In this document: positions 1 to 26,398 of the stretch, one piece after another | Numbering within the stretch: the stretch's first letter is position 1 | How the letters are laid out: the number at the start of each line of letters is the position of its first letter | Virus record (IMG/VR): IMGVR_UViG_2534681993_000012 | Strand: one strand, 5' to 3' | Source of the DNA: a virus | Lineage: Duplodnaviria > Heunggongvirae > Uroviricota > Caudoviricetes | Length of the DNA stretch: 26,398 nucleotides | Notes under the pieces: generated by a model | Database searches by the model: none | Told to the model about the DNA's origin: nothing | The model's input: the letters and a program-made list of their open reading frames with translations, nothing else | Position numbers and translations under genes: made by a program

Positions 1-120
1 AACAAGTGCAACGCTCTGCTTTATGCCATGGTGATTGGTTTCGGCCTGGCTGCTGGTATCCGGGTTTATATTACCTGGGAGTCATTAATCAATCTGGCGT
101 GGAGTGCGATTCGTGGCTAA
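1..120 (+). CDS. 3' end of an upstream gene (partial, start outside window); hydrophobic membrane-like C-terminal tail
   Basis: Frame 1 is open from base 1 to TAA at 118-120; translation ...ALLYAMVIGFGLAAGIRVYITWESLINLAWSAIRG is hydrophobic. No start codon in window. Confidence 0.3.
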   Translation, partial: NKCNALLYAMVIGFGLAAGIRVYITWESLINLAWSAIRG

Positions 121-451
121 ATCCCCCGCAGAACGCAAAGCCGCGCAGCGCGCTCGGCAGTCCGCCGCCGGTGAGCGCAAAATTGAACTGGTGCTGGATA
201 AGCAGGAGCAGGAAATGCTGGCGCGGAACTGCGCCGCCCGGCGCCCTGGTCGCGATCCCTATGAAATGGCCGAGTACATCGCGCTGCTGATCCGCCAGGA
301 TGATGCACGTGTGCGCGGGCGTATAAAATCGATCAGCAGAAAACGTTGCGGTAAGTGCGGCGAGAGAGTTCCAGTTAATTCATGCCCGTGTAATGGTGAC
401 TCGCAATGCTGGGTGACTAAAGGCTGGCATGAAACGAAATTAATAGCGTGA
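104..451 (+). CDS. hypothetical phage protein with C-terminal Cys cluster (CGKCG...CPCNGDSQC, possible zinc ribbon); start uncertain
   Basis: ORF 104..451 (GTG start); an internal ATG at 215 has a better Shine-Dalgarno (AGGAG, 7-nt spacer). Charged helical N-terminal part, Cys-rich C-terminus. Stop TGA lies inside the 16-bp palindrome at 444-459. Confidence 0.5.
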   Translation: MRFVAKSPAERKAAQRARQSAAGERKIELVLDKQEQEMLARNCAARRPGRDPYEMAEYIALLIRQDDARVRGRIKSISRKRCGKCGERVPVNSCPCNGDSQCWVTKGWHETKLIA

Positions 452-459
452 CATGTCAC
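444..459. repeat. 16-bp motif TAGCGTGACATGTCAC (copy 1 of 2) containing perfect 12-bp palindrome GTGACATGTCAC; candidate protein-binding site
   Basis: Exact 16-mer repeated at 21801-21816. Here it extends to a perfect 14-bp palindrome CGTGACATGTCACG (447-460). Confidence 0.7.
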
Positions 460-500
460 GAGCAGATTATGCATGATGAATTTGACGGGTTTTGAATACT

Positions 501-526
501 GCCGCCAACTATGGCGGCTTTATTTT
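501..526 (+). terminator. intrinsic (rho-independent) terminator
   Basis: GCCGCCA-ACTA-TGGCGGC hairpin (501-518) followed by TTTATTTT (519-526). Lies inside the ORF-track extension of the terS ORF, which argues for the downstream start at 573. Confidence 0.6.
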
Positions 527-530
527 GCAT

Positions 531-562
531 GGTACTATTACCACAACGGTAACTATTACCAC
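531..562 (+). promoter_or_regulatory. tandem direct repeats GGTA(A)CTATTACCAC x2 immediately upstream of terS; candidate late-promoter activator or packaging-recognition site
   Basis: 531-544 GGTACTATTACCAC and 548-562 GGTAACTATTACCAC. The second copy runs into the palindrome ACCACGGTGGT and the terS ribosome-binding site. Confidence 0.45.
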
Positions 563-572
563 GGTGGTTATG

Positions 573-1166
573 ATGCCTGCTGAACCTAAAACCTATAAAC
601 GCAAATCAACGCAATTTAAGCCGCTCACAGCAATGCAGGAGGCTTATTGCCAGTCATACATCAAAACGCCTGAAAACCAGACTCAGGCAGCGATTAACGC
701 AGGATTCTCCCCAAATACAGCGGCAGTTAAAGCCAGTGTCATGATGCGCGATGAACGCATTCAAAAACGGATTGCCGAGTTGATGGAGGAGCGCAACAAA
801 CGAATGCGCGTCAGTGCTGATTACGTTCTCATGCGCCTGGTGGAGATCGACCAGATGGACGTGATCGACATCCTCAACGACGATGGGAGCCTTAAGCCAA
901 TCCGCGAGTGGCCGAAAATCTGGCGCACTACGCTTAGCGGCTTTGATCTGTCATCGACCATCATGAACATGAACGAGGATTCGATAGAGACAATCCTCAA
1001 AAAAATTAAATGGCCTGACAAGGTGAAGAACCTCGAACTGATTGGTAAGCACGTCGACGTCAACGCGTTCAAAGAACGCCTGGATGTTAATGTGAATGTG
1101 ACAATTGCTGATCGCATAGCGGCAGCCAGGAAGCGACTCAAAGAACGTCAGGATGGTAATCAGTGA
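573..1166 (+). CDS. terminase small subunit
   Basis: ORF track 492..1166 (TTG start); preferred start ATG 573 after GGTGG Shine-Dalgarno and downstream of the terminator at 501-526. Basic, helical protein of about 197 aa directly upstream of and overlapping (GTGA) the large terminase. Typical size and position for a terminase small subunit. Confidence 0.75.
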   Translation: MPAEPKTYKRKSTQFKPLTAMQEAYCQSYIKTPENQTQAAINAGFSPNTAAVKASVMMRDERIQKRIAELMEERNKRMRVSADYVLMRLVEIDQMDVIDILNDDGSLKPIREWPKIWRTTLSGFDLSSTIMNMNEDSIETILKKIKWPDKVKNLELIGKHVDVNAFKERLDVNVNVTIADRIAAARKRLKERQDGNQ

Positions 1167-2632
1167 CAGATACAGCGTTATCTCCTGAAGAGCAGTTGAT
1201 CGAGGATATTGCAGGGTTCACTCACGATCCGCTTGGCTATGCCCTCTATGCGTTCCCGTGGGGGGAAGAGGGGACTGAACTGGCACATGCCACCGGCCCA
1301 CGTCAGTGGCAAGCCGATGCGTTCCGAGAGATACGTGATCACCTGCAGAATCCAGAGACGCGCTATCAGCCGCTTATGCTGGCACGCGCTTCGGGGCACG
1401 GTATTGGTAAATCAGCATTCATCTCAATGCTGATCAACTGGGGCATGTCCACTTGCGAGGATTGTAAGGTCGTGGTGACCGCCAACACCGACAACCAGCT
1501 ACGAACGAAGACCTGGCCGGAAATTATCAAGTGGTCGAACCTTGCTATCACGAAAGACTGGTTTACCTGTACCGCTACCGCGATGTACAGCAATGACCCT
1601 GGGCACGACAAGCGGTGGCGGGCTGACGCAATACCCTGGTCTGAGCACAACACTGAGGCATTCGCCGGACTACACAACGAGCGCAAACGCATCATCGTGG
1701 TATTCGATGAAGCGTCGAACATTGCGGATCTGGTGTGGGAAGTTGCTGAGGGTGCGCTTACGGACGAAGACACTGAGATTATCTGGGTGGCGTTCGGAAA
1801 CCCTACACGTAATACCGGGCGTTTTCGCGAATGTTTCCGCAAATACAAACACCGCTGGAAAACTGCGCAGATTGACAGCCGGACGGTGGAAGGTACTAAC
1901 AAACAGCAGTTGCAGAAATGGGTTGATGACTACGGGGAAGACAGCGACTTCGTTAAAATCCGTGTGCGCGGCATATTCCCTGATGCATCTGAATTGCAGT
2001 TTATCCCTACCGGTCTTACTGATGAGGCAATGAAACGGGTGGTAACCGCTGCGCAGGTGGCACATGCTCCGGTGATAATCGGTGTTGACCCGGCATATTC
2101 AGGCGTTGATGACGCGGTGATATACCTGCGGCAGGGGTTGCATAGTAAGGTGCTATGGACTGGCAACAAGACCACTGACGATCTGATTATGGCGAAGCGT
2201 ATCGCTGACTTTGAAGACCAGTACCAGGCTGACGCAGTGTTCATCGACTTCGGTTACGGAACTGGTCTGAAGTCAATCGGTGACGGCTGGGGTCGTACAT
2301 GGCAACTTGTTCCGTTCGGTGGCGCGTCTACTGACCCGCAGATGCTCAACAAGCGTGGGGAGATGTTCAACTCATGTAAGACATGGCTGAGGCTGGGCGG
2401 GATGCTGGATGACCAGGAAACAGCGGACGATCTGTCTGCGGCAGAGTACAAAGTTCGCGTGGACGGTAAAATCGTTATCGAACCGAAGGAAGATATCAAA
2501 GAACGACTTGGGCGTTCACCTGGTAAAGGCGATGCGCTACTGCTGACGTTTGCGTTCCCGGTAGCCAAGAAAACTAATGACCCACGGCAGCAGCAGGGCA
2601 GGGCTATAACAGACTATGACCCATTTGAATGA
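1163..2632 (+). CDS. terminase large subunit (ATPase plus nuclease)
   Basis: 489 aa; Walker A-like ARASGHGIGKS; C-terminal acidic motifs (VIIGVDPAYSGVDDAVIY) consistent with an RNase H-like nuclease domain; position after the small subunit. Confidence 0.9.
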   Translation: MTDTALSPEEQLIEDIAGFTHDPLGYALYAFPWGEEGTELAHATGPRQWQADAFREIRDHLQNPETRYQPLMLARASGHGIGKSAFISMLINWGMSTCEDCKVVVTANTDNQLRTKTWPEIIKWSNLAITKDWFTCTATAMYSNDPGHDKRWRADAIPWSEHNTEAFAGLHNERKRIIVVFDEASNIADLVWEVAEGALTDEDTEIIWVAFGNPTRNTGRFRECFRKYKHRWKTAQIDSRTVEGTNKQQLQKWVDDYGEDSDFVKIRVRGIFPDASELQFIPTGLTDEAMKRVVTAAQVAHAPVIIGVDPAYSGVDDAVIYLRQGLHSKVLWTGNKTTDDLIMAKRIADFEDQYQADAVFIDFGYGTGLKSIGDGWGRTWQLVPFGGASTDPQMLNKRGEMFNSCKTWLRLGGMLDDQETADDLSAAEYKVRVDGKIVIEPKEDIKERLGRSPGKGDALLLTFAFPVAKKTNDPRQQQGRAITDYDPFE

Positions 2633-2635
2633 TTT

Positions 2636-3460
2636 TTACTTTTGTGTTTTTGATTTTCTTTGATAGGTGGAATTTAAATCACCATTTATATTTACTAGAG
2701 GATTATTCAATAATGTACTGATTTCTGGATTGTTAATTCCAGTAACGCCAAATTTCTTTACGGACTCATTAAGGTCTTGTAATGATTTTAGACCTACAAA
2801 CCCATTAGCAATTGTATTATTTGTTGCCAAAGGAATGTTTTCCTTATAGGACTCATATTCGTTTTTTAAATTTTTGTGAGCTTTTTCTAGATTTTCTAGT
2901 TTAGATGTTGTTTCATCAATAACCTTAGATAATTCTAAAATACGAGCTTGTGCTGCGCGCAGTTCTGTCTCCCTCTCTTTCAATTCAGATGTGAGTTGTC
3001 CCATTCTGTCTTTTGAAAGAATTATTTCCTCTTTCATGTCTTGAATGTTTTTTTCAGCGCCTGTTTTTACTTTTTCGTAAGTAATGTCTTTTTTAGCCAG
3101 CAATCTCTGTAGCCGTGTTTCACGTTGTATTTTTCTTGCCTTCCGGTGGTTTTCGATTGAGTCATTATTATCAAGAGGTTTTGCTTGCCATACGTTAATG
3201 ATATTGTTTACCCATGGTAATAGGCAGCAGATAGTAATTACAGATAAGCATGGATAAAACATAACAGTTTTCCATGTGCTGTTATCTGAGATGTATGAAA
3301 TTTTATCTATTATATTTGATTTGCTAAAAAACAGATAAAGAAGTGATTTCCAGTTGAAGGCGCACCAGGACATAACAAAAGCACCAAGCACAGGGTTTTT
3401 GGCTCTATGCACGGCAGTGTTTGCAGTAGATAAAAACAGCTCTTTGAACGATTCAAACAT
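2636..3460 (-). CDS. accessory (moron) membrane protein: two predicted N-terminal TM helices, long coiled-coil, C-terminal globular domain; function unknown (candidate superinfection-exclusion or abortive-infection protein)
   Basis: ORF track 2636..3556; preferred start ATG at 3460 (MFESFKELF...) with AAGGT Shine-Dalgarno, downstream of a TATAAT -10. Hydrophobic segments NPVLGAFVMSWCAFNWKSLLYLFF and VMFYPCLSVITICCLLPWVNNIINVW, then a heptad-rich KE/RL region. Visibly AT-rich relative to the flanking terminase and portal genes. Confidence 0.65.
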   Translation of the reverse strand: MFESFKELFLSTANTAVHRAKNPVLGAFVMSWCAFNWKSLLYLFFSKSNIIDKISYISDNSTWKTVMFYPCLSVITICCLLPWVNNIINVWQAKPLDNNDSIENHRKARKIQRETRLQRLLAKKDITYEKVKTGAEKNIQDMKEEIILSKDRMGQLTSELKERETELRAAQARILELSKVIDETTSKLENLEKAHKNLKNEYESYKENIPLATNNTIANGFVGLKSLQDLNESVKKFGVTGINNPEISTLLNNPLVNINGDLNSTYQRKSKTQK

Positions 3461-3485
3461 ACTAATTACCTTAAAGTTTTTCATG

Positions 3486-3514
3486 ATTATACCTTTAAGG
3501 TAATTTGTGGTCAT
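3486..3514 (-). promoter_or_regulatory. sigma70-like promoter with embedded operator dyad for the membrane-protein gene
   Basis: Minus strand: -35 ATGACC (3514-3509), 17-bp spacer, -10 TATAAT (3491-3486). The dyad aTACCT-TTA-AGGTAA (3489-3503) lies in the spacer and overlaps the -10. Confidence 0.5.
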
Positions 3515-3526
3515 CAGGCAAAAAAA

Positions 3527-3545
3527 TACCCGGCGAACCGGGCGA
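3527..3545 (-). terminator. intrinsic terminator (minus strand only)
   Basis: Minus strand reads CCCGG-TTCG-CCGGG then TATTTTTTT. No U-run on the + strand, so late-operon read-through is not blocked. Confidence 0.5.
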
Positions 3546-3620
3546 ACTGGAAGCAATGAGTTATGCCTTCCGTGGCTGTACTGGTTTACAGCATGAAGTC
3601 ATCGCAATGGCGTCCTGCTG

Positions 3621-3663
3621 TAAAAAGGGCGGTGATAGTCCTTCAAGGGAAACTATCACCGCC
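3621..3663 (-). terminator. intrinsic terminator downstream of the tRNA (minus strand only)
   Basis: 12-bp stem GGCGGTGATAGT/ACTATCACCGCC with 12-nt loop, followed on the minus strand by CTTTTTA. Confidence 0.55.
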
Positions 3664-3706
3664 AAGCACCTGGAACTTCTGGCATCACGGTCCTTAGGCG
3701 TGATTC

Positions 3707-3783
3707 TGGCGTGGCATGCAGGATTCGAACCTGCGACCAACCGCTTAGAAGGCGGTTGCTCTGTCCAACTGAGCTAATGCCAC
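3707..3783 (-). tRNA. tRNA-Arg (anticodon UCU, decodes AGA); phage-borne
   Basis: Minus strand folds as a 77-nt cloverleaf: acceptor GTGGCAT/ATGCCAC, D-arm GCTC...GAGC, anticodon stem ACCGC/GCGGT with loop CTTCTAA (U33-UCU-A37), T-arm GCAGG-TTCGAAT-CCTGC, discriminator G and encoded CCA. Resembles but differs from host argU as I recall it. Confidence 0.85.
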
Positions 3784-4106
3784 AACACTGAGAGCACTTA
3801 GCCTGTTAAGTGCGCCACACTTTGTCGCGGCTCCATAAATGCTCTCATCGTTGTACCCTCGTCTCTTCCGAGGCGTCACACCGAATCGCCGGGATGGTGA
3901 ATCCCCGTGCGCGGAATAAAACCGCTCGACTTGCACATTCCGGCTACCTGGTTCGTTTGCCCGAGCAAGGGAGGGTGCCCCTTAAACGTATCCAGACCGC
4001 TATCGGCGCATGTGCCATACGCCGTACTGCTCAAAATAAAAGCTCACTCCACCTGTTCAATTTAACGATAAGCCAGTCAGGTTAATAACCGGAATGAACA
4101 CTTTAC

Positions 4107-4121
4107 TTACCTGAAAGGTAA
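4107..4121. promoter_or_regulatory. operator-like dyad TTACCT-GAA-AGGTAA (perfect arms)
   Basis: Perfect 6-3-6 inverted repeat. Lies about 320 bp 5' of the tRNA on the minus strand and about 90 bp upstream of the + strand 68-aa gene; the target promoter is ambiguous. Confidence 0.55.
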
Positions 4122-4211
4122 TAATTCGTGCGTTAAATGTCAACTATCTACGATAAATAAATCATATGTGGTTAAATTGGTAATAATTTAATTGCGTACG
4201 GAGTCATTGAT

Positions 4212-4418
4212 ATGTGCATGGGTAGCTCACCGTCAGTGCCTGCAACACCAGAAGTTCAGGCAGCACCACAGGAGCAGGATGCCGCCGTTGTTGATGCCCG
4301 CGACGAAGAAACTCGTCGCCGTCGCGCTGCTGCTGGTCGTAGTTCTACGCTGCTTACCGGTTCTCAGGGCGACACATCAACCGCTAATACCAGCGGTAAA
4401 ACGCTGCTTGGTCAGTAA
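4212..4418 (+). CDS. small hypothetical protein (68 aa) preceding portal
   Basis: ATG with GGAG Shine-Dalgarno; the initiation context GGAGTCATTGA(T)ATG is nearly identical to that of the portal gene (GGAGTCATTGA(A)ATG at 4421-4435). Confidence 0.5.
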   Translation: MCMGSSPSVPATPEVQAAPQEQDAAVVDARDEETRRRRAAAGRSSTLLTGSQGDTSTANTSGKTLLGQ

Positions 4419-4432
4419 CCGGAGTCATTGAA

Positions 4433-6112
4433 ATGGCGGAAACAACTAAAGAGCGATTGAACAAACAGTTCGCACAACTTGAAAGCGAGCGTCAGTCGTT
4501 CGAGCCGCACTGGCGCGAGTTGAGTGATTACATCAACCCGCGTGGTTCCCGCTTTCTGACTTCTGAGGTCAACCGTAACGATCGACGCAATACACGCATT
4601 ATTGATTCGACCGGGACTATGGCGGCGCGCACTCTCGCCAGCGGCATGATGTCAGGCATCACAAGCCCCGCGCGTCCGTGGTTTCGCCTGGCTACGCCAG
4701 ATCCTGAAATGATGGATTATGGCCCTGTTAAGTTGTGGCTTGAGGCAGTGCAGAACCGCATGAACGATATGTTCAATAAGTCGAATCTCTATCAGTCGCT
4801 GCCGCAGTTATACGGAAGCCTCGGCACATACAGCACCGGTGCAATGGCGGTGATGGAGGATGACGAGGACATCATTCGTACAATGCCATTCCCGATAGGA
4901 AGTTACTACCTGGCTAACTCACCTCGTGGCAGTGTGGACACCTGTTTTCGCAAGTTCTCTATGACTGTTCGTCAGCTTGTTCAGGAGTTCGGGCTAAATA
5001 ACGTCAGCGAATCCGTAAAAAGCATGTGGGAAAGCGGCACCTACGAGAAGTGGATTGAAGTGATGCATTCGGTTTACCCGAACATTGACCGCGATACATC
5101 GAAGCTGGATAGCAAGAACAAGCCATTCAAATCGGTTTATTACGAGGTTGGTGGCGATAACGACAGGTTGTTGCGTGAGTCCGGATTCGATGAGTTTCCA
5201 ATTATGGCTCCGCGCTGGGAAGTTAACGGCGAAGATGTTTATGGATCATCATGCCCGGGTATGCTGGCGCTTGGACCTGTTAAGGCATTGCAGCTTCTCC
5301 AGAAGCGCAAGTCGCAGTTGATTGATAAAGCCACCAATCCGCCGATGGTTGCTCCGACTTCCCTCAAGAATCAGCGCGCCTCCCTTCTTCCTGGCGACAT
5401 CACGTATATCGATCAGATTACTGGTCAGGATGGCTTCAGGCCTGCTTATCTGGTTAACCCCAGTACAGCAGATTTGGTGGCAGACATTCAGGACACTCGT
5501 CAAATCATTAACAGCGCCTACTTTGTCGATCTGTTCATGATGTTGCAGAACATCAATACCCGCTCGATGCCTGTTGAAGCGGTGATCGAAATGAAAGAAG
5601 AAAAACTTCTGATGTTGGGGCCGGTTCTGGAGCGTCTGAACGACGAATGTCTTAATCCTCTCATTGACCGCGCTTTCTCGATGATGGTGCGTAAAAACAT
5701 GCTGCCGCCACCGCCTGACGCGATGGAAGGCATGCCCCTGAAGGTCGAATACATTTCCGTCATGGCTCAGGCGCAGAAGTCTATCGGCCTGTCCAGTCTG
5801 GCGTCCACGGTTAACTTCATTGGTCAACTTGCGCAAGCGAAACCAGAAGCTCTCGACAAACTCAACGTTGATCAGGCGATCGATGCATTCGCTGATATGT
5901 CCGGAGTGTCTCCAACCGTCATTGTTCCGCAGGAACAGGTTGAGCAGGCTCGCCAGCAACGGGCACAGCAGCAACAGCAGCAACAAATGATGGCGATGGG
6001 GATGGCGGCGGCACAGGGTGCCAAGACGCTAAGCGAAGCTAAAACTTCGGATCCGAGTGTGTTGTCAGCTATGGCGAATGCAGTTAGTGGTCAGGGTGGG
6101 CAATCACAATGA
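4433..6112 (+). CDS. portal (head-to-tail connector) protein
   Basis: 559 aa; position after terminase; C-terminal Gln/Ala/Met-rich tail (QQQQQQQMMAMGMAAAQGAK) of the kind I recall in podovirus connectors; strong Shine-Dalgarno. Confidence 0.8.
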   Translation: MAETTKERLNKQFAQLESERQSFEPHWRELSDYINPRGSRFLTSEVNRNDRRNTRIIDSTGTMAARTLASGMMSGITSPARPWFRLATPDPEMMDYGPVKLWLEAVQNRMNDMFNKSNLYQSLPQLYGSLGTYSTGAMAVMEDDEDIIRTMPFPIGSYYLANSPRGSVDTCFRKFSMTVRQLVQEFGLNNVSESVKSMWESGTYEKWIEVMHSVYPNIDRDTSKLDSKNKPFKSVYYEVGGDNDRLLRESGFDEFPIMAPRWEVNGEDVYGSSCPGMLALGPVKALQLLQKRKSQLIDKATNPPMVAPTSLKNQRASLLPGDITYIDQITGQDGFRPAYLVNPSTADLVADIQDTRQIINSAYFVDLFMMLQNINTRSMPVEAVIEMKEEKLLMLGPVLERLNDECLNPLIDRAFSMMVRKNMLPPPPDAMEGMPLKVEYISVMAQAQKSIGLSSLASTVNFIGQLAQAKPEALDKLNVDQAIDAFADMSGVSPTVIVPQEQVEQARQQRAQQQQQQQMMAMGMAAAQGAKTLSEAKTSDPSVLSAMANAVSGQGGQSQ

Positions 6113-6405
6113 CAGATTACGAAGACGATCAACTGAAAGAAGAAAACGACCGTAAGCAACGTGACATGGCACAGCGTGAAATTGATGACATTCGCTTTGT
6201 CATGAGCAGTGAACAGGGGCGTCGAGTTGTCTGGTCGGTGCTGGAGAAAGGCCGTGTGTTTTCCGCTATCTCACCGATGGACGCTATGGCAATGGCATTT
6301 AATGAGGGGCAACGCAATCTGGCGCTGGAACTGTTTCAGCGCGTTATGGCGCATTGCCCTGAACAGTATTTGAAGATGGCCAAAGAGGCCAGTGAACAGG
6401 AGTGA
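6109..6405 (+). CDS. small acidic head-assembly-associated protein (98 aa)
   Basis: ATGA overlap with the portal stop; no alternative-frame conflict. Confidence 0.55.
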   Translation: MTDYEDDQLKEENDRKQRDMAQREIDDIRFVMSSEQGRRVVWSVLEKGRVFSAISPMDAMAMAFNEGQRNLALELFQRVMAHCPEQYLKMAKEASEQE

Positions 6406-6407
6406 TC

Positions 6408-7103
6408 ATGAATTTATTTGAGTGTTTGCTGTATAGCCGTCTTTGCAATGAGCAACCAGTCGATGGTGGAGCAGCTCCGGCTGCGTCAGAACCGTCAGCG
6501 CCTGCAGGTGATAACCCTGCTCCAGTTGGTGCTCCATCACAACAGGAAGGTGATAAGCCACAACCTGTTGCTGATGGCGATAAACCTGCTGATGACAAAA
6601 AGCCTGAAAACGATAAGCAGGATGAAAAAAAGGACGGCGATAAACCAGATGGTGCGCCTGAGAAGTACGAGTTTCAGGCTGCCGAAGGCGTAGAGCTGGA
6701 TACAGAAGCATTGAAGGAATTCGAGCCGGTGGCGCGAGAACTAAACCTGACCAACGAGCAAGCGCAAAAGCTGGTTGATGCTTATCCGAAGATTCTGGCA
6801 GGTGTTCAGCAGCGCCAGGCAGAAGCCTGGCAGAAAACAACCGAGCAGTGGGCTGCGGATGTAAAAGCCGACAAAGAAATCGGTGGCGACAAGTTGATTT
6901 CTAACCTTAGCGCCGCACAGCGTGCGCTTGACCAGTTCGGGACACCTGAACTCAAAGAATATCTGAACACCACCGGGCTGGGTAATCACCCTGATCTGGT
7001 CAAAACGTTCGTGAAAATCGGAAAGGCGATGTCTGAAGATGGCATGGTCACCGGTGGTAATGAAGGCCAGCGTAGTGCGGCCGAAGTGCTCTATGGCAAA
7101 TAA
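6408..7103 (+). CDS. scaffolding protein (putative) with Pro/Ala/Asp/Lys-rich disordered N-terminal region
   Basis: ORF track 6402..7103 (GTG); ATG 6408 has better spacing to GGAG. Sits between portal and capsid; low-complexity region with GDKP repeats; helical C-terminal part. Confidence 0.6.
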   Translation: MNLFECLLYSRLCNEQPVDGGAAPAASEPSAPAGDNPAPVGAPSQQEGDKPQPVADGDKPADDKKPENDKQDEKKDGDKPDGAPEKYEFQAAEGVELDTEALKEFEPVARELNLTNEQAQKLVDAYPKILAGVQQRQAEAWQKTTEQWAADVKADKEIGGDKLISNLSAAQRALDQFGTPELKEYLNTTGLGNHPDLVKTFVKIGKAMSEDGMVTGGNEGQRSAAEVLYGK

Positions 7104-7117
7104 GAGAGGAAATGACA

Positions 7118-8104
7118 ATGGCTGTTAAAGGCTTAACTGCGCTAACGCTGGCTGACTGGGGTAAGCGCGTCGATCCAAACGGGAAAGTCGATAAGATTAT
7201 CGAGCTTCTCAATCAAACTAACCCAATTCTTCAGGATATGCCTTTTGTTGAAGGAAACCTTCCTACCGGACACCGAACCACCATTCGTTCTGGTTTACCT
7301 TCCGCTACCTGGCGTTTGCTGAACTATGGCGTACAGCCAAGCAAATCAACCACAGTGCAGGTCACCGATTCCATTGGCATGCTGGAAACCTATGCTGAAG
7401 TCGATAAGTCTCTGGCTGATCTGAACGGTAATACTGCCGAATTCCGTCTGTCTGAAGACCGAGCATTTATTGAAGCGATGAATCAGGCGATGGCGCAGAC
7501 ACTGTTTTACGGTGATTCCAGCGTTAACCCTCAGCAGTTTATGGGACTGTCCTCCCGATATTCCAGCCTGTCTGCGGGTAATGCTCAGAACATCATTGAT
7601 GCTGGTGGCACGGGTACAGATAACACTTCAATCTGGTTAGTGGTGTGGGGCGAAAACACCGTGCATGGCATCTTCCCGAAAGGACAGAAGGCTGGCATTC
7701 AGATGGAAGATAAAGGCCAGGTGACACTGGAAGATGCTAATGGCGGCAAGTACGAAGGTTATCGTACCCATTATAAGTGGGACAACGGGCTGACATTACG
7801 TGACTGGCGCTATGTAGTTCGTATCGCAAACATTGATGTCAGTAATCTTGACGCTCCTTCTACTGCCGCGAATATCGCAAAACTGATGATTCGTGCCCTT
7901 CATCGAATCCCAAATCGTGGGATGGGACGTCCTGTTTTCTACATGAACAGAACCATTAACGAAGTGCTTGACCTGCAATCTCTGGAGAAGAGTTCTCTGG
8001 CGATCAGCGTGAAAGAGACAGAAGGCGAATGGTGGACAGCACTTCGTGGTGTGCCGATTCGCGAAACTGACGCACTTCTGGAAACAGAAGCCCGCGTGGT
8101 GTAA
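7118..8104 (+). CDS. major capsid protein
   Basis: ORF track 7112..8104; ATG 7118 has better spacing to AGAGAGGAA. About 36 kDa protein after the scaffold, followed by a stable hairpin; typical capsid position and size. Confidence 0.8.
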   Translation: MAVKGLTALTLADWGKRVDPNGKVDKIIELLNQTNPILQDMPFVEGNLPTGHRTTIRSGLPSATWRLLNYGVQPSKSTTVQVTDSIGMLETYAEVDKSLADLNGNTAEFRLSEDRAFIEAMNQAMAQTLFYGDSSVNPQQFMGLSSRYSSLSAGNAQNIIDAGGTGTDNTSIWLVVWGENTVHGIFPKGQKAGIQMEDKGQVTLEDANGGKYEGYRTHYKWDNGLTLRDWRYVVRIANIDVSNLDAPSTAANIAKLMIRALHRIPNRGMGRPVFYMNRTINEVLDLQSLEKSSLAISVKETEGEWWTALRGVPIRETDALLETEARVV

Positions 8105-8120
8105 CGCCTGTTATTAACCT

Positions 8121-8140
8121 GTGGGCCGCAACAGGCCCAC
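8121..8140 (+). other. GC-rich hairpin after the capsid gene (no U-tract; possible mRNA stabiliser or processing site)
   Basis: GTGGGCC-GCAACA-GGCCCAC, 17 nt after the capsid stop. Confidence 0.3.
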
Positions 8141-8155
8141 TAATGGAGAAAGAAG

Positions 8156-8593
8156 ATGATCACCGACAAACTGTTGATGTTCTCCGAAGCACAGGCGGTA
8201 ACTGATACCGCGGCTTCTACTGACGTAATCGATCTCGGTCCAATTGACGGAAACCGTCGCGATATCGGTGTGGGTTACCCGCTTGAGTTTTGGGTGCTGG
8301 TTAACGAAGCCGCCACGGCAAGTGGTGAGGCAACTGTAAACATCCAGTTGCAGACGAGTGAGAATAACAGCTCATGGTCCACTATTTATGATAGTGGCGC
8401 ACTGGCAAAGGCTACCCTGACAGCAGGTAAACGAGTTGTTTCTGCAAAGGTGCCTGCCGGTGTTCAGCGATATCTGCGTGTTAACTACTCCGTCGCAACT
8501 GGCCCACTAACGGCCGGCAAATTCACTGCGGGTATCAGTCTGGATGTTGATGCCAATACGCCGTACCCGATCCGCTCAAAAGTAACTGGTTAA
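8156..8593 (+). CDS. virion protein (145 aa; Thr/Ser/Ala-rich, possible head decoration or fibre protein)
   Basis: ATG with GGAGA Shine-Dalgarno; composition typical of beta-rich structural proteins. Confidence 0.6.
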   Translation: MITDKLLMFSEAQAVTDTAASTDVIDLGPIDGNRRDIGVGYPLEFWVLVNEAATASGEATVNIQLQTSENNSSWSTIYDSGALAKATLTAGKRVVSAKVPAGVQRYLRVNYSVATGPLTAGKFTAGISLDVDANTPYPIRSKVTG

Positions 8594-8603
8594 GGTGATA
8601 TCG

Positions 8604-8939
8604 ATGTCAGGTGAGAAACCAAGATACCGCGTTCTGCGCCTCTCTCATATCCATAACACACTGTGGCCGGAGGGAGCAGAAATCGAATACGAAGGTGAGC
8701 CTGGTAGCGCACTGGAACCTGTTAACGATGCAGCCAGACAGGCAAAAGCAAAAGTTGCAGGAAAGGTGTCAATGGCAGCAACCAGCACCAAAATCATCAA
8801 CGATGCGTCAGATGATGGTGAACTGGATAAGCTCCGTGAAGAGTACGAATTGCTCTTTAACGAGAAGCCACACCATAACGCCAAAGCAGAAACGCTCCGC
8901 GAGAAGATCGCAGATAAGCGTAAAGAACTGGGCGTGTAA
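8604..8939 (+). CDS. small acidic head protein (about 12 kDa)
   Basis: ORF track 8595..8939 (GTG); ATG 8604 follows AAGGTGA. The overlapping ORF 8611..9021 in another frame looks non-protein-like. Confidence 0.6.
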   Translation: MSGEKPRYRVLRLSHIHNTLWPEGAEIEYEGEPGSALEPVNDAARQAKAKVAGKVSMAATSTKIINDASDDGELDKLREEYELLFNEKPHHNAKAETLREKIADKRKELGV

Positions 8940-8955
8940 GCCTCGCGAATCAGAC

Positions 8956-8977
8956 AAGGGGCTTCGGCCCCTTTATT
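8956..8977 (+). terminator. intrinsic terminator-like hairpin after the head-gene block (probably partial terminator)
   Basis: AAGGGGC-TTCG-GCCCCTT followed by TATT; weak U-tract. Confidence 0.45.
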
Positions 8978-8989
8978 GCAGGAGTGTAT

Positions 8990-9313
8990 ATGGAACTCGT
9001 AAACCTCAAAACCGGCACTGACAGCTACCAGGATGAGAGCGGAGAAACCAGAACTCGCGATGAATACCCGTGGGGGCTGTGCATCACTCTTAATAACGAC
9101 ACATTGAATAAGCTGAAGGCGCAACCTCAGGGCGTCGGAACAGAAGTGATGATAACTGCAAAGGCTGTTATTCGAGGCCTGTCTGCCAGAGAAACTGACG
9201 ATGGTGTTAATCGCAGCGCCGAGCTGCAGATCACTGATATGGCGATCGCTCCTGTTTCCGGGGATGTAGAAAAATCAGCGGCTGAAACTCTGTACGGCAA
9301 TGGGGGTGAGTAA
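8990..9313 (+). CDS. virion protein (107 aa)
   Basis: ORF track 8984..9313; ATG 8990 follows GGAG. TAATG overlap with the next gene. Confidence 0.6.
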   Translation: MELVNLKTGTDSYQDESGETRTRDEYPWGLCITLNNDTLNKLKAQPQGVGTEVMITAKAVIRGLSARETDDGVNRSAELQITDMAIAPVSGDVEKSAAETLYGNGGE

Positions 9314-9918
9314 TGGCCTCTGTAGTAGAGATCTGCAATCGTGCGCTGTCCAATATTGGCAATAGCCGCAGCATTAACAGCCTGAAGGAAGCCAGCAAGG
9401 AAGCGGGGGAATGTTCGCTGCACTTTGAGGCCTGCCGTGATGCTGTGCTTTCTGATTTTGACTGGAACTTTGCTACCAAACGCGTGGCGCTTGCAGATAC
9501 GAACAATCCACCTCCTGACTGGGAATATGCGTACCAGTACCCGTCCGATTGTCTGCGCATTACTGAAATTATGCTTCCTGGTGTACGCAATCCAACAGCA
9601 GCAATGCGCGTCCAGTACGAAGTGGGTGCAGACACCAACGGAACAGGAAAGTTGATCTACACAGACCAGCCGCAGGCATGGCTCAAGTATGTCTCTCGCG
9701 TTTCAGATGTAAACATGTTTGATGCCATTTTTATGGAGGCGCTGGCCTGGCGTCTTGCGGCAGCCATTAACATGGCGCTGACTGGGAATGCAGACCTCGG
9801 TACGTTTGCCCTCAATATGTACAATCGCGTGATTCTTAGTGCTGGCTCGCATAGTCAGAATGAATCACAGGAACCACAGCCACCGGTTGACGAGTTTACC
9901 ATTGCGAGGTTGTCCTGA
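9313..9918 (+). CDS. head-tail adaptor or tail-tube-like virion protein (201 aa)
   Basis: Coupled start (TAATG); size and position match an adaptor or gatekeeper protein. Confidence 0.65.
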   Translation: MASVVEICNRALSNIGNSRSINSLKEASKEAGECSLHFEACRDAVLSDFDWNFATKRVALADTNNPPPDWEYAYQYPSDCLRITEIMLPGVRNPTAAMRVQYEVGADTNGTGKLIYTDQPQAWLKYVSRVSDVNMFDAIFMEALAWRLAAAINMALTGNADLGTFALNMYNRVILSAGSHSQNESQEPQPPVDEFTIARLS

Positions 9919-12389
9919 TGGCTATCAGTTGGATCCAGCCCAGCTTTGCCGGTGGTGAGATTGGACCGTCGTTGTACGGTCGTATCGACATGGCGAAGTA
10001 CCAGGTGGCTTTGCGCAAGTGCGATAACTTTATCGTGCGGCAGTATGGCGGCGTTGAGAATCGACCTGGTACGCGTTTTGTCGGTGCCGCCAAATACCCA
10101 AATCGGAAATGCCGCCTGATCCCGTTCCAGTTCTCGACGGTTCAGACCTATGCTCTGGAGTTCGGACACCAGTACATGCGCGTTATCAAAGATGGTGCGT
10201 TGGTGCTGAACAGCAGCAATGTTATTTATGAAATTGCCACTCCATATACTGAAGCCGATCTGTTCCGAATTAAATTCACGCAAAGCGCAGACGTGCTTAC
10301 GCTGGTTCATCCGGCATACCCGCCGAAAGAGTTGCGTCGCTATGCGCATGACAACTGGCAACTGGTTGATGTGGTAACGAAGAACGGGCCATTTGAAGAT
10401 ATCAATATTGACGAGTCAGTGACGGTTTATGCCAGCGCCAGCACCGGGACAATTACGTTAACGGCAAGCGCCTCTATTTTTGGCGCGGAGCAGGTAGGCA
10501 AATTGTTCTATCTGGAACAGCCTGCAGTGGATTCAGTGCCGGTATGGGAAACCAGTAAGAGTACGTCGATTGGCGATATTCGCCGTGCAGACAGTAACTA
10601 CTATCGCGCCGTTACAGCAGGCAAAACAGGCACTTTGCGCCCTTCGCATACAGAAGGCACATCATGGGATGGCTGGGGCGGATCCGGTGATGATGATACT
10701 GGCATTGAGTGGGAATATCTGCACAGTGGTTTTGGCATTGCCCGTATCACTGCTGCAAATGGAACTACTGCAACTGCCGAGGTGATTTCCTATATCCCTT
10801 CGCAGGTAGTTGGCGAGGATAATGCCAGCTATAAATGGGCTAAATATGCCTGGAACAGTGTTAATGGTTATCCTGGCACTGTTGTTTATTATCAACAACG
10901 TCTTTACTTCGCCGCATCGACTGCGTTCCCTCAGACTATCTGGGCCAGCCGTACCGGGGATTATAAGGATTTTGGCAAAAGCAATCCTACGCAGGATGAC
11001 GACAGAATTATCTACACCTATGCCGGGCGTCAGGTTAATGAGATCCGTCACCTGATTGATGTTGGTTCGCTGGTGGCGCTGACTTCCGGAGGTGAGTACG
11101 TCATCACCGGCGACCAGAACAAAGTGTTAACCCCATCATCATTTGCATTCAGCTCTCAGGGATCAAATGGCTCAAGCAACGTCCCGCCAATTGCCGTGGC
11201 GAATATTGCTCTGTTCGTCCAGGAGAAAGGCAGCGTTGTCCGTGATCTGGCCTACTCATTCGATGTTGACGGCTATCAGGGGAACGACCTGACCATCCTT
11301 GCCAATCATCTTTTTCAGAAGCACAGCATTGTTGACTGGTGCTTCTCGATTGTCCCTTACTCCAGTGCCTTCTGCATTCGTGATGACGGTAAATTACTGG
11401 TGATGACCTATTTGCGTGATCAGCAGGTTTTTGCATGGGCACCACAATCCAGTACCGGAAAATATGAAAGCACATGCAGTATCAGCGAAGGCAATGAAGA
11501 TGCGGTGTATTTCGTCGTTAACAGAACCGTTAACGGGCAAACAGTGAGATACATCGAGAGACTGTCCAGCCGTTTATTTACCAGCGATGAAGATGCTTTC
11601 TTTGTTGATTCTGGCCTTAGCTATGATGGAAGAAATACGTCTGACAGAACGATGACCATCACTGGTGGTTCTGGTGAATGGGATTACCGTGCGGAATATA
11701 CAATCAGTGTTTCTGGTGGCGCGTACTTCACCAGTAGTGATGTCGGCGCGCAACTACAGTTCCCTTATACCGGAACCGATCCTGGTATTGGCGATGAAGT
11801 GTCAAAAGAATTACGTTGCGACATTATTTCTGTAACCAGCAATACTGCTGTAGTGGTTCGTGCTAACAGGAACGTCCCGCCATCCCTCAGGAATACGGCC
11901 ACCACGAACTGGCAGATGGCGCGCCGGACATTTGGCGGCTTGTCTCATCTTGAAGGCCAGACCGTAAACATTCTTTCTGATGCGAATGTTGAGCCACAGA
12001 AAGTTGTTTCCGGAGGTGCCGTCACACTGGAATCTCCGGGGGCTGTAGTGCACATCGGCCTGCCAATAACTGCTGAATTCGAAACACTGGATATCAACAT
12101 TAACGGACAGGAAACGCTGCTGGACAAAAAACAGGTGATCCCCTCCGTTACTCTGGTTGTGAATGCCAGTCGCGGCATCTGGGCGACTACGCCTGGCGGT
12201 AAATGGTACGAATATCCACAGCGTGAATTCGAGTTCTACGATGATCCTGTTGATGATGCTACCGGAAAAGTAGAAGTGAAACTGGACAGTAACTGGGGCA
12301 AAAACGGACGTGTAAAAATCCGTCAGCTTGATCCGTTGCCGCTGTCTGTTCTTGCCGTTATTCCTCGCCTTACTGTTGGGGGATTCTGA
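9918..12389 (+). CDS. large tail or nozzle protein (823 aa)
   Basis: TGATG coupling; beta-rich composition (S/T/G/N-rich); position in the tail block. Confidence 0.75.
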   Translation: MAISWIQPSFAGGEIGPSLYGRIDMAKYQVALRKCDNFIVRQYGGVENRPGTRFVGAAKYPNRKCRLIPFQFSTVQTYALEFGHQYMRVIKDGALVLNSSNVIYEIATPYTEADLFRIKFTQSADVLTLVHPAYPPKELRRYAHDNWQLVDVVTKNGPFEDINIDESVTVYASASTGTITLTASASIFGAEQVGKLFYLEQPAVDSVPVWETSKSTSIGDIRRADSNYYRAVTAGKTGTLRPSHTEGTSWDGWGGSGDDDTGIEWEYLHSGFGIARITAANGTTATAEVISYIPSQVVGEDNASYKWAKYAWNSVNGYPGTVVYYQQRLYFAASTAFPQTIWASRTGDYKDFGKSNPTQDDDRIIYTYAGRQVNEIRHLIDVGSLVALTSGGEYVITGDQNKVLTPSSFAFSSQGSNGSSNVPPIAVANIALFVQEKGSVVRDLAYSFDVDGYQGNDLTILANHLFQKHSIVDWCFSIVPYSSAFCIRDDGKLLVMTYLRDQQVFAWAPQSSTGKYESTCSISEGNEDAVYFVVNRTVNGQTVRYIERLSSRLFTSDEDAFFVDSGLSYDGRNTSDRTMTITGGSGEWDYRAEYTISVSGGAYFTSSDVGAQLQFPYTGTDPGIGDEVSKELRCDIISVTSNTAVVVRANRNVPPSLRNTATTNWQMARRTFGGLSHLEGQTVNILSDANVEPQKVVSGGAVTLESPGAVVHIGLPITAEFETLDININGQETLLDKKQVIPSVTLVVNASRGIWATTPGGKWYEYPQREFEFYDDPVDDATGKVEVKLDSNWGKNGRVKIRQLDPLPLSVLAVIPRLTVGGF

Positions 12390-12853
12390 TGATCGATGTT
12401 CAAATTATTCCCGCAACCGAAGAGCATCTTCAGATGATTTTGCCGGATGTTCGTCAGGCTGATATTGACGAACTGTATGCGGTATCACTGATGACTACCG
12501 AAGATGCGCTGCGTGTTGGTCTGCGTACTGCGACTATGGCCTGGTCAGGATTTGCGAACGGAGAACTGGTAACCATGTTTGGCGTATCTCCGGCGTCAAT
12601 GATCGGTGGCAATGGTACGCCATGGCTGGTCGGGACCAGCCGTATTGAAAAATATCAGAAGACATTTCTGCGCCACTGCCGCCCTGTATTGCAGCAGATG
12701 CTGGCAGTTTATCCGCGCCTGGAAAACTACGTCGACGAGCGAAACCATGTTGCCAAAGCATGGCTGCACTGGCTTGGATTCAGGCTTGAAGAAGCCGCGC
12801 CTTATGGTGCTCTTGGTCTTAATTTCCACAGATTTCACATGGAGAGAAAATAA
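12389..12853 (+). CDS. virion-associated protein (154 aa)
   Basis: TGATG coupling; clean ORF. Confidence 0.65.
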   Translation: MIDVQIIPATEEHLQMILPDVRQADIDELYAVSLMTTEDALRVGLRTATMAWSGFANGELVTMFGVSPASMIGGNGTPWLVGTSRIEKYQKTFLRHCRPVLQQMLAVYPRLENYVDERNHVAKAWLHWLGFRLEEAAPYGALGLNFHRFHMERK

Positions 12854-13428
12854 TGTGCGATCCGGTTATTGCTGGTGGCGCAATGCTCGCCATGAGTGGC
12901 ATTCAGGCATACACCCAGTACCAACAGGGAAAGTATGCCTCGAAGGTTGCAGAAGCGAACGCAGATATAGCCACTGCTCAGGCAAATGATGCAATAAACA
13001 GAGGTAACGCTGAAGCTGAGCAACGGCGCAGAGAGACCCGACAGCGGCTTGGTACACAAGCGGCGACAATGGGGGCGACCGGCGCCGATTTATCTACCGG
13101 TAACGCGCTGGATATATTTGGCGACACTGCCCAGTTTGGCGCTCTTGATTCGCTGACGACGGTGAATAACGCGCAACGCGAGGCTTACGGTTATCAGGTT
13201 CAGGCTGCCAACTATAAAGCAGAAGCCAGTTCAGCCCGTAAACAGGGGAATTTGGGAGCAGCAACAACATTGCTCACTGCGCCTCTGAAGGCATACGGTG
13301 CGTACCAGATGTTTGGTGGGACGTGGAGTCCGTTCTCTAAAGGAAGTACATCTAGTGGTGGGACGCCAATGTTATCTAACTCAGGTTTTATGAATTCTGA
13401 CTCCCGATTCAAAATAGGAGGTTACTGA
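12853..13428 (+). CDS. internal virion or ejection protein (191 aa; Ala/Gln/Gly-rich)
   Basis: TAATG coupling; composition like small ejection or core proteins. Confidence 0.65.
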   Translation: MCDPVIAGGAMLAMSGIQAYTQYQQGKYASKVAEANADIATAQANDAINRGNAEAEQRRRETRQRLGTQAATMGATGADLSTGNALDIFGDTAQFGALDSLTTVNNAQREAYGYQVQAANYKAEASSARKQGNLGAATTLLTAPLKAYGAYQMFGGTWSPFSKGSTSSGGTPMLSNSGFMNSDSRFKIGGY

Positions 13429-16175
13429 TGCCAGTTGTTCCTACTACATCCGGACGCCAGGTGCAAAGTCGTGGTGTGCAAACCGGTGGTTTTCAGACCT
13501 TCGATGTTCCTCAAGCAGGTCAGGTGCTGGCGAATGTCGCAGATCAGTATGCGGTGGCATATGGTGAAGCCAGGCAGAAAGCGAATGTTGCTATGGCCCA
13601 GGAGGCGTTACTGCAATTTAACCAATTTGCAGATGACCAGATTAACAACCCTGAAAGTGGGCTGATTTCTAAACAGGGTAAAAACGCTCTTGGTCAGAGT
13701 GACGCTGTTATGAAAAATATGCAGGAAAGGGCTCAGGCATTATTAGGCTCAATTCCTGAAAGTGAGGAAAGGAATAAATTATCCTTTCAACTCCAGCAGT
13801 CTATGCAGTCTTATTACAATCAGGCACGTCGATATGAAGTTGGGCAGTTTCAGCAATTCCAAGATCAAACGTATTTGTCAGGAAATGCATTGGCTGTCAC
13901 TCAGTCTGCGGGGCTATATAGCGATAACCAAGCATTTGTCGATTTAGCCAAGCAGCGATTTGAATCTATTGATCAATACGCTGATGCGCATGGGCTTCCT
14001 GATGAGTGGCGTGTTCAGCAGAAAACTCAGCTCAAGGAACAAATGGGGCAGCAAGCATGGATAGGAAATATCGCTCAAAAATACAACGAGTTTCTTCAGG
14101 TTAATGGAGAGCCAGGTGATCTTGATGGTGTGAGTCGTGCAATATCACATGGTAATTCATTGGATGCTCGTGGTTTACGTAATAATAATCCTGGTAATAT
14201 TGAAGCGAGCAAATCTAACCCGTGGGAAGGTCAGATCGGTAGCGATGGACGTTTTGCAACGTTTGCTACCCCTGAGCATGGAATCCGCGCGTTGGGTAAA
14301 AATATGTTGTCTTACCAGCGTCAAGGCTATGACACCGTTAGCGAGATTGTTAATCGCTATGCTCCGGCTAGTGATGGTAATAATACTGATGCTTATATTA
14401 GGGCATTGTGTGGTGAGCTTGGTGTTGGGGAGAATGATCAGCTTGATATCTCTAACCCAAAGACACTAGCTGCTTTATGTGCTGGGATTATTAAACACGA
14501 AAATGGCAGTATGCCTTATAGCACCGAACAGCTTGAAACTGGTATCTCGGCAGCCCTTGGTCTAACTAACCTTGATTCACCTAAGCGTTATACGGGCAAT
14601 GCGGCATTTGATGCTATGAGCCCTCAAATGCAAATACAGGCATTGAGGCAGGCTAATGAGCTGAGAAATCAGTACCGCCAGCAGTATGCGGACCAGCTTA
14701 GCACCGTAGTTAAAGATGCATATTCAGCCCTTGATGAAGGATTGAAACCTGAGAAGTTACCTTCTGAGGACGATTTTATCCGGGCCAATGGTCCGCGCAT
14801 TGGCGCTATGAAGTGGAAGGATATGCAGGCGCAGATACAATATGGAGGTGTCATTGGTGCCGCTAAAGACCTCACTCCAGAAGGACGACAAGACATTCTT
14901 GAACGTTTACGTCCACAGGATCCAAACGCTCCTGGATTTGCAGCTAACCAGCAACGCTGGGAGAAAATGCAGGCCAAATTTAAAGAGATGGATAGGGAGT
15001 GGGAGATTCAGCAGGGAAGAAACAGGTTCGTGTCTTCAATGCAAAATAACTTCCCGCTGGACCCGAACGACAAAAACAATCAGGCAGCGGTAGACCGTTA
15101 TTTCGCGCAGGATATCGCGCCTTCGTTTTCCATATCTGATCCGCAGAGCATCAATACACTGGTCACCGTCACAACTAAAAGCGGCATGATACCAACTCAG
15201 GTTAAAACAATGCTTAACAGTGGAGCAACATCAAGAGATCCTGCGCTGGTTGTCCCGATGGCAAAATTCTACGGTCAGTTATTCGATAATAATCCGGCGG
15301 CAGCGGCAACACTTGATAAAAGTACGATGGCATTTTACGGCAAGGTTTACGATTATTCCCGCGCTGGCGTGCCGGAGGATAAGGCTGTTGATATGGCTTA
15401 CAGCCAGGTGTTCCAACAGGATGACCGAATGAAACAGATGCTTTCCACTGCCATGCGAGACAAAAAATATGTCGCGGCGAGGGCAACTGCTGCACAAAAT
15501 AACGCCAGCAGTCTGACTTCCTTTGGTTCGTGGTCTCCGGATATTACCGATCCAGGAAAATCAAATGCGGCCTATCAGCGAGATTACCAGACAATTTACG
15601 ATGCTAACTTTGTACAGACAGGTGGCGATGCAGAACAGGCTGAGAAAATGACCAATGCCATGATCAGAACCACCTGGGGAGTTTCTACGGTTAATGGCAA
15701 AGCAGAGGTTATGAAGTATGCACCTGAGGCATTGTACGGAGTAAATAATGGTGCTGGTAACTGGATACAGGGGCAGTGGGAGCAGGAAAAACGCGAGCTT
15801 AAATCAAAATCCTTTGGCGGTCCTCGCAGTGATACGGACTTAATACTTGTTTCTGATGGCCTTACGGCAAGGGATAGGAGTTATGCTGTTATGGTTTTAC
15901 AGCCTGACGCAAACGGAGCGATAGAACCGAGAAATTATATTGGAGAAAATGGTCTCCCTGTTCGTTTCAAGCCGGATCAGCTGACATCTCCAATGTACAG
16001 GCAAACCATTCAGTTCCAGCAACAGCGTGTTGATGAGGCTAGAGTGCGGAGAGAAGGCAATCCGCTGCTGCAGTTCAGCAATAAAGATGGATATACTCCT
16101 CCAGATCTGACCAAACCATTCGGTTATGGTTCAGCCAATTACCTTCCGAGCAATATATACGCAGGGGGCAAATAA
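13428..16175 (+). CDS. large internal core or ejection protein (915 aa) with an embedded AT-richer domain bearing an RNNNPGNI motif (possible cell-wall-acting domain)
   Basis: TGATG coupling; long Q-rich helical regions; motif GLRNNNPGNIEASKSNPWEGQIGSDGRFATFATPEHG at about 14160-14290. Confidence 0.8.
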   Translation: MPVVPTTSGRQVQSRGVQTGGFQTFDVPQAGQVLANVADQYAVAYGEARQKANVAMAQEALLQFNQFADDQINNPESGLISKQGKNALGQSDAVMKNMQERAQALLGSIPESEERNKLSFQLQQSMQSYYNQARRYEVGQFQQFQDQTYLSGNALAVTQSAGLYSDNQAFVDLAKQRFESIDQYADAHGLPDEWRVQQKTQLKEQMGQQAWIGNIAQKYNEFLQVNGEPGDLDGVSRAISHGNSLDARGLRNNNPGNIEASKSNPWEGQIGSDGRFATFATPEHGIRALGKNMLSYQRQGYDTVSEIVNRYAPASDGNNTDAYIRALCGELGVGENDQLDISNPKTLAALCAGIIKHENGSMPYSTEQLETGISAALGLTNLDSPKRYTGNAAFDAMSPQMQIQALRQANELRNQYRQQYADQLSTVVKDAYSALDEGLKPEKLPSEDDFIRANGPRIGAMKWKDMQAQIQYGGVIGAAKDLTPEGRQDILERLRPQDPNAPGFAANQQRWEKMQAKFKEMDREWEIQQGRNRFVSSMQNNFPLDPNDKNNQAAVDRYFAQDIAPSFSISDPQSINTLVTVTTKSGMIPTQVKTMLNSGATSRDPALVVPMAKFYGQLFDNNPAAAATLDKSTMAFYGKVYDYSRAGVPEDKAVDMAYSQVFQQDDRMKQMLSTAMRDKKYVAARATAAQNNASSLTSFGSWSPDITDPGKSNAAYQRDYQTIYDANFVQTGGDAEQAEKMTNAMIRTTWGVSTVNGKAEVMKYAPEALYGVNNGAGNWIQGQWEQEKRELKSKSFGGPRSDTDLILVSDGLTARDRSYAVMVLQPDANGAIEPRNYIGENGLPVRFKPDQLTSPMYRQTIQFQQQRVDEARVRREGNPLLQFSNKDGYTPPDLTKPFGYGSANYLPSNIYAGGK

Positions 16176-19100
16176 TGCCGATATATGAACAGGATCCTAA
16201 AGAGTTGCTTGGCGAGGATATTCAGCAAATAGCAGCACCTGATGACAGTAATTTCTATATGGAAACACCTTCTTTGCTTTCTGCTGTGAACCCATTTACC
16301 AGTGATCAACGCGTTCAAAGGTCTAGACAAGCAGCATTTCGTATAGATAACACGCTGGGTAGCTTTATTGCCAGTGCTCCTTTCAGTCAGTTTGACAGGG
16401 TTGAAGGATATAACCCATTTGATAACGATGCAGCAGATATTAAAGGCTATGAAGATTTTGCAGATTCGTTTATCAACTCCGGTTCGCATGAAGAAACAAT
16501 GGCAATTAAACATCGAATCGATAAGCAAAGAACAGATAGAGAATATCTATCTGAAATGGGTGGTGCTGGTACTATTTCAAGCTTAGCAATGGGAATGATA
16601 GACCCGGTTAATGTGGCTGCAATGTTCATCCCTGTAGGGGCGGTAGCGCGTGGAGGAAGTATTGCTGAGACGGCAGGGCGTTTTGCCCTGGCGAATGCTG
16701 CTGGTGGGGGAGTATCAGAAGCCGCATTACAGGCCACTCAGGAAGCTCGCTCACCGATGGAGAGCGTATCGAACGTTGTTGTTGATGCTCTCGTTGGTGG
16801 GATCCTTGGTGCTGGTGCACAGCTACTTGCTGGACCTAGCGCGCGCGAGGCAGTGGTTAACTCAGTAGGTAATCATTTGCGAGGTATGGATTCTCCTCAA
16901 AGCATTGGTGCAGCTCAGGTTTTCAATACCACACTCGATCAGGAACAGCTCGCTGGACTTGGACTTGCTAACAAAACGTTGAGTGTCACTCCTGCTGGCC
17001 GCTTGGCTCAATCACCATCTCTTGTCTCCCGTCAGATTAACCAGCAGCTTGCCGAAAATAACTATTTCTTCGCCAAAAATGATGAGGGGTTGGCTACGTT
17101 TACGGCAGTCGAGACTAAGATTAAGCAATACGACGCCATGCTTTATAAGCAGATGGAAGCCACTCGTGATGCTTACCAGCAGTACAGCAAATCTGTTAGC
17201 GCCCGCGGCGTGAAGAGGATGAACTTTATTGATTTCAATGAAGCTGTTGGCATGGCTATGCGCCGTGGTGATCAGAGTGATATTCCTGAGGTTTCACAAG
17301 CAGCTGCCAGAATCCGCCCCATTTTCGAGACCACAAAAGCCCGTATGCAGGAACTGGGGATCCTTCCTGAGGATATCGATGTCGTGACGGCGAAAAGTTA
17401 TCTTCCCCGCATTTATAAGTTCGATAAGATACTTTCCGACCGCACTGAATTCAGAGGGCGAATTGCCAACTGGATACAAGGGATTAGTGCCAAAGGTGCT
17501 GACAAAGCAGGTCAGCGAATTGAAAGGATAAATTCATTGCTAAAAACTGCAGAGGAATCGGCACCGCGCGCTGATGCTCTCGCTAGTGAAATCGCTGAAG
17601 CGGAGAAATGGTCTGGTAAAAAAATTCTACTCATGGAAGAACTGGATAAACGAAATAAGCTTATATCTCAGGAGACTGACACACAGGCGCGTCTTACAAG
17701 AATAGAAAAAGAGTTGGCCGAGACTTCATCAGAAAAACTTCAGGCAAGAATGATGAAAGAAAGCTCTGACCTTAAAACACGCCTTGATGATATAGCGCAG
17801 GCAAAGAGTGAGCTTCCTGTCTATCAGCGCCATATGGAGTTGCTGGATAATCCACGGAAATATCGTTCTGAGCTTCGCCGACTGCAAAAACGGGCAAATT
17901 CAACCACAAGGCTGAATGCAAGCCGCGAACGAGCACTGAAGCAGATGGAGCCTCTATCCCGAGAGGAAGCAGAGGACGCTGCTGACGAGATCGTGAATAA
18001 AATAATAGGCGCACCTTCCGGGCTTGTACCAGCCGATATTATCCCAGAGAGACTCGTTGGTCGGGCTGGTTTCACTAAAAGCAGAACGCTGCTTATTCCT
18101 GATGAGCGTATAGAAGATTTTCTTGAATCAGATGTTAACTACATCATGGAAAGTTATCTCCGGCAGGTGGCACCAGAAATTGAGCTGACTGCGCAGTTTG
18201 GCCGTAAAGATATGGGGGAGCAAATCCGTCAGGTTAGTGAGGAATATACCCGGCTAATAAAAGAGGCTAAAACACCTAAACGACGTGCAGTTCTTGAGAA
18301 GCAACGGGAGGCTGATATTAGGGATATTACGGCTATGCGTGATCGACTGCTTGGTACTTACGGTGCACCTCAAGATCCACGCAGTTTCTTTGTTCGTGCC
18401 GGGCGAGTTGCTAGGAATATTAACTTCCTCCGTTTGCTTGGTGGAATGACTGTCTCCGCTGCAACTGATCTGATGCGACCGATGATGCAGCATGGCCTGA
18501 GAAAATCTCTCGGACCAATGGTAAGCATGCTTAAAAATATGGACTCAGTGAAAATTGCAACCAGGGATTTGCGAGAAATGGCCGTTGGGCTTGATTATGT
18601 CCTGTCTACGCGTACAAAGGCTATAGCGGATCTTACTGACCCCTATAGCCGGAGAAGCGCCGCTGAGCGAGGTCTGAACTGGATGACGCAGAAATTCGGT
18701 AACTGGACGCTGATGAATCAGTGGAACAGCGCACTTAAATCATGGTCCGGGATGATAGTGCAGTCGAGGATACTTGACGCGGCTCGCCAAGTTTCTGCTG
18801 GTGGCACGCTCTCCAAAAGTGAAATGCGGAAGATGGCACAGGTCGGCATCAATGAAGATGTTCTGCGCCGAATCGGGGAGCAATTCGGGAAGCACGGAGA
18901 GGATATGGACGGGCTGTTAACCGGGCATAGTCATCTGTGGGATGACCGTTTCGCTAGAGAGATTTTCCAGTCTGCAGTGCTGAAAGATGTAGACTCAGTG
19001 ATTGTAACGCCTGGCGTAGGTGATACACCGCTGTTTTTTAGTAAAGAAGGCTGGAAGATGATCACGCAGTTCAAAACGTTTATCTTCGCACAGCATAACA

Positions 19101-19564
19101 GGGTGCTAGTATCTGGTATCCAGCAGGGCGATGCTGCATTCTATCTTGGTGCGCTTGGCACGATTGCGCTTGGCTCAATGGTCTATATGATGAAACAGAA
19201 GTTAAGCGGTCGCGATATCGACTACAGCTGGAATAACCTTGTGAAAGAGGGGATCGACCGGGGCGGAATGCTTGGCTGGCTCTCTGAGCCGCTGAATACC
19301 GTTGAGAACATAAGCGGCGGTAGGTTTGGTCTTGGCGCGATGTTTGGTGCGCCTCCGGTATCAAGGTTTCAGAGTCGTAATGCTATTGGTGCTTTACTTG
19401 GTCCTACCTTTGATCTTGGCGGTGATGCCGCGACGGTTGCGAATGGTGTACTTAACGGAGAATTTGACAGCCAGCAAACCCACGCGGTCCGTAAAATGCT
19501 ACCTTTTCAGAACCTGTGGGCGATATCACCGTTACTAAATAAAGTTGAAGAGCAGATGAAATAG
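16175..19564 (+). CDS. largest internal core or ejection protein (1129 aa; coiled-coil-rich)
   Basis: TAATG coupling; long charged heptad regions (KLQARMMKESSDLKTRLDDIAQAK...); last gene of the coupled operon, stop TAG 19562-19564. Confidence 0.8.
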   Translation: MPIYEQDPKELLGEDIQQIAAPDDSNFYMETPSLLSAVNPFTSDQRVQRSRQAAFRIDNTLGSFIASAPFSQFDRVEGYNPFDNDAADIKGYEDFADSFINSGSHEETMAIKHRIDKQRTDREYLSEMGGAGTISSLAMGMIDPVNVAAMFIPVGAVARGGSIAETAGRFALANAAGGGVSEAALQATQEARSPMESVSNVVVDALVGGILGAGAQLLAGPSAREAVVNSVGNHLRGMDSPQSIGAAQVFNTTLDQEQLAGLGLANKTLSVTPAGRLAQSPSLVSRQINQQLAENNYFFAKNDEGLATFTAVETKIKQYDAMLYKQMEATRDAYQQYSKSVSARGVKRMNFIDFNEAVGMAMRRGDQSDIPEVSQAAARIRPIFETTKARMQELGILPEDIDVVTAKSYLPRIYKFDKILSDRTEFRGRIANWIQGISAKGADKAGQRIERINSLLKTAEESAPRADALASEIAEAEKWSGKKILLMEELDKRNKLISQETDTQARLTRIEKELAETSSEKLQARMMKESSDLKTRLDDIAQAKSELPVYQRHMELLDNPRKYRSELRRLQKRANSTTRLNASRERALKQMEPLSREEAEDAADEIVNKIIGAPSGLVPADIIPERLVGRAGFTKSRTLLIPDERIEDFLESDVNYIMESYLRQVAPEIELTAQFGRKDMGEQIRQVSEEYTRLIKEAKTPKRRAVLEKQREADIRDITAMRDRLLGTYGAPQDPRSFFVRAGRVARNINFLRLLGGMTVSAATDLMRPMMQHGLRKSLGPMVSMLKNMDSVKIATRDLREMAVGLDYVLSTRTKAIADLTDPYSRRSAAERGLNWMTQKFGNWTLMNQWNSALKSWSGMIVQSRILDAARQVSAGGTLSKSEMRKMAQVGINEDVLRRIGEQFGKHGEDMDGLLTGHSHLWDDRFAREIFQSAVLKDVDSVIVTPGVGDTPLFFSKEGWKMITQFKTFIFAQHNRVLVSGIQQGDAAFYLGALGTIALGSMVYMMKQKLSGRDIDYSWNNLVKEGIDRGGMLGWLSEPLNTVENISGGRFGLGAMFGAPPVSRFQSRNAIGALLGPTFDLGGDAATVANGVLNGEFDSQQTHAVRKMLPFQNLWAISPLLNKVEEQMK

Positions 19565-20005
19565 CTATTCACAATTAGTGATGGCGTATGTATCAAATAT
19601 ATTGCCATCACTAAATACATACCTATACTCAATCTCTCCGCCAAGGTGAATAAATGCTTTCATTTGCCTGTTGGAGCAAATGCTCGATTTTGAATAATTT
19701 CGCATTACACTCTTTAATTTATTTTCTAAGGTTACATCACCATTATAAACTTTTGATAAATAGCTGTTGTTGTAATTAAGATGCGCTACAACTAAAAGTT
19801 TGTTTAGTATTGCATTTATTGAAACAATAGACATATTATCATTCAATTTTATGGGAAGTGACTTTCCTGCTTCTGATGCAATTTTGTTTGCATGTGCACA
19901 CATATCCTCATTTATTAAATTCTTAAAACATATGTCGTTTGCAAACGAAAAAATTGGTAGGATAAACAAAACGGTAGCTGTAATAGCGTGCATCGGCTTA
20001 ATCAT
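19565..20005 (-). CDS. secreted or periplasmic moron protein (146 aa) with Sec signal peptide; function unknown
   Basis: N-terminus MIKPMHAITATVLFILPIFSFA then NDI (signal peptide); four Cys; very AT-rich. Its stop (CTA, 19565-19567) directly abuts the stop of the 1129-aa gene. Confidence 0.55.
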   Translation of the reverse strand: MIKPMHAITATVLFILPIFSFANDICFKNLINEDMCAHANKIASEAGKSLPIKLNDNMSIVSINAILNKLLVVAHLNYNNSYLSKVYNGDVTLENKLKSVMRNYSKSSICSNRQMKAFIHLGGEIEYRYVFSDGNIFDTYAITNCE

Positions 20006-20205
20006 TAGGTGACCTTTATGTTCAAGAAGATGATCAACAGATTAATCGGTGGTAAGGAGGTTAGCAATAAAATTCAACCTCTTATCTTTAAGGATAACTT
20101 TTCAGCTTTTGAGTATGCGTGTAAGTATCTTGACACAAGCCTTTCAGCCAATAAACCAATGCCAGCCATCATCATACCTGGTCCAAGTGGGGAACAGCCA
20201 GTTTT

Positions 20206-20210
20206 GCTAG
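20206..20210. repeat. IS2 target-site duplication (GCTAG), left copy
   Basis: The same 5-mer directly flanks both IS2 ends. Confidence 0.8.
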
Positions 20211-20221
20211 TGGATTTGCCC

Positions 20222-21127
20222 CTATATTTCCAGACACCTGTTATCACTTAACCCATTACTGGCTTGCTGCCGTAGATATTCCCGTGGCGAGCGATAACCC
20301 AGTGCACTATGCGGATGCCATTCGTTATAATGCTCGAACGCCTCTGCAAGGTTCTTTGCTGCCGTTAACCCGTCTGGTTTGGGCATGACACTGATGTAGT
20401 CACGCTTTATCGTTTTCACGAAGCTCTCTGCTATGCCGTTACTCTCCGGACTCCGCACCGCCGTGCTCTTCGGTTCAAGCCCCAACATCCGGGCAAACTG
20501 CCGTGTTTCATTAGCCCGGTAGCATGAACCATTATCCGTCAGCCACTCTACTGGAGACGCCGGAAGCTCGTTGCCGAAGCGGCGTTCCACCGCTCCCAGC
20601 ATGACGTCCTGTACTGTTTCACTGTTGAAGCCGCCCGTAGTGACCGCCCAGTGCAGTGCCTCACGGTCACAGCAGTCCAGCGCGAACGTGACTCGCAGTT
20701 TTTCTCCGTTATCACAGCGGAACTCGAACCCGTCAGAGCACCATCGCTGATTACTTTCTTTCACAGCCACTCTGCCTGTATGTGCCCGTTTCGATGGCGG
20801 TACAGCAGGTTTTCGCTCAAGCAACAGCGCATTCTGGCGCATGATCCGGTAAACACGTTTGGCATTGATCGCAGGCATACCATCAAGTTCTGCCTGTCTG
20901 CGAAGCAGCGCCCATACCCGACGATAACCATACGTGGGCAGCTCTCCGATAACATGGTGTATACGGAGAAGCACATCCGTATCATCAGTGTGACGACTGC
21001 GGCGGCCATCCATCCAGTCATCGGTTCGTCTGAGAATGACGTGCAACTGCGCACGCGACACCCGGAGACAACGGCTGACTAAGCTTACTCCCCATCCCCG
21101 GGCAATAAGGGCGCGTGCGCTATCCAC
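20222..21127 (-). CDS. insD: IS2 transposase OrfB (InsD)
   Basis: 301-aa translation [23 protein letters not shown]... recognised as IS2 InsD. Overlaps insC in the -1 frame with slippery CAAAAAAG at 21127-21134 (programmed frameshift typical of the IS3 family). Confidence 0.9.
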
Positions 21128-21450
21128 TTTTTTGCCCGTCCATATTCAACGGCTTCTTTGAGGAGTTCATTTTCCATCGTTTTCTTGCCGAGCAGGCGCT
21201 GGAGTTCTTTAATCTGCTTCATGGCGGCAGCAAGTTCAGAGGCAGGAACAACCTGTTCTCCGGCGGCGACAGCAGTAAGACTTCCTTCCTGGTATTGCTT
21301 ACGCCAGAGAAATAACTGGCTGGCTGCTACACCATGTTGCCGGGCAACGAGGGAGACCGTCATCCCTGGTTCAAAGCTCTGCTGAACAATTGCGATCTTT
21401 TCCTGTGTGGTACGCCGTCTGCGTTTCTCCGGTCCTAAGACATCAATCAT
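21085..21450 (-). CDS. insC: IS2 OrfA (InsC), HTH protein
   Basis: [25 protein letters not shown]...; ATG 21450 follows GGAGA. The ORF-track extension to 21495 lacks a ribosome-binding site. Confidence 0.85.
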
Positions 21451-21541
21451 CTGCTCTCCAATGACTAGTCTAAAAACTAGTATTAAGACTATCACTTAAA
21501 TAAGTGATACTGGTTGTCTGGAGATTCAGGGGGCCAGTCTA

Positions 21542-21546
21542 GCTAG
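21542..21546. repeat. IS2 target-site duplication (GCTAG), right copy
   Basis: See left copy. Confidence 0.8.
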
Positions 21547-21800
21547 ATTCTGGAAGACAAAGGGCAATGCTGAAGGTGTGCTCAGCTGATGGTGGATTTT
21601 TTGTTATTGCCGATTCATCTTACAGCAAAGGACCAAAGCTGAGGATTGGTGATCTTGTTGCTTGGTTGCCTGTGAGTTATGCCGAAGAATTAACGGATAA
21701 AATAGAAGATCCTCGCTCCGCTATGGTTGGCTTTATATTGGGAACCATTCATCCTGAACTAACATCTACTGGCTGGAAGGGTAAAGAAAGATTTCGCAAG

Positions 21801-21816
21801 TAGCGTGACATGTCAC
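21801..21816. repeat. 16-bp motif TAGCGTGACATGTCAC (copy 2 of 2)
   Basis: Exact repeat of 444-459; here its first 3 nt are the stop codon of the IS2-disrupted gene and it is followed at once by a terminator. Confidence 0.7.
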
Positions 21817-21841
21817 AGGCCGCTTTCGCGGCCTTGTTTTT
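21817..21841 (+). terminator. intrinsic terminator
   Basis: AGGCCGC-TTTC-GCGGCCT followed by TGTTTTT. Confidence 0.6.
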
Positions 21842-22001
21842 AACGAATGCCACCGCCGCCCGGGCGGGAATCCGCAGAACGCCCACCGCAGCGGGAGCCG
21901 TCAGCGGCAGTATCGCTGTCGTGCTGACAACGACCGGCAAAGGCCTGAGTTGAAGCTACCAGAGACAACAAAACGAACAGTGCAGCAAATGCTTTTTTCA
22001 T
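21840..22001 (-). CDS. small secreted peptide (53-aa precursor; about 31-aa mature, Gly/Arg/Asp/Ser-rich with 2 Cys)
   Basis: ORF track 21840..22073; the internal start MKKAFAALFVLLSLVASTQAFA gives a canonical Sec signal peptide with AFA cleavage motif. GC-rich, unlike its neighbours. Confidence 0.45.
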   Translation of the reverse strand: MKKAFAALFVLLSLVASTQAFAGRCQHDSDTAADGSRCGGRSADSRPGGGGIR

Positions 22002-22014
22002 TGTGACATTTCCA

Positions 22015-22042
22015 TCTATAAGCCACCTCAATGTGGCGTCAA
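22015..22042 (-). promoter_or_regulatory. candidate sigma70 promoter of the small-peptide gene
   Basis: Minus strand: -35 TTGACG (22042-22037), 16-bp spacer, -10 TATAGA (22020-22015). Confidence 0.35.
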
Positions 22043-22082
22043 TGAGTGTAGCACTGACTTTTGTTTCGTCCATAAAAAACTA

Positions 22083-22595
22083 CTATGCAGGCTTTTTGGA
22101 TTTGTACGAATAATCCCACGGATAAACATTTCTACTAAGTGGGGCTGTATTCGTTCGTTCATGAAATAATTTTGTGAAATTCAATACGGAATCCATCCAA
22201 ACTTTTGCGTTAGCTTTGGTGTGTGCGGGCGGGTCCCAATAAGCTAGTAAGGCTGCATCTCTTATTTCATTGACTGCATATATGAGATATGCGTTACTGG
22301 TTGGTTTTGGCCTGTAATTTCCTTGTTCATCAATCAATCCATATGACCACTCATCCCAACACTGTTCAGTACATGAGTATGAATATGATGCATATTCACC
22401 AATATTGACATGAACCTTTCTGAGATGGAAGCCTAATACTTCGTCTGGTCTTTCAAAAAGAGTATCTTTTCCCAGATCAGGATGATGACCATGACGCCAG
22501 TGTTGTTTAAAAGCATCTTTTAGCGAAATCAGAAAGTCATCAGTTTTAAACTCACCAGTAGGTATAACCTTCCCGCTATACTCACTCAAAAACAT
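22083..22595 (-). CDS. uncharacterised protein (170 aa), distal gene of a two-gene operon; His/Cys-rich segments (HWRHGHHP, CTEQCWDEW)
   Basis: ATG 22595 follows GAGGAA; the start overlaps the last 14 nt of the upstream gene (translational coupling). No family recognised by eye. Confidence 0.6.
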   Translation of the reverse strand: MFLSEYSGKVIPTGEFKTDDFLISLKDAFKQHWRHGHHPDLGKDTLFERPDEVLGFHLRKVHVNIGEYASYSYSCTEQCWDEWSYGLIDEQGNYRPKPTSNAYLIYAVNEIRDAALLAYWDPPAHTKANAKVWMDSVLNFTKLFHERTNTAPLSRNVYPWDYSYKSKKPA

Positions 22596-22908
22596 CGAAT
22601 TCCTCTTCCTTCATATGCGTTTCTAATGAGTTAAGCTGGCGGAAAGATATCTCTTTTGATTCTGCAGATGAGAGCTTTTTTATCCGCTTTATATTCTTTG
22701 TGATAGGAATAGACATTGTATGCACATCAGCGGATGCTCTTGGCTTTGTGCTGATAAAAATATGGCGCAATGCCGCATTTTCACTATTGAACGAGCCAAT
22801 AGCTGATTTACGTGCTACAACCTTACCAGTAAAAATACGACTCTTGCTACGCTTTGCATGAGTTCCGCTTCTTACCGGACCTCTCATCACGAATCCAAGT
22901 TTTGTCAT
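22582..22908 (-). CDS. uncharacterised basic protein (108 aa), proximal gene of the two-gene operon
   Basis: ATG 22908 follows GGAGA (7-nt spacer); Lys/Arg-rich N-terminal half, acidic C-terminus; operator dyad 43-57 bp upstream. Confidence 0.6.
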   Translation of the reverse strand: MTKLGFVMRGPVRSGTHAKRSKSRIFTGKVVARKSAIGSFNSENAALRHIFISTKPRASADVHTMSIPITKNIKRIKKLSSAESKEISFRQLNSLETHMKEEEFDVFE

Positions 22909-22950
22909 CTTTAATCTCCGGTAAGTTACAGGTATAAAATAAAAACAGGT

Positions 22951-22965
22951 TTACCTTTAAGGTAA
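22951..22965. promoter_or_regulatory. operator-like dyad TTACCT-TTA-AGGTAA (perfect arms) upstream of the 108/170 operon
   Basis: Perfect 6-3-6 inverted repeat in the 5' region of the minus-strand operon. Confidence 0.6.
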
Positions 22966-23031
22966 TATTACGCGAATCTACATCACATCGCCAATGATTA
23001 TTTTAAAGGCACATCCCTGTGCCGCCGCCCG

Positions 23032-23742
23032 TCAGAAGAACCCAGCCTTGTCGTTGATGTACTCCGCGTGGGTCTGGATATCACGCAGGCATTTGCTCAC
23101 ACCGACGATGTAGCAGAACATGGTGGTCAGCTCCGCCGCCGCGCCCGATACGTCGTGCCCGTCTTCCTGTAACTGGTTCAGCAGATTCATCAGCAGTGAG
23201 TGCTCCGTCAGGCCGAGAACACCAGACGGCGAATGAATCAGGCTACGGTAGCCGGGCTTCAGTGGGGCACTGTAGGTTTTGTTCTCTATCTTCATTGCCT
23301 GCATTACTGCTGACGCCGTGGCGTTGGCTACCTGGTCGGCAACCATCTTTATGCGTTCTTCCTGCGGTAGCGAGTTTTTAATGTAACTTCCGGTGCGGCG
23401 GATCTGAGGAAGAACCTCACCTGTAACCCATTTACGAAAGCGGTAGGGGATAGTGCCTGGTGTCACCGCATCGCGGCAGCGGAGGATCAGTGTGTAGAGG
23501 CCTGACTCGGAGATGATGTTGATCTCTTTTACTCGGCTGTCAAAAATTGCACGATGTTCATGCCCTATGTTGAACATAGACCTTTCATCATCATCCAGTT
23601 TTTCAAGTGCTTGGGTGACGTTTTGGATACGCAGCGCACTACAAACGTCTTGGGCTACAAACCATGGTTGGCCATCGATAATGATGGAACGGATAGGGTT
23701 AACAGATTCAAATTTGAAGATGGCAGTTTGAGCATTAGCCAT
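23032..23742 (-). CDS. phage antirepressor, BRO-N family (N-terminal Bro-N DNA-binding domain plus C-terminal Ant-like domain)
   Basis: ORF track 23032..23757 (GTG); ATG 23742 follows GGAG. N-terminus FKFESVNPIRSIIIDGQPWFVAQDVCSALRIQN is a typical Bro-N signature; the C-terminal 80 aa are homologous to the ORF at 24058-24315. Confidence 0.85.
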   Translation of the reverse strand: MANAQTAIFKFESVNPIRSIIIDGQPWFVAQDVCSALRIQNVTQALEKLDDDERSMFNIGHEHRAIFDSRVKEINIISESGLYTLILRCRDAVTPGTIPYRFRKWVTGEVLPQIRRTGSYIKNSLPQEERIKMVADQVANATASAVMQAMKIENKTYSAPLKPGYRSLIHSPSGVLGLTEHSLLMNLLNQLQEDGHDVSGAAAELTTMFCYIVGVSKCLRDIQTHAEYINDKAGFF

Positions 23743-23770
23743 GGTGGTTATCTCCACTTAGTGATTTTAA

Positions 23771-23801
23771 TCACCACCGCAACGCCAATTACTGGTGGTG
23801 A
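23771..23801 (-). promoter_or_regulatory. 5'-leader inverted repeat of the antirepressor gene (TCACCACC / GGTGGTGA, 15-nt loop) with a third ACCACC copy abutting the start codon
   Basis: Arms at 23771-23778 and 23794-23801; a GGTGGT copy at 23743-23748 lies directly beside the start codon. Alternative pairings could expose or occlude the ribosome-binding site. Confidence 0.35.
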
Positions 23802-23896
23802 ACTGGACAAGGTTGGCGTACCGGCCTAAGTGGTACCGGCGTCCTTTCGGACCCCTGCCCAGCCCACCATAATTCGGATATGGCTGTGCTTAACGC

Positions 23897-23921
23897 ATAA
23901 AAAAACCACGTCTGGCGTGGT
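23897..23921 (-). terminator. intrinsic terminator (minus strand) between the short paralogue and the antirepressor
   Basis: Minus strand reads ACCACG-CCAGA-CGTGGT then TTTTTTTA. Confidence 0.5.
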
Positions 23922-23954
23922 ATGCGCCACTTAGTAACTCGGGACGCCAATCCC

Positions 23955-23976
23955 GGCACTGGATTTTGCCAGTGCC
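23955..23976. other. stable GC-rich hairpin (8-bp stem GGCACTGG/CCAGTGCC, 6-nt loop), no U-tract
   Basis: Perfect inverted repeat within the structured intergenic region. Confidence 0.35.
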
Positions 23977-23990
23977 CGATTACTATGGCA

Positions 23991-24044
23991 CAAGAGGAGT
24001 GCGATGTAAATTTACCGCAAAGGTAAATATAAGCACTCCTCTTG
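23991..24044. promoter_or_regulatory. nested palindrome: 12-bp arms CAAGAGGAGTGC/GCACTCCTCTTG enclosing a 30-nt loop that carries the dyad TTACCg-CAA-AGGTAA (24012-24026)
   Basis: Perfect 12-bp inverted repeat, 14 nt downstream of the short paralogue's stop; the inner dyad matches the motif family with one arm mismatch. Confidence 0.5.
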
Positions 24045-24057
24045 GTAATTTCAAATC

Positions 24058-24315
24058 TTATCTGGTTTGTTTTCGTAATTGTTCGGCACAATAGTCGAGA
24101 TGTGTTTGCAGATCCCGCATAGACATCTGTGAGCTGGTGACGTAGTTAATCAGTGCAGTCAGTTCGGCAAGTGGGCCATCGACATTAAATCCATCCTTAT
24201 CGAGATCCCGGAGTAATTTCATCAAGTGCGATCCCTCCACCAGTGACCTGACGCCTCCCGGCGTGTGAATCCTTTCGGTAAATCCGTCTTCCAGTGGATA
24301 GTGATACTGCTGCAT
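24058..24315 (-). CDS. short antirepressor paralogue (85 aa) corresponding to the C-terminal domain of the adjacent BRO-N antirepressor; LexA-controlled
   Basis: ORF track 24058..24333 (TTG); ATG 24315 follows GGAGA (8-nt spacer). HTPGGVRSLVEGSHLMKLLRDLDKDGFNVDGPLAELTALINYVTSSQMSMRDLQTHLDY aligns with the antirepressor segment HSPSGVLGLTEHSLLMNLLNQLQEDGHDVSGAAAELTTMFCYIVGVSKCLRDIQTHAEY. Confidence 0.7.
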   Translation of the reverse strand: MQQYHYPLEDGFTERIHTPGGVRSLVEGSHLMKLLRDLDKDGFNVDGPLAELTALINYVTSSQMSMRDLQTHLDYCAEQLRKQTR

Positions 24316-24334
24316 CTTATCTTCTCCATGCAAT

Positions 24335-24354
24335 AACTGTATAAATATACAGTA
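24335..24354. promoter_or_regulatory. LexA (SOS) box
   Basis: AACTGTATAAATATACAGTA: CTGT-N8-ACAG with AT-rich spacer, about 18/20 to the consensus TACTGTATATATATACAGTA; sits 10 nt upstream of the ribosome-binding site of the short paralogue. Confidence 0.75.
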
Positions 24355-24391
24355 TCAAATAATTTGTTTGCTATCCAGCACGTTTTGCGAA

Positions 24392-24406
24392 TCACCTGAA
24401 AGGTAA
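24392..24406. promoter_or_regulatory. operator-like dyad TcACCT-GAA-AGGTAA upstream of the LexA-controlled promoter
   Basis: 6-3-6 inverted repeat, one arm mismatch; lies in the divergent intergenic region between the short paralogue and the tailspike. Confidence 0.55.
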
Positions 24407-24510
24407 TATCTGTTCGTATTTATGGGTTATATATCCATATGTGGTTTTTCAGGTAATAGAATAACCGGATATGCGGCGCAACGGGTGCTGCGACTATCTG
24501 GAGATTTAAC

Positions 24511-26398
24511 ATGACGGTCTCAACCGAAGTTGACCACAACGAATACACCGGTAACGGTGTTACAACGACATTCCCTTATACCTTCAGGATTTTTAAGAAG
24601 TCTGATCTGGTAGTCCAGGTTGTAGACCTGAACGATAACATCACTGTTCTGACGCTAGATACTGACTACACAGTAACCGGCGCAGGTGGGTATGTAGGTG
24701 GTAATGTAATACTGGCAACAGCTCTTGCTAATGGTTACCAGATTTCCATATCACGTGAATTGCCGGTTACGCAGGAAACGGATCTCCGTAACCAGGGTAA
24801 GTTCTTTGCTGAGGTGCATGAGGATGCGCTTGATAAGTTGACAATGTTGATTCAGCAGGTTCGTAGTTGGTTTAGCCTGGCGCTACGTAAGCCGTCATTT
24901 GCTGCTAACTATTACGACGCAATGGACAACTATATTCGTAATCTTCGTGCCCCATCCAGGCCGAAAGACGCAGCAACGAAAGATTATGTTGATATTCTTT
25001 CTGGTGCCAGCCTAAGCAGAAGCTTGAGAGTACCTGAATCGTTTATAAATGAGTTACCTGATGCGGATGGGAGAAAGAATAAAACACTGAGTTTTGATAA
25101 TTCTGGATCACCGCTTCTTCTTGATCCTGAAAGTAGTGGGTTATGGGGATATTCCCTTATTGATTCGTTTCAGGATGGTGCTTCAATAACAACTAGATTT
25201 CAGGCACTTCACTGGAAACGTCCTGATGGAAATGGCGAGTACTACCGTTGGGATGGATCTTTACCAAAAGATGTTCCTGAGAATTCAACCCCTGAATCAA
25301 CAGGTGGGGTTTCCCTTGGTGCCTGGGTATCTGTAGGGGATGCATCGTTGCGGAGCGACCTGATTAGTCAAGAGACAGATAAAGGCTCCTCAATAGTTAC
25401 ATATACCCCTAAATTTAATGATGCCGTCTCGATGTCGGTATATGAAAAACTTTCTGTAGATTTGGTGACACTTTCAGACTACGGATTTAAAGTTGGCAAC
25501 ACCGGTGCTCAGAACAAAGCGGCGTTTCAGAAGGCTATTGATGATGCTACGTTGCCAACTGAGATTGTTATACCAGAGGGGGTGTTCATTGTTGACCCTG
25601 GTATTACGATTAAGAATACTGTCACCATGATACGAGGTGCTGGCGCATATCAGTCCAGAATTTTCTCTACGGGTACAGCGGCACCGATAATCACGCAACA
25701 AGATGGAGTAATTACGTTCTGCGAGTTCAGGGACTTTGGTCTTGACGGAAATGGCTACGCAGCTAACGGCATCAGTCTTACTGAAGCCAACCACATTAAA
25801 ATAGAAAATATTGACGTGGTTAATACTAATAACAACGCAATATTAGTTAACGGTTACTCCATTGACATCATTGGGTGCCGATTGTTTCAAAACACCGGTA
25901 ACGGTATTAATGTTGGTGGCCACTGCAATAATATTAATATAATCAACAACCGTATCTATGGTAACGGAGCCGGTGGAGTTTTACTTACGCCAGCTTACGC
26001 TGAGGGCGGTATGAGCGTCAGAGTTAATGGCAACGATATAGAGCAAAATAAGTTCTACGGACTTTTGGCTTACGGGGTTAAAGGCCTTAACCTTGATGCT
26101 AACTATTGGGAACGCAACGGTGAGATTGGTTACCAGTATAGTGTACCTGAGTCTATTACAGTACGTGCGGATATCCACCTTATCGCGAACAATTTTACAT
26201 TAATTCCTGACCTTTCAAAAATTAATGATACCGTATCTATTCGCGGGAATCAGCAGACCGCGATTGGCTACGCCAGCGCGCTACCTAACCAAGACGGATT
26301 TATTTTCACGAACTATGCGAAAAACCTGACGATTGAAAATAATCAGTTATTAGACGCATCGAAAGTGAATAATTTATTAGCAATGTACCACAATAATA
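24511..26398 (+). CDS. tailspike protein (3'-truncated by window end): conserved N-terminal particle-binding domain plus right-handed beta-helix receptor-binding or depolymerase domain
   Basis: ATG 24511 follows GGAG; open to the window end (about 629 codons). N-terminus MTVSTEVDHNEYTGNGVTTTFPYTF...; C-terminal part has parallel beta-helix repeats (IIGCRLFQNTGNGINVGGHCNNINIINNRIYGNGAGGV). AT-richer than the virion operon. Confidence 0.85.
   Translation, partial: MTVSTEVDHNEYTGNGVTTTFPYTFRIFKKSDLVVQVVDLNDNITVLTLDTDYTVTGAGGYVGGNVILATALANGYQISISRELPVTQETDLRNQGKFFAEVHEDALDKLTMLIQQVRSWFSLALRKPSFAANYYDAMDNYIRNLRAPSRPKDAATKDYVDILSGASLSRSLRVPESFINELPDADGRKNKTLSFDNSGSPLLLDPESSGLWGYSLIDSFQDGASITTRFQALHWKRPDGNGEYYRWDGSLPKDVPENSTPESTGGVSLGAWVSVGDASLRSDLISQETDKGSSIVTYTPKFNDAVSMSVYEKLSVDLVTLSDYGFKVGNTGAQNKAAFQKAIDDATLPTEIVIPEGVFIVDPGITIKNTVTMIRGAGAYQSRIFSTGTAAPIITQQDGVITFCEFRDFGLDGNGYAANGISLTEANHIKIENIDVVNTNNNAILVNGYSIDIIGCRLFQNTGNGINVGGHCNNINIINNRIYGNGAGGVLLTPAYAEGGMSVRVNGNDIEQNKFYGLLAYGVKGLNLDANYWERNGEIGYQYSVPESITVRADIHLIANNFTLIPDLSKINDTVSIRGNQQTAIGYASALPNQDGFIFTNYAKNLTIENNQLLDASKVNNLLAMYHNN

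Follow-up and report, generated by a model that had tools for sequence, protein, structure and literature searches.

The stretch of DNA analysed here (the window; 26,398 bp of a virus of the Caudoviricetes) carries two exact copies of a 12-bp perfect palindrome, GTGACATGTCAC, at the ends of genes and modules. Judged from the sequences of the window and its relatives, these palindromes are probably the cognate cis sites of a small ribbon-helix-helix (RHH)/zinc-ribbon protein of 112 aa, whose gene lies at positions 113 to 451 on the plus strand. The first copy (448 to 459) contains the stop codon of that gene (TGA, 449 to 451). The second copy (21805 to 21816) begins 1 nt past the TAG stop of the last plus-strand gene, between convergent genes and with a terminator directly abutting.

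The original prediction described an exact 16-bp repeat, and both copies of this 16-mer, TAGCGTGACATGTCAC, were recovered at 444 to 459 and 21801 to 21816, each enclosing the perfect palindrome. Sixteen base pairs overstates the unit, however. The TAGC flank varies in relatives (tagt, tatc, gagc, gttt) and its sharing by the two window copies is coincidental; the unit retained is 12 bp, or 14 bp with the flanking pyrimidine and purine. The site is best read as (Y)GTGAC-NN-GTCAC(R), with the core pattern GTGACNNGTCAC. The repeat had also been held to exceed chance. Within the window alone its significance is just moderate (of 200 dinucleotide shuffles, 17 gave some exact 16-mer repeat and 1 a repeat of a perfect 12-bp palindrome), and it is the copies in relatives that settle the point. 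A one-mismatch variant, GTGACATGGCAC, lies at 6161 to 6172 inside a gp5-like ORF (6109 to 6405). This could be a weak site or chance similarity in coding sequence; a one-mismatch match at a similar offset recurs in many relatives.

Both 16-mers overlap a stop codon as predicted, with two qualifications. At copy 1 the stop is the TGA inside the palindrome and not a TAG, and at copy 2 the TAG (21801 to 21803) is the stop of a gene fragment, IS2 having inserted into the body of the gene. This fragment (21567 to 21803, plus strand) is the C-terminal part of a cargo gene and ends beside copy 2; its product aligns to positions 72-149 of the 149 of the PHROG 9944 profile. IS2 separates it from the N-terminal part, which begins at ATG 20017. 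The intrinsic terminators expected near both copies were found on the plus strand. One, at the end of the early-right operon (501 to 526; stem 501-518 of 7 pairs, then TTTATTTT), lies 41 nt downstream of copy 1 and is kept in relatives. The other (21817 to 21842; stem 21817-21834 of 6 GC pairs, then TGTTTTT) abuts copy 2, and the phiV10 record annotates its equivalent. The palindrome was rejected as a part of such terminators: it forms no stable GC-rich hairpin with a U tract, and the real hairpins (501-518 and 21817-21834) are separate from it. The link to terminators is frequent but not general, as many copies directly precede the ribosome-binding site (RBS) of the next gene or a LexA-controlled moron.

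The start of the 112-aa protein is ambiguous between GTG 113 and GTG 104 (ORF 104-451). Its layout comprises a basic N-terminal helix, an RHH DNA-binding domain, a long helix and a Cys-rich zinc ribbon. The protein is a member of PHROG 536, together with epsilon15 gp49, phiV10 p55 and N15 gp46. This family occurs in phages and phage-plasmids of Escherichia coli, Salmonella, Klebsiella, Yersinia, Serratia, Vibrio and Pseudomonas. It has no Pfam or NCBIfam model, and its labels read just 'hypothetical' or 'transcriptional regulator'. A Pfam search of the window protein gave no match, and a structural search with its C-terminal domain returned none that was informative. An HNH endonuclease beside terS was ruled out: Pfam and NCBIfam lend it no support, and the protein folds as an RHH. 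Neither motif nor family seems to have been described so far. No paper containing GTGACATGTCAC was found, and the literature on N15, ZX5 and polylysogeny mentions neither gene nor motif.

Motif and gene are coupled across phages, a link that is one of co-occurrence between genomes. Absence from related prophages had been named as the observation that would count against the motif; it was sought in related prophages and phages and is present. In 80 metagenomic relatives (IMG/VR loci, selected by the sole criterion that they encode the protein) the exact palindrome lies on the stop codon of the protein gene in 78. The DNA downstream in these loci falls into at least four unrelated classes, including a terminator followed by terS, a gene with its RBS, and an umuD-like moron with a LexA box. 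Among named relatives, epsilon15 has three exact copies, TL-2011b two, and phiV10 two plus one with a single mismatch. The position of copy 1 is kept in all three, phiV10 having its mismatched copy there. The site of copy 2 recurs in phiV10 (19493), epsilon15 (19517), TL-2011b (32282) and IMG/VR loci, preceded by at least eight different cargo sequences among relatives. Most relatives carry a further copy just past terL.

The coupling extends to distant homologues (29-46% protein identity), in which GTGAC-NN-GTCAC lies on or beside the gene. It overlaps the stop codon in N15 (39269), phiKO2 (41939), Yersinia phage vB_YenM_56.17 (8468; a P2-like phage), two Pseudomonas phages (L216, 10387; L217, 6035) and a Vibrio phage (L219, 10354). 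In L220 the site is 15 nt upstream of the start codon of the protein gene. K308, L207, L203, L218 and L173 carry it elsewhere in the genome; L204, L218 and L173 encode the protein with no site at the gene itself. Seven complete genomes with the gene contain 17 sites against 0.27 expected, and lambda, P22 and part of P2, all without the gene, contain none. Genomes carry one to four sites each.

The pattern of conservation is that of a sequence recognized as DNA. The half-sites GTGAC/GTCAC are invariant, and the centre is AT, GC, AC, TG, CG or AG according to lineage. Invariant half-sites around a free centre across lineages point to readout of sequence and not of structure. In 1.2 Mb of loci that carry the gene the 2-bp spacer was found 133 times and a 3-bp spacer never. 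A pyrimidine stands 5' of GTGAC in 16 of 16 half-sites, counted in unbiased sites alone since the flank logo was biased by the AG flank of the IMG/VR scan. That 14-mer scan also returned many coding coincidences (for example, in the N-terminus MRDMSQ of a Q antiterminator), which were set aside. In 65 distinct non-coding contexts the TGA of the palindrome ends an ORF of 60 aa or more in 28, and in another 28 the palindrome lies no more than 45 bp past a stop, giving 56 of 65 at or shortly after a stop codon. Of the 65, 27 have a terminator-like site close by, compared with 0 of 23 coding occurrences.

The original prediction preferred a dimeric protein-binding site to a hairpin. The comparative evidence is strongly in favour of it: the half-sites are invariant, the centre is variable, and the hairpin is poor (palindrome RNA, -1.2 kcal/mol, z = -0.03). 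We infer that the 113-451 protein occupies the site as a dimer, much as MatP does on matS. The paired RHH beta-strands would be placed over the variable centre, and the basic N-terminal helices (conserved AERKxAQRxR) would recognize the GTGAC half-sites, which never vary. Across lineages, residues of the beta-strands were not found to covary cleanly with the central dinucleotide. Four lineages at first suggested such a correspondence, but those of Pseudomonas and Vibrio phages do not fit, and N15 and Pseudomonas phage L216 share a TG centre with different beta-strands.

What would such a protein do at the ends of genes? With the site inside its gene's own stop codon, protein and site are inherited as a single portable module. 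Other copies stand at the 3' ends of further gene modules, here the end of the structural/cargo block at 21805. We favour a role as a DNA-bound barrier or insulator at module junctions, which would act on RNA polymerase passing between transcription units, as has been proposed for the stoperators of mycobacteriophages. MatP-like bridging of sites would be the next most likely action. As for terminators, the barrier model has no fixed geometry: a site may lie 41 nt before one, directly before it or directly after it.

The same junctions could be explained by recombination, in which modules are swapped at the palindrome, either by a site-directed process or through short homology, with protein binding secondary. 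At each of the three Uetakevirus positions, mosaic breakpoints do fall on the edge of the palindrome, and at least eight different cargos adjoin the site of copy 2. What look like empty and occupied forms of one site also exist. The empty form (L048 and L095) reads scaffold-like gene stop, palindrome, terminator. The occupied form (L173) reads palindrome (15507), a 190-aa ORF, palindrome (16121), terminator. This ORF has a homologue in the p03-type cargo of phiV10, next to the post-terL copy, and in both L173 and the phiV10 p03-type cargo the palindrome is 4 bp past the stop. However, the motif is not accompanied by any recombinase, a 12-bp stretch offers little length for homologous exchange, and any selected cis element would show breakpoints at its edges without a role in recombination. 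Nor does recombination account for the way the motif follows a single RHH gene through unrelated phages, or for the conservation of the half-sites alone. We regard it as unlikely. A cargo between two palindromes at copy 1 was considered and dropped: in umuD-carrying relatives the second copy is the ordinary post-terL copy.

Rather unlikely as well is a late-gene switch, in which the protein would act at the junction of early and late genes like lambda Q, activating a promoter or making polymerase resistant to terminators. In its favour, the gene closes the early operon, and in several lineages packaging or lysis genes follow just downstream. Pseudomonas phages have a strong TTGACA-17-TATAAG-type promoter and a terminator-rich leader 51-55 bp past the site, and the window has its terminator 41 nt downstream of copy 1. 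Yet epsilon15 and the window disagree by 18 bp in how far the predicted terS promoter is from the palindrome, and the RBS of the next gene directly after many copies leaves no space for a promoter. Copies that end a late operon have nothing to turn on; N15 and P2-like phages already possess Q-type or apparent Ogr-type late regulators; and the epsilon15 record places repressor operators, not the palindrome, at late promoters. A late promoter built from the palindrome itself was rejected, GTGACA as a -35 element giving just a 9/12 match with inconsistent geometry. The palindrome was likewise rejected as a prophage repressor operator, the epsilon15 record annotating different operators, ATTACC-N5-GGTAAT. 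Repeats in the window at 537-571 are explained by these operators, and the palindrome is not.

The resemblance of the site to matS, the site bound by MatP, raises two further possibilities. The consensus of matS is 13 bp, GTGACRNYGTCAC, with a 3-bp spacer (PMC6907758, PMC8669397); one matS of this length is GTGACATTGTCAC. The half-sites of the phage palindrome are those of E. coli matS, set one base closer: both window sites and all 133 family-locus sites have the 2-bp spacer. Homology of the proteins by sequence was rejected. When the family profile was compared with E. coli MatP (a sequence checked against PDB 4d8j), hhalign gave a probability of 0.2%, which is not significant. The MatP Pfam domains (PF06303 and PF17414, MatP_C included) were found in 0 of 40 homologues even at E <= 10. 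A search for MatP homologues returned near-identical sequences alone and hence no useful MatP profile. Since there is no significant profile or Pfam match to MatP, it is the resemblance of fold and site, and that only, that suggests the MatP-like mode of binding.

It is improbable that the module is a counterpart of MatP-matS carried by phages, or even the origin from which that system evolved, marking phage DNA instead of serving as a transcription factor. Such marking would unload or exclude host SMC complexes (MukBEF in enterics, Mks/Wadjet-type elsewhere), or would tether or bridge phage DNA. If true, this would account for the sufficiency of a single gene-embedded site, for the transfer of the module among podo-, myo- and siphophages and phage-plasmids, and for half-sites equal to those of matS. 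Still less probable is that the palindrome mimics a host site and is bound by host MatP or another host protein, not by the phage protein. The half-sites are identical to matS, most phages that encode the protein have Enterobacterales or Vibrio hosts, and Vibrio phage K308 carries a single canonical 13-bp GTGACACCGTCAC on a stop codon. Against it, the spacer is 2 bp and not 3 (there being no 13-bp site in the 1.2 Mb of loci with the gene), the motif is tied to one phage gene, and this coupling also holds in Pseudomonas phages. From what is established about the distribution of MatP, MukBEF and SeqA, the hosts of those phages have no MatP.

An element acting in RNA, be it a small 3' UTR hairpin for termination or mRNA stability or a stop/restart signal (UGA-C-AUG), is the least credible reading, for although the motif is transcribed at gene ends, often near terminator hairpins, and has TGA and ATG on both strands, its weak hairpin is not better than that of shuffles, its stem has no compensatory changes across lineages (a signature of sequence readout), its placement relative to terminators is inconsistent, and the ATG inside it opens no conserved ORF.

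Cognate binding by the PHROG 536 protein would have several consequences. A widespread family of 'hypothetical' phage proteins gains a concrete candidate DNA target. The site marks the exact junctions of cargo-gene exchange in the phages that carry it, and it may help account for the modular division of these genomes or for the insulation of their transcription. The motif is also a simple annotation marker of module boundaries, and if binding holds, protein and operator would be a compact pair for engineering. The identity of its half-sites with those of matS raises a broader question. Is a bacterial terminus organiser related to, or a target of, a phage system?

Several known systems resemble parts of this one. 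Integron attC sites are similar in their position at the 3' ends of cassettes, and the likeness is limited to that. They are imperfect palindromes of 55-140 bp with R and L boxes and an IntI integrase, and were rejected for a perfect or near-perfect palindrome of 12 bp; no integron integrase was found in the gene tables of the loci examined. As with pac within terS and parS within parB, a cis site lies in or abuts the gene of its putative binder, a linkage kept through horizontal exchange. The protein families and functions are different, there is no dependence on a partition ATPase or terminase, and no evidence for a packaging or segregation role was found at the phage palindrome. Arc, Mnt, CopG, MetJ and antitoxins share the RHH fold and a symmetric site near the regulator gene. 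Their classical operators lie across the promoter of the operon under control and are usually filled by two or more dimers, whereas the sites described here stand at the 3' terminus of the protein gene and at the ends of further genes, and not in recognisable promoters; those in the window have a weak promoter-like match alone.

Stoperators, short intergenic sites of Cluster A mycobacteriophages, have been proposed to halt elongating RNA polymerase and not initiation (PMC9283540). Like them, the palindromes are short sites (putatively protein-binding) scattered through a phage genome in intergenic positions at gene ends. Stoperators of the L5 gp71 type are asymmetric, orientation-dependent 13-mers, present in more than 20 copies per genome and bound by a monomeric HTH immunity repressor of lysogens. 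Here one to four palindromic sites have as their putative reader an RHH protein of the lytic operon, and in this phage group the prophage repressor has other operators, ATTACC-N5-GGTAAT. The gene lies in the early lytic operon, unlike that of the stoperator repressor, which speaks against the parallel with a barrier. MatP-matS, which organises the Ter macrodomain in E. coli and its relatives, resembles the phage system in its half-sites. The phage protein differs in having a zinc ribbon in place of the four-helix bundle and coiled coil of MatP, and we know of no link between it and MukBEF or ZapB. It is encoded by phages, those of Pseudomonas included, and its site lies within its own stop codon.

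The motif TAGCGTGACATGTCAC occurs exactly twice in the window (444-459 and 21801-21816), as originally predicted, and both 16-mers contain the perfect palindrome GTGACATGTCAC (448-459 and 21805-21816). A repeated 16-mer of any kind was found in 17 of 200 dinucleotide shuffles and a repeated 12-bp perfect palindrome in 1 of 200, so that the window by itself gives moderate support for a non-chance repeat. The proposed 16-bp unit was not borne out: the TAGC flank that extends the match to 16 bp is variable among relatives. Overlap of copy 1 with a stop codon was correctly called, but the codon is not TAG; the ORF at 104/113-451 stops at a TGA inside the palindrome. The terminators described near each copy are present, one 41 nt past copy 1 (stem 501-518 plus T tract) and one adjoining copy 2 (stem 21817-21834 plus T tract). 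A variant with one mismatch, GTGACATGGCAC, lies at 6161-6172 within a gp5-like ORF (6109-6405). A one-mismatch match at a similar offset recurs in many relatives, and it may be a weak site or reflect coding constraint only.

The window is an epsilon15/phiV10-like (Uetakevirus) prophage. Its final early-right gene (113-451) encodes the 112-aa candidate binding protein and is followed by terS (492/573-1166) and terL (1163-2632). The variable cargo region from terL to the portal gene holds a 306-aa coiled-coil-like ORF (2636-3556, minus strand; PHROG 4780) and a tRNA-Arg gene (anticodon TCT; 3707-3783, minus strand). Portal-to-tail genes reach 19564, and a small minus-strand gene follows. Next is a plus-strand cargo gene of PHROG 9944, split by a complete 1331-bp IS2 (20211-21541, minus orientation, 5-bp target duplication GCTAG) into an N-terminal part from ATG 20017 and a C-terminal part at 21567-21803. 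Copy 2 and its terminator separate this gene from convergent minus-strand genes encoding a membrane protein, a YafO-like protein and a Bro-N/Ant protein. A weak YafO-toxin-like ORF (170 aa), its overlapping 108-aa partner and the Bro-N/antirepressor gene (22083-22908 and 23032-23757, minus strand) form a moron-like block that is read towards the late operon, and only on the plus strand does the terminator separating block from operon have a T tract. Near the other copy, adjacent inverted repeats, ATTACC-ACAAC-GGTAAC (537-553) and ATTACC-ACGGT-GGTTAT (555-571), lie just past the terminator, overlapping the start of terS. Both fit ATTACC-N5-GGTAAT, the form of the sites to which the epsilon15 record assigns repressor binding; terS thus seems to be served by a repressor-controlled promoter of its own (TGgTACTAT, ~530-538), and the repeats, being explained by epsilon15-type operators, fall outside the palindrome system.

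The candidate protein matched no family in Pfam or NCBIfam and matched PHROG 536, whose label is "transcriptional regulator". Searching 1.84 billion representative proteins gave 149 clusters. In a 40-member alignment, a basic N-terminal helix (AERKxAQRxR), a core (RRPG..PY..EYIxLLIR) and a Cys-rich C-terminal segment are conserved, and the basic helix immediately precedes the ribbon-helix-helix (RHH) strand. A weak lead to TraR was dropped because the C-terminal zinc-ribbon part, modelled alone, gave no informative structural match.

The palindrome was found in related phages, where the original prediction had proposed to look. In epsilon15, three exact copies lie at the gp49 stop codon, just past the terL terminator, and at the gp18 stop codon just before a terminator. 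phiV10 keeps the post-terL and gp18-type copies exactly and the gp49-equivalent position with one mismatch, and TL-2011b has two copies. IMG/VR loci were picked solely through the 113-451 protein; in 78 of 80, the homologue's stop codon overlaps the exact palindrome, directly followed by unrelated sequence classes. The post-terL copy is present in about three quarters of these loci and is absent from the window, because the 306-aa ORF occupies the place of the p03-type cargo and palindrome of phiV10/epsilon15. Where copy 2 lies, the same palindrome and terminator adjoin at least eight different cargos on the upstream side. In some relatives (L178, L183, L196, L201), a umuD-like (S24 peptidase-like) gene lies between palindrome and terS, ~20-400 nt past the regulator stop; it is preceded by a TTGACT...TATACT promoter of its own and has a perfect match to the LexA box (TACTGTTTAAATATACAGTA).

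Homologues at 29-46% identity in quite different phages are again accompanied by GTGAC-NN-GTCAC, a recurrence that we regard as the decisive comparative evidence. The site overlaps the homologue's TGA stop in N15 and phiKO2 (GTGACTGGTCAC), the Yersinia P2-like phage vB_YenM_56.17 (GTGACGCGTCAC), two Pseudomonas phages (GTGACTGGTCAC and GTGACCGGTCAC) and a Vibrio phage (GTGACAGGTCAC); in L220 it precedes the homologue's start codon by 15 nt. In other genomes the sites lie away from the homologue gene: three in Vibrio phage K308 (one 31 bp before terS), two in L207 (one 11 nt before terS), and others in L203, L173 and Serratia L218. The last has two GTGACGCGTCAC sites 23 bp apart (12475-12509), flanked by a Bro-N gene and an HTH gene convergent with it, the sole tandem pair seen. 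Each genome encodes exactly one homologue. From base composition, 0.27 sites would be expected in seven complete genomes encoding the protein, which hold 17; none is present in lambda, P22 or the part of P2 searched. Half-sites are invariant across lineages and the central pair is lineage-specific; pyrimidines flank 16/16 half-sites in the unbiased set (window, epsilon15 and N15). Together with an RNA fold energy of only -1.2 kcal/mol, the invariant half-sites and variable centre argue for direct protein readout of DNA rather than RNA structure.

Two further sites are conserved in N15-like phage-plasmids (N15 28550 and 33237; phiKO2 31182 and 36062; L204 1092). One, in the leader region for secondary immunity (antirepressor), closely follows a promoter-like TATAAA; the other is ~620 bp inside the repA replicase gene. 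These positions hint at a possible part for the protein in the control of immunity or replication in these phage-plasmids. L204, an N15-like locus, also carries GGGACCATGGTCCC three times (3804, 9481, 12236); the repeat resembles the SopB-type centromere sites that the phiKO2 annotation shows dispersed, and is another palindrome scattered through a phage genome. In two Pseudomonas loci (L216 10390-10670; L217 6038-6330), a strong sigma-70-like promoter comes after the regulator gene and palindrome, and then, ahead of lysis genes, a ~200-nt leader with 2-3 intrinsic terminators; the layout resembles lambda PR'-tR'.

The exact 12-mer was found in 88 distinct contexts: 23 are coding coincidences, 28 supply the stop of an ORF 60 aa or longer, another 28 are no more than 45 bp past a stop, and the remaining 9 are intergenic elsewhere. 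A terminator-like hairpin is close by in 27/65 non-coding versus 0/23 coding contexts. These comparisons indirectly back the earlier idea of a dimeric protein-binding site and name a candidate reader: the palindrome is best explained as the cis-acting site cognate to the RHH/zinc-ribbon protein. The gene for this protein and the site form a compact module portable by horizontal transfer, and other modules carry additional copies at their ends. The epsilon15 record, densely annotated with sites for repressor, IHF, RNase III and integrase, leaves the palindrome unmarked, and no paper among those searched gives its sequence; motif and protein appear not to have been described as a pair.

By analogy with mycobacteriophage stoperators (PMC9283540), we favour the bound protein acting as a barrier or insulator to RNA polymerase at module junctions, because sites occupy stop codons and the space between transcription units, frequently with a terminator alongside. 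Site geometry relative to terminators is inconsistent. The next most likely action is MatP-like bridging; another architectural role is a further alternative. A role at cassette junctions is less likely. The palindrome edge is a mosaic breakpoint position, and "empty" (L048/L095) and "occupied" (L173) sites exist, the latter with a 190-aa ORF between two palindromes, of the same family as the p03-type cargo next to phiV10's post-terL copy. A late-switch role is slightly less probable still.

The E. coli MatP site matS is GTGACRNYGTCAC (consensus GTGACATTGTCAC; PMC6907758; PMC8669397), and MatP contacts it through helix alpha4 and RHH strand beta1 (PMC8669397). The phage motif has identical half-sites spaced one base closer, and the phage protein likewise has a basic helix directly ahead of its RHH strand. 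An hhalign comparison of the phage family with MatP was negative, MatP Pfam domains had no match in the family, and a MatP homologue search returned near-identical sequences only. Host MatP is unlikely to read the phage palindrome, since the spacing differs, 1.2 Mb of loci encoding the phage protein hold no 13-bp sites, and gene-site coupling is kept in Pseudomonas phages, whose hosts are not known to have MatP. Vibrio phage K308 otherwise uses the 12-bp form and has one 13-bp GTGACACCGTCAC (19491-19503), a match to the canonical matS consensus, overlapping the TGA that ends CDS 19249-19494; by chance, its genome should hold ~0.01 such sites. From stoperators, the proposed barrier system departs in symmetry, copy number and identity of the reader. 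An RHH protein with a palindromic site is already known as a kind; here the arrangement is unusual and the likeness to matS notable.

What the first reader, a model, noticed from the sequence alone, without database searches (positions are those of the whole stretch)
2636..3514. AT-rich membrane/coiled-coil protein inserted between terminase and portal with its own operator-controlled promoter
A 274-aa protein with two N-terminal TM helices, a cytoplasmic coiled-coil of about 110 residues and a C-terminal domain is encoded antisense to the packaging operon, with no spacer after the large-terminase stop. It has a near-consensus promoter overlapped by the operator dyad, and unidirectional terminators shield it from the tRNA unit upstream while leaving late-operon read-through intact. 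This architecture and placement fit a lysogen-expressed function such as superinfection exclusion or abortive infection, but no known family is recognisable.
Basis: partly seen in the sequence, partly recalled or inferred. Interest (0 to 1): 0.65.

Follow-up and report, generated by a model that had tools for sequence, protein, structure and literature searches.

The report
Repressor-wired, hypervariable phage membrane protein cassette
This is a real single-gene cargo cassette in an epsilon15/phiV10-like E. coli prophage, encoding a membrane-anchored coiled-coil protein of a large uncharacterised family whose tail is swapped between otherwise near-identical phages and whose promoter carries the prophage repressor's operator, which makes it a good but untested candidate for a phage-versus-phage conflict gene.

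Summary
A 274-aa ORF (2636-3460, minus strand, 34% GC) lies 3 nt from the terL stop. It has a conserved sigma-70 promoter (ATGACC-17-TATAAT) overlapped by a perfect TACC-N5-GGTA dyad, with minus-strand-only terminators upstream.

The host element is an epsilon15/phiV10-like (Uetakevirus) prophage. The protein is PHROG 4780 (unknown function), with no Pfam, NCBIfam, PDB or defence-library family.

New here:
- The first ~160 residues (two hydrophobic helices plus a basic stalk) are under strong purifying selection (dN/dS 0.07). The remainder falls into at least 40 unrelated coiled-coil/tail types. There is no folded C-terminal domain.
- Relatives sit as lone antisense genes in five kinds of temperate element and once in a chromosome.
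- The same dyad precedes terS, the portal unit and the ant region. The epsilon15 GenBank record annotates it as the repressor site.

So the gene looks repressor-controlled: low in a stable lysogen, on after infection or SOS induction.

A superinfection-exclusion or abortive-infection role remains the best guess. It rests on context and diversification only. There is no similarity to P22 SieA or any known system.

The parts
2636..3460 (-). Gene X: 274-aa protein, PHROG 4780, stop codon included
   Evidence: ORF. Family start at M9 of the longer ORF. PHROG 4780 E=1e-121 over residues 9-282. 141 homologues.
2981..3460 (-). Conserved module, codons 1-160: amphipathic N-helix, two hydrophobic helices (23-46, 63-91), basic juxtamembrane stalk
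   Evidence: 66 invariant columns. dN/dS 0.07. AF2 pLDDT 81.5 with a 110-sequence alignment. Hydropathy. The profile finds 2544 50%-identity clusters.
2636..2980 (-). Hypervariable part, codons 161-274: coiled coil to about residue 208, then a low-complexity, low-confidence tail
   Evidence: 40 C-terminal clusters among 113 homologues; 131 pairs with N-part >=90% and C-part <35% identity. Identity collapses after codon ~150. pLDDT below 50 for the tail.
3486..3514 (-). Sigma-70-type promoter: -35 ATGACC (3514-3509), 17-nt spacer, -10 TATAAT (3491-3486); predicted start near 3479
   Evidence: 10/12 consensus match. Hexamers and spacing are conserved in E. coli, Salmonella and Klebsiella loci and in IMG/VR loci.
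3490..3502 (.). Operator-type dyad TACCTTTAAGGTA over the promoter spacer and the first 2 nt of the -10 box
   Evidence: Enrichment. Present within 100 nt upstream of X in 63 of 67 IMG/VR loci. The same motif is annotated as a repressor site in epsilon15.
3467..3479 (.). Second, imperfect dyad copy (TACCTTAAAGTTT) over +1 to +13, overlapping the ribosome-binding site
   Evidence: Partly conserved. Significance uncertain.
2633..3519 (.). Limits of the 887-bp cargo cassette: gene plus promoter only
   Evidence: Homology to phiV10, phiv142-3 and epsilon15 stops at the terL stop on one side and at the terminator T-run on the other.
3520..3543 (-). Intrinsic terminator (GCCCGGTTCGCCGGGT plus T7) just upstream of the X promoter; part of the conserved phage backbone
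   Evidence: Compensatory stem changes CCCGG/CCGGG against CCCAC/GTGGG. Annotated as a terminator in epsilon15.
3628..3663 (-). 14-bp hairpin, terminator-like, downstream of the tRNA
3707..3783 (-). tRNA-Arg(UCU), same strand as X
   Evidence: ARAGORN. Rfam tRNA 73 bits.
2630..2632 (+). terL stop codon, 3 nt from the X stop
   Evidence: Sequence. terL identified through matches to annotated phage records.
4108..4120 (.). Same dyad (TACCTGAAAGGTA) upstream of the small ORF/portal unit; counterpart of the annotated epsilon15 repressor site
539..551 (.). TACC-N5-GGTA dyad upstream of terS
   Evidence: A counterpart is annotated at epsilon15 12-27.

Best explanation
Gene X is a bona fide accessory gene of epsilon15/phiV10-like temperate podophages. 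It encodes an inner-membrane protein built from two parts.

- A conserved module: an interfacial N-helix, a two-helix membrane hairpin, and a basic stalk that continues TM2 into the cytoplasm.
- A long cytoplasmic coiled coil with a floppy tail. This part is exchanged by recombination between otherwise near-identical phages.

The gene travels as an 887-bp AT-rich cassette in the gap between the terS-terL unit and the tRNA/portal unit. It is transcribed against its neighbours from its own strong promoter. That promoter carries the phage's Rep-type operator across positions -23 to -11.

I therefore infer that it belongs to the Rep regulon. It would be held low in the established lysogen and fire when Rep is absent or inactivated, that is, in the first minutes after infection or after SOS-driven LexA release, Ant synthesis and Rep inactivation.

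The most likely job is a conflict function at the membrane: exclusion of superinfecting phage, or abortive-type killing. In this model the conserved membrane module is the working part and the variable coil sets what is recognised.

Shown: the gene, the architecture, the selection pattern, the mobility and the operator placement. Inferred: the topology, Rep binding, the timing of expression and the function.
For: Gene and family:
- PHROG 4780 at E=1e-121.
- 141 close homologues.
- 2544 clusters at 50% identity for the N-terminal module.

Modularity and selection:
- The N-terminal 160 aa form one cluster with mean 79% identity. The C-part falls into 40 clusters with median 19% identity.
- dN/dS is 0.07 over codons 1-150, with an identity cliff after about codon 150.
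- X is 27-54% identical where TerL, portal and the major capsid protein are 68-99% identical.

Accessory status:
- The same slot holds a 123-aa unrelated gene in phiV10, nothing in phiv142-3, and a 40%-identical homologue in EC.W1-9.
- Relatives are lone antisense genes in Uetakevirus prophages of E. coli, Salmonella, Citrobacter and Pantoea.
- 57 of 70 IMG/VR loci show the same arrangement.
- Other contexts: a Klebsiella lambdoid prophage, ~112-kb contigs encoding ParA, DnaB-type helicase and tail proteins (read from memory as SSU5-like phage-plasmids), a Vibrio inovirus and the Cronobacter chromosome.
- X is always AT-rich relative to its neighbours.

Regulation:
- Promoter, conserved across loci.
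- Dyad enrichment.
- Three dyads per Uetakevirus locus, at the portal unit, X and terS.
- The epsilon15 record annotates the motif as the repressor site.
- Rep and Ant homologues of PDB 5D50 are present.
- A LexA box lies upstream of the ant unit.

Precedent: P22 sieA is also a lone gene convergent with a late gene and has its own promoter. [quoted passage not shown]
Against: - There is no sequence or fold link to any characterised exclusion, abortive-infection or defence protein.
- The predicted variable part is cytoplasmic. That fits poorly with blocking an incoming injection conduit from the periplasmic side.
- A repressor-silenced gene cannot protect a stable lysogen unless repression is leaky.
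- The operator identity rests on a GenBank annotation and on motif distribution, not on binding data that I could read.
- Coiled coils tolerate sequence change, so part of the C-terminal divergence may reflect low constraint.
- The copy in the Cronobacter chromosome, and the copies in the Klebsiella lambdoid prophage and the Cronobacter chromosome, whose dyad is degenerate or absent, show the gene can be kept outside this regulatory circuit.
Confidence: 0.4

Rival explanations
1. X is a lysogenic-conversion gene made continuously from the prophage. It provides superinfection exclusion or abortive infection to the lysogen, and the dyad only trims its level or is not bound in vivo.
For: - Lone antisense orientation and its own promoter are typical of prophage-expressed morons, and match the arrangement of P22 sieA (PMC10883804).
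- Copies in the Klebsiella lambdoid prophage and the Cronobacter chromosome keep the promoter but have a degenerate or absent dyad, so constitutive expression is tolerated.
- The C-part is hypervariable.
Against: - A perfect dyad sits at -23 to -11 in 63 of 67 phage loci.
- The same motif lies in front of terS, the portal unit and the ant region, units expected to be silent in a lysogen, and is annotated as the repressor site.
- There is no expression data.
Confidence: 0.25
2. X serves the phage's own lytic programme and is not used against competitors. Made early after derepression, it could act as a membrane-anchored anti-defence factor, a host-takeover factor (for example blocking division or transport), or a holin-like timing device.
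For: - Its regulation matches that of the lytic units.
- It has stayed in the same slot from E. coli phages to Pantoea phages.
- A two-helix hairpin with a charged cytoplasmic tail resembles class II holin topology (my own knowledge).
- Fast-evolving early accessory genes are often counter-defence genes (my own knowledge).
Against: - It is dispensable. phiv142-3 has nothing in the slot, and phiV10 and epsilon15 carry an unrelated gene.
- It is kept in a non-phage chromosomal site in Cronobacter.
- It has no holin or anti-defence family match.
- Epsilon15 carries a separate lysis cassette.
Confidence: 0.2
3. X is a low-constraint membrane tether with no conflict role. In this view its C-terminal diversity simply reflects the ease with which coiled coils and disordered tails drift and recombine.
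For: - C-terminal lengths vary from about 70 to 190 residues.
- The sequence is compositionally simple.
- All database 'hits' are generic coiled-coil matches.
Against: - 131 pairs have at least 90% identical N-parts and unrelated C-parts.
- A sharp identity cliff appears within one gene in phages whose flanking genes are 97-99% identical. This needs repeated replacement, not drift.
- The gene has been retained across five kinds of element.
Confidence: 0.1
4. The ORF is not the functional product. In this view the promoter exists to drive antisense transcription into terL, since there is a 3-nt spacer and no strong terminator.
For: The genes are convergent with a 3-nt spacer. Only a weak hairpin lies inside terL at 2597-2581.
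Against: - Protein-level conservation extends down to about 25% identity, with invariant R19, P23, G26, W32, N36, W37, P70 and P82.
- dN/dS is 0.07.
- An open frame of 274 codons in 34%-GC DNA is very unlikely by chance.
Confidence: 0.03

Closest known systems
PHROG 4780 (with the more distant PHROGs 13369 and 35327), unknown function
   Same: Direct membership. The HMM match has E=1e-121 over the whole 274-aa protein.
   Different: The PHROG carries no function. The modular structure, the contexts and the regulation described here are not part of that entry.
P22 SieA, an inner-membrane superinfection-exclusion protein of a short-tailed temperate phage (PMC10883804)
   Same: - A single gene, antisense and convergent with the end of a late transcription unit, with its own promoter.
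- An inner-membrane protein.
- Several highly diverged sequence types exist.
   Different: - No detectable similarity: BLASTP E=1.7 and hhalign probability 0.3%.
- SieA is 162-164 aa with three predicted TM helices and no coiled coil.
[quoted passage not shown]
Morons of lambdoid phages, for example the HK97 gp15 exclusion protein (my own knowledge of the Hendrix/Juhala concept and of Cumby et al. 2012)
   Same: - An extra gene that is present or absent between close relatives.
- Deviant base composition.
- Its own promoter.
- Sits between late genes.
- A membrane protein.
   Different: - No clear terminator of its own.
- The promoter is overlapped by the phage repressor's operator.
- The family is old in this slot (Pantoea to E. 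coli) rather than a recent one-off gain.
ZorA of Zorya defence (my own knowledge of the published structures)
   Same: A membrane-embedded part followed by a long cytoplasmic coiled-coil 'tail' that is thought to pass a signal inward.
   Different: - No PADLOC ZorA match.
- X has 2 hydrophobic helices, no MotA-like fold, no ZorB/C/D partners, and stands alone.
i-spanin Rz and class II holins (my own knowledge)
   Same: N-terminal membrane anchoring with a coiled coil (Rz), or a two-helix hairpin with a charged C-tail (class II holins).
   Different: - X is not in the lysis cassette.
- X has no o-spanin partner.
- The coil is predicted to be cytoplasmic.
- X is about three times the size of a class II holin.
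- There are no Pfam or PHROG matches to either.

Membership tests
PHROG 4780 | Full-length match to the family HMM | tested here: met
   E=1.1e-121, residues 9-282 against profile positions 1-269 of 275.
Moron (accessory cassette) | Present in some phages and absent or replaced in close relatives at the same locus | tested here: met
   phiV10 carries a 123-aa unrelated gene, phiv142-3 carries none, and EC.W1-9 carries a 40%-identical homologue. The cassette limits are 2633-3519.
Moron (accessory cassette) | Own promoter | tested here: met
   A 10/12 sigma-70 match, conserved in diverged loci. Sequence level only.
Moron (accessory cassette) | Own terminator | tested here: inconclusive
   The spacer to terL is 3 nt. 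The only candidate is a weak 5-bp hairpin inside terL at 2597-2581.
Moron (accessory cassette) | Base composition unlike the surrounding genome | tested here: met
   33.8% GC against 52-54% in the flanks. The same contrast holds in seven other loci.
Moron (accessory cassette) | Transcribed from the repressed prophage | not testable with these tools
   No expression data are available. The operator over the promoter argues against it.
Rep regulon of epsilon15/SPC32H-like phages | TACC-N5-GGTA dyad at the promoter, as at other units of the same phage | tested here: met
   The motif is annotated 'repressor; lysogeny' in AY150271.2.
Rep regulon of epsilon15/SPC32H-like phages | The cognate Rep/Ant pair is encoded by the same prophage | tested here: met
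   The Rep homologue matches PDB 5D50_A at E=4e-42, in the genome with a 100%-identical X region. Ant matches 5D50_E at E=2e-13.
Rep regulon of epsilon15/SPC32H-like phages | Rep binds the site and represses transcription | not testable with these tools
   Needs EMSA, footprinting or a reporter assay. The primary papers (Kropinski 2007; Kim and Ryu 2013) are not held.
P22 SieA family | Sequence or profile similarity to SieA | tested here: not met
   BLASTP E=1.7; hhalign probability 0.3%.
Pfam-catalogued exclusion, holin or spanin families | Match to a curated model | tested here: not met
   Only sub-threshold coiled-coil matches for X and for 42 plus 16 relatives.
Known anti-phage defence systems (PADLOC-DB v2) | Match to a system-specific model outside the coiled-coil region | tested here: not met
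   The best hits are the LmuB, DruC and JetC coiled-coil regions, residues ~105-230, E >= 6e-5. Nothing matches the membrane module.
i-spanin (Rz) | Single N-terminal TM helix, periplasmic coiled coil, o-spanin partner, located in the lysis cassette | tested here: not met
   X has two hydrophobic segments and a stretch after TM2 with 10 K/R in 34 residues (net charge +5), which predicts a cytoplasmic coil. It is a lone gene between terL and portal.

The most novel reading that the evidence does not exclude
X-family proteins would be a new, widespread single-gene phage-conflict system of temperate elements. The conserved 2-helix membrane module acts as the effector, and a recombinationally swapped cytoplasmic coiled coil acts as the specificity determinant. 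In Uetakeviruses the system is placed under direct control of the prophage repressor, so it is deployed on infection or induction rather than in the resting lysogen. That would amount to 'lytic-phase exclusion' in a temperate podophage.
Probability: 0.3. Interest if true: 0.7.

Novelty: new variant of a known kind. Interest (0 to 1): 0.5.

Why it matters
- X is an uncharacterised family of about 2,500 sequence clusters. It rides in podophages, lambdoid phages, phage-plasmids and filamentous phages of Enterobacterales and Vibrio.
- Its split into a conserved core and a swapped tail is the signature expected of an effector-plus-sensor protein in an arms race.
- It can be tested directly with one cloned gene and tail swaps.
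- The operator finding also bears on how prophage cargo is regulated. Here a cargo gene appears to have been wired into the repressor regulon instead of escaping it, which would change when and for whom such cargo acts.
- If the gene proves inert, the locus still documents a defined cargo slot and operator map for Uetakeviruses, some of which (for example phiV10) infect E. coli O157:H7.

Tried and rejected
- **Remote homology.** Pfam, NCBIfam, PADLOC and PHROGs scans of X and of 42 and 16 relatives gave only coiled-coil noise (SMC, LmuB, JetC, ATG16 and similar). A PDB sequence search with the N-module profile found nothing below E=0.47.
- **Profile search of the 5.8-billion set with distant relatives.** It returned only the close family, so that search was wasted.
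- **Literature.** No paper mentions WP_000787770. Searches on phiV10, Uetakevirus and exclusion found nothing on this gene. The epsilon15 genome paper and the SPC32H antirepression paper are not held. The ZX5 paper gives no operator data.
- **Earlier miscount.** My first count of '405 E. coli genomes' was mostly backbone flank matches. The corrected figure is 61 of 5,426 for the N-terminal coding part.
- **Operator covariation.** I tested whether the inner 5 nt of the X operator co-vary with the other operators in the same phage. The inner bases vary freely between sites, so the test is uninformative.
- **Klebsiella IncF plasmid hits.** These are IS1-truncated remnants.
- **Rfam.** Nothing besides the tRNA between 2400 and 4500.
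Full report
**What the window is.** The region around the finding matches Escherichia phages phiV10, TL-2011b, ZX5 and phiv142-3, and more distantly Salmonella phage epsilon15. All are Uetakevirus short-tailed temperate phages. An E. coli chromosome carries the 2600-3560 stretch at 100% identity inside a prophage integrated next to guaA.

Gene order in the window is:
- terS, 492-1166
- terL, 1163-2632
- the target ORF on the opposite strand
- tRNA-Arg(UCU), 3783-3707, also on the minus strand
- a 68-aa ORF
- portal, 4433-6112

.

**Check of the observation.**
- The mechanical ORF runs from 3556 and there is an in-frame ATG at 3484. All homologues start at the Met encoded at 3460.
- The 3484 ATG is missing from other loci and sits one base after the -10 box.
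- GC content is 33.8%, against 52-54% for the flanking genes.
- The stop codons of terL and X are 3 nt apart.
- The promoter scan gives ATGACC-17-TATAAT at 3514-3486, a 10/12 match.
- The dyad TACCTTTAAGGTA at 3490-3502 covers the spacer and the first two bases of the -10 box.
- Two terminator-like hairpins lie upstream on the minus strand only, at 3543-3528 with a T7 run and at 3663-3628. The first shows compensatory stem changes between E. coli and Salmonella phages.
- Hydropathy shows one unambiguous transmembrane segment (residues 63-91). A second, aromatic-rich segment (23-46) is weak on Kyte-Doolittle but as favourable as the first on the Wimley-White octanol scale.
- With a 110-sequence alignment, AF2 models helices 2-19, 23-35/37-45 (kinked at the invariant N36), 50-60, and one continuous helix from 63 to 163, at pLDDT 81.5.
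- The full-length model continues this helix to about residue 208 at pLDDT above 90. The last ~65 residues fall below 50.
- The stretch after TM2 has 10 K/R in 34 residues, so by the positive-inside rule the coil is cytoplasmic. This is an inference.
- The claimed C-terminal domain is not supported.

**What the protein is.** It matches PHROG 4780 (unknown function) end to end at E=1e-121. It matches nothing specific in Pfam, NCBIfam, PADLOC or the PDB. All other hits are generic coiled-coil matches. Fold searches return only long helices.

A word-indexed search finds 141 homologues in Enterobacteriaceae, all labelled hypothetical. A profile of the first 164 residues, run against 1.84 billion cluster representatives, finds 2544 proteins at E<=0.001 and 372 at E<=1e-10. 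In nearly all of the 150 best hits listed, the module sits at or near the N-terminus, and most are 200-400 aa long. Across this wider set R19, P23, G26, F28, W32, N36, W37, P70 and P82 are nearly invariant.

**Two-part architecture.** Among 113 close homologues:
- The first 160 residues form one cluster with mean 79% identity.
- The remainder falls into 40 clusters at 50% identity, with a median pairwise identity of 19%.
- 131 pairs have N-parts at least 90% identical and C-parts below 35% identical.

Against the allele of E. coli F41, codons 1-150 give dS 0.355 and dN 0.026, so dN/dS is 0.07. Nucleotide identity falls from 96-99% to about 45% after codon ~150.

In a prophage whose TerL and portal are 97% and 99% identical to those of the window, X is only 47% identical. 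In Pantoea phages the flanking proteins are 68-86% identical while X is 27-30%. The variable segment is bounded by two conserved stretches, the N-module coding region and the terL 3' end. That arrangement would let homologous recombination swap it. This last point is an inference.

**Where relatives live.**
- The same slot (terL | X | portal), always on the opposite strand, holds family members in prophages of E. coli, Salmonella, Citrobacter and Pantoea.
- 57 of 70 IMG/VR loci show the same arrangement, and in all 57 terL lies convergent at the 3' side of X.
- Others are lone antisense genes in:
  - the region between the replication and late-regulation genes (the nin-region equivalent) of a Klebsiella lambdoid prophage;
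  - a position next to parA on contigs of about 112 kb (Klebsiella/Raoultella) that also encode DnaB-type helicase and tail proteins, which I read, from memory, as an SSU5-like phage-plasmid;
  - the accessory region of the Vibrio filamentous phage vB_VipaK.
- One lineage sits in the Cronobacter sakazakii chromosome between ordinary metabolic genes.
- Klebsiella IncF plasmids carry IS1-truncated remnants.
- X is AT-rich relative to its neighbours in every context checked.
- The slot itself is a cargo site. phiV10 and epsilon15 hold an unrelated 121-123-aa gene there, phiv142-3 holds nothing, and EC.W1-9 holds a 40%-identical X.
- Backbone homology stops exactly at the terL stop and at the T-run of the terminator. 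The cassette is therefore 2633-3519, that is, gene plus promoter only.
- The Klebsiella lambdoid copy also carries about 200 nt of the Uetakevirus upstream block. This points to transfer out of a Uetakevirus.

**The operator.**
- TACCTTNAAGGTA with up to 2 mismatches occurs 6 times in the window, against 0.75 expected. It occurs 13 times in the 41-kb locus holding the prophage's early and structural regions and host flank, against 0.85 expected.
- Exact TACC-N5-GGTA occurs 5 times in the window, against 0.41 expected.
- The sites are intergenic: upstream of terS (539), X (3490), the portal unit (4108), a minus-strand accessory operon (22952) and the ant region (24013, 24393).
- In the whole prophage they also lie next to int, around the repressor/cro-like genes and after the replication genes.
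- The epsilon15 GenBank record annotates ATTACCTAAAAGGTAAT upstream of gp3/portal, and six more such sites, as protein_bind 'repressor; lysogeny'. Those sites include three beside the repressor gene and single sites upstream of terS and of the tailspike.
- The prophage's 194-aa HTH protein matches the SPC32H repressor structure 5D50 chain A over its full length (E=4e-42). The window's Ant matches 5D50 chain E.
- A perfect LexA box, CTGTATAAATATACAG at 24337-24352, precedes the ant unit. This fits the LexA-Ant-Rep switch described for SPC32H, which I know from memory only because the papers are not held.
- In IMG/VR, 63 of 67 X loci have the dyad within 100 nt upstream, in the same register with the -10 box. 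Each Uetakevirus locus shows three dyads, at the portal unit, X and terS.
- The X-promoter layout, in which the right half-site GGTA runs into the -10 box, recurs at 4108 and 24393.
- Loci outside Uetakeviruses keep the promoter. The dyad is degenerate in the Klebsiella lambdoid copy and absent in the Cronobacter copy; other non-Uetakevirus loci keep it but have no companion dyads nearby.
- With a predicted start near 3479, the dyad spans -23 to -11, a position that blocks RNA polymerase.

I therefore read X as part of the repressor-controlled set: low in the stable lysogen and derepressed on infection or induction. It remains an inference until binding and transcription are measured.

**How it most likely works.**

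*Shown:* a conserved, selected membrane module; a replaced, highly diverse coiled-coil part; autonomous, antisense, mobile single-gene organisation in many temperate elements; and an operator-overlapped promoter.

*Inferred:* N-in/C-in topology; oligomerisation through the coil; Rep control.

My best reading is a conflict protein acting at the inner membrane. The conserved module would do the work, by blocking entry or permeabilising the membrane. The variable coil would determine what is recognised. The protein would be deployed when Rep is absent.

The nearest functional precedent is P22 SieA. [quoted passage not shown] Its gene is likewise a lone gene convergent with a late gene, with its own promoter. 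X shows no similarity to it and differs in size, helix number, coil and presumed regulation.

The rivals are:
- a constitutively expressed lysogen defence;
- a lytic-cycle helper (anti-defence, takeover or timing);
- a low-constraint tether;
- an antisense-RNA device, which the protein-level conservation makes very unlikely.

**Novelty and verdict.** The gene family is already catalogued without function, so the gene as such is not new. What is new:
- the split into a conserved core and a swapped tail;
- the spread over five kinds of temperate element;
- the long residence in one cargo slot;
- the repressor-type operator on its promoter.

It is a promising but wholly untested candidate for a new exclusion- or abortive-type protein. 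Interest is moderate.

Noticed in passing
window 3520-3706 (minus strand): A non-coding block of about 185 nt lies between the tRNA-Arg and the X promoter. It is conserved in all Uetakeviruses whatever the slot cargo, and was co-transferred with X into a Klebsiella lambdoid prophage. It contains a 14-bp hairpin (3663-3628), a second hairpin (3624-3585) and the terminator with compensatory changes. It could be a tRNA trailer or a small RNA. There is no Rfam match.
   Followed up: partly
window 24337-24352: A perfect LexA box, CTGTATAAATATACAG, lies upstream of a 91-aa ORF (24058-24333, minus) and the Ant gene (23032-23757, minus). This fits SOS control of the antirepressor, as in SPC32H-like phages.
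   Followed up: partly
window 19565-20005 (minus strand): A second AT-rich antisense ORF (146 aa, PHROG 8772 unknown, ~33% GC) starts its stop codon directly after the end of the 1129-aa ORF at 19564. This is the same convergent, zero-spacer layout as X.
   Followed up: no
window 20222-21495 (minus strand): Two overlapping transposase ORFs (PHROG 151 and 157), which look like an IS element, are inserted downstream of the long ORF that ends at 19564.
   Followed up: no
window 21840-22964: An AT-rich minus-strand operon of three small ORFs (108, 170 and 77 aa). The last matches a PHROG labelled 'moron, membrane associated protein'. The operon is preceded by an exact copy of the dyad at 22952-22964.
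   Followed up: no
L001 (phiV10) 1930-2301 and L018 (epsilon15) 753-1118: The alternative cargo of the same slot is a 121-123-aa gene annotated as similar to Sf6 gene 66. It starts right after the conserved terminator, has a ribosome-binding site but no promoter of its own, and has no dyad.
   Followed up: no
L020 and L021 (Pantoea prophages): Pantoea Uetakeviruses keep TACC-N5-GGTA dyads before the portal unit, terS and a DUF1064-family ORF. Upstream of X there is only a near-dyad (TACCAGTCTGGTT / CACCTATCTGGTT) immediately before the start codon, so the operator-promoter layout differs there.
   Followed up: partly
L027 (Vibrio inovirus vB_VipaK) 515-1285: An X-superfamily member (26% identity over the membrane module) sits in the variable accessory region of an f237-like filamentous phage of V. 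parahaemolyticus.
   Followed up: no

Follow-up and report, generated by a model that had tools for sequence, protein, structure and literature searches.

The 15-bp palindrome of an epsilon15/phiV10-like Escherichia coli prophage is probably the operator of the phage's own repressor and is also present at three accessory-gene promoters

Which regulator reads a short palindrome that recurs along a prophage? We address this for a 26,398-nucleotide stretch of DNA (hereafter the window), which is an E. coli prophage of the epsilon15/phiV10 type (Uetakevirus) with the genome layout of a lambdoid-organised podovirus. An original prediction described the palindrome as a mark of accessory islands bound by the host antitoxin MqsA. 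Based on comparison with related phages, we propose that it is, in all likelihood, the operator of the prophage's own epsilon15/phiV10-type repressor Rep, and that part of the answer was already predicted; the presence of the dyad at three accessory-gene promoters as well is mildly new, and binding of the palindrome by MqsA is not supported.

Distribution and consensus of the dyad

The five copies of TTACCT-N3-AGGTAA originally listed were recovered, two of them perfect (positions 4107-4121, TTACCTGAAAGGTAA, and 22951-22965, TTACCTTTAAGGTAA) and three with one mismatch (3489-3503, ATACCTTTAAGGTAA; 24012-24026, TTACCGCAAAGGTAA; and 24392-24406, TCACCTGAAAGGTAA). Their number is clearly non-random, as had been argued, with five strict copies against a mean of 0.01 in 100 dinucleotide-preserving shuffles. 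The consensus is nevertheless broader than claimed, namely (A)TTACC-N5-GGTAA(T), which adds a sixth copy (538-552, TTACCACAACGGTAA) and a degenerate seventh (556-570, TTACCACGGTGGTTA) directly 5' of terS. With the arms TTACC-N5-GGTAA, the window contains four exact sites (0.03 expected) and seven at one mismatch or fewer (0.5 expected).

The same exact dyad occurs 8-11 times each in phiV10, epsilon15, TL-2011b, SPC32H and Tyrion, where chance would give about 0.02 per genome, and further copies were found in Kp4865-1, BUCT554, BUCT711 and six E. coli prophages. A genome-wide search had been suggested as a check on the operator reading; 111.6 kb of host chromosome contained no exact copy, and the phage copies proved intergenic (11 of 11 exact sites in epsilon15 and 10 of 10 in SPC32H, for an intergenic fraction of ~6.7%, P ~1e-13). 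In every relative examined, rep is flanked by two to three dyads per side, often paired 62 bp apart, in a layout resembling OL/OR, and nearly every transcription unit of the relatives is preceded by one dyad. At orthologous sites the arms TTACC/GGTAA are invariant, with spacers and flanks free to vary and a central base that is almost always A or T. This combination of intergenic position, overlap with predicted promoters, conserved arms and variable spacer supports the earlier suggestion that the dyad acts as an operator.

Sites at core and accessory transcription units

The claim that every copy lies in an accessory island and none belongs to the virion operon does not hold for the dyads at 538, 4107 and 24392, and the island-only pattern is an artefact of a search that required position 6 to be T and position 10 to be A. 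The 538 dyad, absent from the original prediction, lies just 5' of terS and is orthologous to epsilon15 site 12-27, which is annotated as 'repressor'; its degenerate neighbour, 18 bp away, overlaps the ribosome-binding site of terS and runs up to the probable ATG start (570/573). The 4107 dyad precedes the gp3/portal virion operon as a conserved block within otherwise diverged flanks, and the 24392 dyad lies between ant and the tailspike gene; they correspond to the epsilon15 'repressor' sites 2931-2947 and 19895-19911, respectively. Both are conserved across the genus, even in phages that have no accessory island there. Moreover, the same operator precedes early, late, lysis and integrase units throughout the genus, so that the proposal of an accessory-only regulon is not supported.

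A second conserved element follows each of these two dyads on the plus strand, at 4163-4184 (CATATGTGGTTAAATTGGTAAT, 56 bp 3' of the 4107 dyad) and at 24436-24457 (CATATGTGGTTTTTCAGGTAAT, 44 bp 3' of the 24392 dyad). The first may be a late promoter or an activator site 5' of gp3, and the second lies inside a weak promoter match (TCCATA-17-TAGAAT) upstream of the tailspike gene. The 4107 and 24392 dyads are ~60-80 bp upstream of this late-promoter-like element, and simple occlusion does not account for repression of the late units; possible mechanisms are looping, a roadblock, hindrance of an activator and even activation.

By contrast with these late sites, the dyads at 3489, 22951 and 24012 sit on predicted accessory promoters in classical repression geometry. 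As originally proposed, the 3489 dyad is spanned by a minus-strand, sigma-70-like promoter (ATGACC-17-TATAAT, 3486-3514, 10/12 match), within which it occupies the spacer and overlaps the -10. This promoter would serve a 282-aa accessory cargo gene (phrog_4780, 2636-3484, minus strand) in a hypervariable slot 3' of terL, whose product has two hydrophobic segments at its N-terminus followed by a coiled coil. The 22951 dyad is at the minus-strand promoter of a two-gene accessory operon (22083-22908, minus strand), where it covers the final base of a -10-like TAATAT as well as the predicted +1. The operon encodes a protein of 108 aa (phrog_5933) and a YafO-family toxin-like protein of 170 aa. Placement of dyads 40-80 bp upstream of gene starts is correct for 22951 (43 bp) and 24392 (~77 bp from the ATG at 24315) but not for the 282-aa membrane protein, where the dyad is 5 bp from the RefSeq-type ATG at 3484.

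The third accessory site, at 24012, belongs to the promoter region of an isrK-like/C4-like/Bro-N antirepressor module and adjoins the -10 of one predicted minus-strand promoter and the -35 of another (23982-24054; TTGAAA-17-TATATT at 24054-24026 and TTTACA-17-CATAGT at 24010-23982). The second of these has its +1 at ~23975, which coincides with the start of an Rfam isrK match. On the minus strand, positions 23791-23975 carry an isrK-like sRNA (23899-23975, 67 bits, with its terminator at 23921-23905) and a C4-antisense-like RNA (23791-23874, 66 bits), followed by a 236-aa Bro-N antirepressor (23032-23742) whose C-terminal part (residues 153-234) shares its family (phrog_450) with the short Ant.

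Candidate regulators

A prophage-encoded regulator outside the window had been considered, and every relative indeed encodes a 194-aa HTH repressor ~6-7.5 kb left of terS. Judged by homology, the cognate repressor is a relative of SPC32H Rep (PDB 5D50) encoded beyond the window: the repressor of a close E. coli prophage aligns with SPC32H Rep (PDB 5D50_A) over its full length (E = 4e-42), and an NLVNRW segment is invariant in the N-terminal HTH region of all Reps examined. The window itself encodes the partner of this repressor, an 85-aa antirepressor (ant, 24058-24315, minus strand) matching SPC32H Ant (PDB 5D50 chain E, E = 2e-46), and a LexA box conserved across the genus (CTGTATAAATATACAG, 24337-24352) lies over the ant promoter. 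According to published reports, a tetramer of SPC32H Rep binds palindromic DNA sites and is dismantled by Ant (PMC9638917; PMC9986798). In addition, the epsilon15 RefSeq record (NC_004775) annotates seven dyads as 'protein_bind: repressor, lysogeny', including the orthologues of 538, 4107 and 24392, and these annotations are presumably predictions.

The strongest competing explanation, though an unlikely one, is that another phage protein is the main binder of the dispersed dyads, which could then be activator sites for late transcription. Candidates are a small Cro-like protein divergent from rep and a gp49-like protein encoded at 104-451, just 5' of terS, which matches phrog_536 ('transcriptional regulator'); the distance of ~60-80 bp between the 4107 and 24392 dyads and the late-promoter-like element is also typical of activators. 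However, the same dyad forms the OL/OR-like clusters at rep and overlaps accessory -10/+1 positions, which is repressor geometry, the separate element CATATGTGGTT-N5-GGTAAT is a more natural target for a late activator, and no Pfam or PDB match of the gp49-like protein points to sequence-specific binding of the dyad. In lambdoid phages Cro and CI use common operators, and a Cro-like protein may share the dyad sites with Rep.

It is very improbable that E. coli MqsA binds the palindromes and represses the accessory genes as part of a host regulon. MqsA palindromes, AACCT-N3-AGGTT at mqsRA with related ones at rpoS, csgD and cspD (PMC4894380), resemble the dyads in their 15-bp scale, 3-nt central spacer, ACC/GGT core and repressor-type HTH binder (Rep binding being predicted). 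ACCT-N3-AGGT, found in four of the five window copies, matches the reportedly MqsA-bound rpoS-promoter palindrome ACCT TGC AGGT (PMC4894380). However, the published MqsA motif, AACCT-N3-AGGTT (PMC4894380), occurs in none of these five copies and in none of 45 distinct family sites, all of which carry T in place of the outer A. Only 50% of the half-sites among the 45 have the T of ACCT, and just 12 of the 45 sites contain ACCT-N3-AGGT, as predicted from that preference per half-site; the ACCT/AGGT core is therefore not under selection, and the invariant bases are TTACC/GGTAA. The motif also tracks the phage rather than the host, being kept in Salmonella, Enterobacter and Klebsiella phages and flanking the phage repressor gene, and Rep shows no similarity to MqsA (BLASTP E = 1.2) and has no zinc-ribbon architecture.

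Equally improbable is a local reading in which the 108-aa product binds the 22951 dyad and thereby autoregulates the toxin-antitoxin-like 108/170 operon. It is common for a type II antitoxin to bind a palindrome in its own promoter, and this dyad does sit at the operon promoter, with a YafO-family toxin annotated as the product of the second gene. However, the motif is present at six other places in the window and genus-wide in phages that have no 108/170 operon, the 108-aa protein has no detectable DNA-binding domain, and relatives with the operon keep the TTACC/GGTAA arms while spacer and flanks differ, as at other Rep-type sites. Least probable of all is that the dyads, being inverted repeats, work as RNA hairpins in termination, processing or stability: a strong stem of 12 bp (-28.6 kcal/mol, z = -5.4) encloses the 24012 dyad right after the ant stop codon, but this outer stem is missing in TL-2011b, EC.W1-9 and Tyrion, which retain the dyad, and on their own the dyads form weak hairpins (-2 to -4.2 kcal/mol) that are no better than shuffled sequence, lack T-tracts and in several cases lie upstream of predicted transcription starts.

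Proposed circuit and comparison with known systems

We hypothesise that the dyads are, quite probably, operators of the master repressor Rep, which would bind and repress at them. Rep would be a ~194-aa, two-HTH, CI-like protein of the epsilon15/SPC32H family, with its gene in the immunity region ~6-7.5 kb left of the window. One (A)TTACC-N5-GGTAA(T) dyad would accommodate a pair of Rep N-terminal HTH domains and, since Rep is described as a tetramer, one tetramer could bridge two dyads by looping. In the lysogen, Rep would occupy the early-promoter operators at both sides of rep together with dispersed sites before terS, the gp3/portal operon, the tailspike gene, the lysis cassette and int. 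Additional targets in this prophage would be the promoters of the 282-aa membrane protein, the YafO-like 108/170 operon and the isrK/C4/Bro-N module, where dyads in the spacer or over the -10/+1 suggest repression by promoter occlusion. Upon DNA damage, inactivation of LexA would derepress ant through the box at 24337-24352, and Ant would bind the Rep C-terminal domain and disassemble the DNA-binding tetramer, emptying all operators at once.

The sites of epsilon15 (NC_004775) share the sequence ATTACC-N5-GGTAAT and the orthologous positions upstream of terS, upstream of gp3 and in the interval from gp19 (ant) to the tailspike gene; however, none of the seven in that record is at an accessory gene, whereas this prophage has three more, on cargo promoters. 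The Rep/Ant/LexA switch of SPC32H (PDB 5D50, 5D4Z) is paralleled by the Ant homologue and LexA box in the window and by the Rep homologue encoded by relatives (E = 4e-42). SPC32H itself has 10 exact dyads, three per side of rep but, unlike this prophage, lacks the Bro-N, isrK/C4 and YafO-like modules and their operators.

The C1 repressor of phage P1 acts through many dispersed operators, and the P1 immI region combines a C1-controlled promoter, the c4 antisense RNA and ant. Here too, one repressor appears to be served by single operators scattered before many transcription units, and a C4-family RNA lies 5' of an antirepressor gene whose promoter carries the predicted operator of that repressor. 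However, C1 and Rep are unrelated proteins, and the operators of P1 are asymmetric 17-mers, whereas this prophage has symmetric dyads in a lambdoid-organised podovirus genome. In the Gifsy-1 isrK-orf45-anrP locus, read-through from the isrK promoter transcribes an antirepressor-like gene (PMC4825925), and the window shows the same order, with an antirepressor-like gene after an isrK-family sRNA that has a terminator of its own. Unlike Gifsy-1, this prophage has a C4-like RNA in between, and a putative Rep-type dyad adjoins its predicted isrK promoter.

Distribution of the dyad

Megablast places the window among the epsilon15/phiV10-like temperate podoviruses of the genus Uetakevirus, with the Escherichia phages EC.W1-9, TL-2011b and phiV10 as nearest records. 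Its gene order runs from a gp49-like regulator gene through terS/terL and the virion operon to the tailspike gene, with two variable regions. The first follows terL (2.6-4.1 kb); the second spans 19.5-24.4 kb, where an IS3-family insertion sits together with a YafO-like two-gene operon, a gene for a Bro-N antirepressor and a short ORF. Close relatives among complete E. coli genomes reach ~97-99.9% identity per segment and differ in IS position and left-island cargo. The IS3-family (IS2-like) element spans 1.33 kb (~20210-21541; orfA 21085-21495 and orfB 20222-21127, both minus strand) and appears to interrupt a plus-strand ORF which is whole (450 nt, 28787-29236) in the near-identical E. coli prophage L007, where a copy of the same element lies within the tailspike gene.

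The five TTACCT-N3-AGGTAA copies of the original prediction are correct in sequence and coordinates, being perfect at 4107-4121 and 22951-22965 and carrying one mismatch at 3489-3503, 24012-24026 and 24392-24406, and the claim that the repeat is non-random also holds, with a mean of 0.01 matches in dinucleotide-preserving shuffles. Seven epsilon15 RefSeq features labelled 'protein_bind: repressor, lysogeny' yield the family consensus ATTACC-N5-GGTAAT. Searched with TTACC-N5-GGTAA, the window has four exact copies and three more at one mismatch (seven at ≤1 mismatch), including two directly before the terS start that the tighter pattern had missed: an exact one at 538-552 (TTACCACAACGGTAA) and a degenerate seventh copy at 556-570. 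The supposed restriction to accessory DNA is not borne out, since the dyad also lies before terS (538/556), before gp3 (4107) and between ant and the tailspike gene (24392).

Exact copies number 4 in the window, 8 in phiV10, 11 in epsilon15, 10 each in TL-2011b and SPC32H and 9 in Tyrion, against a chance expectation of ~0.02-0.03 per genome, and the excess extends to Klebsiella and Enterobacter members and to six E. coli prophages. All exact dyads of epsilon15 (11/11) and SPC32H (10/10) are intergenic in genomes with an intergenic fraction of ~6.7% (P ~1e-13), and none occurs in 111.6 kb of host chromosome scanned. Five arm bases define the 45 distinct family sites. Only 50% of half-sites carry T next to the arms; A or T occupies the centre in 88 of 90 half-sites, and A predominates on the outer flank. 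The dyad is a real, functional-looking regulatory motif.

Repressor, antirepressor and core units

On the sequence evidence, the dyad is probably the operator already predicted for the epsilon15/SPC32H-type repressor (Rep), and it is not an MqsA site. Sites 538, 4107 and 24392 are orthologous in position to annotated repressor-binding sites of epsilon15. That phage lacks the cargo that holds sites 3489, 22951 and 24012 and so has no orthologue of these three. The experimental status of the operator is taken from GenBank annotation and from statements in citing papers; text searches of the literature for the operator sequence returned no usable match. Citing papers describe SPC32H Rep as a tetramer on palindromic sites that is dismantled by tetrameric Ant (PMC9638917; PMC9986798).

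As a fallback, the original prediction had proposed an MqsA-like prophage regulator encoded outside the window, and relatives point to a prophage protein, Rep, whose gene would lie just outside it. A Rep-family gene flanked by dyad clusters was found in 15 of 15 relatives, among them five prophages whose terS protein is identical. In these five, the gene for the 194-aa repressor lies 6-6.5 kb upstream of terS and has dyads to either side. The repressor of L007 (1753-2337) aligns with SPC32H Rep (PDB 5D50_A) along its entire length (E = 4e-42). Repressor-dyad covariation offers no contrast among the eight Uetakevirus repressors aligned: the NLVNRW segment of the N-terminal HTH region is invariant in all of them, and all their genomes share the same arms. 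In every complete genome the repressor gene has two to three dyads to its left and as many to its right, arranged like OL/OR and often as pairs 62 bp apart; in complete relatives, such a pair also precedes the gene after the replication genes, and single dyads stand ahead of terS, the gp3/portal operon, the tailspike gene, the lysis cassette and int.

Each genome has such pairs at two places, with a centre-to-centre distance of exactly 62 bp (63 bp in a few), for example 32555/32617 and 35907/35969 in the relative L003, 31953/32015 and 35070/35132 in phiV10, and 1618/1680 and 4718/4780 in L007; no such pair occurs within the window. This spacing, about six helical turns, is consistent with cooperative or looped tetramer binding.

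The window also encodes the counterpart of Rep. The 85-aa product of ant (24058-24315, minus strand) matches SPC32H Ant (PDB 5D50_E, E = 2e-46), and its start is ATG 24315, not TTG 24333. A perfect LexA box, CTGTATAAATATACAG (SOS box CTGT-N8-ACAG, 24337-24352), lies over the ant promoter and is kept in six genomes across the genus. We propose that Rep would occupy all operators in the lysogen, that SOS induction would lift LexA off ant, and that Ant would then take Rep apart and free all units, accessory ones included.

Among the core sites, the 538 and 556 dyads follow the upstream gene's terminator and precede the terS ATG (570/573), with 556 overlapping the ribosome-binding site. In RefSeq-style annotation terS begins at TTG 492, as it does for L007 and the further relative L008, whereas epsilon15, SPC32H, Tyrion and EC.W1-9 use ATG 570/573. 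The latter start is more plausible, since initiation at TTG 492 would put the terminator hairpin and both dyads within coding sequence. The 4107 dyad is a conserved block before gp3, and the homology of epsilon15, SPC32H and Tyrion to the window starts exactly at this dyad. The 24392 dyad, which separates the LexA-controlled promoter of ant from the tailspike gene, is kept in each of the six aligned genomes.

A second conserved element, CATATGTGGTT-N5-GGTAAT, occurs 44-64 bp downstream of the dyad at the gp3, tailspike and, in degenerate form, lysis units. Its window copies lie on the plus strand at 4163-4184 and 24436-24457, with further ones at 24751 in L003 and 36477 in L007; the gp3 copy is exact in six of six genomes aligned, and none was found in 100 kb of host DNA. 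The element resembles a weak promoter that lacks a good -35; it could serve as a late promoter or as an activator site. A related sequence, GGTGGTTA, is present at terS.

A lenient promoter scan returned only weak candidates at 4107, 24392 and terS. The dyad at late units would be centred at about -70 to -80, so occlusion offers no obvious mechanism there; tetramer looping, roadblock or interplay with a late activator could each operate at gp3, tailspike and lysis. Much less probably, the late-site dyads are bound mainly by a Cro-like protein or by the gp49-like protein encoded at 104-451 (phrog_536).

The MqsA alternative and the accessory promoters

The original prediction had suggested that MqsA, or an MqsA-like prophage regulator, acts at the dyad. 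For MqsA, the literature gives the motif AACCT-N3-AGGTT, with ACCT TGC AGGT at rpoS (PMC4894380). An MqsA identity is not supported, as AACCT-N3-AGGTT occurs in none of the five window copies and none of the 45 distinct family sites. The core ACCT-N(2-4)-AGGT is present in four of the five window copies, and ACCT-N3-AGGT in only 12 of the 45 family sites; this core is probably not selected, 12/45 being the fraction expected from the 50% half-site preference for T. Rep shows no similarity to MqsA (BLASTP E = 1.2, with the MqsA query sequence confirmed against PDB 3GN5/3O9X), no MqsA-like protein with a zinc ribbon and C-terminal HTH-XRE was found among the window ORFs scanned, and the dyad tracks the phage across Salmonella, Enterobacter and Klebsiella hosts. 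Weak cross-binding by MqsA may occur at the four copies with an ACCT/AGGT core, but nothing speaks in its favour. A tempting misattribution to a host regulator is thereby corrected and the motif assigned to the prophage's own immunity repressor.

With Rep as the predicted ligand, the geometry at three accessory promoters is that of classical occlusion. The operator geometry originally proposed at 3489 stands: the dyad occupies spacer sequence and covers the -10 of a strong promoter on the minus strand (ATGACC-17-TATAAT). This promoter reads into a gene (2636-3484) whose 282-aa product has two hydrophobic segments at its N terminus and a coiled coil. In EC.W1-9 the same terminator-promoter-dyad arrangement stands ahead of another cargo gene (201 aa). 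This slot, bounded by terL and the tRNA-Arg gene (window 2627-3520; 12157-12600 in relatives L014-L018), is hypervariable and holds at least seven different minus-strand cargo genes of 61 to 282 aa among close relatives; a dyad at the cargo promoter is found only in the 282-aa and 201-aa variants, and the five other variants have none. The tRNA-Arg gene itself (anticodon TCT, 3707-3783, minus strand) lies between the 3489 and 4107 dyads and is flanked by minus-strand terminator-like hairpins (3663-3628 and 3543-3528).

At 22951, the dyad overlaps the predicted +1 of the 108/170 operon (22083-22908, minus strand) and the last base of the -10-like TAATAT (TTGGCG-18-TAATAT). In TL-2011b and EC.W1-9 the DNA upstream of this operon is unalignable, yet it carries a dyad that keeps the arms and differs in the spacer (TTACCTCAAGGGTAA and TTACCCGATTGGTAA). 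The 24012 dyad abuts the -10 of one predicted promoter (TTGAAA-17-TATATT) and the -35 of another (TTTACA-17-CATAGT), the latter placing +1 at ~23975, where an Rfam isrK match starts. A strict sigma-70 scan found promoters only at 3489 and 24012.

If the operator works at these three cargo promoters, a membrane protein, a toxin-like operon and a second antirepressor module would be silent in the lysogen and co-induced with the lytic genes. The advance is incremental, in that three cargo promoters of this prophage carry an operator predicted before for epsilon15; it bears on how acquired cargo is wired into a temperate-phage genetic switch and gives a testable map of the repressor's regulon for an E. 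coli epsilon15/phiV10-like prophage.

Two further candidates were rejected. An autoregulatory toxin-antitoxin operator at 22951 is at odds with the same dyad elsewhere in the window and genus-wide, and with a 108-aa protein that has no detectable DNA-binding domain. Reading the dyad class as RNA hairpins fails on weak, non-significant hairpins, the exception being a lineage-specific outer stem around 24012.

The Bro-N module and possible cassette exchange

Downstream of ant follow, all on the minus strand, an isrK-like RNA (23899-23975; Rfam 67 bits, above the gathering score; terminator 23921-23905), a C4 antisense-like RNA (23791-23874; 66 bits against a gathering score of 45) and the Bro-N antirepressor gene (23032-23742). 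Residues 153-234, the C-terminal part of the 236-aa Bro-N protein, belong to the same family as the short Ant (phrog_450). Two Rep-directed antirepressors may therefore operate in the prophage, one governed by LexA and the other by the dyad together with small RNAs, and a second antirepressor repressed by Rep could strengthen induction.

The module resembles the isrK-anrP locus of Gifsy-1, where the antirepressor-like gene downstream of isrK is expressed by read-through from the isrK promoter (PMC4825925). It is also like P1 immI in placing a C4-family antisense RNA upstream of an antirepressor gene; a possible counterpart of immI's master-repressor control would be the Rep-type dyad abutting both predicted promoters.

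BLAST alignment (HSP) ends between the window and ten relatives cluster at dyads, with 22 of 140 within 40 bp against 2.7 expected, in relatives that share ancestry. This enrichment is real, and we treat it as a lead rather than a finding. No function is claimed for it, because the comparisons are non-independent and conserved operators at cassette borders give the same pattern trivially. We regard as possible, but rather unlikely, a broader reading in which the Rep operator is a portable 'plug-in': newly acquired cargo cassettes bringing their own promoter-operator, here the membrane/coiled-coil protein, the YafO-like toxin operon and the antirepressor with a fused Ant domain behind isrK/C4, would join the LexA, Ant and Rep switch, such 'morons' would be induction-phase rather than lysogenic-conversion genes, Rep-repressed Bro-N-Ant feedback would lock induction, and dyads would perhaps serve as microhomology linkers for cassette exchange.

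An outer stem of 12 bp, AAGAGGAGTGC...GCACTCCTCTT (23975-24060, minus strand; -28.6 kcal/mol, z = -5.4), encloses the 24012 dyad. At the corresponding position of phiV10 (~20480-20530) the palindrome is perfect, with each arm ~18 bp long, and the 5-nt spacer lies in inverted orientation (GCAAA against TTTGC), which suggests a template-switch or inversion event at the dyad.

Follow-up and report, generated by a model that had tools for sequence, protein, structure and literature searches.

Why should a prophage carry a tRNA for the arginine codon AGA on the strand opposite to its virion genes, and is that tRNA a unit in its own right? The question is raised by a 26,398 nt stretch of DNA, referred to here as the window, which is a phiV10/epsilon15-like (Uetakevirus) prophage of E. 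coli. The genes terS (492–1166), terL (1163–2632), gp3 (4212–4418) and portal (4433–6112) are all on the plus strand, and the tRNA lies on the minus strand between terL and gp3, with virion genes to either side. A first-pass annotation had proposed that the tRNA and two terminators 3′ of it form a self-contained accessory unit, which may support the expression of AT-rich accessory or late genes.

The tRNA-Arg(UCU) gene is intact

ARAGORN detected a single tRNA in the whole window, a tRNA-Arg(TCT) with the anticodon UCU, of the argU type and with an encoded CCA, at 3707–3783 on the minus strand. This sequence scored 73.3 bits against the Rfam model RF00005, above the gathering score of 29 (E = 1.6e-14), and the first-pass description of a complete tRNA for AGA, antisense to the virion genes, was confirmed. 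The anticodon loop, CUUCUAA, does not differ from that of E. coli argU; over the whole gene 64 of 77 positions are identical to K-12 argU, and the changes that fall in the acceptor and anticodon stems are paired. The identity rules of ArgRS are established, and the positions A20, C35, U36 and G/A73 were found in the phage sequence together with the 3′ CCA; the tRNA is presumably aminoacylated. Eight variants from phages of E. coli, Salmonella and Klebsiella were compared, in which every stem stays paired and differences are confined to the D-loop, the variable loop, acceptor positions compatible with G-U pairing and the discriminator position 73. As judged from its sequence the gene is intact, and it represents a conserved phage lineage of its own in three host genera.

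Taken alone the tRNA is ordinary and is known from the annotation of its relatives, having been annotated previously in phiv142-3, in O157 typing phages 9 and 10 and in RefSeq prophages. In vB_EcoP_ZX5 the same tRNA is mentioned without comment (PMC9782041).

Such a gene could be a relic without present function, representing host DNA captured by aberrant excision or a target for attachment or recombination. Integration at tRNA genes is common, and the adjoining slot, here filled by a gene referred to as the cargo gene, is variable, with other genes found there in relatives. However, the prophage adjoins guaA, not argU, the identity with host argU is limited to the figure given above within a separate phage lineage, and all stems are intact. 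Furthermore, nothing has integrated 3′ of the tRNA, since the sequence there is collinear with that of tRNA-less relatives. A relic is very improbable.

The tRNA is nested in a conserved structured RNA

The tRNA is not a stand-alone gene but lies within a longer structured RNA (the element) that is widely conserved and apparently undescribed. This pseudoknotted RNA occupies ∼4030–3784 on the minus strand, and its last four bases are the first four of the tRNA. The 5′ core (3848–4030, minus) was identified by profile match (nhmmer, 4028–3848, E = 1.4e-39) and by covariation. It consists of a hairpin P1, a long-range helix P2 around a variable hairpin, an invariant GGUAGCCGGAAUGUGCAAG motif, a variable hairpin P3, and hairpins P4 and P5 (3873–3857), and the CACC loop of P4 pairs with a downstream GGUG to form the pseudoknot. 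In an alignment of 26 diverse sequences, 29 pairs were paired in 97.6% of cells, and compensatory changes were found at 10 pairs, with double changes in 60 cells; these values were reached by none of 500 shuffles, and slid controls paired at 27–49%. The invariant G-U pairs place the core on the minus strand.

Between the core and the tRNA lies a further covarying domain, P6 (3784–3854, minus), which is composed of ACAACG-AUGA-GAGAGCAUU, a variable insert and AGUGCUCUC-AG-UGUU. Its strands covary in relatives as GAGAGC/GCUCUC, AAGAGC/GCUCUU and GAGCGCAC/GUGCGCUC. The 3′ end of P6 is a conserved GUUGUGG, of which the final GUGG constitutes nucleotides 1–4 of the tRNA, and this junction motif was kept in ∼70 unique sequences. 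Compensatory pairs, strand-specific G-U pairs and the lack of a conserved reading frame together characterize a structured non-coding RNA. Plus strand ORFs at 3505–3777 and 3810–4085 were rejected as coding because the region covaries as a minus strand RNA and its length variants are not multiples of three. These results also correct a number of CDS annotations over the structured RNA that are probably spurious.

In the window and eight relatives the element matched no Rfam 15 family, whether gathering thresholds were applied or hits up to E = 10 around it were considered, and a literature search by motif sequence found it in no paper of the library covered. It was found across the Enterobacterales in genomes of lambdoid, P1-like and uetakevirus type, and a sizeable minority of the complete genomes of E. 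coli carry it. Its locations are the start of the early-left operon in many N-less lambdoid prophages, the ban operon of P1 and the terL–portal interval of epsilon15-like phages. By profile search there was one copy per locus, most loci being partial genomes, with two copies in a single locus (L035); a second copy in the PR operon was looked for and rejected on the same search. The importance of the tRNA lies in this setting, as it marks a conserved pseudoknotted RNA outside all Rfam families.

The tRNA slot holds exchangeable modules

Among 114 unique sequences bearing the element, 23 had a tRNA within ≤420 nt downstream. In every case this was tRNA-Arg(TCT), it started at the GTGG of a conserved GTGCTCTCAGCGTTGTGG and the context was that of a uetakevirus. 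Many close relatives that share its hosts have no such tRNA. No empty site with joined flanks was seen in the tRNA-less relatives, in which the slot holds an unrelated stem-closed module of 70–145 nt. SPN1S, which has the tRNA, shares near-identical flanks with PAT1, L052, L076 and L132, which lack it; the same slot contains the 77 nt tRNA in SPN1S and an 87 nt GUGGUGAAUAAGG...GUACCACAACCA module in the other four. Since the tRNA-less relatives hold another module in the slot, the tRNA is a replacement and not an insertion. This shows that a phage tRNA can be gained through exchange of modules within an RNA and not as a gene cassette.

Given that relatives have non-tRNA modules in the slot, what it primarily provides may be structure or processing and not decoding. 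In its strongest form this would make the tRNA mainly a processing module, the cloverleaf recruiting RNase P and 3′ processing to set the ends of the 5′ RNA, with decoding incidental. Several of the non-tRNA modules have MFE folds that are cloverleaf-like, in which a T-like hairpin directly adjoins the 3′ strand, and a Phytobacter prophage carries at the same junction a near-canonical tRNA-like module with an 8 bp acceptor stem and a CCCA end. In P1 the core comes directly after tRNA-Ile, and AGA usage is uncorrelated with the presence of the tRNA (see below). The tRNA-likeness of the non-tRNA modules is, however, a hint only, because for most of them neither relaxed ARAGORN nor the Rfam tRNA model gave a tRNA call. 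The phage tRNA also retains all the features of a decoding tRNA (argU anticodon loop, identity positions and CCA), and only Arg(UCU), a rare-codon isoacceptor, was found in the slot, which fits selection for decoding. That decoding is incidental is rather unlikely.

The terminators belong to the host RNA

Directly 3′ of the tRNA is a conserved hairpin, AUCACG-CCUAAGGAC-CGUGAU (3684–3704, minus), which is thermodynamically weak alone (−4.3 kcal/mol); the same hairpin, after CCACAAC, is found 3′ of the non-tRNA module in tRNA-less uetakeviruses. Two terminators follow, both located by terminator scan and folding. T1 (UUGGCGGUGAUAG...CUAUCACCGCC then CUUUUUAC; 3618–3668, minus) has a 14 bp stem (3663–3628) preceding CUUUUUAC with its CUUUUU tract, a ΔG of −23.1 kcal/mol and a z-score of −6.7 against shuffles. 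T2 (GCCCGGUUCGCCGGGU then AUUUUUUU; 3518–3543, minus) has a 6 bp stem (3543–3528), in which five of the six pairs are G-C, preceding AUUUUUUU, and a ΔG of −10.6. Each has the G+C-rich hairpin and the U tract on the transcribed strand only that define an intrinsic terminator. On the plus strand the T1 and T2 hairpins are followed by AAGCACC and GAACUGG, not U tracts, and the terminator scan reported no plus strand terminators there. As the U tracts are on the minus strand only, T1 and T2 are unidirectional, in agreement with the first-pass annotation, and their conservation in related phages shows that neither is a chance hairpin. Weak Rfam matches of T1 and T2 to DicF (16.9 bits) and RyhB (15.2 bits) were rejected as noise.

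The proposal that the terminators are the tRNA's own did not hold. T1, T2 and the spacer between them (ACAGCAGGACGCCAUUGCGAUGAC...CAUUGCUUCCAGUUC; 3544–3617, minus), which is conserved in phiV10, epsilon15, SPN1S, PAT1 and Tyrion, persist without the tRNA in PAT1, Tyrion and the loci L052, L076, L093 and L132, several of which are IMG/VR contigs. In epsilon15, which also has no tRNA, T2 is conserved, as is T1 in its 3′ half. T2 was kept in every uetakevirus examined, and in lambdoid phages as well as tRNA-less uetakeviruses the RNA ends in a homologous UUGGCGGU...ACCGCCCUUUUU terminator. In phiV10, epsilon15, SPN1S and PAT1 the ribosome-binding site of the next gene begins right after the T2 U tract; in phiV10 and epsilon15 this leaves no room for a promoter of its own, and the gene therefore needs read-through.

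A predicted promoter overlaps an operator-like palindrome

The promoter scan found no promoter-like site on the minus strand between 3784 and 4100. The nearest candidate is ∼330 nt upstream of the tRNA, where a sigma-70 promoter of the RNA/tRNA unit was predicted at 4115–4143 (minus), with a −35 hexamer TTGACA (4143–4138), a 17 nt spacer and a −10 hexamer TACCTT (4120–4115), and from which transcription would start near 4108. The prediction is a weak consensus match, falling under the threshold of a simple scan because the −10 hexamer matches at only three of six positions; the same TTGACA-N17-TACCTT arrangement is found in 11 of 18 uetakevirus-type loci, epsilon15-like loci included. An operator-like palindrome, TACCTTTCAGGTA, overlaps the −10 hexamer at 4108–4120. 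This motif is also present at 3490–3502 and 22952–22964, with two further weaker sites, against 0.23 expected by chance. The homologous palindrome of epsilon15 is annotated as a repressor binding site, from which we infer a repressor site at 4108–4120, and all 18 uetakevirus-type loci have an operator-like palindrome upstream of the element. The promoter of the structured RNA is probably repressor-controlled in temperate enterobacterial phages.

The cargo gene (2636–3485, minus) is AT-rich (34% GC) and encodes 282 aa with N-terminal hydrophobic segments and a coiled coil. Its product belongs to phrog_4780 (E = 1e-121), a family of no assigned function, and has no Pfam family match; PADLOC gave weak coiled-coil matches only, which were considered noise. 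Close homology of phiV10 with the window stops at 3520. The gene has a promoter-like site of its own, ATGACC-N17-TATAAT (3486–3514, minus; 10 of 12 consensus positions), which contains the operator palindrome at 3490–3502, and a similar operator follows T2 in the IMG/VR contig L093.

These features bear on the suggestion that the tRNA and its two terminators were inserted antisense into the virion operon as an autonomous accessory unit, or moron, with its own signals and possibly expressed in lysogens for the benefit of the AT-rich neighbour. The tRNA and the terminators are both real, the tRNA is absent in epsilon15, and AGA accounts for 5 of 11 Arg codons in the cargo gene. An autonomous unit is nevertheless improbable: no promoter abuts the tRNA, the 5′ end of which is joined to the conserved structured RNA; the sole promoter candidate upstream bears a phage operator; T1 and T2 are present without the tRNA; the other modules in the slot point to replacement; and the neighbouring gene has its own promoter-like site.

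The reading that we favour, with somewhat better than even confidence, is that a functional argU-type tRNA-Arg(UCU) cassette sits in a swappable, stem-closed slot of a longer structured RNA between terL and gp3. On this reading an early structured RNA and the tRNA would share one transcript, from which the tRNA would be excised. With its −10 hexamer inside the phage operator, the promoter at 4143–4115 should be silent in the lysogen, the state in which the first-pass annotation had suggested looking for the mature tRNA, and would fire after induction or infection. The minus strand transcript would comprise a leader of ∼80 nt, the pseudoknotted 5′ core (4030–3848), the P6 domain and the tRNA, followed by the conserved hairpin, T1, the conserved spacer and T2. 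Cleavage by RNase P at the 5′ end of the tRNA (3784/3783) would free the 5′ structured RNA from the tRNA, and the 3′ end of the latter, with CCA already encoded, would be formed by the usual trimming. As parts of the host RNA, T1 and T2 would end the transcript or gate read-through into the cargo slot, and would let plus strand virion transcription pass.

Codon usage and the role of the tRNA

Once freed, the tRNA would be expected to increase the decoding of AGA, and weakly of AGG, during translation of AGA/AGG-rich phage genes. In the window AGA and AGG occur at 7.65 and 6.07 per 1000 codons respectively, compared with E. coli averages of ∼2 and ∼1, and the count proposed for prophage against host gave none of either among 2551 codons of seven neighbouring host genes. 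The codons are concentrated in two large tail genes and the cargo gene, and the main beneficiaries would be the tail genes at 13428–19564 and the cargo gene. Codon supplementation in lytic growth is plausible, because AGA and AGG are several-fold above the levels typical of E. coli. However, AGA usage did not correlate with the presence of the tRNA in four complete genomes, being 6.9 (PAT1) and 4.2 (epsilon15) per 1000 without the tRNA and 5.4 (SPN1S) and 6.75 (phiV10) with it. The tRNA is dispensable, as tRNA-less uetakeviruses use AGA as much or more. Given the AGA/AGG-rich phage genes, the tRNA could help their translation, but AGA usage does not follow its presence among relatives.

Phage tRNAs that offset tRNA-targeting defences are known, and the tRNA might similarly be a spare replacing host tRNA-Arg(UCU) that has been cleaved or depleted by an anticodon nuclease, a colicin-type toxin or another such defence. 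Early expression under repressor control, as predicted here, would be appropriate for such a spare. We give it little credence, since the anticodon stem-loop shows no escape-type changes (the CUUCUAA loop is that of host argU and only stem pairs differ), nothing in the window points to a defence specific for tRNA-Arg(UCU), and many close relatives on the same hosts lack the tRNA.

Comparison with known phage tRNAs and RNAs

The tRNA resembles other rare-codon tRNAs of phages (ileZ-argN-argO of the Stx phage 933W and the tRNAs of P1, T4 and T5) and host argU/dnaY, in being an argU-type tRNA-Arg(UCU) in a temperate coliphage that over-uses AGA and AGG. It differs in that it is neither free-standing nor clustered but continues in register from a structured RNA, to whose 3′ end it is fused, and in that its place is taken by non-tRNA modules in relatives.

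GOLLD and ROOL are likewise structured non-coding RNAs of phages and prophages, large, ornate and of unassigned role, that are found beside tRNAs. GOLLD sometimes holds tRNAs inside a variable linker (PMC12286853), and the RNA described here similarly combines a conserved core with variable modules, among them a tRNA. It is, however, much smaller (∼400–500 nt including the tRNA), differs in host range, being found in phages of Enterobacterales, and always lies right after a repressor-controlled early promoter or within an early operon. Searches of the window and of eight related loci with the GOLLD and ROOL models of Rfam gave no hit, even with the cut-off relaxed to E ≤ 10 in the region of the element.

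In its location the element is similar to put of HK022. It is found in lambdoid prophages without an N-like ORF at that place, with a PL-like promoter upstream and an intrinsic terminator and early-left genes downstream; in the lambdoid locus L004 the order is TTGACA-N17-CATAAT, element, terminator, yfdP. The corresponding order in uetakeviruses is operator-promoter, element, T1 and T2, gene, which is also a put-like location. The element may act as a put-like antiterminator. It was rejected as a put homologue, since blastn found no similarity between the element and the HK022 nun-PL-putL region, and put is ∼70 nt with two stem-loops and present as a putL/putR pair, whereas the core here is ∼170 nt, pseudoknotted and present once per locus.

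A tRNA or tRNA-like fold that gives RNase P a site bounding a neighbouring non-coding RNA is also a feature of P1/P7 C4, P4 CI and MALAT1/mascRNA; here such processing is proposed for a complete, decoding-capable tRNA and not a mimic. The host structured RNA may serve put-like antitermination or be a stable non-coding RNA. It is tentatively suggested, as possible rather than probable, that the ∼170 nt core represents a new class of phage RNA, either a put-like, protein-independent processive antiterminator that would let early transcription pass T1 and T2, or a stable early RNA. RNase P, cutting at a nested tRNA or tRNA-shaped module, would define the ends of the RNA, as a phage counterpart of MALAT1/mascRNA, with tRNA-Arg as one interchangeable version. 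Were the element the missing early antiterminator of the N-less lambdoid phages, or a new stable phage RNA matured via tRNA processing, sequence that has long gone unannotated in hundreds of E. coli genomes would become directly testable.

Two further candidates were rejected. A CsrA sponge was not indicated, as GGA motifs were not enriched (11 observed, 10.5 expected), and the prophage sRNAs Pas, AgvB and AsxR are located in late regions and are unrelated to the element.

Elsewhere in the same window a C4 RNA is encoded, as identified with Rfam.

A tRNA-Arg(UCU) gene antisense to the virion genes

The region was assigned by megablast to the phiV10/epsilon15-like podoviruses, genus Uetakevirus. 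Positions 3520-4500 are 98-99% identical to phiV10, phiv142-3, O157 typing phages 9 and 10, TL-2011b and others, and the same prophage was found adjoining guaA in an E. coli chromosome. The only tRNA that ARAGORN called in the whole window is a complete tRNA-Arg (anticodon TCT; minus strand, 3707-3783), which the Rfam tRNA model scored at 73.3 bits (threshold 29; E=1.6e-14). The CCA end is gene-encoded. The flanking terS, terL, gp3 and portal genes all lie on the plus strand, and the first-pass annotation was thus correct in placing a complete tRNA antisense to the virion genes.

The phage tRNA and K-12 argU are identical at 64 of 77 positions, the differences being paired and located in the acceptor and anticodon stems. 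The anticodon loop is the same and has no escape-type changes, which argues against a spare tRNA directed at host defence, an explanation we consider improbable. All stems stay paired in eight phage variants from three host genera; that the tRNA is a relic is regarded as very improbable indeed. The phage tRNA is present at ≥95% identity in ∼500 E. coli records, was annotated before now in several relatives and by PGAP, and was noted in passing in vB_EcoP_ZX5 (PMC9782041). The RefSeq record of phiV10 has a hypothetical CDS on the opposite strand in its place, and no tRNA was found in epsilon15, PAT1 or Tyrion. The tRNA itself is real, ordinary and previously annotated; the point of interest is its setting in a widespread structured RNA, rather than the tRNA alone.

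A conserved pseudoknotted RNA upstream of the tRNA

None of the relatives has an annotated gene in the 250 nt directly 5' of the tRNA on the minus strand. This sequence matched ∼660 E. coli records at 80-90% identity, the matched stretch being unannotated, and 86 phage records. It corresponds to a conserved pseudoknotted RNA core with an invariant GGUAGCCGGAAUGUGCAAG motif (window 3784-4030, minus strand), unannotated in every record inspected. Other copies are located at 4005-4244 (minus) in a lambdoid prophage (L004), at 2501-2669 (plus) in P1 (L018) and in the further loci L008-L017 and L019-L167.

The structure was derived by hand and assessed in an alignment of 26 diverse copies of the 5' core. 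It comprises hairpin P1, long-range helix P2, hairpins P4 and P5, and a pseudoknot between the P4 loop CACC and a downstream GGUG. Pairing was retained in 97.6% of 753 cells, with compensatory double changes at 10 of 29 pairs (60 cells), values reached by none of 500 shuffles; when the 3' partners were slid by 1-3 columns, pairing was only 27-49%. The pseudoknot covaries (CACC/GGUG versus AACC/GGUU), as does a further domain, P6 (3854-3784), and the invariant G-U pairs place the RNA on the minus strand. No Rfam 15 family matched the element, either here or in eight relatives, and a literature search with the motif sequence found it in no paper of the library searched. The element is apparently a widespread and so far undescribed structured RNA of temperate enterobacterial phages.

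Three contexts were recognized, and in each the element runs in the same direction as the early genes around it, equivalent to the minus strand of the window. In uetakeviruses it lies between terL and gp3. In lambdoid prophages and phages (mEp460, cdtI, Stx2c phages and others) it lies 3' of the terminator of a cI-like repressor gene and a TTGACA-N17-CATAAT promoter, and is followed by an intrinsic terminator and yfdP/Q/R. In P1-like phage-plasmids its first 170 nt lie between a tRNA-Ile, directly 5', and ban, in the C1-controlled ban operon. An invariant 19-mer, GGTAGCCGGAATGTGCAAG, was present in at least 120 IMG/VR contigs and in representative genomes of Escherichia, Klebsiella, Citrobacter, Enterobacter, Kosakonia, Kluyvera, Phytobacter, Buttiauxella, Erwinia and others.

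P1 is a second case of the element adjoining a tRNA, here at the 5' end of the element, and a single long leader in its ban operon (L018 269-370) combines the element with three tRNAs and a dicF-like region. In the IMG/VR contig L097 an rrn/lambda boxA-like GCTCTTTAACAA directly follows the core. Hypothetical-protein CDSs, some on the opposite strand, overlie the tRNA/terminator region or the structured RNA in phiV10 (phiV10p04, L001 2672-2923, plus) and in the loci L008 (2710-2871), L014 (1943-2311) and L015 (2011-2253), and are probably spurious.

The tRNA occupies the site of an exchangeable module

On the minus strand, two intrinsic-terminator-like sites lie 3' of the tRNA. The stem of T1 measures 14 bp (3663-3628; dG -23.1 kcal/mol, z=-6.7 versus shuffles) and its tail is CUUUUUAC; T2 has a 6-bp stem (3543-3528; dG -10.6 kcal/mol) and the tail AUUUUUUU. 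On the plus strand neither hairpin is followed by a U tract, and both terminators are therefore unidirectional, as had been proposed.

Among 114 unique element-bearing sequences, 23 had a tRNA within 420 nt 3' of the motif. It was always tRNA-Arg(TCT), always in the uetakevirus context, and always began at the GTGG of a conserved GTGCTCTCAGCGTTGTGG that ends P6. In loci lacking the tRNA, GUUGUGG pairs with a downstream CCACAAC to enclose a variable module of 70-145 nt, followed by a hairpin (AUCACGCCUYAGGACCGUGAU), a UUGGCGGU...ACCGCCCUUUUU terminator (T1), a conserved spacer and T2. The four elements from this hairpin (3704-3684) to T2 recur after the tRNA of the window. Salmonella phages with near-identical flanks gave the clearest comparison: the position of the tRNA in SPN1S is taken by an 87-nt module in PAT1 and three IMG/VR contigs. 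Compared with L009 and the IMG/VR contig L052, epsilon15 (L003 2640-2740, minus) lacks the core, module slot and 5' arm of T1, apparently owing to a deletion between two UUCCCUUGAUGCU repeats, of which one lies in a loop of the core and one in the T1 loop.

As other modules fill the same slot, with the same flanks and downstream elements, the tRNA is a replacement of one module and is nested as an exchangeable part of a structured RNA. T1 and T2 are parts of this larger RNA, not of the tRNA. The first-pass annotation had described a self-contained accessory unit with its own tandem terminators; the terminators are there, but they also follow non-tRNA modules, which contradicts an autonomous unit and makes that reading improbable.

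In two Phytobacter ursingii loci (L146, L166) the GUUGUGG junction, ∼530 nt 3' of the motif, is occupied by a near-canonical tRNA-like module of 79 nt. Its acceptor stem is 8 bp long, its T arm carries GGGUUCGAAUCCC and it ends in CCCA; ARAGORN called it Ile(aat). The slot is thus open to a tRNA-shaped module other than Arg(UCU). This module, together with the cloverleaf-like minimum free energy folds of some non-tRNA modules, would suit a tRNA serving mainly as an RNase P processing module, but the other modules were unrecognized by relaxed ARAGORN and the Rfam tRNA model, and we consider this role unlikely. The GUUGU(GG) at the junction (3786-3782) can pair either with ACAAC on its 5' side, closing P6, or with CCACAAC on its 3' side, closing the module; these mutually exclusive pairings may possibly constitute a conformational switch.

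A predicted early promoter and the proposed transcript

Between the tRNA and 4100 no promoter-like site was detected. At 4143-4115 a perfect TTGACA is separated by 17 nt from TACCTT, and this -10 hexamer forms the left half of the palindrome TACCTTTCAGGTA. Its family, TACCTTnnAGGTA, occurs at 3490-3502, 4108-4120 and 22952-22964 (0.23 expected by chance), with two weaker sites (24013-24025, 24393-24405). This palindrome overlaps the predicted promoter of the RNA/tRNA unit and a promoter-like site of the minus-strand gene beyond T2 (the cargo gene), and its epsilon15 counterpart is an annotated repressor site (operator). An operator-like palindrome lies 5' of the element in 18/18 uetakevirus-type loci, 11 of which have the exact TTGACA-N17-TACCTT arrangement. 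From these sequences we infer a repressor-controlled early promoter at 4143-4115, in which case the unit is predicted to be silent in the lysogen and expressed after induction.

In the reading that we favour, and hold to be rather probable, a minus-strand transcript would begin near 4108 after induction and extend over the structured core, P6, tRNA and hairpin as far as T1, beyond which T2 would provide a second stop or a gate. RNase P cleavage at 3784/3783 would separate a 5' RNA of ∼325 nt from the tRNA, and the released tRNA would add AGA decoding for phage genes. The existence and conservation of the elements were observed; we infer every later step of this mechanism.

In phiV10, epsilon15, SPN1S and PAT1 the gene after T2 begins ∼15 nt past the U tract with a ribosome-binding site between, and this short distance means that its expression needs read-through of T1 and T2. 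The cargo gene of the window is preceded by a promoter-like site of its own, which contains a second operator. A put-like, cis-acting antiterminator role would fit the element on two features, its location between early promoters and terminators and the lack of promoters for the genes behind T2, though it is not a put homologue, the HK022 putL region is unrelated to it and a single copy per locus was found. A stable early RNA comparable to GOLLD/ROOL would fit equally well; those RNAs are tRNA-associated and tRNAs can sit in a linker (PMC12286853), and the element likewise adjoins a tRNA. A CsrA-sponge role was rejected. The exception to the single copy in profile searches was the IMG/VR contig L035, which has tandem cores at 3993-4156 and 4798-4961.

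AGA and AGG demand

The window uses AGA and AGG at 7.65 and 6.07 per 1000 codons, while neither occurs among the 2551 codons of seven host genes beside the prophage; demand for an AGA/AGG isoacceptor is therefore real. The codons are concentrated in the cargo gene and in tail genes (13428-19564). Of the 96 AGA and AGG codons counted in the genes of the window, 42 fall in the two largest tail/virion genes (13428-19564, plus strand), which would draw on the tRNA most. AGA usage per 1000 was 6.9 in PAT1 and 4.2 in epsilon15, which lack the tRNA, versus 5.4 in SPN1S and 6.75 in phiV10. The earlier suggestion that the tRNA may support AT-rich accessory or late genes holds as regards the excess of demand over the host, but since demand is equal in tRNA-less relatives the tRNA is helpful at most, not required.

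Variable cargo beyond T2

Homology to phiV10 ends at 3520, shortly beyond T2. The cargo gene (2636-3485, minus strand) is AT-rich (34% GC), belongs to phrog_4780 and encodes a protein with hydrophobic segments at the N terminus and a long coiled coil. The slot after T2 varies among uetakeviruses, holding an Sf6-gp66-like gene or other genes, and the gene beyond 3520 is variable cargo. Elsewhere in the window, Rfam matches to C4 antisense RNA (66 bits, 23791-23874, minus) and isrK (67 bits, 23899-23975, minus) together suggest a P1/P7 immI-type antirepressor control module, and the pair recurs in the lambdoid prophage locus L004 at 6280-6468.

Follow-up and report, generated by a model that had tools for sequence, protein, structure and literature searches.

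Recent transposition of a complete IS2 element into a 149-aa accessory gene of an epsilon15/phiV10-like Escherichia coli prophage

In this study, we analysed an IS2 copy and its surroundings in a prophage contig of E. coli, where "the window" denotes the whole stretch of 26,398 bp that was examined. We conclude, with a probability of roughly 96%, that a complete and probably active IS2 has recently transposed into a 149-aa accessory gene and split it, with no sign of a regulatory gain. IS2 moves by a copy-out, paste-in route via a minicircle. In the course of events that we propose, the element would have transposed into codons 63–65 of the 149-aa gene of an epsilon15/phiV10-like E. coli prophage, with the staggered target cut leaving the usual 5-bp duplication, here GCTAG. 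The split gene would then give a 77-aa fusion peptide and a promoterless 3' fragment, the neighbouring genes would be left unaffected, and the insertion would be one of several independent IS2 hops in the lineage. The interrupted locus consists of the following parts.

20018–20210, plus strand: 5' fragment of the split gene, codons 1–64, which runs on into IS2 to a stop at 20249–20251
20206–20210, no strand: left copy of the target-site duplication GCTAG, present as a single copy in the empty sites of relatives
20211–21541, minus strand: complete IS2 (IS3 family, IS2 group), 1331 bp, ungapped against IS2A of K-12 MG1655
21542–21546, no strand: right copy of the target-site duplication GCTAG, read from the sequence
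21547–21803, plus strand: 3' fragment of the split gene, codons 65–149 and stop, with a longest remaining ORF of 78 aa from an internal ATG at 21567

The first-pass annotation had described a perfect 5-bp direct repeat around the element and a 149-aa reading frame that is restored by its excision, and both statements hold. GCTAG flanks IS2 on both sides, a 5-bp match that would arise by chance at two fixed positions with a probability of about 1/1024. Joining 20018–20210 to 21547–21803 yields 450 nt, equal to 149 codons and a stop, and the product is identical to that of the intact annotated gene in IS-free relatives. For the empty site, a query of 1200 bp (19565–20210 joined to 21547–22100) was searched in 5426 complete E. 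coli genomes. It was recovered over all 1200 bp, at 100% identity and in one ungapped piece, from three genomes (F2_407_2_2, DEC9B and 7_33_46A), in which the intact 450-nt gene carries the PGAP annotation of a hypothetical protein, WP_000473936.1. Including 11 more, at least 80% of the query is found in 14 of the 5426 genomes, uninterrupted in every case. The exact reconstructed 149-aa protein is encoded on at least 1000 public contigs, and nine IMG/VR prophage contigs carry the 149-aa gene uninterrupted. Intact homologues were found by the comparison with IS-free relatives as well as by the homology search with the reconstructed protein, the two checks that the annotation had proposed, and the case it had raised, in which none is intact, does not apply. 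We regard the intact empty site in relatives as the decisive evidence that the insertion is real. The nearest complete-genome relatives at the locus are of bovine (F2_407_2_2 and 7_33_46A) and human (DEC9B) origin.

Within IS2, the following features could be placed, with the lengths, definitions and roles of the inverted repeats (IRR as donor, IRL as recipient) taken from PMC3299598.

20211–20251, minus strand: right inverted repeat IRR, 41 bp, donor end (from the sequence, with lengths and roles after PMC3299598)
20222–21127, minus strand: insD (orfB), open frame of 301 codons for the catalytic part of the transposase
20232–20227, minus strand: putative outward -35 element TGGAAA in IRR, placed by the 17-bp spacing rule of the promoter Pjunc
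21085–21450, minus strand: insC (orfA), 121 aa, identical to K-12 InsC
21127–21133, minus strand: slippery A6G site at which the programmed -1 frameshift joins OrfA to OrfB, AAAAAAG at IS position 409, which is window position 21133
21500–21541, minus strand: left inverted repeat IRL, 42 bp, recipient end by the weak inward promoter (from the sequence and PMC3299598)

The window copy and IS2A of E. coli K-12 MG1655 are equal in length and align with 0 gaps and 31 mismatches (97.7% identity). The segment 20211–21541 opens with TGGATTTGCCCC, the right end (IRR), and closes with GGGGGCCAGTCTA, the reverse complement of IRL; in longer reads of the ends it starts with TGGATTTGCCCCTATATTTCCAGACA and ends, as reverse complement, with TAGACTGGCCCCCTGAATCTCCAGACA. 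Since IRR lies at 20211 and IRL at the 21541 end, the transposase genes of this copy are on the minus strand. The imperfect terminal repeats expected of IS2 are present, with an IRR of 41 bp (TGGATTTGCCCC...) and an IRL of 42 bp (TAGACTGGCCCC...). K-12 IS2A is matched exactly over the outermost 31 bases of IRL and 26 bases of IRR, the mismatches at the ends falling at IS positions 32, 42, 43 and 1305. InsD has 8 substitutions relative to K-12 and its reading frame is open, and the A6G site is intact inside the insC/insD overlap; in the K-12 annotation, insD1 and the end of insC1 likewise overlap. Precomputed Pfam matches for the transposase gene at the locus are PF00665 (rve), PF13276 (HTH_21), PF13683 (rve_3) and PF01527 (HTH_Tnp_1), among them the DDE (rve) integrase-type catalytic domain expected of IS2. 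The element shows all the hallmarks of IS2 that can be checked in sequence, and its earlier description as a full-length 1331-bp IS2 is confirmed, the two reading frames and the frameshift site being undamaged. It shares with IS2A of K-12 (insC1/insD1) the length of 1331 bp, the terminal sequences, an identical InsC, the A6G site and the 5-bp target duplication, but differs by the 31 base changes and the 8 InsD substitutions. We read it not as the K-12 copy, but as the variant resident in this strain group.

On the side of the target, the insertion point falls into codons 63–65 (…Q P V L L D S G…), and conservation within the family of the split gene extends across the break. The 77-aa fusion ORF at the left junction is composed of 64 native and 13 IS-encoded residues and is also called in an independent assembly. 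An AlphaFold model was built on P0001, which is 99% identical, in place of the reconstructed protein; an alignment of 11 homologues reached a pLDDT of 54 and its model was discarded, and an alignment of 78 sequences reached 92.6. In the latter, the predicted structure comprises a helix at residues 27–37 and beta strands at 48–53, 69–75, 82–88, 101–109, 124–137 and 140–146. The break at residue 64 parts the N-terminal helix and the first strand from the remaining beta-barrel of the model, and consequently the split allele is predicted to be, almost certainly, null.

The window represents the late region of an epsilon15/phiV10-like short-tailed E. coli prophage, with partial DNA matches to EC.W1-9, TL-2011b and phiV10. 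Its gene order runs from terminase, portal and capsid genes over three very large internal virion proteins to an accessory region and the tailspike gene, which begins at 24511. In DEC9B, the prophage lies beside yfgI. The 149-aa gene comes directly after, and is co-oriented with, the gene for the last large virion protein, as is also the case in Cedecea davisae and two contigs derived from metagenomes. Two features border the split gene.

19565–20005, minus strand: divergent 146-aa gene with a signal-peptide-like N-terminus and four conserved cysteines, phrog_8772
21817–21834, plus strand: terminator-like hairpin after the split gene, between it and the convergent minus-strand accessory genes

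The divergent position of the split gene beside a secreted 146-aa protein, as given in the first-pass annotation, stands, with secretion predicted from the signal-peptide-like N-terminal segment. In Cedecea, a homologue of the 146-aa protein with 30% identity keeps the four cysteines. An obligate pair of the 146-aa and 149-aa genes was considered and ruled out, as the relatives L006 and L007 have no 146-aa gene. The start codons of the two genes (20005 on the minus and 20018 on the plus strand) are 12 bp apart, which implies that each promoter must sit inside the other gene or further off. Promoter-like sites on the plus strand were seen at 19602–19629 and 19753–19782, antisense within the 146-aa gene, and the stop of the 146-aa gene (19565) abuts that of the 1129-aa virion protein gene (19564).

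Among the 50,697 phage records of INPHARED, no relative of the split protein was found except on one Acinetobacter prophage-like contig, and the DNA matches of EC.W1-9, TL-2011b and phiV10 cover the region, not the 149-aa gene itself. As the related phages show no match to the gene and the phage records contain no relatives bar this one, the 149-aa gene appears dispensable for these phages.

Further pieces of the prophage were noted beside this locus. The segment 21815–22079, with a minus-strand gene at about 21840–22073 for a small membrane-anchored protein (phrog_3117 and phrog_14503) and the adjoining hairpin, is the most widely shared accessory piece: by itself it explains most of the 536 E. 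coli records that the 1200-bp query matched, and it recurs in TL-2011b, phiV10, EC.W1-9 and other phages. At 22083–22908, likewise on the minus strand, two overlapping genes encode proteins of 108 and 170 aa. In relatives, the 170-aa protein is labelled a YafO-family toxin by PGAP, but its score against Pfam YafO_toxin is 19.7 bits, under the gathering cut-off of 25, and its 108-aa partner matches phrog_5933 only; together, the two may form a toxin-antitoxin module of the prophage. At 2622–3783, between the genes for terminase and portal, the window departs from the prophage of DEC9B. Here, a 306-aa ORF (2636–3556, minus strand, TTG start) with no Pfam match takes the place of the Gp49-family gene of DEC9B, adjoined by a tRNA-Arg(TCT) at 3707–3783 on the minus strand.

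A regulatory or selected effect of the insertion, possibly in addition to simple gene disruption, is unlikely. It would consist either of read-through from IRR or a hybrid promoter raising expression of the 146-aa gene, or of an advantage gained by losing the 149-aa protein. The minicircle junction of IS2 constitutes the promoter Pjunc, with the -35 in IRR, the -10 in IRL and an obligatory 17-bp spacer (PMC3299598). According to PMC9330008, the outward -35 of IRR can build fusion promoters at new sites, as in the up-mutation at ampC for which Jaurin and Normark (1983) are cited there. Here, the transposase and 146-aa genes are both on the minus strand, and IRR at 20211 faces left, toward the 5' fragment and then the 146-aa gene, whose start at 20005 is 205 bp off. 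The arrangement resembles the ampC case in that the IRR end with its outward -35 borders host DNA, ahead of a gene in the same orientation. It differs from it in the distance to the gene start and in the lack of a usable -10 at the proper spacing, and activation is not predicted. At the obligatory 17-bp spacing, TGGAAA (20232–20227, minus strand) meets TAGCAA, which agrees with the -10 consensus at only 3 of 6 positions and misses the conserved final T, and the hexamers at 16-bp and 18-bp spacing match more poorly still. A hybrid promoter at IRR was thus ruled out on sequence grounds.

The first-pass annotation had further pointed to an outward-facing IS end next to the downstream accessory genes. 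As a functional point this could not be sustained, since the -35 of IRR points the opposite way and is followed by a poor -10. The accessory genes at 21840–23757 lie on the minus strand and read toward IS2, with the hairpin at 21817–21834 in between. Any regulatory gain would concern the 146-aa gene and not the downstream genes, and given the poor -10 and accessory genes that read toward the element, we see no support for such a gain in the sequence. With respect to a selected loss, the 149-aa gene has been damaged independently, by a 1-nt frameshift in its 5' half in L025 (GCA_018183755.1, about 2788–3237) and in a truncated 92-aa allele (P0168) on 6 contigs. However, these few damaged alleles stand against at least 1000 contigs with the intact protein, which looks like ordinary prophage decay.

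Turning to the age of the insertion, an old event that became fixed in the lineage is very improbable. The 31 bases that differ from K-12 IS2A show that this is not the laboratory reference copy and could be taken as a sign of age, but the variant is the resident copy of the lineage. Copies 100% identical to that of the window occur in F2_407_2_2, DEC9B, 7_33_46A and others, in the three closest relatives at 13–16 places per genome. Also contrary to an old insertion, the flanks are 100% identical to the empty sites, the duplication and both reading frames are undamaged, and none of the large collections scanned contains the occupied junction. The occupied site (window 19900–21900) was found in 0 of the 5426 complete E. 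coli genomes, and a 37-base probe of the left junction had no match in the species-representative genome collection or in IMG/VR. The junction was located only in the source contig AJVW01000537.1 (26,398 bp, a complete draft contig of assembly GCA_000264015.1) and in one independent read assembly of run SRR495243. The latter, which was located through the 77-aa fusion product, reproduces the left junction in the order 146-aa gene, 77-aa fusion ORF and IS2 transposase.

A sister prophage offers a direct comparison. The prophage of F2_407_2_2 (NZ_CP074756.1) is 99.5–99.9% identical to the window, and its own IS2, which differs by 1 nt, lies in the 5' end of the tailspike gene (L002 11678–13008), equivalent to window position 24573–24577 and with the duplication CCCTT. 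PGAP annotates the F2_407_2_2 tail protein as a pseudogene, with IS2 cutting off the tailspike start, and the DEC9B prophage has neither the insertion in the 149-aa gene nor that in the tailspike gene. The two occupied prophages are thus alike in their near-identical sequence, their near-identical IS2 and a 5-bp duplication, but differ in the target, the 149-aa gene being intact in F2_407_2_2. We take both insertions to be independent recent hops of the resident IS2 of the lineage.

The earlier claim of a recent insertion is upheld by flanks identical to the empty sites, an IS identical to its sibling copies and the absence of the occupied site from large collections. "Recent" is to be understood in a relative sense here, that is, as zero divergence and absence elsewhere and not as a date on a tree. 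As flanks and IS are identical to those of relatives and the occupied junction is rare, the insertion is probably specific to the source strain, to judge from public data. The many identical copies in relatives and the differing sites in sister prophages suggest that the window IS2 is probably still active.

Near-identical IS copies often confuse short-read assemblers and are a classic source of false joins. That a collapsed IS2 repeat led to a wrong join in the draft contig, the gene not really being interrupted, is nevertheless scarcely credible: the window is a whole draft contig from a lineage with 13–16 near-identical IS2 copies, but a false join would link unrelated flanks, whereas the flanks here are two halves of one gene that is contiguous in 14 complete genomes, the same 5-bp duplication stands at each junction, and the independent SRR495243 assembly reproduces the left one.

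With recent transposition into the 149-aa gene as the preferred reading, the nature of the disrupted protein deserves attention. It had been called unrecognised, rightly so, as the reconstructed 149-aa protein has no match in Pfam, NCBIfam or PADLOC (the latter at E <= 0.1). Against phrog_9944, residues 1–149 align with profile positions 1–149 of 149 at E = 1.4e-92, an end-to-end match, but to a family without functional annotation. A word-indexed search returned 13 close clusters only, and an exhaustive profile search returned 308 representatives at E <= 0.001, with 171 at E <= 1e-10; this wider family of 308 representatives has no description in Pfam, NCBIfam or PADLOC. When PDB sequences were searched with a profile, only a chance-level match came up, and a scan of species-representative genomes found no relatives of the split protein. 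The split protein is a member of an unnamed domain family of about 130 aa, for which an OB-like fold is predicted and which is carried by mobile elements. The domain occurs alone, as a tandem pair (P0014), behind zinc ribbons (P0035), behind transmembrane segments (P0016, P0018, P0020, P0026, P0031 and P0053) and fused to a Zeta_toxin/AAA_33 kinase domain on either side (P0040 and P0044). Neighbours of distant members include integrases, resolvases, a HEPN gene, a T7_gp14-domain gene and methylases. In the neighbourhoods of distant family members that were looked up, the surroundings are those of mobile elements and no constant partner gene was found, for which reason a two-gene system was dropped as a candidate for the split gene.

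In Acinetobacter phage MD-2021a (CAKLQA020000003.1, L009 4896–5387), a 29%-identical homologue is found directly downstream of, and co-oriented with, the CI-type repressor gene, and lies opposite cro. The slot directly downstream of a CI-type repressor is typical of lysogen-expressed genes. Drawing on the OB-like family of 308 members, its varied domain arrangements and this Acinetobacter homologue, we consider, as a doubtful reading, that the split gene could be the first example of a single-gene function, as yet undescribed, of prophages and other integrated elements, such as superinfection exclusion or another lysogen-expressed function. If this were true, the IS2 allele and the IS-free sister strains would constitute a natural knock-out pair for the undescribed function.

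IS2 insertions into E. coli prophage genes are routine, and the event described here is a textbook IS2 insertion of a kind already known, real, clean and ordinary. Its junction, found only in data of the source strain, is usable as a strain-specific marker. It shows IS2 hopping in this prophage lineage, the sister prophage having been hit in the tailspike gene instead. It also supplies what is presumably a naturally arisen null version of a conserved accessory gene, for which near-isogenic intact alleles exist for comparison. Together with its IS-free sisters, the allele makes up a natural knock-out/wild-type pair for studying the unnamed domain family.

Follow-up and report, generated by a model that had tools for sequence, protein, structure and literature searches.

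Does the short GC-rich open reading frame on the minus strand of an Escherichia coli prophage, between AT-rich neighbours, encode a protein and, if so, where does that protein act? The original prediction, made from the sequence alone, was of a small secreted peptide, expressed from its own sigma-70-like promoter, separately acquired, and serving as a signalling or antimicrobial peptide or as a periplasmic inhibitor. In this work we analysed the ORF within the whole 26,398-nt stretch of prophage DNA that contains it (hereafter the window), together with its relatives in phages and in bacterial chromosomes. The locus is already known as an annotated hypothetical prophage gene, a typical moron, solid but ordinary; what is new here is its membership of a broader family, a corrected regulatory anatomy, and a case against the "anchored" name under which it is often filed. 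The coordinates of the different features are summarized in Table 1.

The gene and its mobile cassette

The window is a prophage of the phiV10/TL-2011b/epsilon15-like type (Uetakevirus), and its virion genes are 96–98% identical to those of these phages. The minus-strand ORF 22001..21840 opens with an ATG at 22001, closes with a TAA at 21842..21840, and encodes a precursor of 53 residues, MKKAFAALFVLLSLVASTQAFA followed by GRCQHDSDTAADGSRCGGRSADSRPGGGGIR, the length originally predicted. It is a genuine, strongly conserved accessory gene of this phiV10/epsilon15-like E. coli prophage. In RefSeq the product is a hypothetical protein of 53 amino acids (WP_000708858.1), and PGAP annotates the identical sequence in complete E. 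coli genomes, at the corresponding position of their prophages; the TL-2011b copy, AEW24557.1, is labelled "putative transmembrane anchored protein". PHROG 14503, labelled "membrane associated protein" and placed in the category moron, matches the full length of the protein (positions 1–53 of 53, E 2.3e-40). The name "transmembrane anchored protein" also appears in NCBI, UniRef and phage records and is carried by 57 clusters of close relatives; in the literature, neither the accession nor the motif strings nor the database name led to anything relevant.

Of 5426 complete E. coli genomes, 538 (about 10%) have the region, STEC and ExPEC lineages being among the carriers; prophages of Klebsiella, Salmonella, Cronobacter and Pectobacterium carry the gene as well. 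The same peptide is encoded by 80 IMG/VR viral contigs with 0–5 silent nucleotide differences, and orthologs were found in Klebsiella, Citrobacter, Cronobacter, Salmonella, Pectobacterium, Dickeya, Pantoea, Rahnella, Kluyvera and other genera. Conservation of the frame in related prophages had been set beforehand as a test of the prediction, and a homology search had been proposed: the frame is kept in the 80 contigs and in 14 genera, and the search returned PHROG 14503 and hundreds of related clusters.

An ORF this short might nevertheless be a chance frame, the GC-rich stretch being in fact a regulatory or terminator region, and GC-rich sequence does open several frames here, for instance a 47-amino-acid ORF on the plus strand (21810..21953). 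The substitution pattern refutes this reading. Nei–Gojobori counts on 14 orthologs from 14 genera of Enterobacterales gave pS 0.70 and pN 0.118 for the mature part (pN/pS 0.17), and pS 0.71 and pN 0.28 for the signal part. Purifying selection in the ORF frame is strong and synonymous sites are saturated. Third positions are variable in 28 of the 29 mature-part codons across the 14 genera; because they vary while the peptide is kept, at this pN/pS, the gene is real far beyond chance. In addition, the motif is kept from E. coli to cyanobacteria despite quite different nucleotide sequences, and the protein clusters number in the hundreds, so that the absence of a gene can be dismissed for practical purposes. 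The overlapping plus-strand ORF is a by-product of the GC-rich sequence, and similar antisense ORFs lie opposite the high-GC homologs. An alternative 77-codon version, which opens at ATG 22073, is used by some annotators and is the basis of PHROG 3117. We rejected this start because in other genera the frame, followed upstream of the shorter start, reads differently or runs into a stop codon, which suggests that Met-Lys-Lys is the conserved start and that the start used in PHROG 3117 is not.

The gene lies in an accessory region, with the large ejection-protein genes on one side and the tail spike on the other, and adjoins a BRO-N/Ant gene. Phage matches to the region span only positions ~21795–22079 of the window. 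Among the 80 viral contigs, homology to the window ends about 70–80 nt ahead of the ATG and some 30 nt past the stop, and the flanks differ in about 70 of them. TL-2011b has other upstream genes, with a rho-independent terminator that ends at the cassette border; the layout is the same in Klebsiella, where a rho-independent terminator ends right at the border. In phiV10, which is viable and collinear, only the hairpin and the last 7 codons are left. In other Enterobacterales the ortholog resides in other types of prophages, adjoining lysis or tail genes. With the definition of a moron taken from PMC3573123, both a variable slot and absence from collinear relatives were observed (phiV10, TL-2011b and about 70 of the 80 contigs). 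Because its flanks differ between prophages and because it is deleted in phiV10, the cassette is, by these sequence comparisons, an independently mobile accessory unit and a classic phage moron.

The separate acquisition of the gene had originally been deduced from its base composition. The contrast is real, since the G+C content of the ORF is 58% versus 39–43% for its neighbours. Within the ORF, the signal part has 44% G+C, like the surroundings, and the mature part 70%. Since the excess in the mature part is in codon positions 1 and 2 (GC1/GC2/GC3 of 0.74/0.77/0.58, GC3 coming from only 31 codons), it is mostly an amino-acid effect of Gly, Arg, Ala and Pro codons. The G+C content is thus weak evidence for a foreign origin, and it is the mosaic boundaries described above that are the real evidence for separate acquisition.

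Table 1. Position, strand and basis of the features discussed in the text (coordinates of the window; a dot marks a feature common to both strands).
Feature	Coordinates	Strand	Basis or remark
CDS, 53 codons plus stop	21840..22001	-	RefSeq WP_000708858.1; PHROG 14503; ORF list and identical annotated E. coli locus
Putative signal peptide, codons 1–22 (MKK + AFAALFVLLSLVA + STQAFA)	21936..22001	-	Sequence and alignment of 91 relatives
Predicted mature peptide, 31 residues, with Cys25 and Cys38	21843..21935	-	Core motif C-x4-D-x-A-x-DGSRCG-x-R-SA-xx-RPGG
Promoter of the original prediction	22015..22042	-	Present, unsupported
Candidate extended -10, TG-C-TACACT	22045..22053	-	14-genus upstream alignment
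Candidate weak -35, TGGACG	22067..22072	-	16 nt upstream of TACACT; T-run just upstream
5' hairpin GCCAC-ATTGAG-GTGGC	22022..22037	-	Predicted 5' end of the transcript
SD-like GGAAA	22009..22013	-	7 nt before the ATG; GGTAAG, GGAAAG or AAGGA at the same place in orthologs
Hairpin GGCCGC-GAAA-GCGGCC, putative shared terminator	21817..21834	.	Between convergent genes, 5 nt past the stop
Mobile cassette of ~270 bp (promoter region, ORF, hairpin)	21810..22079	-	Common to related prophages

Candidate promoter, predicted leader and terminator hairpin

The two hexamers on which the original promoter prediction was built are present where they had been placed, TTGACG at 22042..22037 and TATAGA at 22020..22015, with 16 nt between them. 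As a functional promoter, however, this pair is unsupported. A consensus scan made no call on the TATAGA site, which lacks the T at position 6, and the aligned hexamers of the 13 other genera are not conserved and do not resemble a promoter (ATAAAG, TCAAAG and TACACA are examples), T never being the last base. Furthermore, only 13 nt separate the TATAGA hexamer from the ATG, which would leave a leader of about 6 nt and place the SD-like GGAAA upstream of the transcript start, so that there is no room for a ribosome-binding site. This promoter is probably not the one used.

The most conserved columns of the 14-genus upstream alignment form instead a TAnnnT motif (columns T36, A37 and T41, each at least 90% conserved), which reads TACACT in E. 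coli, where it is preceded by TG (22050..22045, 25 nt upstream of the originally predicted -10), TACAAT in Klebsiella and Buttiauxella, TATGAT in Enterobacter and TACGCT in Pectobacterium. About 78 nt of upstream sequence travel within the mobile unit and, since a terminator ends immediately upstream of TGGACG in TL-2011b and Klebsiella, the cassette needs a promoter of its own in these two contexts. We infer that TGGACG/TG-C-TACACT, a weak candidate promoter of the sigma-70 type, fits better than the one originally predicted; its consensus score is 8 of 12, and neither promoter reaches the threshold of the consensus scan. In the window, read-through from the upstream YafO-like gene, 81 nt away, is also possible.

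Transcription from TGGACG/TACACT would produce a leader of about 38 nt opening with a stabilising 5' stem-loop. A GC-rich stem of at least 4 bp lies 3–7 nt after TAnnnT in 11 of the 14 orthologs, versus 1.7 ± 1.2 in shuffled sequences, none of 2000 shuffles reaching 11. The stems differ on both sides between orthologs (GCCAC/GTGGC, GCCGC/GCGGC, CTGC/GCAG, GCCGTC/GATGGC), that is, they covary. Stem-loops at the 5' end stabilise mRNAs such as that of ompA. At the other end, the mRNA would terminate at a GC-rich hairpin that is common to the convergent gene. This hairpin has a good T-run on the plus strand, where it was called by the scan and serves the convergent gene, and a poor U-tract on the strand of the ORF; the minus-strand fold around it (21817..21834) was computed at -17.9 kcal/mol. 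The same or an equivalent hairpin is found past the stop in orthologs, several of which have a proper T-run on the ORF strand, and the phiV10 annotation gives it as a terminator. An Rfam search of the 2-kb surroundings found nothing relevant.

Probable export signal and predicted mature peptide

The precursor begins with two lysines (MKK) followed by a hydrophobic core of 13 residues and by A-F-A ahead of Gly23, and a rule-based check found what is expected of a Sec signal cut by signal peptidase I: a basic n-region, an h-region within the usual range of about 7–15 residues, and small, uncharged residues at -3 and -1. Among 91 relatives, Ala occupies position -1 in 89 and A, S or V occupies position -3 in every one; Gly23 is kept in 89, while the remaining residues of the signal drift freely. 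The alignment thus indicates that the AXA-G site is conserved and that the (-3,-1) rule of signal peptidase I is maintained by selection. The Sec signal peptide originally proposed is borne out by these features, and the conserved (-3,-1) site and the short h-region argue for cleavage rather than anchoring: most likely, the signal is of Sec type and is cleaved, and the product is exported to the periplasm.

The database name implies another topology, in which the signal would remain uncleaved and would hold a small membrane protein with its 31-residue tail on the periplasmic face of the inner membrane. Such an anchored form would act like the MgrB- or SafA-type regulators, by binding to membrane sensors or transporters on their periplasmic domain. 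Besides the name, used in NCBI, UniRef and phage records alike, it is in keeping with the helix that AlphaFold2 predicts at residues 2–16, and with members of the family in which the motif adjoins a true membrane helix (P0074, P0094, P0105). However, the hydrophobic core of the present protein has only 13 residues; in the relatives, the motif Cys is preceded by an uncharged stretch whose median length, c-region included, is 21 residues. In addition, the A-x-A/G site is kept in 89–91 of the 91 relatives while the N-terminus drifts (pN 0.28 versus 0.12 in the mature part), and a drifting N-terminus combined with a fixed site is the pattern expected of a cleaved signal. Finally, our literature searches found no experimental basis for the name "transmembrane anchored protein". 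We consider an uncleaved anchor unlikely, although it is slightly the best placed of the alternatives, and these observations suggest that the current name is misleading for annotation. Retention of the peptide as a lipoprotein would call for a lipobox, [LVI][ASTVI][GAS]C with the Cys at +1, which is absent: the sequence reads F-A-G-R-C, and because one residue intervenes between Gly23 and Cys25 there is no lipobox. This single extra residue (N, R, P or S) is found in 90 of the 91 relatives.

The length and layout of the protein, an N-terminal hydrophobic helix followed by a polar C-terminal part with two Cys, also recall the type I toxins of the Hok/Gef group, which damage the membrane and are controlled by an antisense RNA, and the gene adjoins that of a YafO-like toxin. 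Several observations make this reading the least credible of those that accept a gene. There is no Pfam match to Hok/Gef and no Rfam match, and the scan detected no promoter-like site for an antisense RNA; selection is strongest on the polar tail and not on the hydrophobic part, and the cleavage site is conserved; and the cassette occurs independently of the YafO-like gene.

Once cleaved, the peptide would have 31 residues, as originally predicted, and its composition (G8 R5 D4 S4 A3 C2) agrees with the description of a product rich in Gly, Arg, Asp and Ser with two Cys. It is very hydrophilic (GRAVY -1.19, net charge about +1, pI 8.1) and has no hydrophobic face. Ten columns are invariant in the 91 small members of the family (C25, A32, D34, G35, S36, C38, R41, R46, G48 and G49). 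With 19 sequences, AlphaFold2 had confidence in the signal helix only; with 91 sequences, pLDDT rose to 76–83 over residues 21–50, and the model shows a beta-bridge between residues 31 and 37, flanking D34-G35, and short helical turns at 39–45. This fold and the Cys25–Cys38 disulfide are predictions of moderate confidence, and a comparison of the predicted fold with the PDB gave no match. In the sequence of events that we propose, the precursor would leave the cytoplasm by way of Sec, be cleaved after Ala22 and acquire, through DsbA, the disulfide that closes a Cys25–Cys38 ring, giving a 3.06-kDa peptide in the form of a disulfide-stapled beta-hairpin around an Asp-Gly turn, followed by an Arg-rich turn ending in RPGG.

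These properties bear on the proposal that the peptide is released and acts on other cells, either as a microcin-like antimicrobial or as a signal. Its small size, its two Cys, its secretion signal and its cationic Arg content are compatible with such a role. Nevertheless, the Sec signal, which is not the double-glycine leader of microcins and bacteriocins, delivers to the periplasm only; genes for an exporter, for immunity or for a receptor are neither nearby nor conserved, the neighbours being unrelated housekeeping or phage genes; the mature part is essentially devoid of hydrophobic residues and carries a net charge of only about +1; and a sequence that hardly changes between phyla is the reverse of the rapid diversification that typifies bacteriocins. 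A released peptide is therefore very improbable: the antimicrobial part of the original proposal is made unlikely by these features, and the signalling part found no support.

A widespread family and the possible role of the peptide

The core of the family reads G-[NP]-C-x4-[DQ]-x-A-x-D-G-S-R-C-G-x-R-[SA]-A-x-x-R-P-G-G, or, in its E. coli-centred form, G-N-C-x4-D-x-A-x-DGSRCG-x-R-SA-xx-RPGG. When genomes were scanned with the two best-conserved stretches of the peptide, the same motif turned up in Mesorhizobium, Rhizobium, Agrobacterium, Bradyrhizobium, Methylobacterium and Devosia, as well as in several cyanobacteria, Vibrio, Bacteriovorax and one myxobacterium. An exhaustive profile search collected 379 clusters at 50% identity (E <= 1e-3), and a word-indexed search with the full-length alignment 669 clusters at 90% identity, whose names are "transmembrane anchored protein" or "hypothetical" and which have no Pfam domain. 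Of 178 proteins, 125 carry the motif at their very C-terminus. In other architectures it occurs in tandem, after a membrane helix, or at the N-terminus, as an ectodomain that precedes a membrane helix and a cytoplasmic region, and in some proteins a four-Cys "CPCPY" form of the motif follows bacterial SH3 domains. Because it is found both ahead of a membrane helix, as an ectodomain, and behind SH3 domains, the motif is, judging from these architectures, an autonomous extracytoplasmic mini-domain of diderm bacteria that defines a broad and unnamed family.

Searches of Pfam, NCBIfam and PDB sequences with the peptide, the 91 relatives and the larger relatives brought up no family that includes the motif; the sole matches in the curated-family searches were signal-peptide noise and the SH3 domains of the fusion proteins. 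Outside Enterobacterales the members are solitary genes or periplasmic domains of larger proteins, and comparison of the ORFs flanking distant homologs (all-against-all BLAST, and a Pfam scan of 124 neighbours) revealed no shared partner and no phage signature. Regulation of the alphaproteobacterial homologs by the general-stress factor EcfG was considered and rejected, the GGAAC-N14-19-[CG]GTT element being found in none of 28 upstream regions. A 27-residue core that is almost unchanged from E. coli to cyanobacteria is thus, as yet, without a domain model or a structure.

The peptide is hydrophilic, constrained across phyla, stand-alone or appended to other proteins, and devoid of a dedicated partner gene, properties that fit a small soluble ligand of something common to all diderm envelopes. 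The best explanation, to which we give a probability of about 0.6, is that the feature is a self-contained moron whose product is exported to the periplasm by means of its conserved Sec signal. There the peptide might act as a soluble envelope ligand and bind an envelope component conserved throughout diderm bacteria, a step of which we are far from certain, and binding would then alter the envelope of the lysogen, for instance by protection or exclusion, making the peptide a factor of lysogenic conversion; action on membranes or on other cells is unlikely. The wide spread of the mini-domain, through proteobacteria, cyanobacteria, myxobacteria and Bdellovibrio-like bacteria, also allows a more precise and rather doubtful proposal, in which a near-invariant, disulfide-stapled hairpin of about 27 residues would bind one universal envelope target, a cell-wall hydrolase or peptidoglycan, and would have been captured repeatedly, as a moron, by temperate phages of enterobacteria for a protection or immunisation of the lysogen of the Ivy or Spackle kind.

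A similarly specific version of the envelope-ligand explanation, as doubtful as the preceding one, is that of a periplasmic inhibitor, which was also among the roles first suggested. The loop closed by the disulfide (C-Q-H-D...) would sit as a plug in a cell-wall hydrolase, or in an ejection protein of incoming phage, and would serve in self-protection or superinfection exclusion. T4 Spackle inhibits the gp5 lysozyme, and Ivy inhibits lysozyme and lytic transglycosylases by means of its CKPHDC loop. The location of the gene between ejection-protein genes and the tail spike, adjoining a BRO-N/Ant gene, is suggestive in this respect, as it corresponds to the immI/sieA region of P22; moreover, the product is small, presumably exported and predicted to contain a disulfide, and almost every residue is constrained, as in a tight protein–protein interface. 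However, the peptide has no similarity to Spackle, Ivy, PliC/MliC or SieA, His27 is not conserved outside Enterobacterales and some Rhizobiales, and most members of the family are solitary chromosomal genes without phage context, so that exclusion cannot be the ancestral role. The peptide is small enough to be synthesised, which makes identification of the partner tractable. Such a partner could inform several hundred database families and would also reveal what prophages gain from carrying the gene.

The peptide can be compared with several known systems. The spacing of D30-T-A-A-D34-G-S-R-C38-G matches that of the Excalibur domain (PF05901), D-x-D-x-D-G-x-x-C-E, a calcium-binding motif in a disulfide loop, and both are, as far as can be predicted for the peptide, extracytoplasmic and closed by Cys. 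In contrast with Excalibur, the third ligand position is an invariant Ala (Ala32) and the final Glu is replaced by Gly39, and PF05901 gave no match at E values up to 1 with the window protein or up to 10 with the 91 members. A calcium-binding loop was downgraded on account of the invariant Ala and of the position of the DG pair at the tip of the predicted beta-hairpin; for these reasons, and given the absence of a Pfam match, a plain Asp-Gly turn is the simpler reading of the model. One relative, P0177, has an Excalibur-like stretch, recognised by eye, together with the CPCPY form of the motif; a Pfam scan of this protein found no family.

The regulators of the MgrB type and the Hok/Gef toxins likewise have about 50 residues, with a hydrophobic segment at the N-terminus and two Cys in a periplasmic tail. 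They are, however, uncleaved membrane peptides, whereas the present protein combines a short core with a conserved signal-peptidase site, and there is no homology. Other parallels are provided by the classical phage morons for small exported proteins, Bor and Lom of lambda, Cor of phi80 and HK022, Llp of T5 and Spackle of T4. Like them, the present gene is a short accessory gene in a variable slot, here of a temperate phage genome, and it may have regulatory signals of its own; the cassette is missing in close relatives, and its product is, by its sequence, probably targeted to the envelope. Unlike Bor, Cor and Llp, the peptide has no lipobox; compared with the classical morons as a whole, it is much smaller, shares neither sequence nor fold similarity with them, and has relatives that are widespread outside phages.

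Other contexts of the mature-peptide motif

In five proteins from AT-rich organisms (P0074, P0094, P0097, P0119 and P0131), the motif carried by the mature peptide of the small ORF forms the N-terminal ectodomain of a single-pass membrane protein, and is followed by RNPDTDW, the membrane helix and a cytoplasmic region of about 150 amino acids, for which no Pfam match was found. Because the motif occupies this ectodomain position, the sequences suggest that the module can act as a head for sensing or anchoring in the periplasm.

The domain has a four-Cys variant, YSGNCPCPYN..NGSRCGGRSAYSRPGG..PLCY, which is C-terminal in family proteins P0197, P0152, P0177, P0113 and P0120, and is preceded by bacterial SH3 domains in two cases (P0197 and P0152). 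No Pfam model spans this variant, and family protein P0122 has only a weak match, to DUF6719 (E 0.034). By eye, P0177 also carries an Excalibur-like stretch, which has no Pfam match.

Two members of the family also occur in one genome, as in Candidatus Pantoea symbiotica (L013) a gene for a 122-aa secreted protein lies directly upstream of the small-ORF ortholog; since this protein groups with the small-ORF family, the two are neighbouring family genes.

Leader box and neighbouring genes

The predicted leader of the small ORF contains a box, (C)TACACA(T)GG, that reads TATAGATGG in this stretch and is kept between the 5' hairpin and the SD-like purines in most orthologs (loci L003-L015), with columns A67 and A69 at least 90% conserved. 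Its AUGGA/ACA..GGA context may mark a putative site of the CsrA or sRNA type.

Features of the window and of the Pantoea locus
Feature	Sequence	Position	Strand	Remark
IS2, complete copy	window	20210-21541		5-bp GCTAG target duplication
insD-like ORF of IS2	window	20222..21127	minus
insC-like ORF of IS2	window	21085..21495	minus
Leader box	window	22014-22021		between 5' hairpin and SD-like purines
Overlapping ORFs	window	22083-22908	minus	170-aa ORF and upstream 108-aa ORF
122-aa secreted protein gene	L013	4405-4770	minus	Candidatus Pantoea symbiotica
Small-ORF ortholog	L013	5001-5147		Candidatus Pantoea symbiotica

IS2 interrupts the phrog_9944 gene (149 aa) in the window, leaving a 78-aa remnant at 21567..21803. 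In the same prophage of a sister strain (L001) this 149-aa gene is uninterrupted, and IS2 lies about 3 kb away, adjoining the tail-spike gene. The 170-aa ORF is a YafO-family toxin according to its PGAP name, and its Pfam YafO match reaches only E 9.5e-4, under the family cut-off; the 108-aa ORF (phrog_5933) overlaps it by 14 nt. The two may constitute a toxin-antitoxin pair that forms a second moron. TL-2011b has other genes at this place.

The phiV10 remnant

Comparison of phiV10 (L060, 2534-2561) with window 21840-21862 shows that phiV10 keeps the terminator hairpin together with the final seven codons of the small ORF (GGGGIR-stop), beyond which the phiV10 sequence departs from the window. 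This remnant is a deletion scar, and it demonstrates that a viable phage can do without the small ORF.

Follow-up and report, generated by a model that had tools for sequence, protein, structure and literature searches.

The two overlapping minus-strand genes described here, which encode proteins of 108 and 170 aa, probably form a YafO-family type II toxin-antitoxin cassette, a moron that serves as exchangeable cargo of an epsilon15-like (Uetakevirus-type) E. coli prophage and whose expression is proposed to be set in trans by a phage regulator. They lie in a 26,398 nt stretch of viral DNA, hereafter called the window. Judged by sequence comparison, the pair appears to be a divergent member of a known toxin-antitoxin family in which the small partner represents a previously unnamed family. 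This overturns no current view; toxin-antitoxin cassettes in prophage slots and the swapping of partners are already familiar.

A preliminary description of this region, made from the sequence alone, reported an overlapping two-gene operon with good ribosome-binding sites in an AT-rich island, and a perfect copy of a dyad 5' of the genes. All of these features were confirmed (Table 1). The junction reads GAT GTT TTT GAG TGA in the frame of the 108 aa gene and ATG TTT TTG AGT GA in that of the 170 aa gene, such that the start codon of the toxin falls within the final codons of its partner, an arrangement consistent with translational coupling of toxin to partner. The ribosome-binding site of the 108 aa gene is GGAG (22919-22916), with the ATG at 22908, 7 nt on, and that of the 170 aa gene is GAGGA (22605-22601), with the ATG at 22595, 5 nt on. 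GC content is 0.38-0.42 over positions 22000-22900, compared with 0.49-0.57 on either side.

The gene for a small signal-peptide protein begins 9 nt past the toxin stop codon and is probably co-transcribed with the pair. It is part of the phage backbone and lies outside the cassette, as the same gene follows different cargo in phage HEMP4 and at loci L015-L018. A hairpin past the antirepressor stop codon, which was read from the sequence and is absent from the output of the terminator scan, is a possible terminator between the antirepressor and the pair.

Table 1. Features of the cassette and its immediate neighbours in the window
Feature	Position	Strand	Basis or remarks
Terminator-like hairpin, next after small signal-peptide gene	21817-21834		Terminator scan
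Small signal-peptide protein, 77 aa (53 aa in RefSeq, internal Met)	21840..22073	-	phrog_14503 'membrane associated protein'
Putative toxin gene, 170 aa, YafO family	22083..22595	-	ORF; WP_000479990.1; phrog_1651
14 nt overlap ATGTTTTTGAGTGA	22582..22595	-	Sequence
Candidate antitoxin gene, 108 aa	22582..22908	-	ORF; WP_000163643.1 (RefSeq 'hypothetical protein'); phrog_5933
C-terminal tail module IKKLSSAESKEISFRQLNSLETHMKEEEFDVFE, residues 75-108 of 108 aa protein	22585..22686	-	Tail pattern common to partners
Operator dyad TTACCTTAAAGGTAA, 15-mer, 7+1+7 perfect palindrome	22951..22965	.	Copy of phage-wide TTACC-N5-GGTAA
Candidate sigma-70 promoter of pair: -35 TTGGCG (22994-22989), 18 nt spacer, -10 TAATAT (22970-22965)	22965..22994	-	Read from sequence
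Hairpin GGCACA-GGGA-TGTGCC then TTTAAAATAAT, past antirepressor stop	23008..23023	-	Read from sequence
Bro-N antirepressor	23032..23757	-	Pfam E 1e-19

The 170 aa protein is already named a YafO family toxin by PGAP. When used alone to query Pfam, it matched positions 7-100 of the 101 in the YafO_toxin profile (PF13957) with an E value of 9.5e-4 and 19.7 bits, which is below the gathering cut-off of 25 bits. Matches to PF13957 were found for 23 of the 24 members of its family, the best with an E value of 5.5e-8, and the family profile aligned with canonical YafO at a probability of 97.4% and an E value of 1e-11 (hhalign). The link reached significance only once a query profile of greater diversity was set against six aligned YafO sequences; K-12 YafO alone gave no significant BLASTP or hhalign match to the 170 aa protein or to a 12-sequence profile. 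At the level of sequence, these profile comparisons show that the protein is homologous to YafO. Matches to fucose-lectin (NCBIfam, PDB) and to DUF1319 all fell below threshold and did not recur when the profile was used.

The fold of the 170 aa protein is confidently predicted to be of the RelE/HigB type. When the model was used to query the PDB and BFVD with Foldseek, no significant matches were returned (best in the PDB E 0.38, the top match being HigB2). YafO was previously proposed to have a RelE-superfamily fold on the basis of secondary-structure prediction (PMC2814082); it has no solved structure and its placement in that superfamily has been questioned (PMC7180214). Our model supplies a confident predicted fold of this type for a YafO-family protein. 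For K-12 YafO, growth arrest has been shown to result from mRNA cleavage that depends on ribosome binding or translation (PMC2814082; PMC7781912). We found no paper on the 170 aa toxin subfamily or its accessions.

The family of the 108 aa protein is rare, with just 11 representatives found among 1.84 billion proteins. Searches of Pfam, NCBIfam, PADLOC and the PDB with this protein were without match, and no DNA-binding domain (HTH, RHH or AbrB) was detected in it by Pfam, NCBIfam, PDB profile search or AlphaFold2 (AF2). The preliminary description had stated that neither protein resembles a recognisable family and had suggested profile-HMM and structure searches for both. That statement holds only for the 108 aa protein, which was not placed by profiles, and fails for the 170 aa protein, for which the YafO profiles were informative and the Foldseek searches were not.

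Alignments of the 108 aa family revealed a conserved N-terminus (MTKLGFVMRG) with a basic stretch rich in K and R, and a conserved C-terminal tail, with a variable middle between them. The AF2 model has low confidence (pLDDT 59.7) and is mostly predicted to be disordered, including residues 1-34, with a helix at residues 81-106 (pLDDT 73-87). The tail has the approximate motif PR[VI]xK[MLI]SxxE[AS]xx[LI]Sxx[ML]...[ML]xEEx[FY]DxxE, and the pattern is present, in register from the C-terminus, in the partners of all toxin subfamilies. An HMM built only from partners outside the 108 aa family recovered both the tail in the window (E 6e-5) and that from Salmonella (E 2.4e-8); the best decoy had an E value of 2.7. 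The identity of partner tails tracks that of the toxins, and the N-terminal regions are swapped. A modular, antitoxin-like architecture, in which a shared tail of approximately 34 residues is joined to an exchangeable N-region, is therefore supported, and we propose that residues 75-108 form the toxin-binding, neutralising helix. Conservation of the last five or so residues of the tail is partly forced by dual coding with the toxin start.

Two other identities for the partner were rejected. By eye, its C-terminus (…DMTDDDFNDFKE) resembles that of YafN (…HMKEEEFDVFE), but 109 of 1000 shuffles scored at least as high in the pairwise comparison, BLASTP gave no alignment and the tail HMM missed YafN even at E 33. 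A weak single-sequence PDB match to ribosomal protein L18 (E 0.21) vanished with the family profile and was taken to be chance.

An overlapping upstream partner was found beside the toxin relative in all 68 related loci (43 unique pairs). The overlap is mostly 14 nt, with 11 nt in the 168 aa subfamily and 4 nt in one locus. The pair is carried by epsilon15-like and P22-like prophages as well as by integrase/AlpA islands, so that gene-neighbourhood conservation, one of the checks first suggested for this locus, is borne out across different contexts. With the YafO homology, the predicted RelE-type fold and the antitoxin-like modular partner, it supports the original guess of a toxin-antitoxin pair, toxicity itself being presumed. 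The family is an accessory one that most species-representative genomes lack; a scan of genome contigs gave a single locus. When the cassette was used to query INPHARED phages and PLSDB plasmids with blastn, nothing was returned beyond a 41 bp promoter/dyad region in phage HEMP4; with tblastn, distant homologues turned up in phages EC.W1-9 and TL-2011b as well as in a small number of plasmids.

The inner 13-mer of the dyad, TACCTTAAAGGTA, occupies positions 22952-22964, and the dyad ends 43 nt upstream of the ATG of the 108 aa gene. With up to two mismatches allowed, the dyad pattern occurs nine times in the window, compared with 0.23 expected. The core conserved across phage copies is TTACC-N5-GGTAA, with a variable sixth position (TTACCG, TTACCC and TTACCA also occur), and the site is present 5 times in the window and 11 times in the identical prophage of NZ_CP074756, 10 times in phage phiV10 and 11 times in HEMP4, compared with 0.4-0.7 expected. 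The sites are often paired 62 bp apart, bracketing promoters. As phiV10 does not include the pair yet has 10 copies, and other cargo follows the dyad in HEMP4, we conclude that the dyad serves epsilon15-like phages as a general operator and does not belong to the pair itself. We found no description of an epsilon15-type operator in the literature, and its recognition should aid in mapping the promoters and immunity circuit of this phage group.

The candidate promoter of the pair has 8 of 12 consensus matches, which is below the threshold of the promoter scan. The dyad abuts and overlaps its -10 and covers the expected transcription start. The antirepressor promoter, TTGAAA-17-TATATT followed by the dyad, has 10 of 12 matches and the same geometry, and it is by analogy with this promoter and with the early promoters of phiV10 that we infer the promoter of the pair.

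In the mechanism we propose, the 170 aa RelE-fold, YafO-type enzyme would bind ribosomes, cut mRNA and halt translation, and the largely disordered 108 aa antitoxin would wrap its conserved C-terminal helix (residues ~75-108) around the toxin. The overlap would provide translational coupling of toxin to antitoxin. Transcription would begin at the promoter whose -10 and start lie under the copy of the phage general operator, and the phage regulator of the antirepressor and early promoters, not the antitoxin itself, would set expression of the pair in trans. We infer here the RNase activity, the toxicity, neutralisation by way of the tail and a labile antitoxin, as well as which protein binds the operator and what biological role the pair has, be it in prophage maintenance, phage exclusion or induction. 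If the lysogenic repressor is what binds the operator, the pair would not be expressed in a stable lysogen, and such silence is poorly suited to a classical addiction role.

The same parts could instead serve the lytic cycle or act against other phages. On infection or induction the pair would then escape repression along with the antirepressor and early genes, or it would be leaky in the lysogen, and the RNase would stop host or rival-phage translation (abortive infection or superinfection exclusion). Prophage-borne toxin-antitoxin modules are well known in phage exclusion. The pair has the same operator geometry as the antirepressor and early promoters, and its cargo slot is a hot spot, occupied in sister phages by other two-gene cassettes; against this, neither protein matched PADLOC-DB 2.0 defence models at E <= 0.1, which also deprives the earlier suggestion of a defence or counter-defence role of support from that source. 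We regard this alternative as possible but unlikely; it concerns role and is compatible with the toxin-antitoxin mechanism.

A more far-reaching form of the toxin-antitoxin reading, which we consider rather improbable, is a system that has dispensed with self-regulation. It would comprise a new antitoxin family, built from a C-terminal neutralising helix of approximately 34 residues and freely exchanged, domain-less N-regions, with a promoter wired to an operator network of 10-11 sites. The choice between lysis and lysogeny would thereby control production of a YafO-like RNase, keeping it off in the lysogen and allowing it upon induction or infection. If this were true, the phage-wired pair would be no addiction module but a device, timed by the phage, for translational shut-off or exclusion.

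It is very unlikely that the pair is no working toxin-antitoxin system at all, the 170 aa RelE-fold protein having lost its nuclease or changed its target (ribosome binding only, or H32/H37/H38 with a metal) and the 108 aa protein being an unrelated co-translated factor. Relative to K-12 YafO, the 170 aa protein does have an insertion of approximately 35 residues (about residues 64-98), a C-terminal extension and an invariant HWRxGHH segment, and its partner is without a known family. However, all motifs held in common with canonical YafO are retained and invariant (G42, K/R43, D44, H62, T99-S100, Y106 and A124-H125), and the strict pairing, the overlap and the co-varying tail are what would be predicted for a neutralising partner. 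The HWRHGHHP and C-x3-C segments had been put forward as metal-binding. In the former, H32, W33, R34 and H38 are invariant across the 24 relatives, while the latter is not conserved, C75 being replaced by S, G, A or T and C79 being the only invariant one of the two, which leaves metal binding through C-x3-C unsupported. H32, H38, H62, C79 and H125 are invariant in the family; H62 and H125 have His counterparts in canonical YafO and would more simply be catalytic than metal ligands.

The operator bound by MqsA, an operon-encoded antitoxin with a zinc ribbon and an HTH-Xre domain, has the palindromic consensus ACCT-N(2-4)-AGGT, and the dyad had been likened to it as a hallmark of a toxin-antitoxin operon. 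Although the dyad lies right at the candidate -10 and start of the pair and accompanies the pair into non-epsilon15 contexts (L003-L005), and although the 108 aa protein has a conserved basic N-terminus that could touch nucleic acid, it is most improbable that this protein, with or without the toxin, binds the dyad as its own MqsA-like operator in a classical autoregulated system, since the conserved core is TTACC/GGTAA and not ACCT/AGGT, the dyad is phage-wide (including in pair-free phiV10) and flanks the phage repressor gene and early promoters, the same dyad type precedes partners with unrelated N-termini, 11 of the 68 loci lack it (including all examined non-epsilon15-type contexts except L003-L005, where an antirepressor 3' fragment came along and marks it as a hitch-hiker) and neither protein matches an HTH or MqsA family in Pfam or NCBIfam.

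The preferred reading, a YafO-type toxin with its antitoxin, provides a function-level interpretation for phrog_1651 and phrog_5933, both of 'unknown function', and for one RefSeq 'hypothetical protein'. The proposed new antitoxin family is defined by its C-terminal tail motif, which could be used to annotate the partners of YafO-like toxins.

The pair resembles YafN-YafO of E. coli K-12 in its homologous toxin and in the order of its adjacent, co-oriented genes, antitoxin then toxin. The K-12 genes are 2 nt apart, whereas those of the phage-type pairs overlap by 4-14 nt, and K-12 YafO is 132 aa compared with 170 aa here, the insertion falling between the second and third core strands; the C-terminal extension and invariant HWRxGHH likewise set the 170 aa toxin apart from K-12 YafO. 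The partner is not YafN: it lacks a Phd/YefM domain, and no similarity to YafN could be detected, in the C-terminal region or elsewhere. While yafNO lies in the dinB operon under LexA or its own promoter, the pair described here occupies a prophage cargo slot under a phage operator. YafO toxins of IncF plasmids in Klebsiella, Enterobacter and E. coli (for example WP_064152235.1 and WP_032414405.1) also have a short-overlapping, non-YafN 'hypothetical protein' upstream, and thus non-YafN partners appear to be common in the YafO family. The IncF partners differ in being 175-182 aa, with hydrophobic N-termini and ends of ...AAKWL or ...AAKWR in place of the tail motif.

PaaR2-PaaA2-ParE2, from E. 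coli O157:H7 prophages, includes a RelE/ParE-superfamily toxin, a small, largely disordered antitoxin and a separate regulator; PaaA2 is a bona fide antitoxin without a DNA-binding domain. The likeness that we propose lies in a prophage RelE-fold toxin, a disordered partner and separate control of transcription. In that system the toxin is ParE and the regulator is the third gene of the cassette, whereas here the toxin would be YafO and the regulator the protein that binds the phage general operator. We know of no sequence relationship between its antitoxin and the 108 aa partner. HigB2 of Vibrio cholerae (PDB 5mje/5jaa), HigB1, RelE, YafQ and YoeB share only 8-18% identity with the 170 aa protein, approximately 70 residues of which lie outside the core shared with HigB2 and other RelE-superfamily toxins, and in higBA the gene order is reversed, with the toxin first (PMC2814082).

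The window belongs to an Escherichia coli prophage of the epsilon15-like (Uetakevirus-type) kind. Prophages in three complete E. coli genomes match the 1.3 kb stretch around the gene pair at 100% identity; there, the surrounding genes encode terminase, portal, capsid, internal core proteins, tail spike, holins and endolysin, and the prophages are integrated beside guaA. At least 80% of the stretch is present in 69 of 5426 complete E. coli genomes (approximately 1.3%). The sequence bears out the coordinates of the preliminary description, and the overlapping ORFs, ribosome-binding sites and AT-rich island it reported. The 108 and 170 aa ORFs share 14 nt (ATGTTTTTGAGTGA), their Shine-Dalgarno sequences are GGAG, 7 nt ahead of the ATG, and GAGGA, 5 nt ahead of the ATG, respectively, and the GC content is 0.38–0.42 over the pair versus 0.49–0.57 on both flanks. 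A Bro-N antirepressor gene (Pfam E = 1e-19) lies upstream, and a gene for a small signal-peptide protein starts 9 nt past the toxin stop codon.

The 170 aa protein is WP_000479990.1, named 'type II toxin-antitoxin system YafO family toxin' by RefSeq/PGAP, and belongs to PHROGs family phrog_1651, annotated as unknown function. Alone, it matched Pfam YafO_toxin end to end at E = 9.5e-4 and 19.7 bits, under the 25-bit curated cut-off, and its pairwise similarity to K-12 YafO was not significant. Relatives were therefore gathered. They form a small Enterobacterales family (166–175 aa, 40–99% identity), and 23 of 24 members match YafO_toxin (best E = 5.5e-8). When the 24-member profile was compared with an alignment of K-12 YafO and five plasmid-borne YafO-family toxins, HHalign gave a probability of 97.4% (E = 1e-11) over 109 columns, and the motifs G[KR]D..[FY]..P, VHV/HIH, TS[DN]..L[IV]Y and P.AH are common to both. 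Compared with K-12 YafO, members of the subfamily are extended at the C-terminus, carry an insertion of approximately 35 residues and have an invariant HWRxGHH motif. Each membership test run here places the 170 aa protein among the YafO-family toxins, and we regard it as a putative toxin with a predicted RelE-type fold. A C-x3-C segment suggested earlier to bind metal is not kept across relatives: of its two cysteines, C79 is invariant and C75 varies. Experiments have established K-12 YafO as a toxin that blocks translation via mRNA cleavage needing ribosome binding or translation, and is neutralised by the product of the upstream gene (PMC2814082, PMC7781912). Because YafO lacks a solved structure, its assignment to the RelE superfamily has been called into question (PMC7180214); a fold predicted with confidence for a member of the YafO family is a by-product of this work. 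Our literature search found no experimental work on the 170 aa subfamily.

The initial impression that neither protein resembles any family is overturned for the 170 aa protein, by profile and by PGAP name, and stands for the 108 aa protein, relatives of which were absent from Pfam, NCBIfam, PADLOC and PDB searches. When 1.84 billion representative proteins were searched in full with an HMMER profile, the family proved to have only 11 members, all 89–116 aa. Conservation within it is confined to the N-terminus (MTKLGFVMRG, then a K/R-rich stretch) and the last 30 or so residues, to the exclusion of the middle. The AlphaFold2 model is of low confidence (pLDDT 59.7), with residues 1–34 disordered and a weak beta-meander; only a C-terminal helix spanning residues 81–106 is better supported (pLDDT 73–87).

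We surveyed 68 loci encoding toxin relatives (43 unique pairs), drawn from public assemblies, one species-representative genome and 44 IMG/VR viral contigs. The pairing is conserved throughout: an upstream, co-oriented ORF overlaps the toxin start in all 68. The overlap is 14 nt in most loci, 11 nt in the 168 aa subfamily and 4 nt in one locus, and the toxin ATG falls within F/Y-D codons of the partner. The pair moves as a unit between genomic contexts: the Salmonella/Enterobacter version occurs in epsilon15-like prophages, in the P22-like immI region beside arc and ant, and in integrase/AlpA islands beside a Rap1a gene.

Partner proteins are between 65 and about 175 aa long, and no Pfam domains were found in them across the surveyed loci. 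All share a C-terminal tail in register from the C-terminus, approximately PR[VI]xK[MLI]SxxE[AS]xx[LI]Sxx[ML]…[ML]xEEx[FY]DxxE. In a non-circular test on 2,587 ORFs, an HMM made from partners, none of them of the 108 aa family, picked up the window tail (E = 6e-5) and the Salmonella tail (E = 2.4e-8), with the best decoy at E = 2.7; with the reverse HMM, other partner types rank above every decoy. With the five C-terminal residues left out, as these are dual-coded with the toxin start, mean tail identity over four bins of falling toxin identity was 0.95, 0.60, 0.29 and 0.24, and that of the N-terminal region only 0.56, 0.26, 0.18 and 0.15; given the non-independence of the sequences, these figures are descriptive. 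In 26 comparisons, tails are at least 70% identical yet N-terminal regions are less than 25% identical. Judged by these sequences, the partner probably consists of a toxin-specific neutralising segment and exchangeable N-terminal parts, as expected of a type II antitoxin. The tail motif can be used to annotate partners of YafO-like toxins. A likeness of the tail to the YafN C-terminus, noticed by eye, was without statistical support.

The MqsA-like operator that had been put forward as a hallmark of the pair proved to be a phage-wide element. TACC-N5-GGTA occurs five times in the window, 10 times in phiV10, 11 times in HEMP4 and 11 times in the NZ_CP074756 prophage, which has an identical cassette, where 0.4–0.7 copies are expected; 6 kb of host flank of the NZ_CP074756 prophage has none. 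No YafO-like pair is present in phiV10. The ACCT-N3-AGGT (MqsA) reading is incidental, since only the core TTACC/GGTAA is conserved, with variation at the sixth position. Epsilon15-like phages carry a genome-wide TTACC-N5-GGTAA operator at 10–11 copies per ~40 kb genome, where about 0.7 are expected, including copies ahead of cargo genes. In both phiV10 and the cassette-bearing prophage, two dyads 62 bp apart lie immediately left of an HTH repressor gene, one lies between the repressor and the divergent rightward gene, and others are found past terminators ahead of the next early genes (including another 62 bp pair) and ahead of int, the structural operon and the antirepressor. Copies often flank a promoter in pairs, at a distance of exactly 62 bp from each other; at readable good promoters, the order is dyad, about 20 nt, -35, 16–17 nt, -10, dyad (TTGACA-16-TAATTA and TTGATT-17-TTTAAT in phiV10). 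The window antirepressor promoter, TTGAAA-17-TATATT (10/12 matches), is directly followed by a dyad. The candidate promoter of the pair has the same geometry, and is assigned by analogy, as it has only 8/12 matches and was not called by a promoter scan. The same dyad type precedes partners with unrelated N-termini. It is absent at 11 of the 68 loci, including all non-epsilon15-type contexts examined except L003–L005, loci where it travelled with the pair and a fragment of the antirepressor 3' end. The arrangement looks like a global silencing network and, from position alone, we infer that the phage HTH repressor or its Cro-like counterpart binds the dyad. Recognition of this epsilon15-type operator network, of which we found no description in the searchable literature, is a further by-product.

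Features of the window and of compared loci
Feature	Coordinates	Strand	Remarks
Candidate antitoxin gene	22582..22908	-	ORF, 108 aa
YafO-family toxin gene	22083..22595	-	ORF, 170 aa
Dyad TTACCTTAAAGGTAA	22951-22965		palindrome; end 43 nt before ATG of 108 aa gene
Candidate promoter of pair	TTGGCG 22994-22989; TAATAT 22970-22965		18 nt spacing, then dyad
Operator copies, window	539-551, 3490-3502, 4108-4120, 22952-22964, 24013-24025		degenerate copy 24393-24405
Operator copies, L023 (phiV10)	88, 3253, 20498, 26871, 31954, 32016, 32728, 33113, 35071, 35133		
Operator copies, L079 (compared locus)	within 6128-22884		
IS3-family element	20222-21495		flanks 20018-21566; coordinates are those of the two overlapping transposase ORFs (136 + 301 aa)
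tRNA-Arg (anticodon TCT)	3707-3783	-	ARAGORN; Rfam 73 bits
phrog_4780 gene	2636-3484	-	282 aa
91 aa ORF	24058-24333	-	
Cargo, L021 (HEMP4)	2861-3541		55 aa ORF + ~130-190 aa ORF
Cargo, L015-L018 (E. coli phage group)	1533-2334		108 aa gene + DUF2335 gene
YafO-like pair, L019/L020 (Serratia fonticola island)	1322-2227		

Of the two possibilities raised at the outset, a toxin-antitoxin or a defence module, the first is supported by YafO homology, pairing at every locus and the shared tail, and for the second, defence-system models (PADLOC) gave no match. Homology, predicted fold, conserved pairing, the shared, co-varying tail and operator distribution found here argue for a type II toxin-antitoxin cassette. 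We infer that the 170 aa protein, with its predicted RelE-type fold, would be toxic by cleaving mRNA on or near the ribosome and that the 108 aa protein, presumably labile, would neutralise it via its C-terminal helix. The 14 nt overlap would couple translation of the genes, and a phage-type promoter would drive transcription, controlled in trans through the phage operator rather than by autoregulation, as no DNA-binding domain was seen in the antitoxin. If the lysogenic repressor occupies the dyad, the pair would stay off in a stable lysogen and be expressed together with the antirepressor and early genes, which might tentatively point to a role in induction or infection rather than classical addiction.

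The pair would work like yafNO. Tested as a yafNO-type locus, it lacks a YafN-like antitoxin. Plasmid YafO toxins are likewise preceded by non-YafN partners, so partner replacement is common in the YafO family. PaaR2-PaaA2-ParE2, a prophage toxin-antitoxin system, is similar in having a disordered antitoxin without a DNA-binding domain and a separate regulator. In the cassette, a toxin of a known family is combined with an antitoxin of a new one, in a regulatory setting that is unusual. In IncF plasmids of Klebsiella, Enterobacter and E. coli (L074–L078), canonical-length YafO-family toxins are preceded by overlapping 175–182 aa 'hypothetical proteins' with hydrophobic, signal-peptide-like N-termini, not YafN; these are another unannotated partner family.

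The slot bounded by the antirepressor and the small secreted peptide serves as a cargo hot spot. HEMP4 has the same promoter and dyad after the same antirepressor, and its sequence breaks immediately past the dyad into a different two-gene cargo with no Pfam match. In another E. coli epsilon15-like phage group, the slot holds an unrelated 108 aa gene overlapping a DUF2335 membrane-protein gene, and a distant YafO-like pair is on the opposite side of the antirepressor. Both cargoes look like further two-gene modules. The phrog_4780 (unknown function) gene, with a dyad and half-dyad directly at its start, encodes a coiled-coil protein with an N-terminal membrane segment; its weak PADLOC matches to coiled-coil parts of LmuB, JetC and PD-Lambda-1 are probably compositional. 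As phiV10 and the NZ_CP074756 prophage instead have a Gp49 family protein or Sf6 gene 66 homologue there, this position is another cargo slot.

The IS3-family element interrupts a 149 aa phage gene (WP_000473936.1 in an intact relative), and 21567–21803 encodes only the last 78 residues of its product (100% identity). The tRNA-Arg gene, between the terminase and portal operon, lies in approximately 0.5 kb (3560–4100) without convincing ORFs, bounded by two operator dyads. The 91 aa ORF, preceded by a degenerate dyad of its own, shows homology solely to the C-terminal domain of the adjacent antirepressor (phrog_450, E = 4e-48). Its conservation extends to phiV10 (p24) and epsilon15 (gp19). In the Serratia fonticola island, the YafO-like pair adjoins a SocA/Panacea-domain gene that, with an adjacent 144 aa gene, is likely a second toxin-antitoxin system; several AlpA-type regulators are also present, and the locus suggests a small island accumulating toxin-antitoxin modules.

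Follow-up and report, generated by a model that had tools for sequence, protein, structure and literature searches.

The structured region of about 300 bp that lies 5' of the antirepressor gene ant in this E. coli prophage is, judged by its sequence, an unexceptional example of an RNA switch already known from phages, the C4 system of P1 and P7. Within the window (the whole stretch of 26,398 nt that was analysed), Rfam reported two curated families on the minus strand of this region, isrK (E = 1.4e-12) and C4 antisense RNA (E = 5.6e-11), both above the gathering score and over their full models. We consider it very probable that this region serves as the regulatory leader for an antirepressor operon of the immI type, as in P1 and P7, and we are similarly confident in the prediction that C4, preceded by an IsrK-type small RNA, forms a switch that keeps ant untranslated. 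The leader resides here in an epsilon15/phiV10-like E. coli prophage, and is a known cassette, not a new one, that leaves the known mechanism unchanged. All of the structures described by a first-pass annotation of this DNA were located on the minus strand where it had placed them, and their fold z-scores relative to dinucleotide shuffles (-7.3 for the palindrome, -2.9 for the IsrK part, -5.0 for the C4 part and -5.0 for the whole 254-nt leader), together with the Rfam E-values, demonstrated that they exceed chance. That annotation had missed C4, the predicted main regulator, which is encoded on the ant strand in the interval from the terminator to ant.

The IsrK-type leader (23899-23975, minus strand) scored 67.2 bits against RF01394 (isrK Hfq-binding RNA; gathering score 50) over model positions 1-77 of 77, with a concordant MFE fold, and comprises hairpin 1, a hairpin with the a1 element in its loop, the b1 element and a terminator. 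The overlapping c4-a1b1 family RF03163 scored 44.3 bits, slightly below its gathering score of 46.7. An 8-bp hairpin was found on this strand between GGCACTGG (23976-23969) and CCAGTGCC (23962-23955). The a1 element (UUGGCGU, 23944-23950) occupies the loop of the hairpin CGGGA...UCCCG and is complementary to the a' element of C4, with a predicted duplex of -14.6 kcal/mol, and b1 (ACUAAGUGG, 23927-23935) has 8 nt complementary to the b' loop of C4 (-14.2 kcal/mol); these elements lie at -80 and -64 relative to C4, respectively, as they do in relatives. A terminator scan, independent of Rfam, identified an intrinsic terminator at 23899-23921 on the minus strand, which has a 6-bp stem (ACCACG, 23921-23916, and CGUGGU, 23910-23905), the loop CCAGA and a tract of seven U.

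A discrete small RNA extending from roughly 24050 to 23897 had been proposed previously. The terminated RNA itself was supported, with an end at about 23899 in both the RF01394 match and the terminator scan, but its start is most likely 23975, by homology, and not a position near 24050. The terminator hairpin alone amounted to only -7.1 kcal/mol, a weakness that fits partial read-through, as for the IsrK of Gifsy-1 (PMC4825925), and the earlier suggestion of read-through from a modest terminator into ant is predicted to be right in kind. In the MFE fold of the whole leader, a lower stem (23893-23927, minus strand) forms between GCGCAU (23927-23922) and AUGCGU (23898-23893); as this stem spans the terminator and the U-tract, only RNA that has read through could form it. 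Among 66 distinct relatives, the stem was predicted in 45, with compensatory sequence changes in many of its pairs, and it is also visible in P1.

C4 itself (23791-23874, minus strand) scored 66.0 bits against RF01695 (gathering score 45; model positions 1-87 of 87). Its MFE was -43.6 kcal/mol, and its MFE and centroid folds were identical to the model structure, in which a long closing stem encloses two hairpins, with b' in the second loop and a' single-stranded just after it. The closing stem of 17 bp is followed by ACCA and so resembles a tRNA acceptor end. Family membership and this anatomy were established directly. By analogy with P1, mature C4 would be 75 nt long (23868-23794; GGUGGG...UUCACC with an ACC tail), and the sequence is compatible with excision by RNase P at the GG(U/A) end, with cleavage predicted between U and GGUGGG at the 5' end and with ACCA after the closing stem. 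ARAGORN reported only a phage tRNA-Arg (3707-3783) in the window as a tRNA or tmRNA, and C4 is tRNA-like only at its acceptor-type end.

Rfam and complementarity together placed b' (CCACUUAG, 23826-23833, minus strand) in the loop of C4 hairpin 2, and a' (ACGCCAA, 23813-23819, minus strand) in the single-stranded stretch that joins hairpin 2 to the closing stem's 3' strand. Each is perfectly complementary to two identical copies elsewhere in the leader: a' to a1 and a2 (both UUGGCGU, 7 nt), and b' to b1 and b2 (both (A)CUAAGUGG, 8 nt). This triple complementarity was observed directly, and the b 8-mer was present four times in the window, compared with 0.55 expected occurrences. RNAcofold of the C4-target complex gave no intermolecular pairs and no net gain, as expected for loop-loop kissing, although the energetics of the complex thereby remain a prediction; duplexfold of the same partners gave an unrealistic full unfolding, and only the local a and b duplex energies were informative.

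The predicted target gene is ant (23032-23742, minus strand), which encodes a 236-aa antirepressor with a BRO-N and a C-terminal domain (Pfam Bro-N, 9.6e-20; PHROG 130 'anti-repressor Ant', 8e-57). Upstream of its start codon, a2 (23782-23788, minus strand) is located at +6 after C4 in the loop of a small hairpin, GUAA/UUGC, and b2 (ACUAAGUGG, 23762-23754) is located at +33, the same position as in relatives. The b2 element overlaps the ant Shine-Dalgarno sequence GGAG (23755-23752; both elements together 23752-23762, minus strand), which lies 9 nt before the AUG, and the b2:b' duplex was predicted at -12.6 kcal/mol. The earlier proposal of RNA-level control at the ant ribosome binding site is right in kind as a prediction. 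The ACCACC that abuts the AUG (23743-23748, minus strand) is the 3' strand of a hairpin (-13.9 kcal/mol) that displays b2 and the Shine-Dalgarno sequence, and in 42 of 79 MFE folds the conserved element GGUGGUGA (23771-23778, minus strand) was paired to the nucleotides just 5' of the start codon, with compensatory variants.

Relatives provided a further observation. In 47 relatives with differing a/b sequences, the elements occupy the same positions as in the window, and all three copies of each element change together. Since the b loops vary in length and sequence, which would make a MAFFT alignment there unreliable, we tested co-variation as cognate versus non-cognate flanks; over the 47 specificity types, complementarity of cognate flanks averaged 7-8 nt, versus 4.6-4.9 nt for non-cognate ones. 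A match of at least 7 nt to a' was found for a2 in 100% of these types, and b2 and b1 matched in 85% and 72% of them, respectively. Both elements, a and b, assort as modules of specificity that can be exchanged. In the seven other phages tested, which carry the isrK and C4 pair before Ant/Rha genes, IsrK precedes C4 in six, the exception being Aaphi23, where a different small-RNA family occupies the IsrK position before C4. On the evidence of sequence, this comparison shows that C4 cassettes in general have IsrK as their a1/b1 leader.

A promoter scan predicted two sites upstream of the IsrK leader on the minus strand. The distal site (10/12 matches, a prediction only) has the -35 hexamer TTGAAA (24049-24054) and the -10 hexamer TATATT (24031-24026), in a position analogous to P2c4/P51a of P1. 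The proximal site (23982-24010) has TTTACA, a 17-nt spacer and a TG-extended CATAGT, and is predicted to initiate transcription at about 23975; its -10 hexamer aligns with that of P1c4/P51b in P1 (TATAGT) and with the -10-like hexamers present 6-8 nt upstream of the IsrK 5' end in all relatives inspected. The outer palindrome has 12-bp arms, CAAGAGGAGTGC on the left (24033-24044, minus strand) and GCACTCCTCTTG on the right (23991-24002, minus strand, within the spacer of the proximal site), and its 30-nt loop contains the dyad ATTTACC-N5-GGTAAAT (24010-24028; half-sites 24028-24022 and 24016-24010; core TTACC-N5-GGTAA, 24012-24026). The description of this dyad as an operator fits its recurrence: the core was found seven times in the window, compared with 0.40 expected, and 14 times in the phiV10 genome, including the divergent intergenic region of repressor and p41. 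Of 116 distinct upstream contexts, 32 have the dyad at a constant spacing from C4 (-150 to -156), and it is probably the operator of the prophage repressor. The outer arms, which are present in only some relatives and in several differing sequences, behaved otherwise; in about half of the close relatives the right arm is retained with no complementary left arm, and other relatives have outer arms of 6-7 bp and differing sequence. A conserved RNA hairpin is only partly supported by this pattern, which a symmetric extension of the operator explains equally well. The palindrome was ruled out as an intrinsic terminator of the upstream gene, as no U-tract follows it.

In the mechanism that we propose, transcription would start at one or both of the promoter-like sites flanking the putative repressor operator dyad, and the first product would be the IsrK-type leader with a1 and b1. 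Most transcripts would end at the weak intrinsic terminator, giving a small RNA of about 77 nt, and read-through transcripts would extend into the tRNA-like C4, which RNase P would excise, by analogy with P1. The single-stranded a' and the looped b' of C4 would then pair with a2 and b2 before ant. Because b2 overlaps the Shine-Dalgarno sequence, ribosomes would be excluded and Ant would not be made, and the prophage repressor would consequently stay active; incoming phages of the same a/b type would likewise be silenced. As exact copies of a2 and b2, a1 and b1 may compete for C4, in the way that short IsrK activates anrP translation in Gifsy-1. The C4 mechanism has been experimentally established for P1/P7 (Citron & Schuster 1990, Hartmann et al. 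1995; summarised in PMC5320573 and PMC8198154), and the IsrK mechanism in Gifsy-1 (PMC4825925). The annotation of P1 labels a1/b1 'putative'.

The C4-like segment could instead belong to a translationally inactive read-through mRNA of the Gifsy-1 type, in which a1/b1 are paired in cis with a'/b' and there is no free trans-acting repressor. Such a fold was shown experimentally at the homologous Gifsy-1 locus, where the compensatory mutations G28A/C162U and G31A/C159U fall in the equivalents of a1 and a' (PMC4825925); the window has an RNA of the same IsrK family, and the predicted a1:a' and b1:b' duplexes have a slight advantage in strength over those of a2:a' and b2:b'. However, the frame equivalent to orf45 (AUG at 23871) has only 14 codons and no Shine-Dalgarno sequence, stops inside b', some 80 nt short of the ant AUG, which makes translational coupling impossible, and we rejected it as an upstream ORF of the orf45 or icd type. 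A cis fold also accounts neither for the presence, on the ant Shine-Dalgarno sequence, of an exact a2/b2 copy that co-varies nor for the tRNA-like GG...ACCA ends of C4, and IsrK and C4 remained separate domains in the whole-leader MFE fold. As a replacement for the C4 model it therefore seems unlikely to us, and the two models are not exclusive, since IsrK acting as an anti-C4 decoy would reconcile them.

We give still less credence to the model of the first-pass annotation, in which the GGTGGT/ACCACC elements, by pairing in alternative ways, themselves form the switch (an attenuator or riboregulator) for read-through or for ant translation, in the manner of P22 sar. The middle element, GGUGGUGA, is conserved in 78 of 80 distinct leaders and can indeed pair in two ways, either with the ACCACC at the AUG (6 bp) or with the upstream UCACCACC (23801-23794, at the C4 3' end; a perfect 8 bp, -16.0 kcal/mol), and compensatory changes preserve the upstream pairing in Aaphi23 (UUCAUCAC/GUGAUGAA) and, for the most part, in P1. 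But of the GGTGG/CCACC copies (CCACC, 23798-23794; GGTGG, 23778-23774; CCACC, 23747-23743, abutting the ATG at 23742), the upstream one (within CACCACC) forms the 3' side of the C4 closing stem of 17 bp, and its real partner is a fourth copy, GGTGG at 23868-23864. As the C4 fold is worth -43 kcal/mol and is the first to form during transcription, the alternative helix would be strongly disfavoured. The elements lie 3' of the terminator and so cannot control it, no plus-strand promoter-like site for a sar-like antisense RNA was predicted in 23000-24800, and the sequences that vary between phages while tracking each other are a and b, which makes these, and not GGTGGT/ACCACC, the specificity elements. 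That the cassette is a decayed relic of a defective prophage is the least credible reading, and a very improbable one. The window does contain an IS2-like insertion (ORFs 20222-21495), whose transposase has no annotated counterpart in the DEC9B prophage, which otherwise matches, but a and b are each undamaged in all three copies, with their complementarity preserved, the 236-aa ORF of ant is complete, and a 1.5-kb segment containing the cassette is 100% identical in three genomes, has matches covering at least 80% of it in 226 genomes (mostly at 90-99% identity) and is 98.5% identical to the genome record of phage HEMP4.

The region was previously said to separate two antirepressor genes. The upstream gene (24058-24354 with its LexA box, minus strand) encodes only an 85-aa product (ORF 24315-24058; PHROG 450) that is 43% identical to Ant residues 155-228, a copy of the C-terminal domain of Ant as a protein in its own right. 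A LexA box (TACTGTATATTTATACAGTT, 24354-24335) precedes the gene and is kept at about -480 in 12 relatives. We found no terminator between this ORF and the IsrK leader. If the LexA-box promoter drives the 85-aa gene, its mRNA after DNA damage would carry a1/b1 at the 3' end, because no terminator precedes that of IsrK, and might act as an SOS-inducible sponge for C4, a suggestion that we make only tentatively and think doubtful. Were it true, DNA damage would free the large antirepressor from repression through removal of the antisense RNA, in parallel with the effect, whatever that is, of the small Ant-C-domain protein on a non-cleavable (HTH-only) prophage repressor; it would also provide a function for the long-unexplained a1/b1 of P1-type systems and tie IsrK-type activation to SOS.

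These results matter mainly for annotation. Public records (PGAP and the phiV10 record) list a 'hypothetical protein' on the opposite strand, which is spurious, together with an ant whose start is truncated and a single 'terminator', and leave C4 unannotated. The PGAP protein and two ORFs of 100 aa and 34 aa overlap both RNA genes, and we rejected a coding explanation and treated them as spurious. The two curated RNA genes in this segment probably determine the immunity specificity of the prophage, which hundreds of E. coli genomes carry, and how it behaves on induction.

The region had been compared to the control of ant in phage P22, where sar is a cis-antisense RNA, transcribed on the opposite strand over the ribosome binding site of ant. 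Both systems have an RNA that blocks initiation of antirepressor translation; however, the regulator here lies upstream on the same strand, is predicted to be excised from the same transcript and pairs via two short, separated elements. The promoter scan found no plus-strand promoter-like site in 23000-24800, and the comparison with P22 proved to be the wrong one; the right ones are c4 of P1/P7 immI and IsrK of Gifsy-1 (PMC4825925).

The order of elements is the same as in immI of P1/P7: operator and two tandem promoters (both predictions here), a1 (7 nt), b1 (8 nt), terminator-like hairpin, C4, a2, b2 and start codon. In both, C4 is about 75-77 nt long with a 5' end of GGU and a closing stem ending in ACC, b' is in the loop of hairpin 2 with a' just after it, a2 follows a few nt past C4, b2 lies on a ribosome binding site some 10 nt 5' of the start codon, and the target operon is that of an antirepressor. 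In contrast, the a/b sequences here are distinct and would give a different immunity specificity, and b2 masks ant itself, whereas in P1 it masks the small upstream gene icd. P1 differs further in having an Ant1/Ant2 pair instead of a BRO-N protein, a C1 site instead of the TTACC-N5-GGTAA dyad, and a plasmid prophage instead of an integrated epsilon15-like podovirus as host.

With the isrK-orf45-anrP locus of Gifsy-1 in Salmonella (Hershko-Shalev et al. 2016, PMC4825925), the region shares the Rfam family of the leader over the full-length model, a terminator with read-through (predicted here), the position of C4, at which Gifsy-1 has the stable processed RNA STnc1160, and an antirepressor-like gene downstream, and the base pairs proven there by mutation correspond to a1:a' (PMC4825925). 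It differs in that ant has its own Shine-Dalgarno sequence carrying b2 with no coupled ORF of the orf45 type, and in that antQ is absent upstream, where the LexA-box gene for the Ant C-terminal domain copy is found instead. Without a coupled upstream ORF, downstream effects such as Rho-dependent polarity may differ from those in P1 (icd) and Gifsy-1 (orf45). The c4 antisense RNA and c4-a1b1 motifs (Weinberg et al. 2010; RF01695, RF03163) are reported to be widespread in Proteobacteria and their phages; the window matches the C4 model and nearly reaches the a1b1 model (44.3 versus 46.7 bits), with no structural difference. The literature and the Rfam clans still treat IsrK and C4 separately, and P1 shares the a1/b1 leader layout found here.

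Scanning the whole window against Rfam placed two full-model matches above their curated thresholds within the structured region upstream of the antirepressor gene ant, both on the minus strand: isrK (RF01394) at 23975-23899 (67.2 bits, gathering score 50) and the C4 antisense RNA (RF01695) at 23874-23791 (66.0 bits, gathering score 45). The c4-a1b1 family (RF03163) also matches here, overlapping isrK, but its 44.3 bits are slightly below the threshold of 46.7. All sequence-level defining features of the C4 family were looked for and all were found. The region is a previously unannotated member of this family and also belongs to the isrK RNA family; the kind itself is already known, as c4 and c4-a1b1 were described as occurring widely among Proteobacteria and their phages (Weinberg et al. 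2010). The downstream gene (23742-23032, minus strand) encodes the 236-aa antirepressor Ant (Pfam Bro-N, 9.6e-20; PHROG 130 'anti-repressor Ant', 8e-57). The window as such is an epsilon15/phiV10-type prophage of E. coli. Three complete E. coli genomes carry the segment at 100% identity, 226 genomes match it over 80% or more of its length, and its identity is 98.5% to phage HEMP4 and 82% to phiV10.

The C4 RNA starts with GGUGGG, preceded by U, and has a 17-bp closing stem followed by ACCA; the segment 3' of the terminator, which holds it, folds with z = -5.0 relative to dinucleotide shuffles. This end has the appearance of a tRNA acceptor, the kind that RNase P processes in P1 and P7 according to the summary of Hartmann et al. 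(1995) in PMC5320573, and by analogy we infer RNase P processing of C4 here. The C4 element b' (CCACUUAG, 23833-23826) lies in the loop of the second C4 hairpin, and a' (ACGCCAA, 23819-23813) directly follows that hairpin. Upstream are the putative decoy copies a1 (UUGGCGU, 23950-23944), in a hairpin loop, and b1 (ACUAAGUGG, 23935-23927). The targets before ant are a2 (UUGGCGU, 23788-23782), 6 nt past C4, and b2 (ACUAAGUGG, 23762-23754), which overlaps the Shine-Dalgarno sequence GGAG (23755-23752; AUG at 23742). All of these are on the minus strand.

The IsrK and C4 pair precedes Ant/Rha-type genes in phiV10, Tyrion, yong2, VT2-Sakai, PhiR26_1 and 2H10, and in Aaphi23 a different small-RNA family stands before the C4 match. 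The b sequence differs phage by phage, with b1, b' and b2 varying in concert, and in Tyrion a is altered too, at all three places. Using a pattern anchored solely on the C4 closing stem, we collected 120 further loci from IMG/VR (L011-L130), which held 47 distinct a'/b' combinations, and matched each C4 against its own flanks as well as those of other types. Cognate matches had mean runs of 6.9 nt for a1 (at least 7 nt in 89%), 7.1 nt for a2 (100%), 7.2 nt for b1 (72%) and 8.1 nt for b2 (85%), compared with means of 4.6-4.9 nt across the four elements in non-cognate flanks, where 7 nt was reached in 4-19%. The match positions were fixed at about -80 (a1), about -64 (b1), +6 to +8 (a2) and +32 to +39 (b2), the corresponding positions in the window being -80, -64, +6 and +33. 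Assortment of a and b was independent in these loci (12 or more a' types, over 25 b' types); L031, for example, has the same b' as the window and a different a'. Such independent assortment of co-varying elements is the signature of functional, specificity-determining base pairing, which underlies the heteroimmunity of P1 and P7 as the work of Citron and Schuster (1990) has been summarised. Two cassettes that differ in specificity lie on a single contig, L025.

Upstream of IsrK, the palindrome described in the first-pass annotation (12-bp arms at 24044-24033 and 24002-23991, 30-nt loop) was present, as was the dyad ATTTACC-N5-GGTAAAT (24028-24010) inside its loop. The structures of the region are not due to chance, with z-scores against dinucleotide shuffles of -7.3 for the palindrome, -2.9 for the small-RNA part and -5.0 for the whole 254-nt leader. 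Two predicted promoter-like sites on the minus strand flank the dyad, one distal (TTGAAA-17-TATATT, 24054-24026) and one proximal (TTTACA-17-CATAGT with TG upstream, 24010-23982). Because the proximal -10 aligns with the P1c4 -10 of P1 (TATAGT), and also with a -10-like hexamer that all inspected relatives have 6-8 nt upstream of the IsrK 5' end, the small RNA that the first-pass annotation had started near 24050 most likely has its 5' end at 23975. The dyad core TTACC-N5-GGTAA occurs seven times in the window (538-552, 556-570, 3489-3503, 4107-4121, 22951-22965, 24012-24026 and 24392-24406) against 0.40 expected, and 14 times in the phiV10 genome, where two cores lie in the divergent repressor gene/p41 intergenic region and several in the early region. 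Its distance to C4 is fixed in all of the upstream contexts that carry it (32 of 116 distinct ones). Given this over-representation, the location at the phiV10 repressor and the fixed spacing, the dyad is most likely the operator of the prophage main repressor, dispersed like the C1 operators of P1 and taking the role of Oc4/Op51. The outer arms are less general than the inner dyad. In about half of the close relatives the right arm, located in the spacer of the proximal promoter-like site, is retained but a complementary left arm is lacking; in others the arms differ in sequence and measure 6-7 bp, and in phiV10 there is a perfect palindrome of 18 bp.

The 8-bp hairpin (23976-23955, minus strand) and the intrinsic terminator (stem 23921-23905 and seven U) were likewise found as first described, the latter being called independently by a terminator scan; its hairpin is weak (-7.1 kcal/mol). 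A lower stem (GCGCAU 23927-23922 with AUGCGU 23898-23893, minus strand) encloses the terminator hairpin and U-tract and is possible only in read-through RNA. It was a predicted feature of 45 of the 66 distinct relatives, where many pairs are compensatory, and it can also be seen in P1. The Rfam isrK model is drawn without this stem.

Three GGTGG/CCACC elements are present at 23798-23794, 23778-23774 and 23747-23743, the third directly adjoining the ATG at 23742; as they are located 3' of the terminator, control of termination through them is excluded. The upstream copy (UCACCACC, 23801-23794, minus strand) forms the 3' strand and the tail of C4, and its true partner is GGUGG at 23868-23864, which had not been listed before. 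The middle element (GGUGGUGA, 23778-23771, minus strand) is kept in 78 of 80 distinct leaders and pairs with the nucleotides directly before the start codon in 42 of 79 MFE folds, with many compensatory variants (e.g. GUGGUGAUUA/UGAUCACUAU and GGUGGUGUUUAACC/GGUAAACAUCAU). In the resulting hairpin, b2 and the Shine-Dalgarno sequence are exposed close to the apex; in the window it is formed by GGUGGU/ACCACC (-13.9 kcal/mol). The alternative 8-bp helix (23771-23801, UCACCACC with GGUGGUGA, -16.0 kcal/mol) holds a2 in its loop; compensatory changes preserve it in Aaphi23 (UUCAUCAC/GUGAUGAA) and, for the most part, in P1. Both proposed pairings of the middle element can form, but this helix is unlikely to act as a switch, because the C4 fold (-43 kcal/mol) forms first and its closing stem outcompetes it thermodynamically.

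We regard it as highly probable that the region is a C4 system in both family and general mechanism. Operator-flanked promoters would make an IsrK-type leader, the majority of transcripts would stop at the weak terminator, and read-through RNA would yield C4, which would be excised. C4 would then base-pair with a2/b2 and shut ribosomes out of ant, and a1/b1, on the leader or the small RNA, could compete for C4. At the Salmonella Gifsy-1 locus, IsrK activates anrP translation in trans, and the substitutions that proved base pairing (G28A/C162U and G31A/C159U) fall in the equivalents of a1 and a'. The downstream segment was read there as orf45, with a stable processed RNA (STnc1160) noted in it (PMC4825925). 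The P1-type reading fits the window better than the orf45 reading, since the orf45-equivalent frame has 14 codons without a Shine-Dalgarno sequence and ant has its own, covered by b2; both readings can be reconciled if IsrK serves as a decoy for C4.

An 85-aa ORF (24315-24058, minus strand) directly upstream of the IsrK region is preceded by a LexA box close to consensus (TACTGTATATTTATACAGTT, 24354-24335, minus strand), which is conserved, with its distance unchanged, in 12 epsilon15-like relatives. The dyad site at 24392 is upstream of this box. The 85-aa protein corresponds to the C-terminal domain of Ant, encoded as a gene of its own (PHROG 450, 43% identity over 74 aa, E = 6e-20). The only domains of the phiV10 repressor are helix-turn-helix ones, with no S24 peptidase domain, which fits a phage induced through antirepressors, and for this reason the 85-aa ORF may be an SOS-inducible antirepressor or a modulator of Ant. 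No terminator was found between this gene and the IsrK terminator, so that its SOS-induced transcripts would end with a1/b1. That they titrate C4 seems to us rather unlikely; if they did, DNA damage would be coupled to release of the large antirepressor.

On the identical segment of the DEC9B prophage, RefSeq/PGAP places a 'hypothetical protein' opposite C4 and the ant 5' end (window 23560-23829, plus strand; 20672-20941 in DEC9B coordinates) and starts the BRO-N gene at an ATC (window 23679, minus strand; 20822 in DEC9B), and not at the ATG at 23742, which has a Shine-Dalgarno sequence before it. The two calls look to be artefacts caused by the unannotated RNA genes. Directly downstream of ant, a 108-aa ORF overlaps a 170-aa ORF (22083-22908, minus strand), and the dyad site at 22951 lies directly upstream of the pair. 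The 170-aa ORF matches the YafO toxin weakly in Pfam (E = 9.5e-4, short of the cut-off) and is called a YafO family toxin by PGAP, and the two ORFs may be a toxin-antitoxin cargo. An IS2-like insertion sequence (20222-21495, minus strand; ORFs of 136 and 301 aa) is located some 0.6 kb past the YafO-like gene; the DEC9B prophage, which matches otherwise, has no transposase annotation at the equivalent place. The prophage also encodes a tRNA-Arg(TCT) (3707-3783, minus strand), located between its terminase and portal genes and flanked by the dyads at 3489 and 4107.

The loose comparison with antisense control of ant in P22, made in the first-pass annotation, does not hold: the promoter scan found no opposite-strand promoter for a sar-like RNA in 23000-24800, and the regulator, unlike sar, is on the same strand as its target. 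Gifsy-1 shares the isrK family with the window, but its orf45 coupling and antQ context are absent here. The region corresponds closely to the immI region of P1, whose GenBank record gives the order Oc4 (a C1 operator), P2c4, P1c4, a1, b1, c4 (77 nt), a2, b2, icd and ant; in the window the order is identical and the spacing nearly so.
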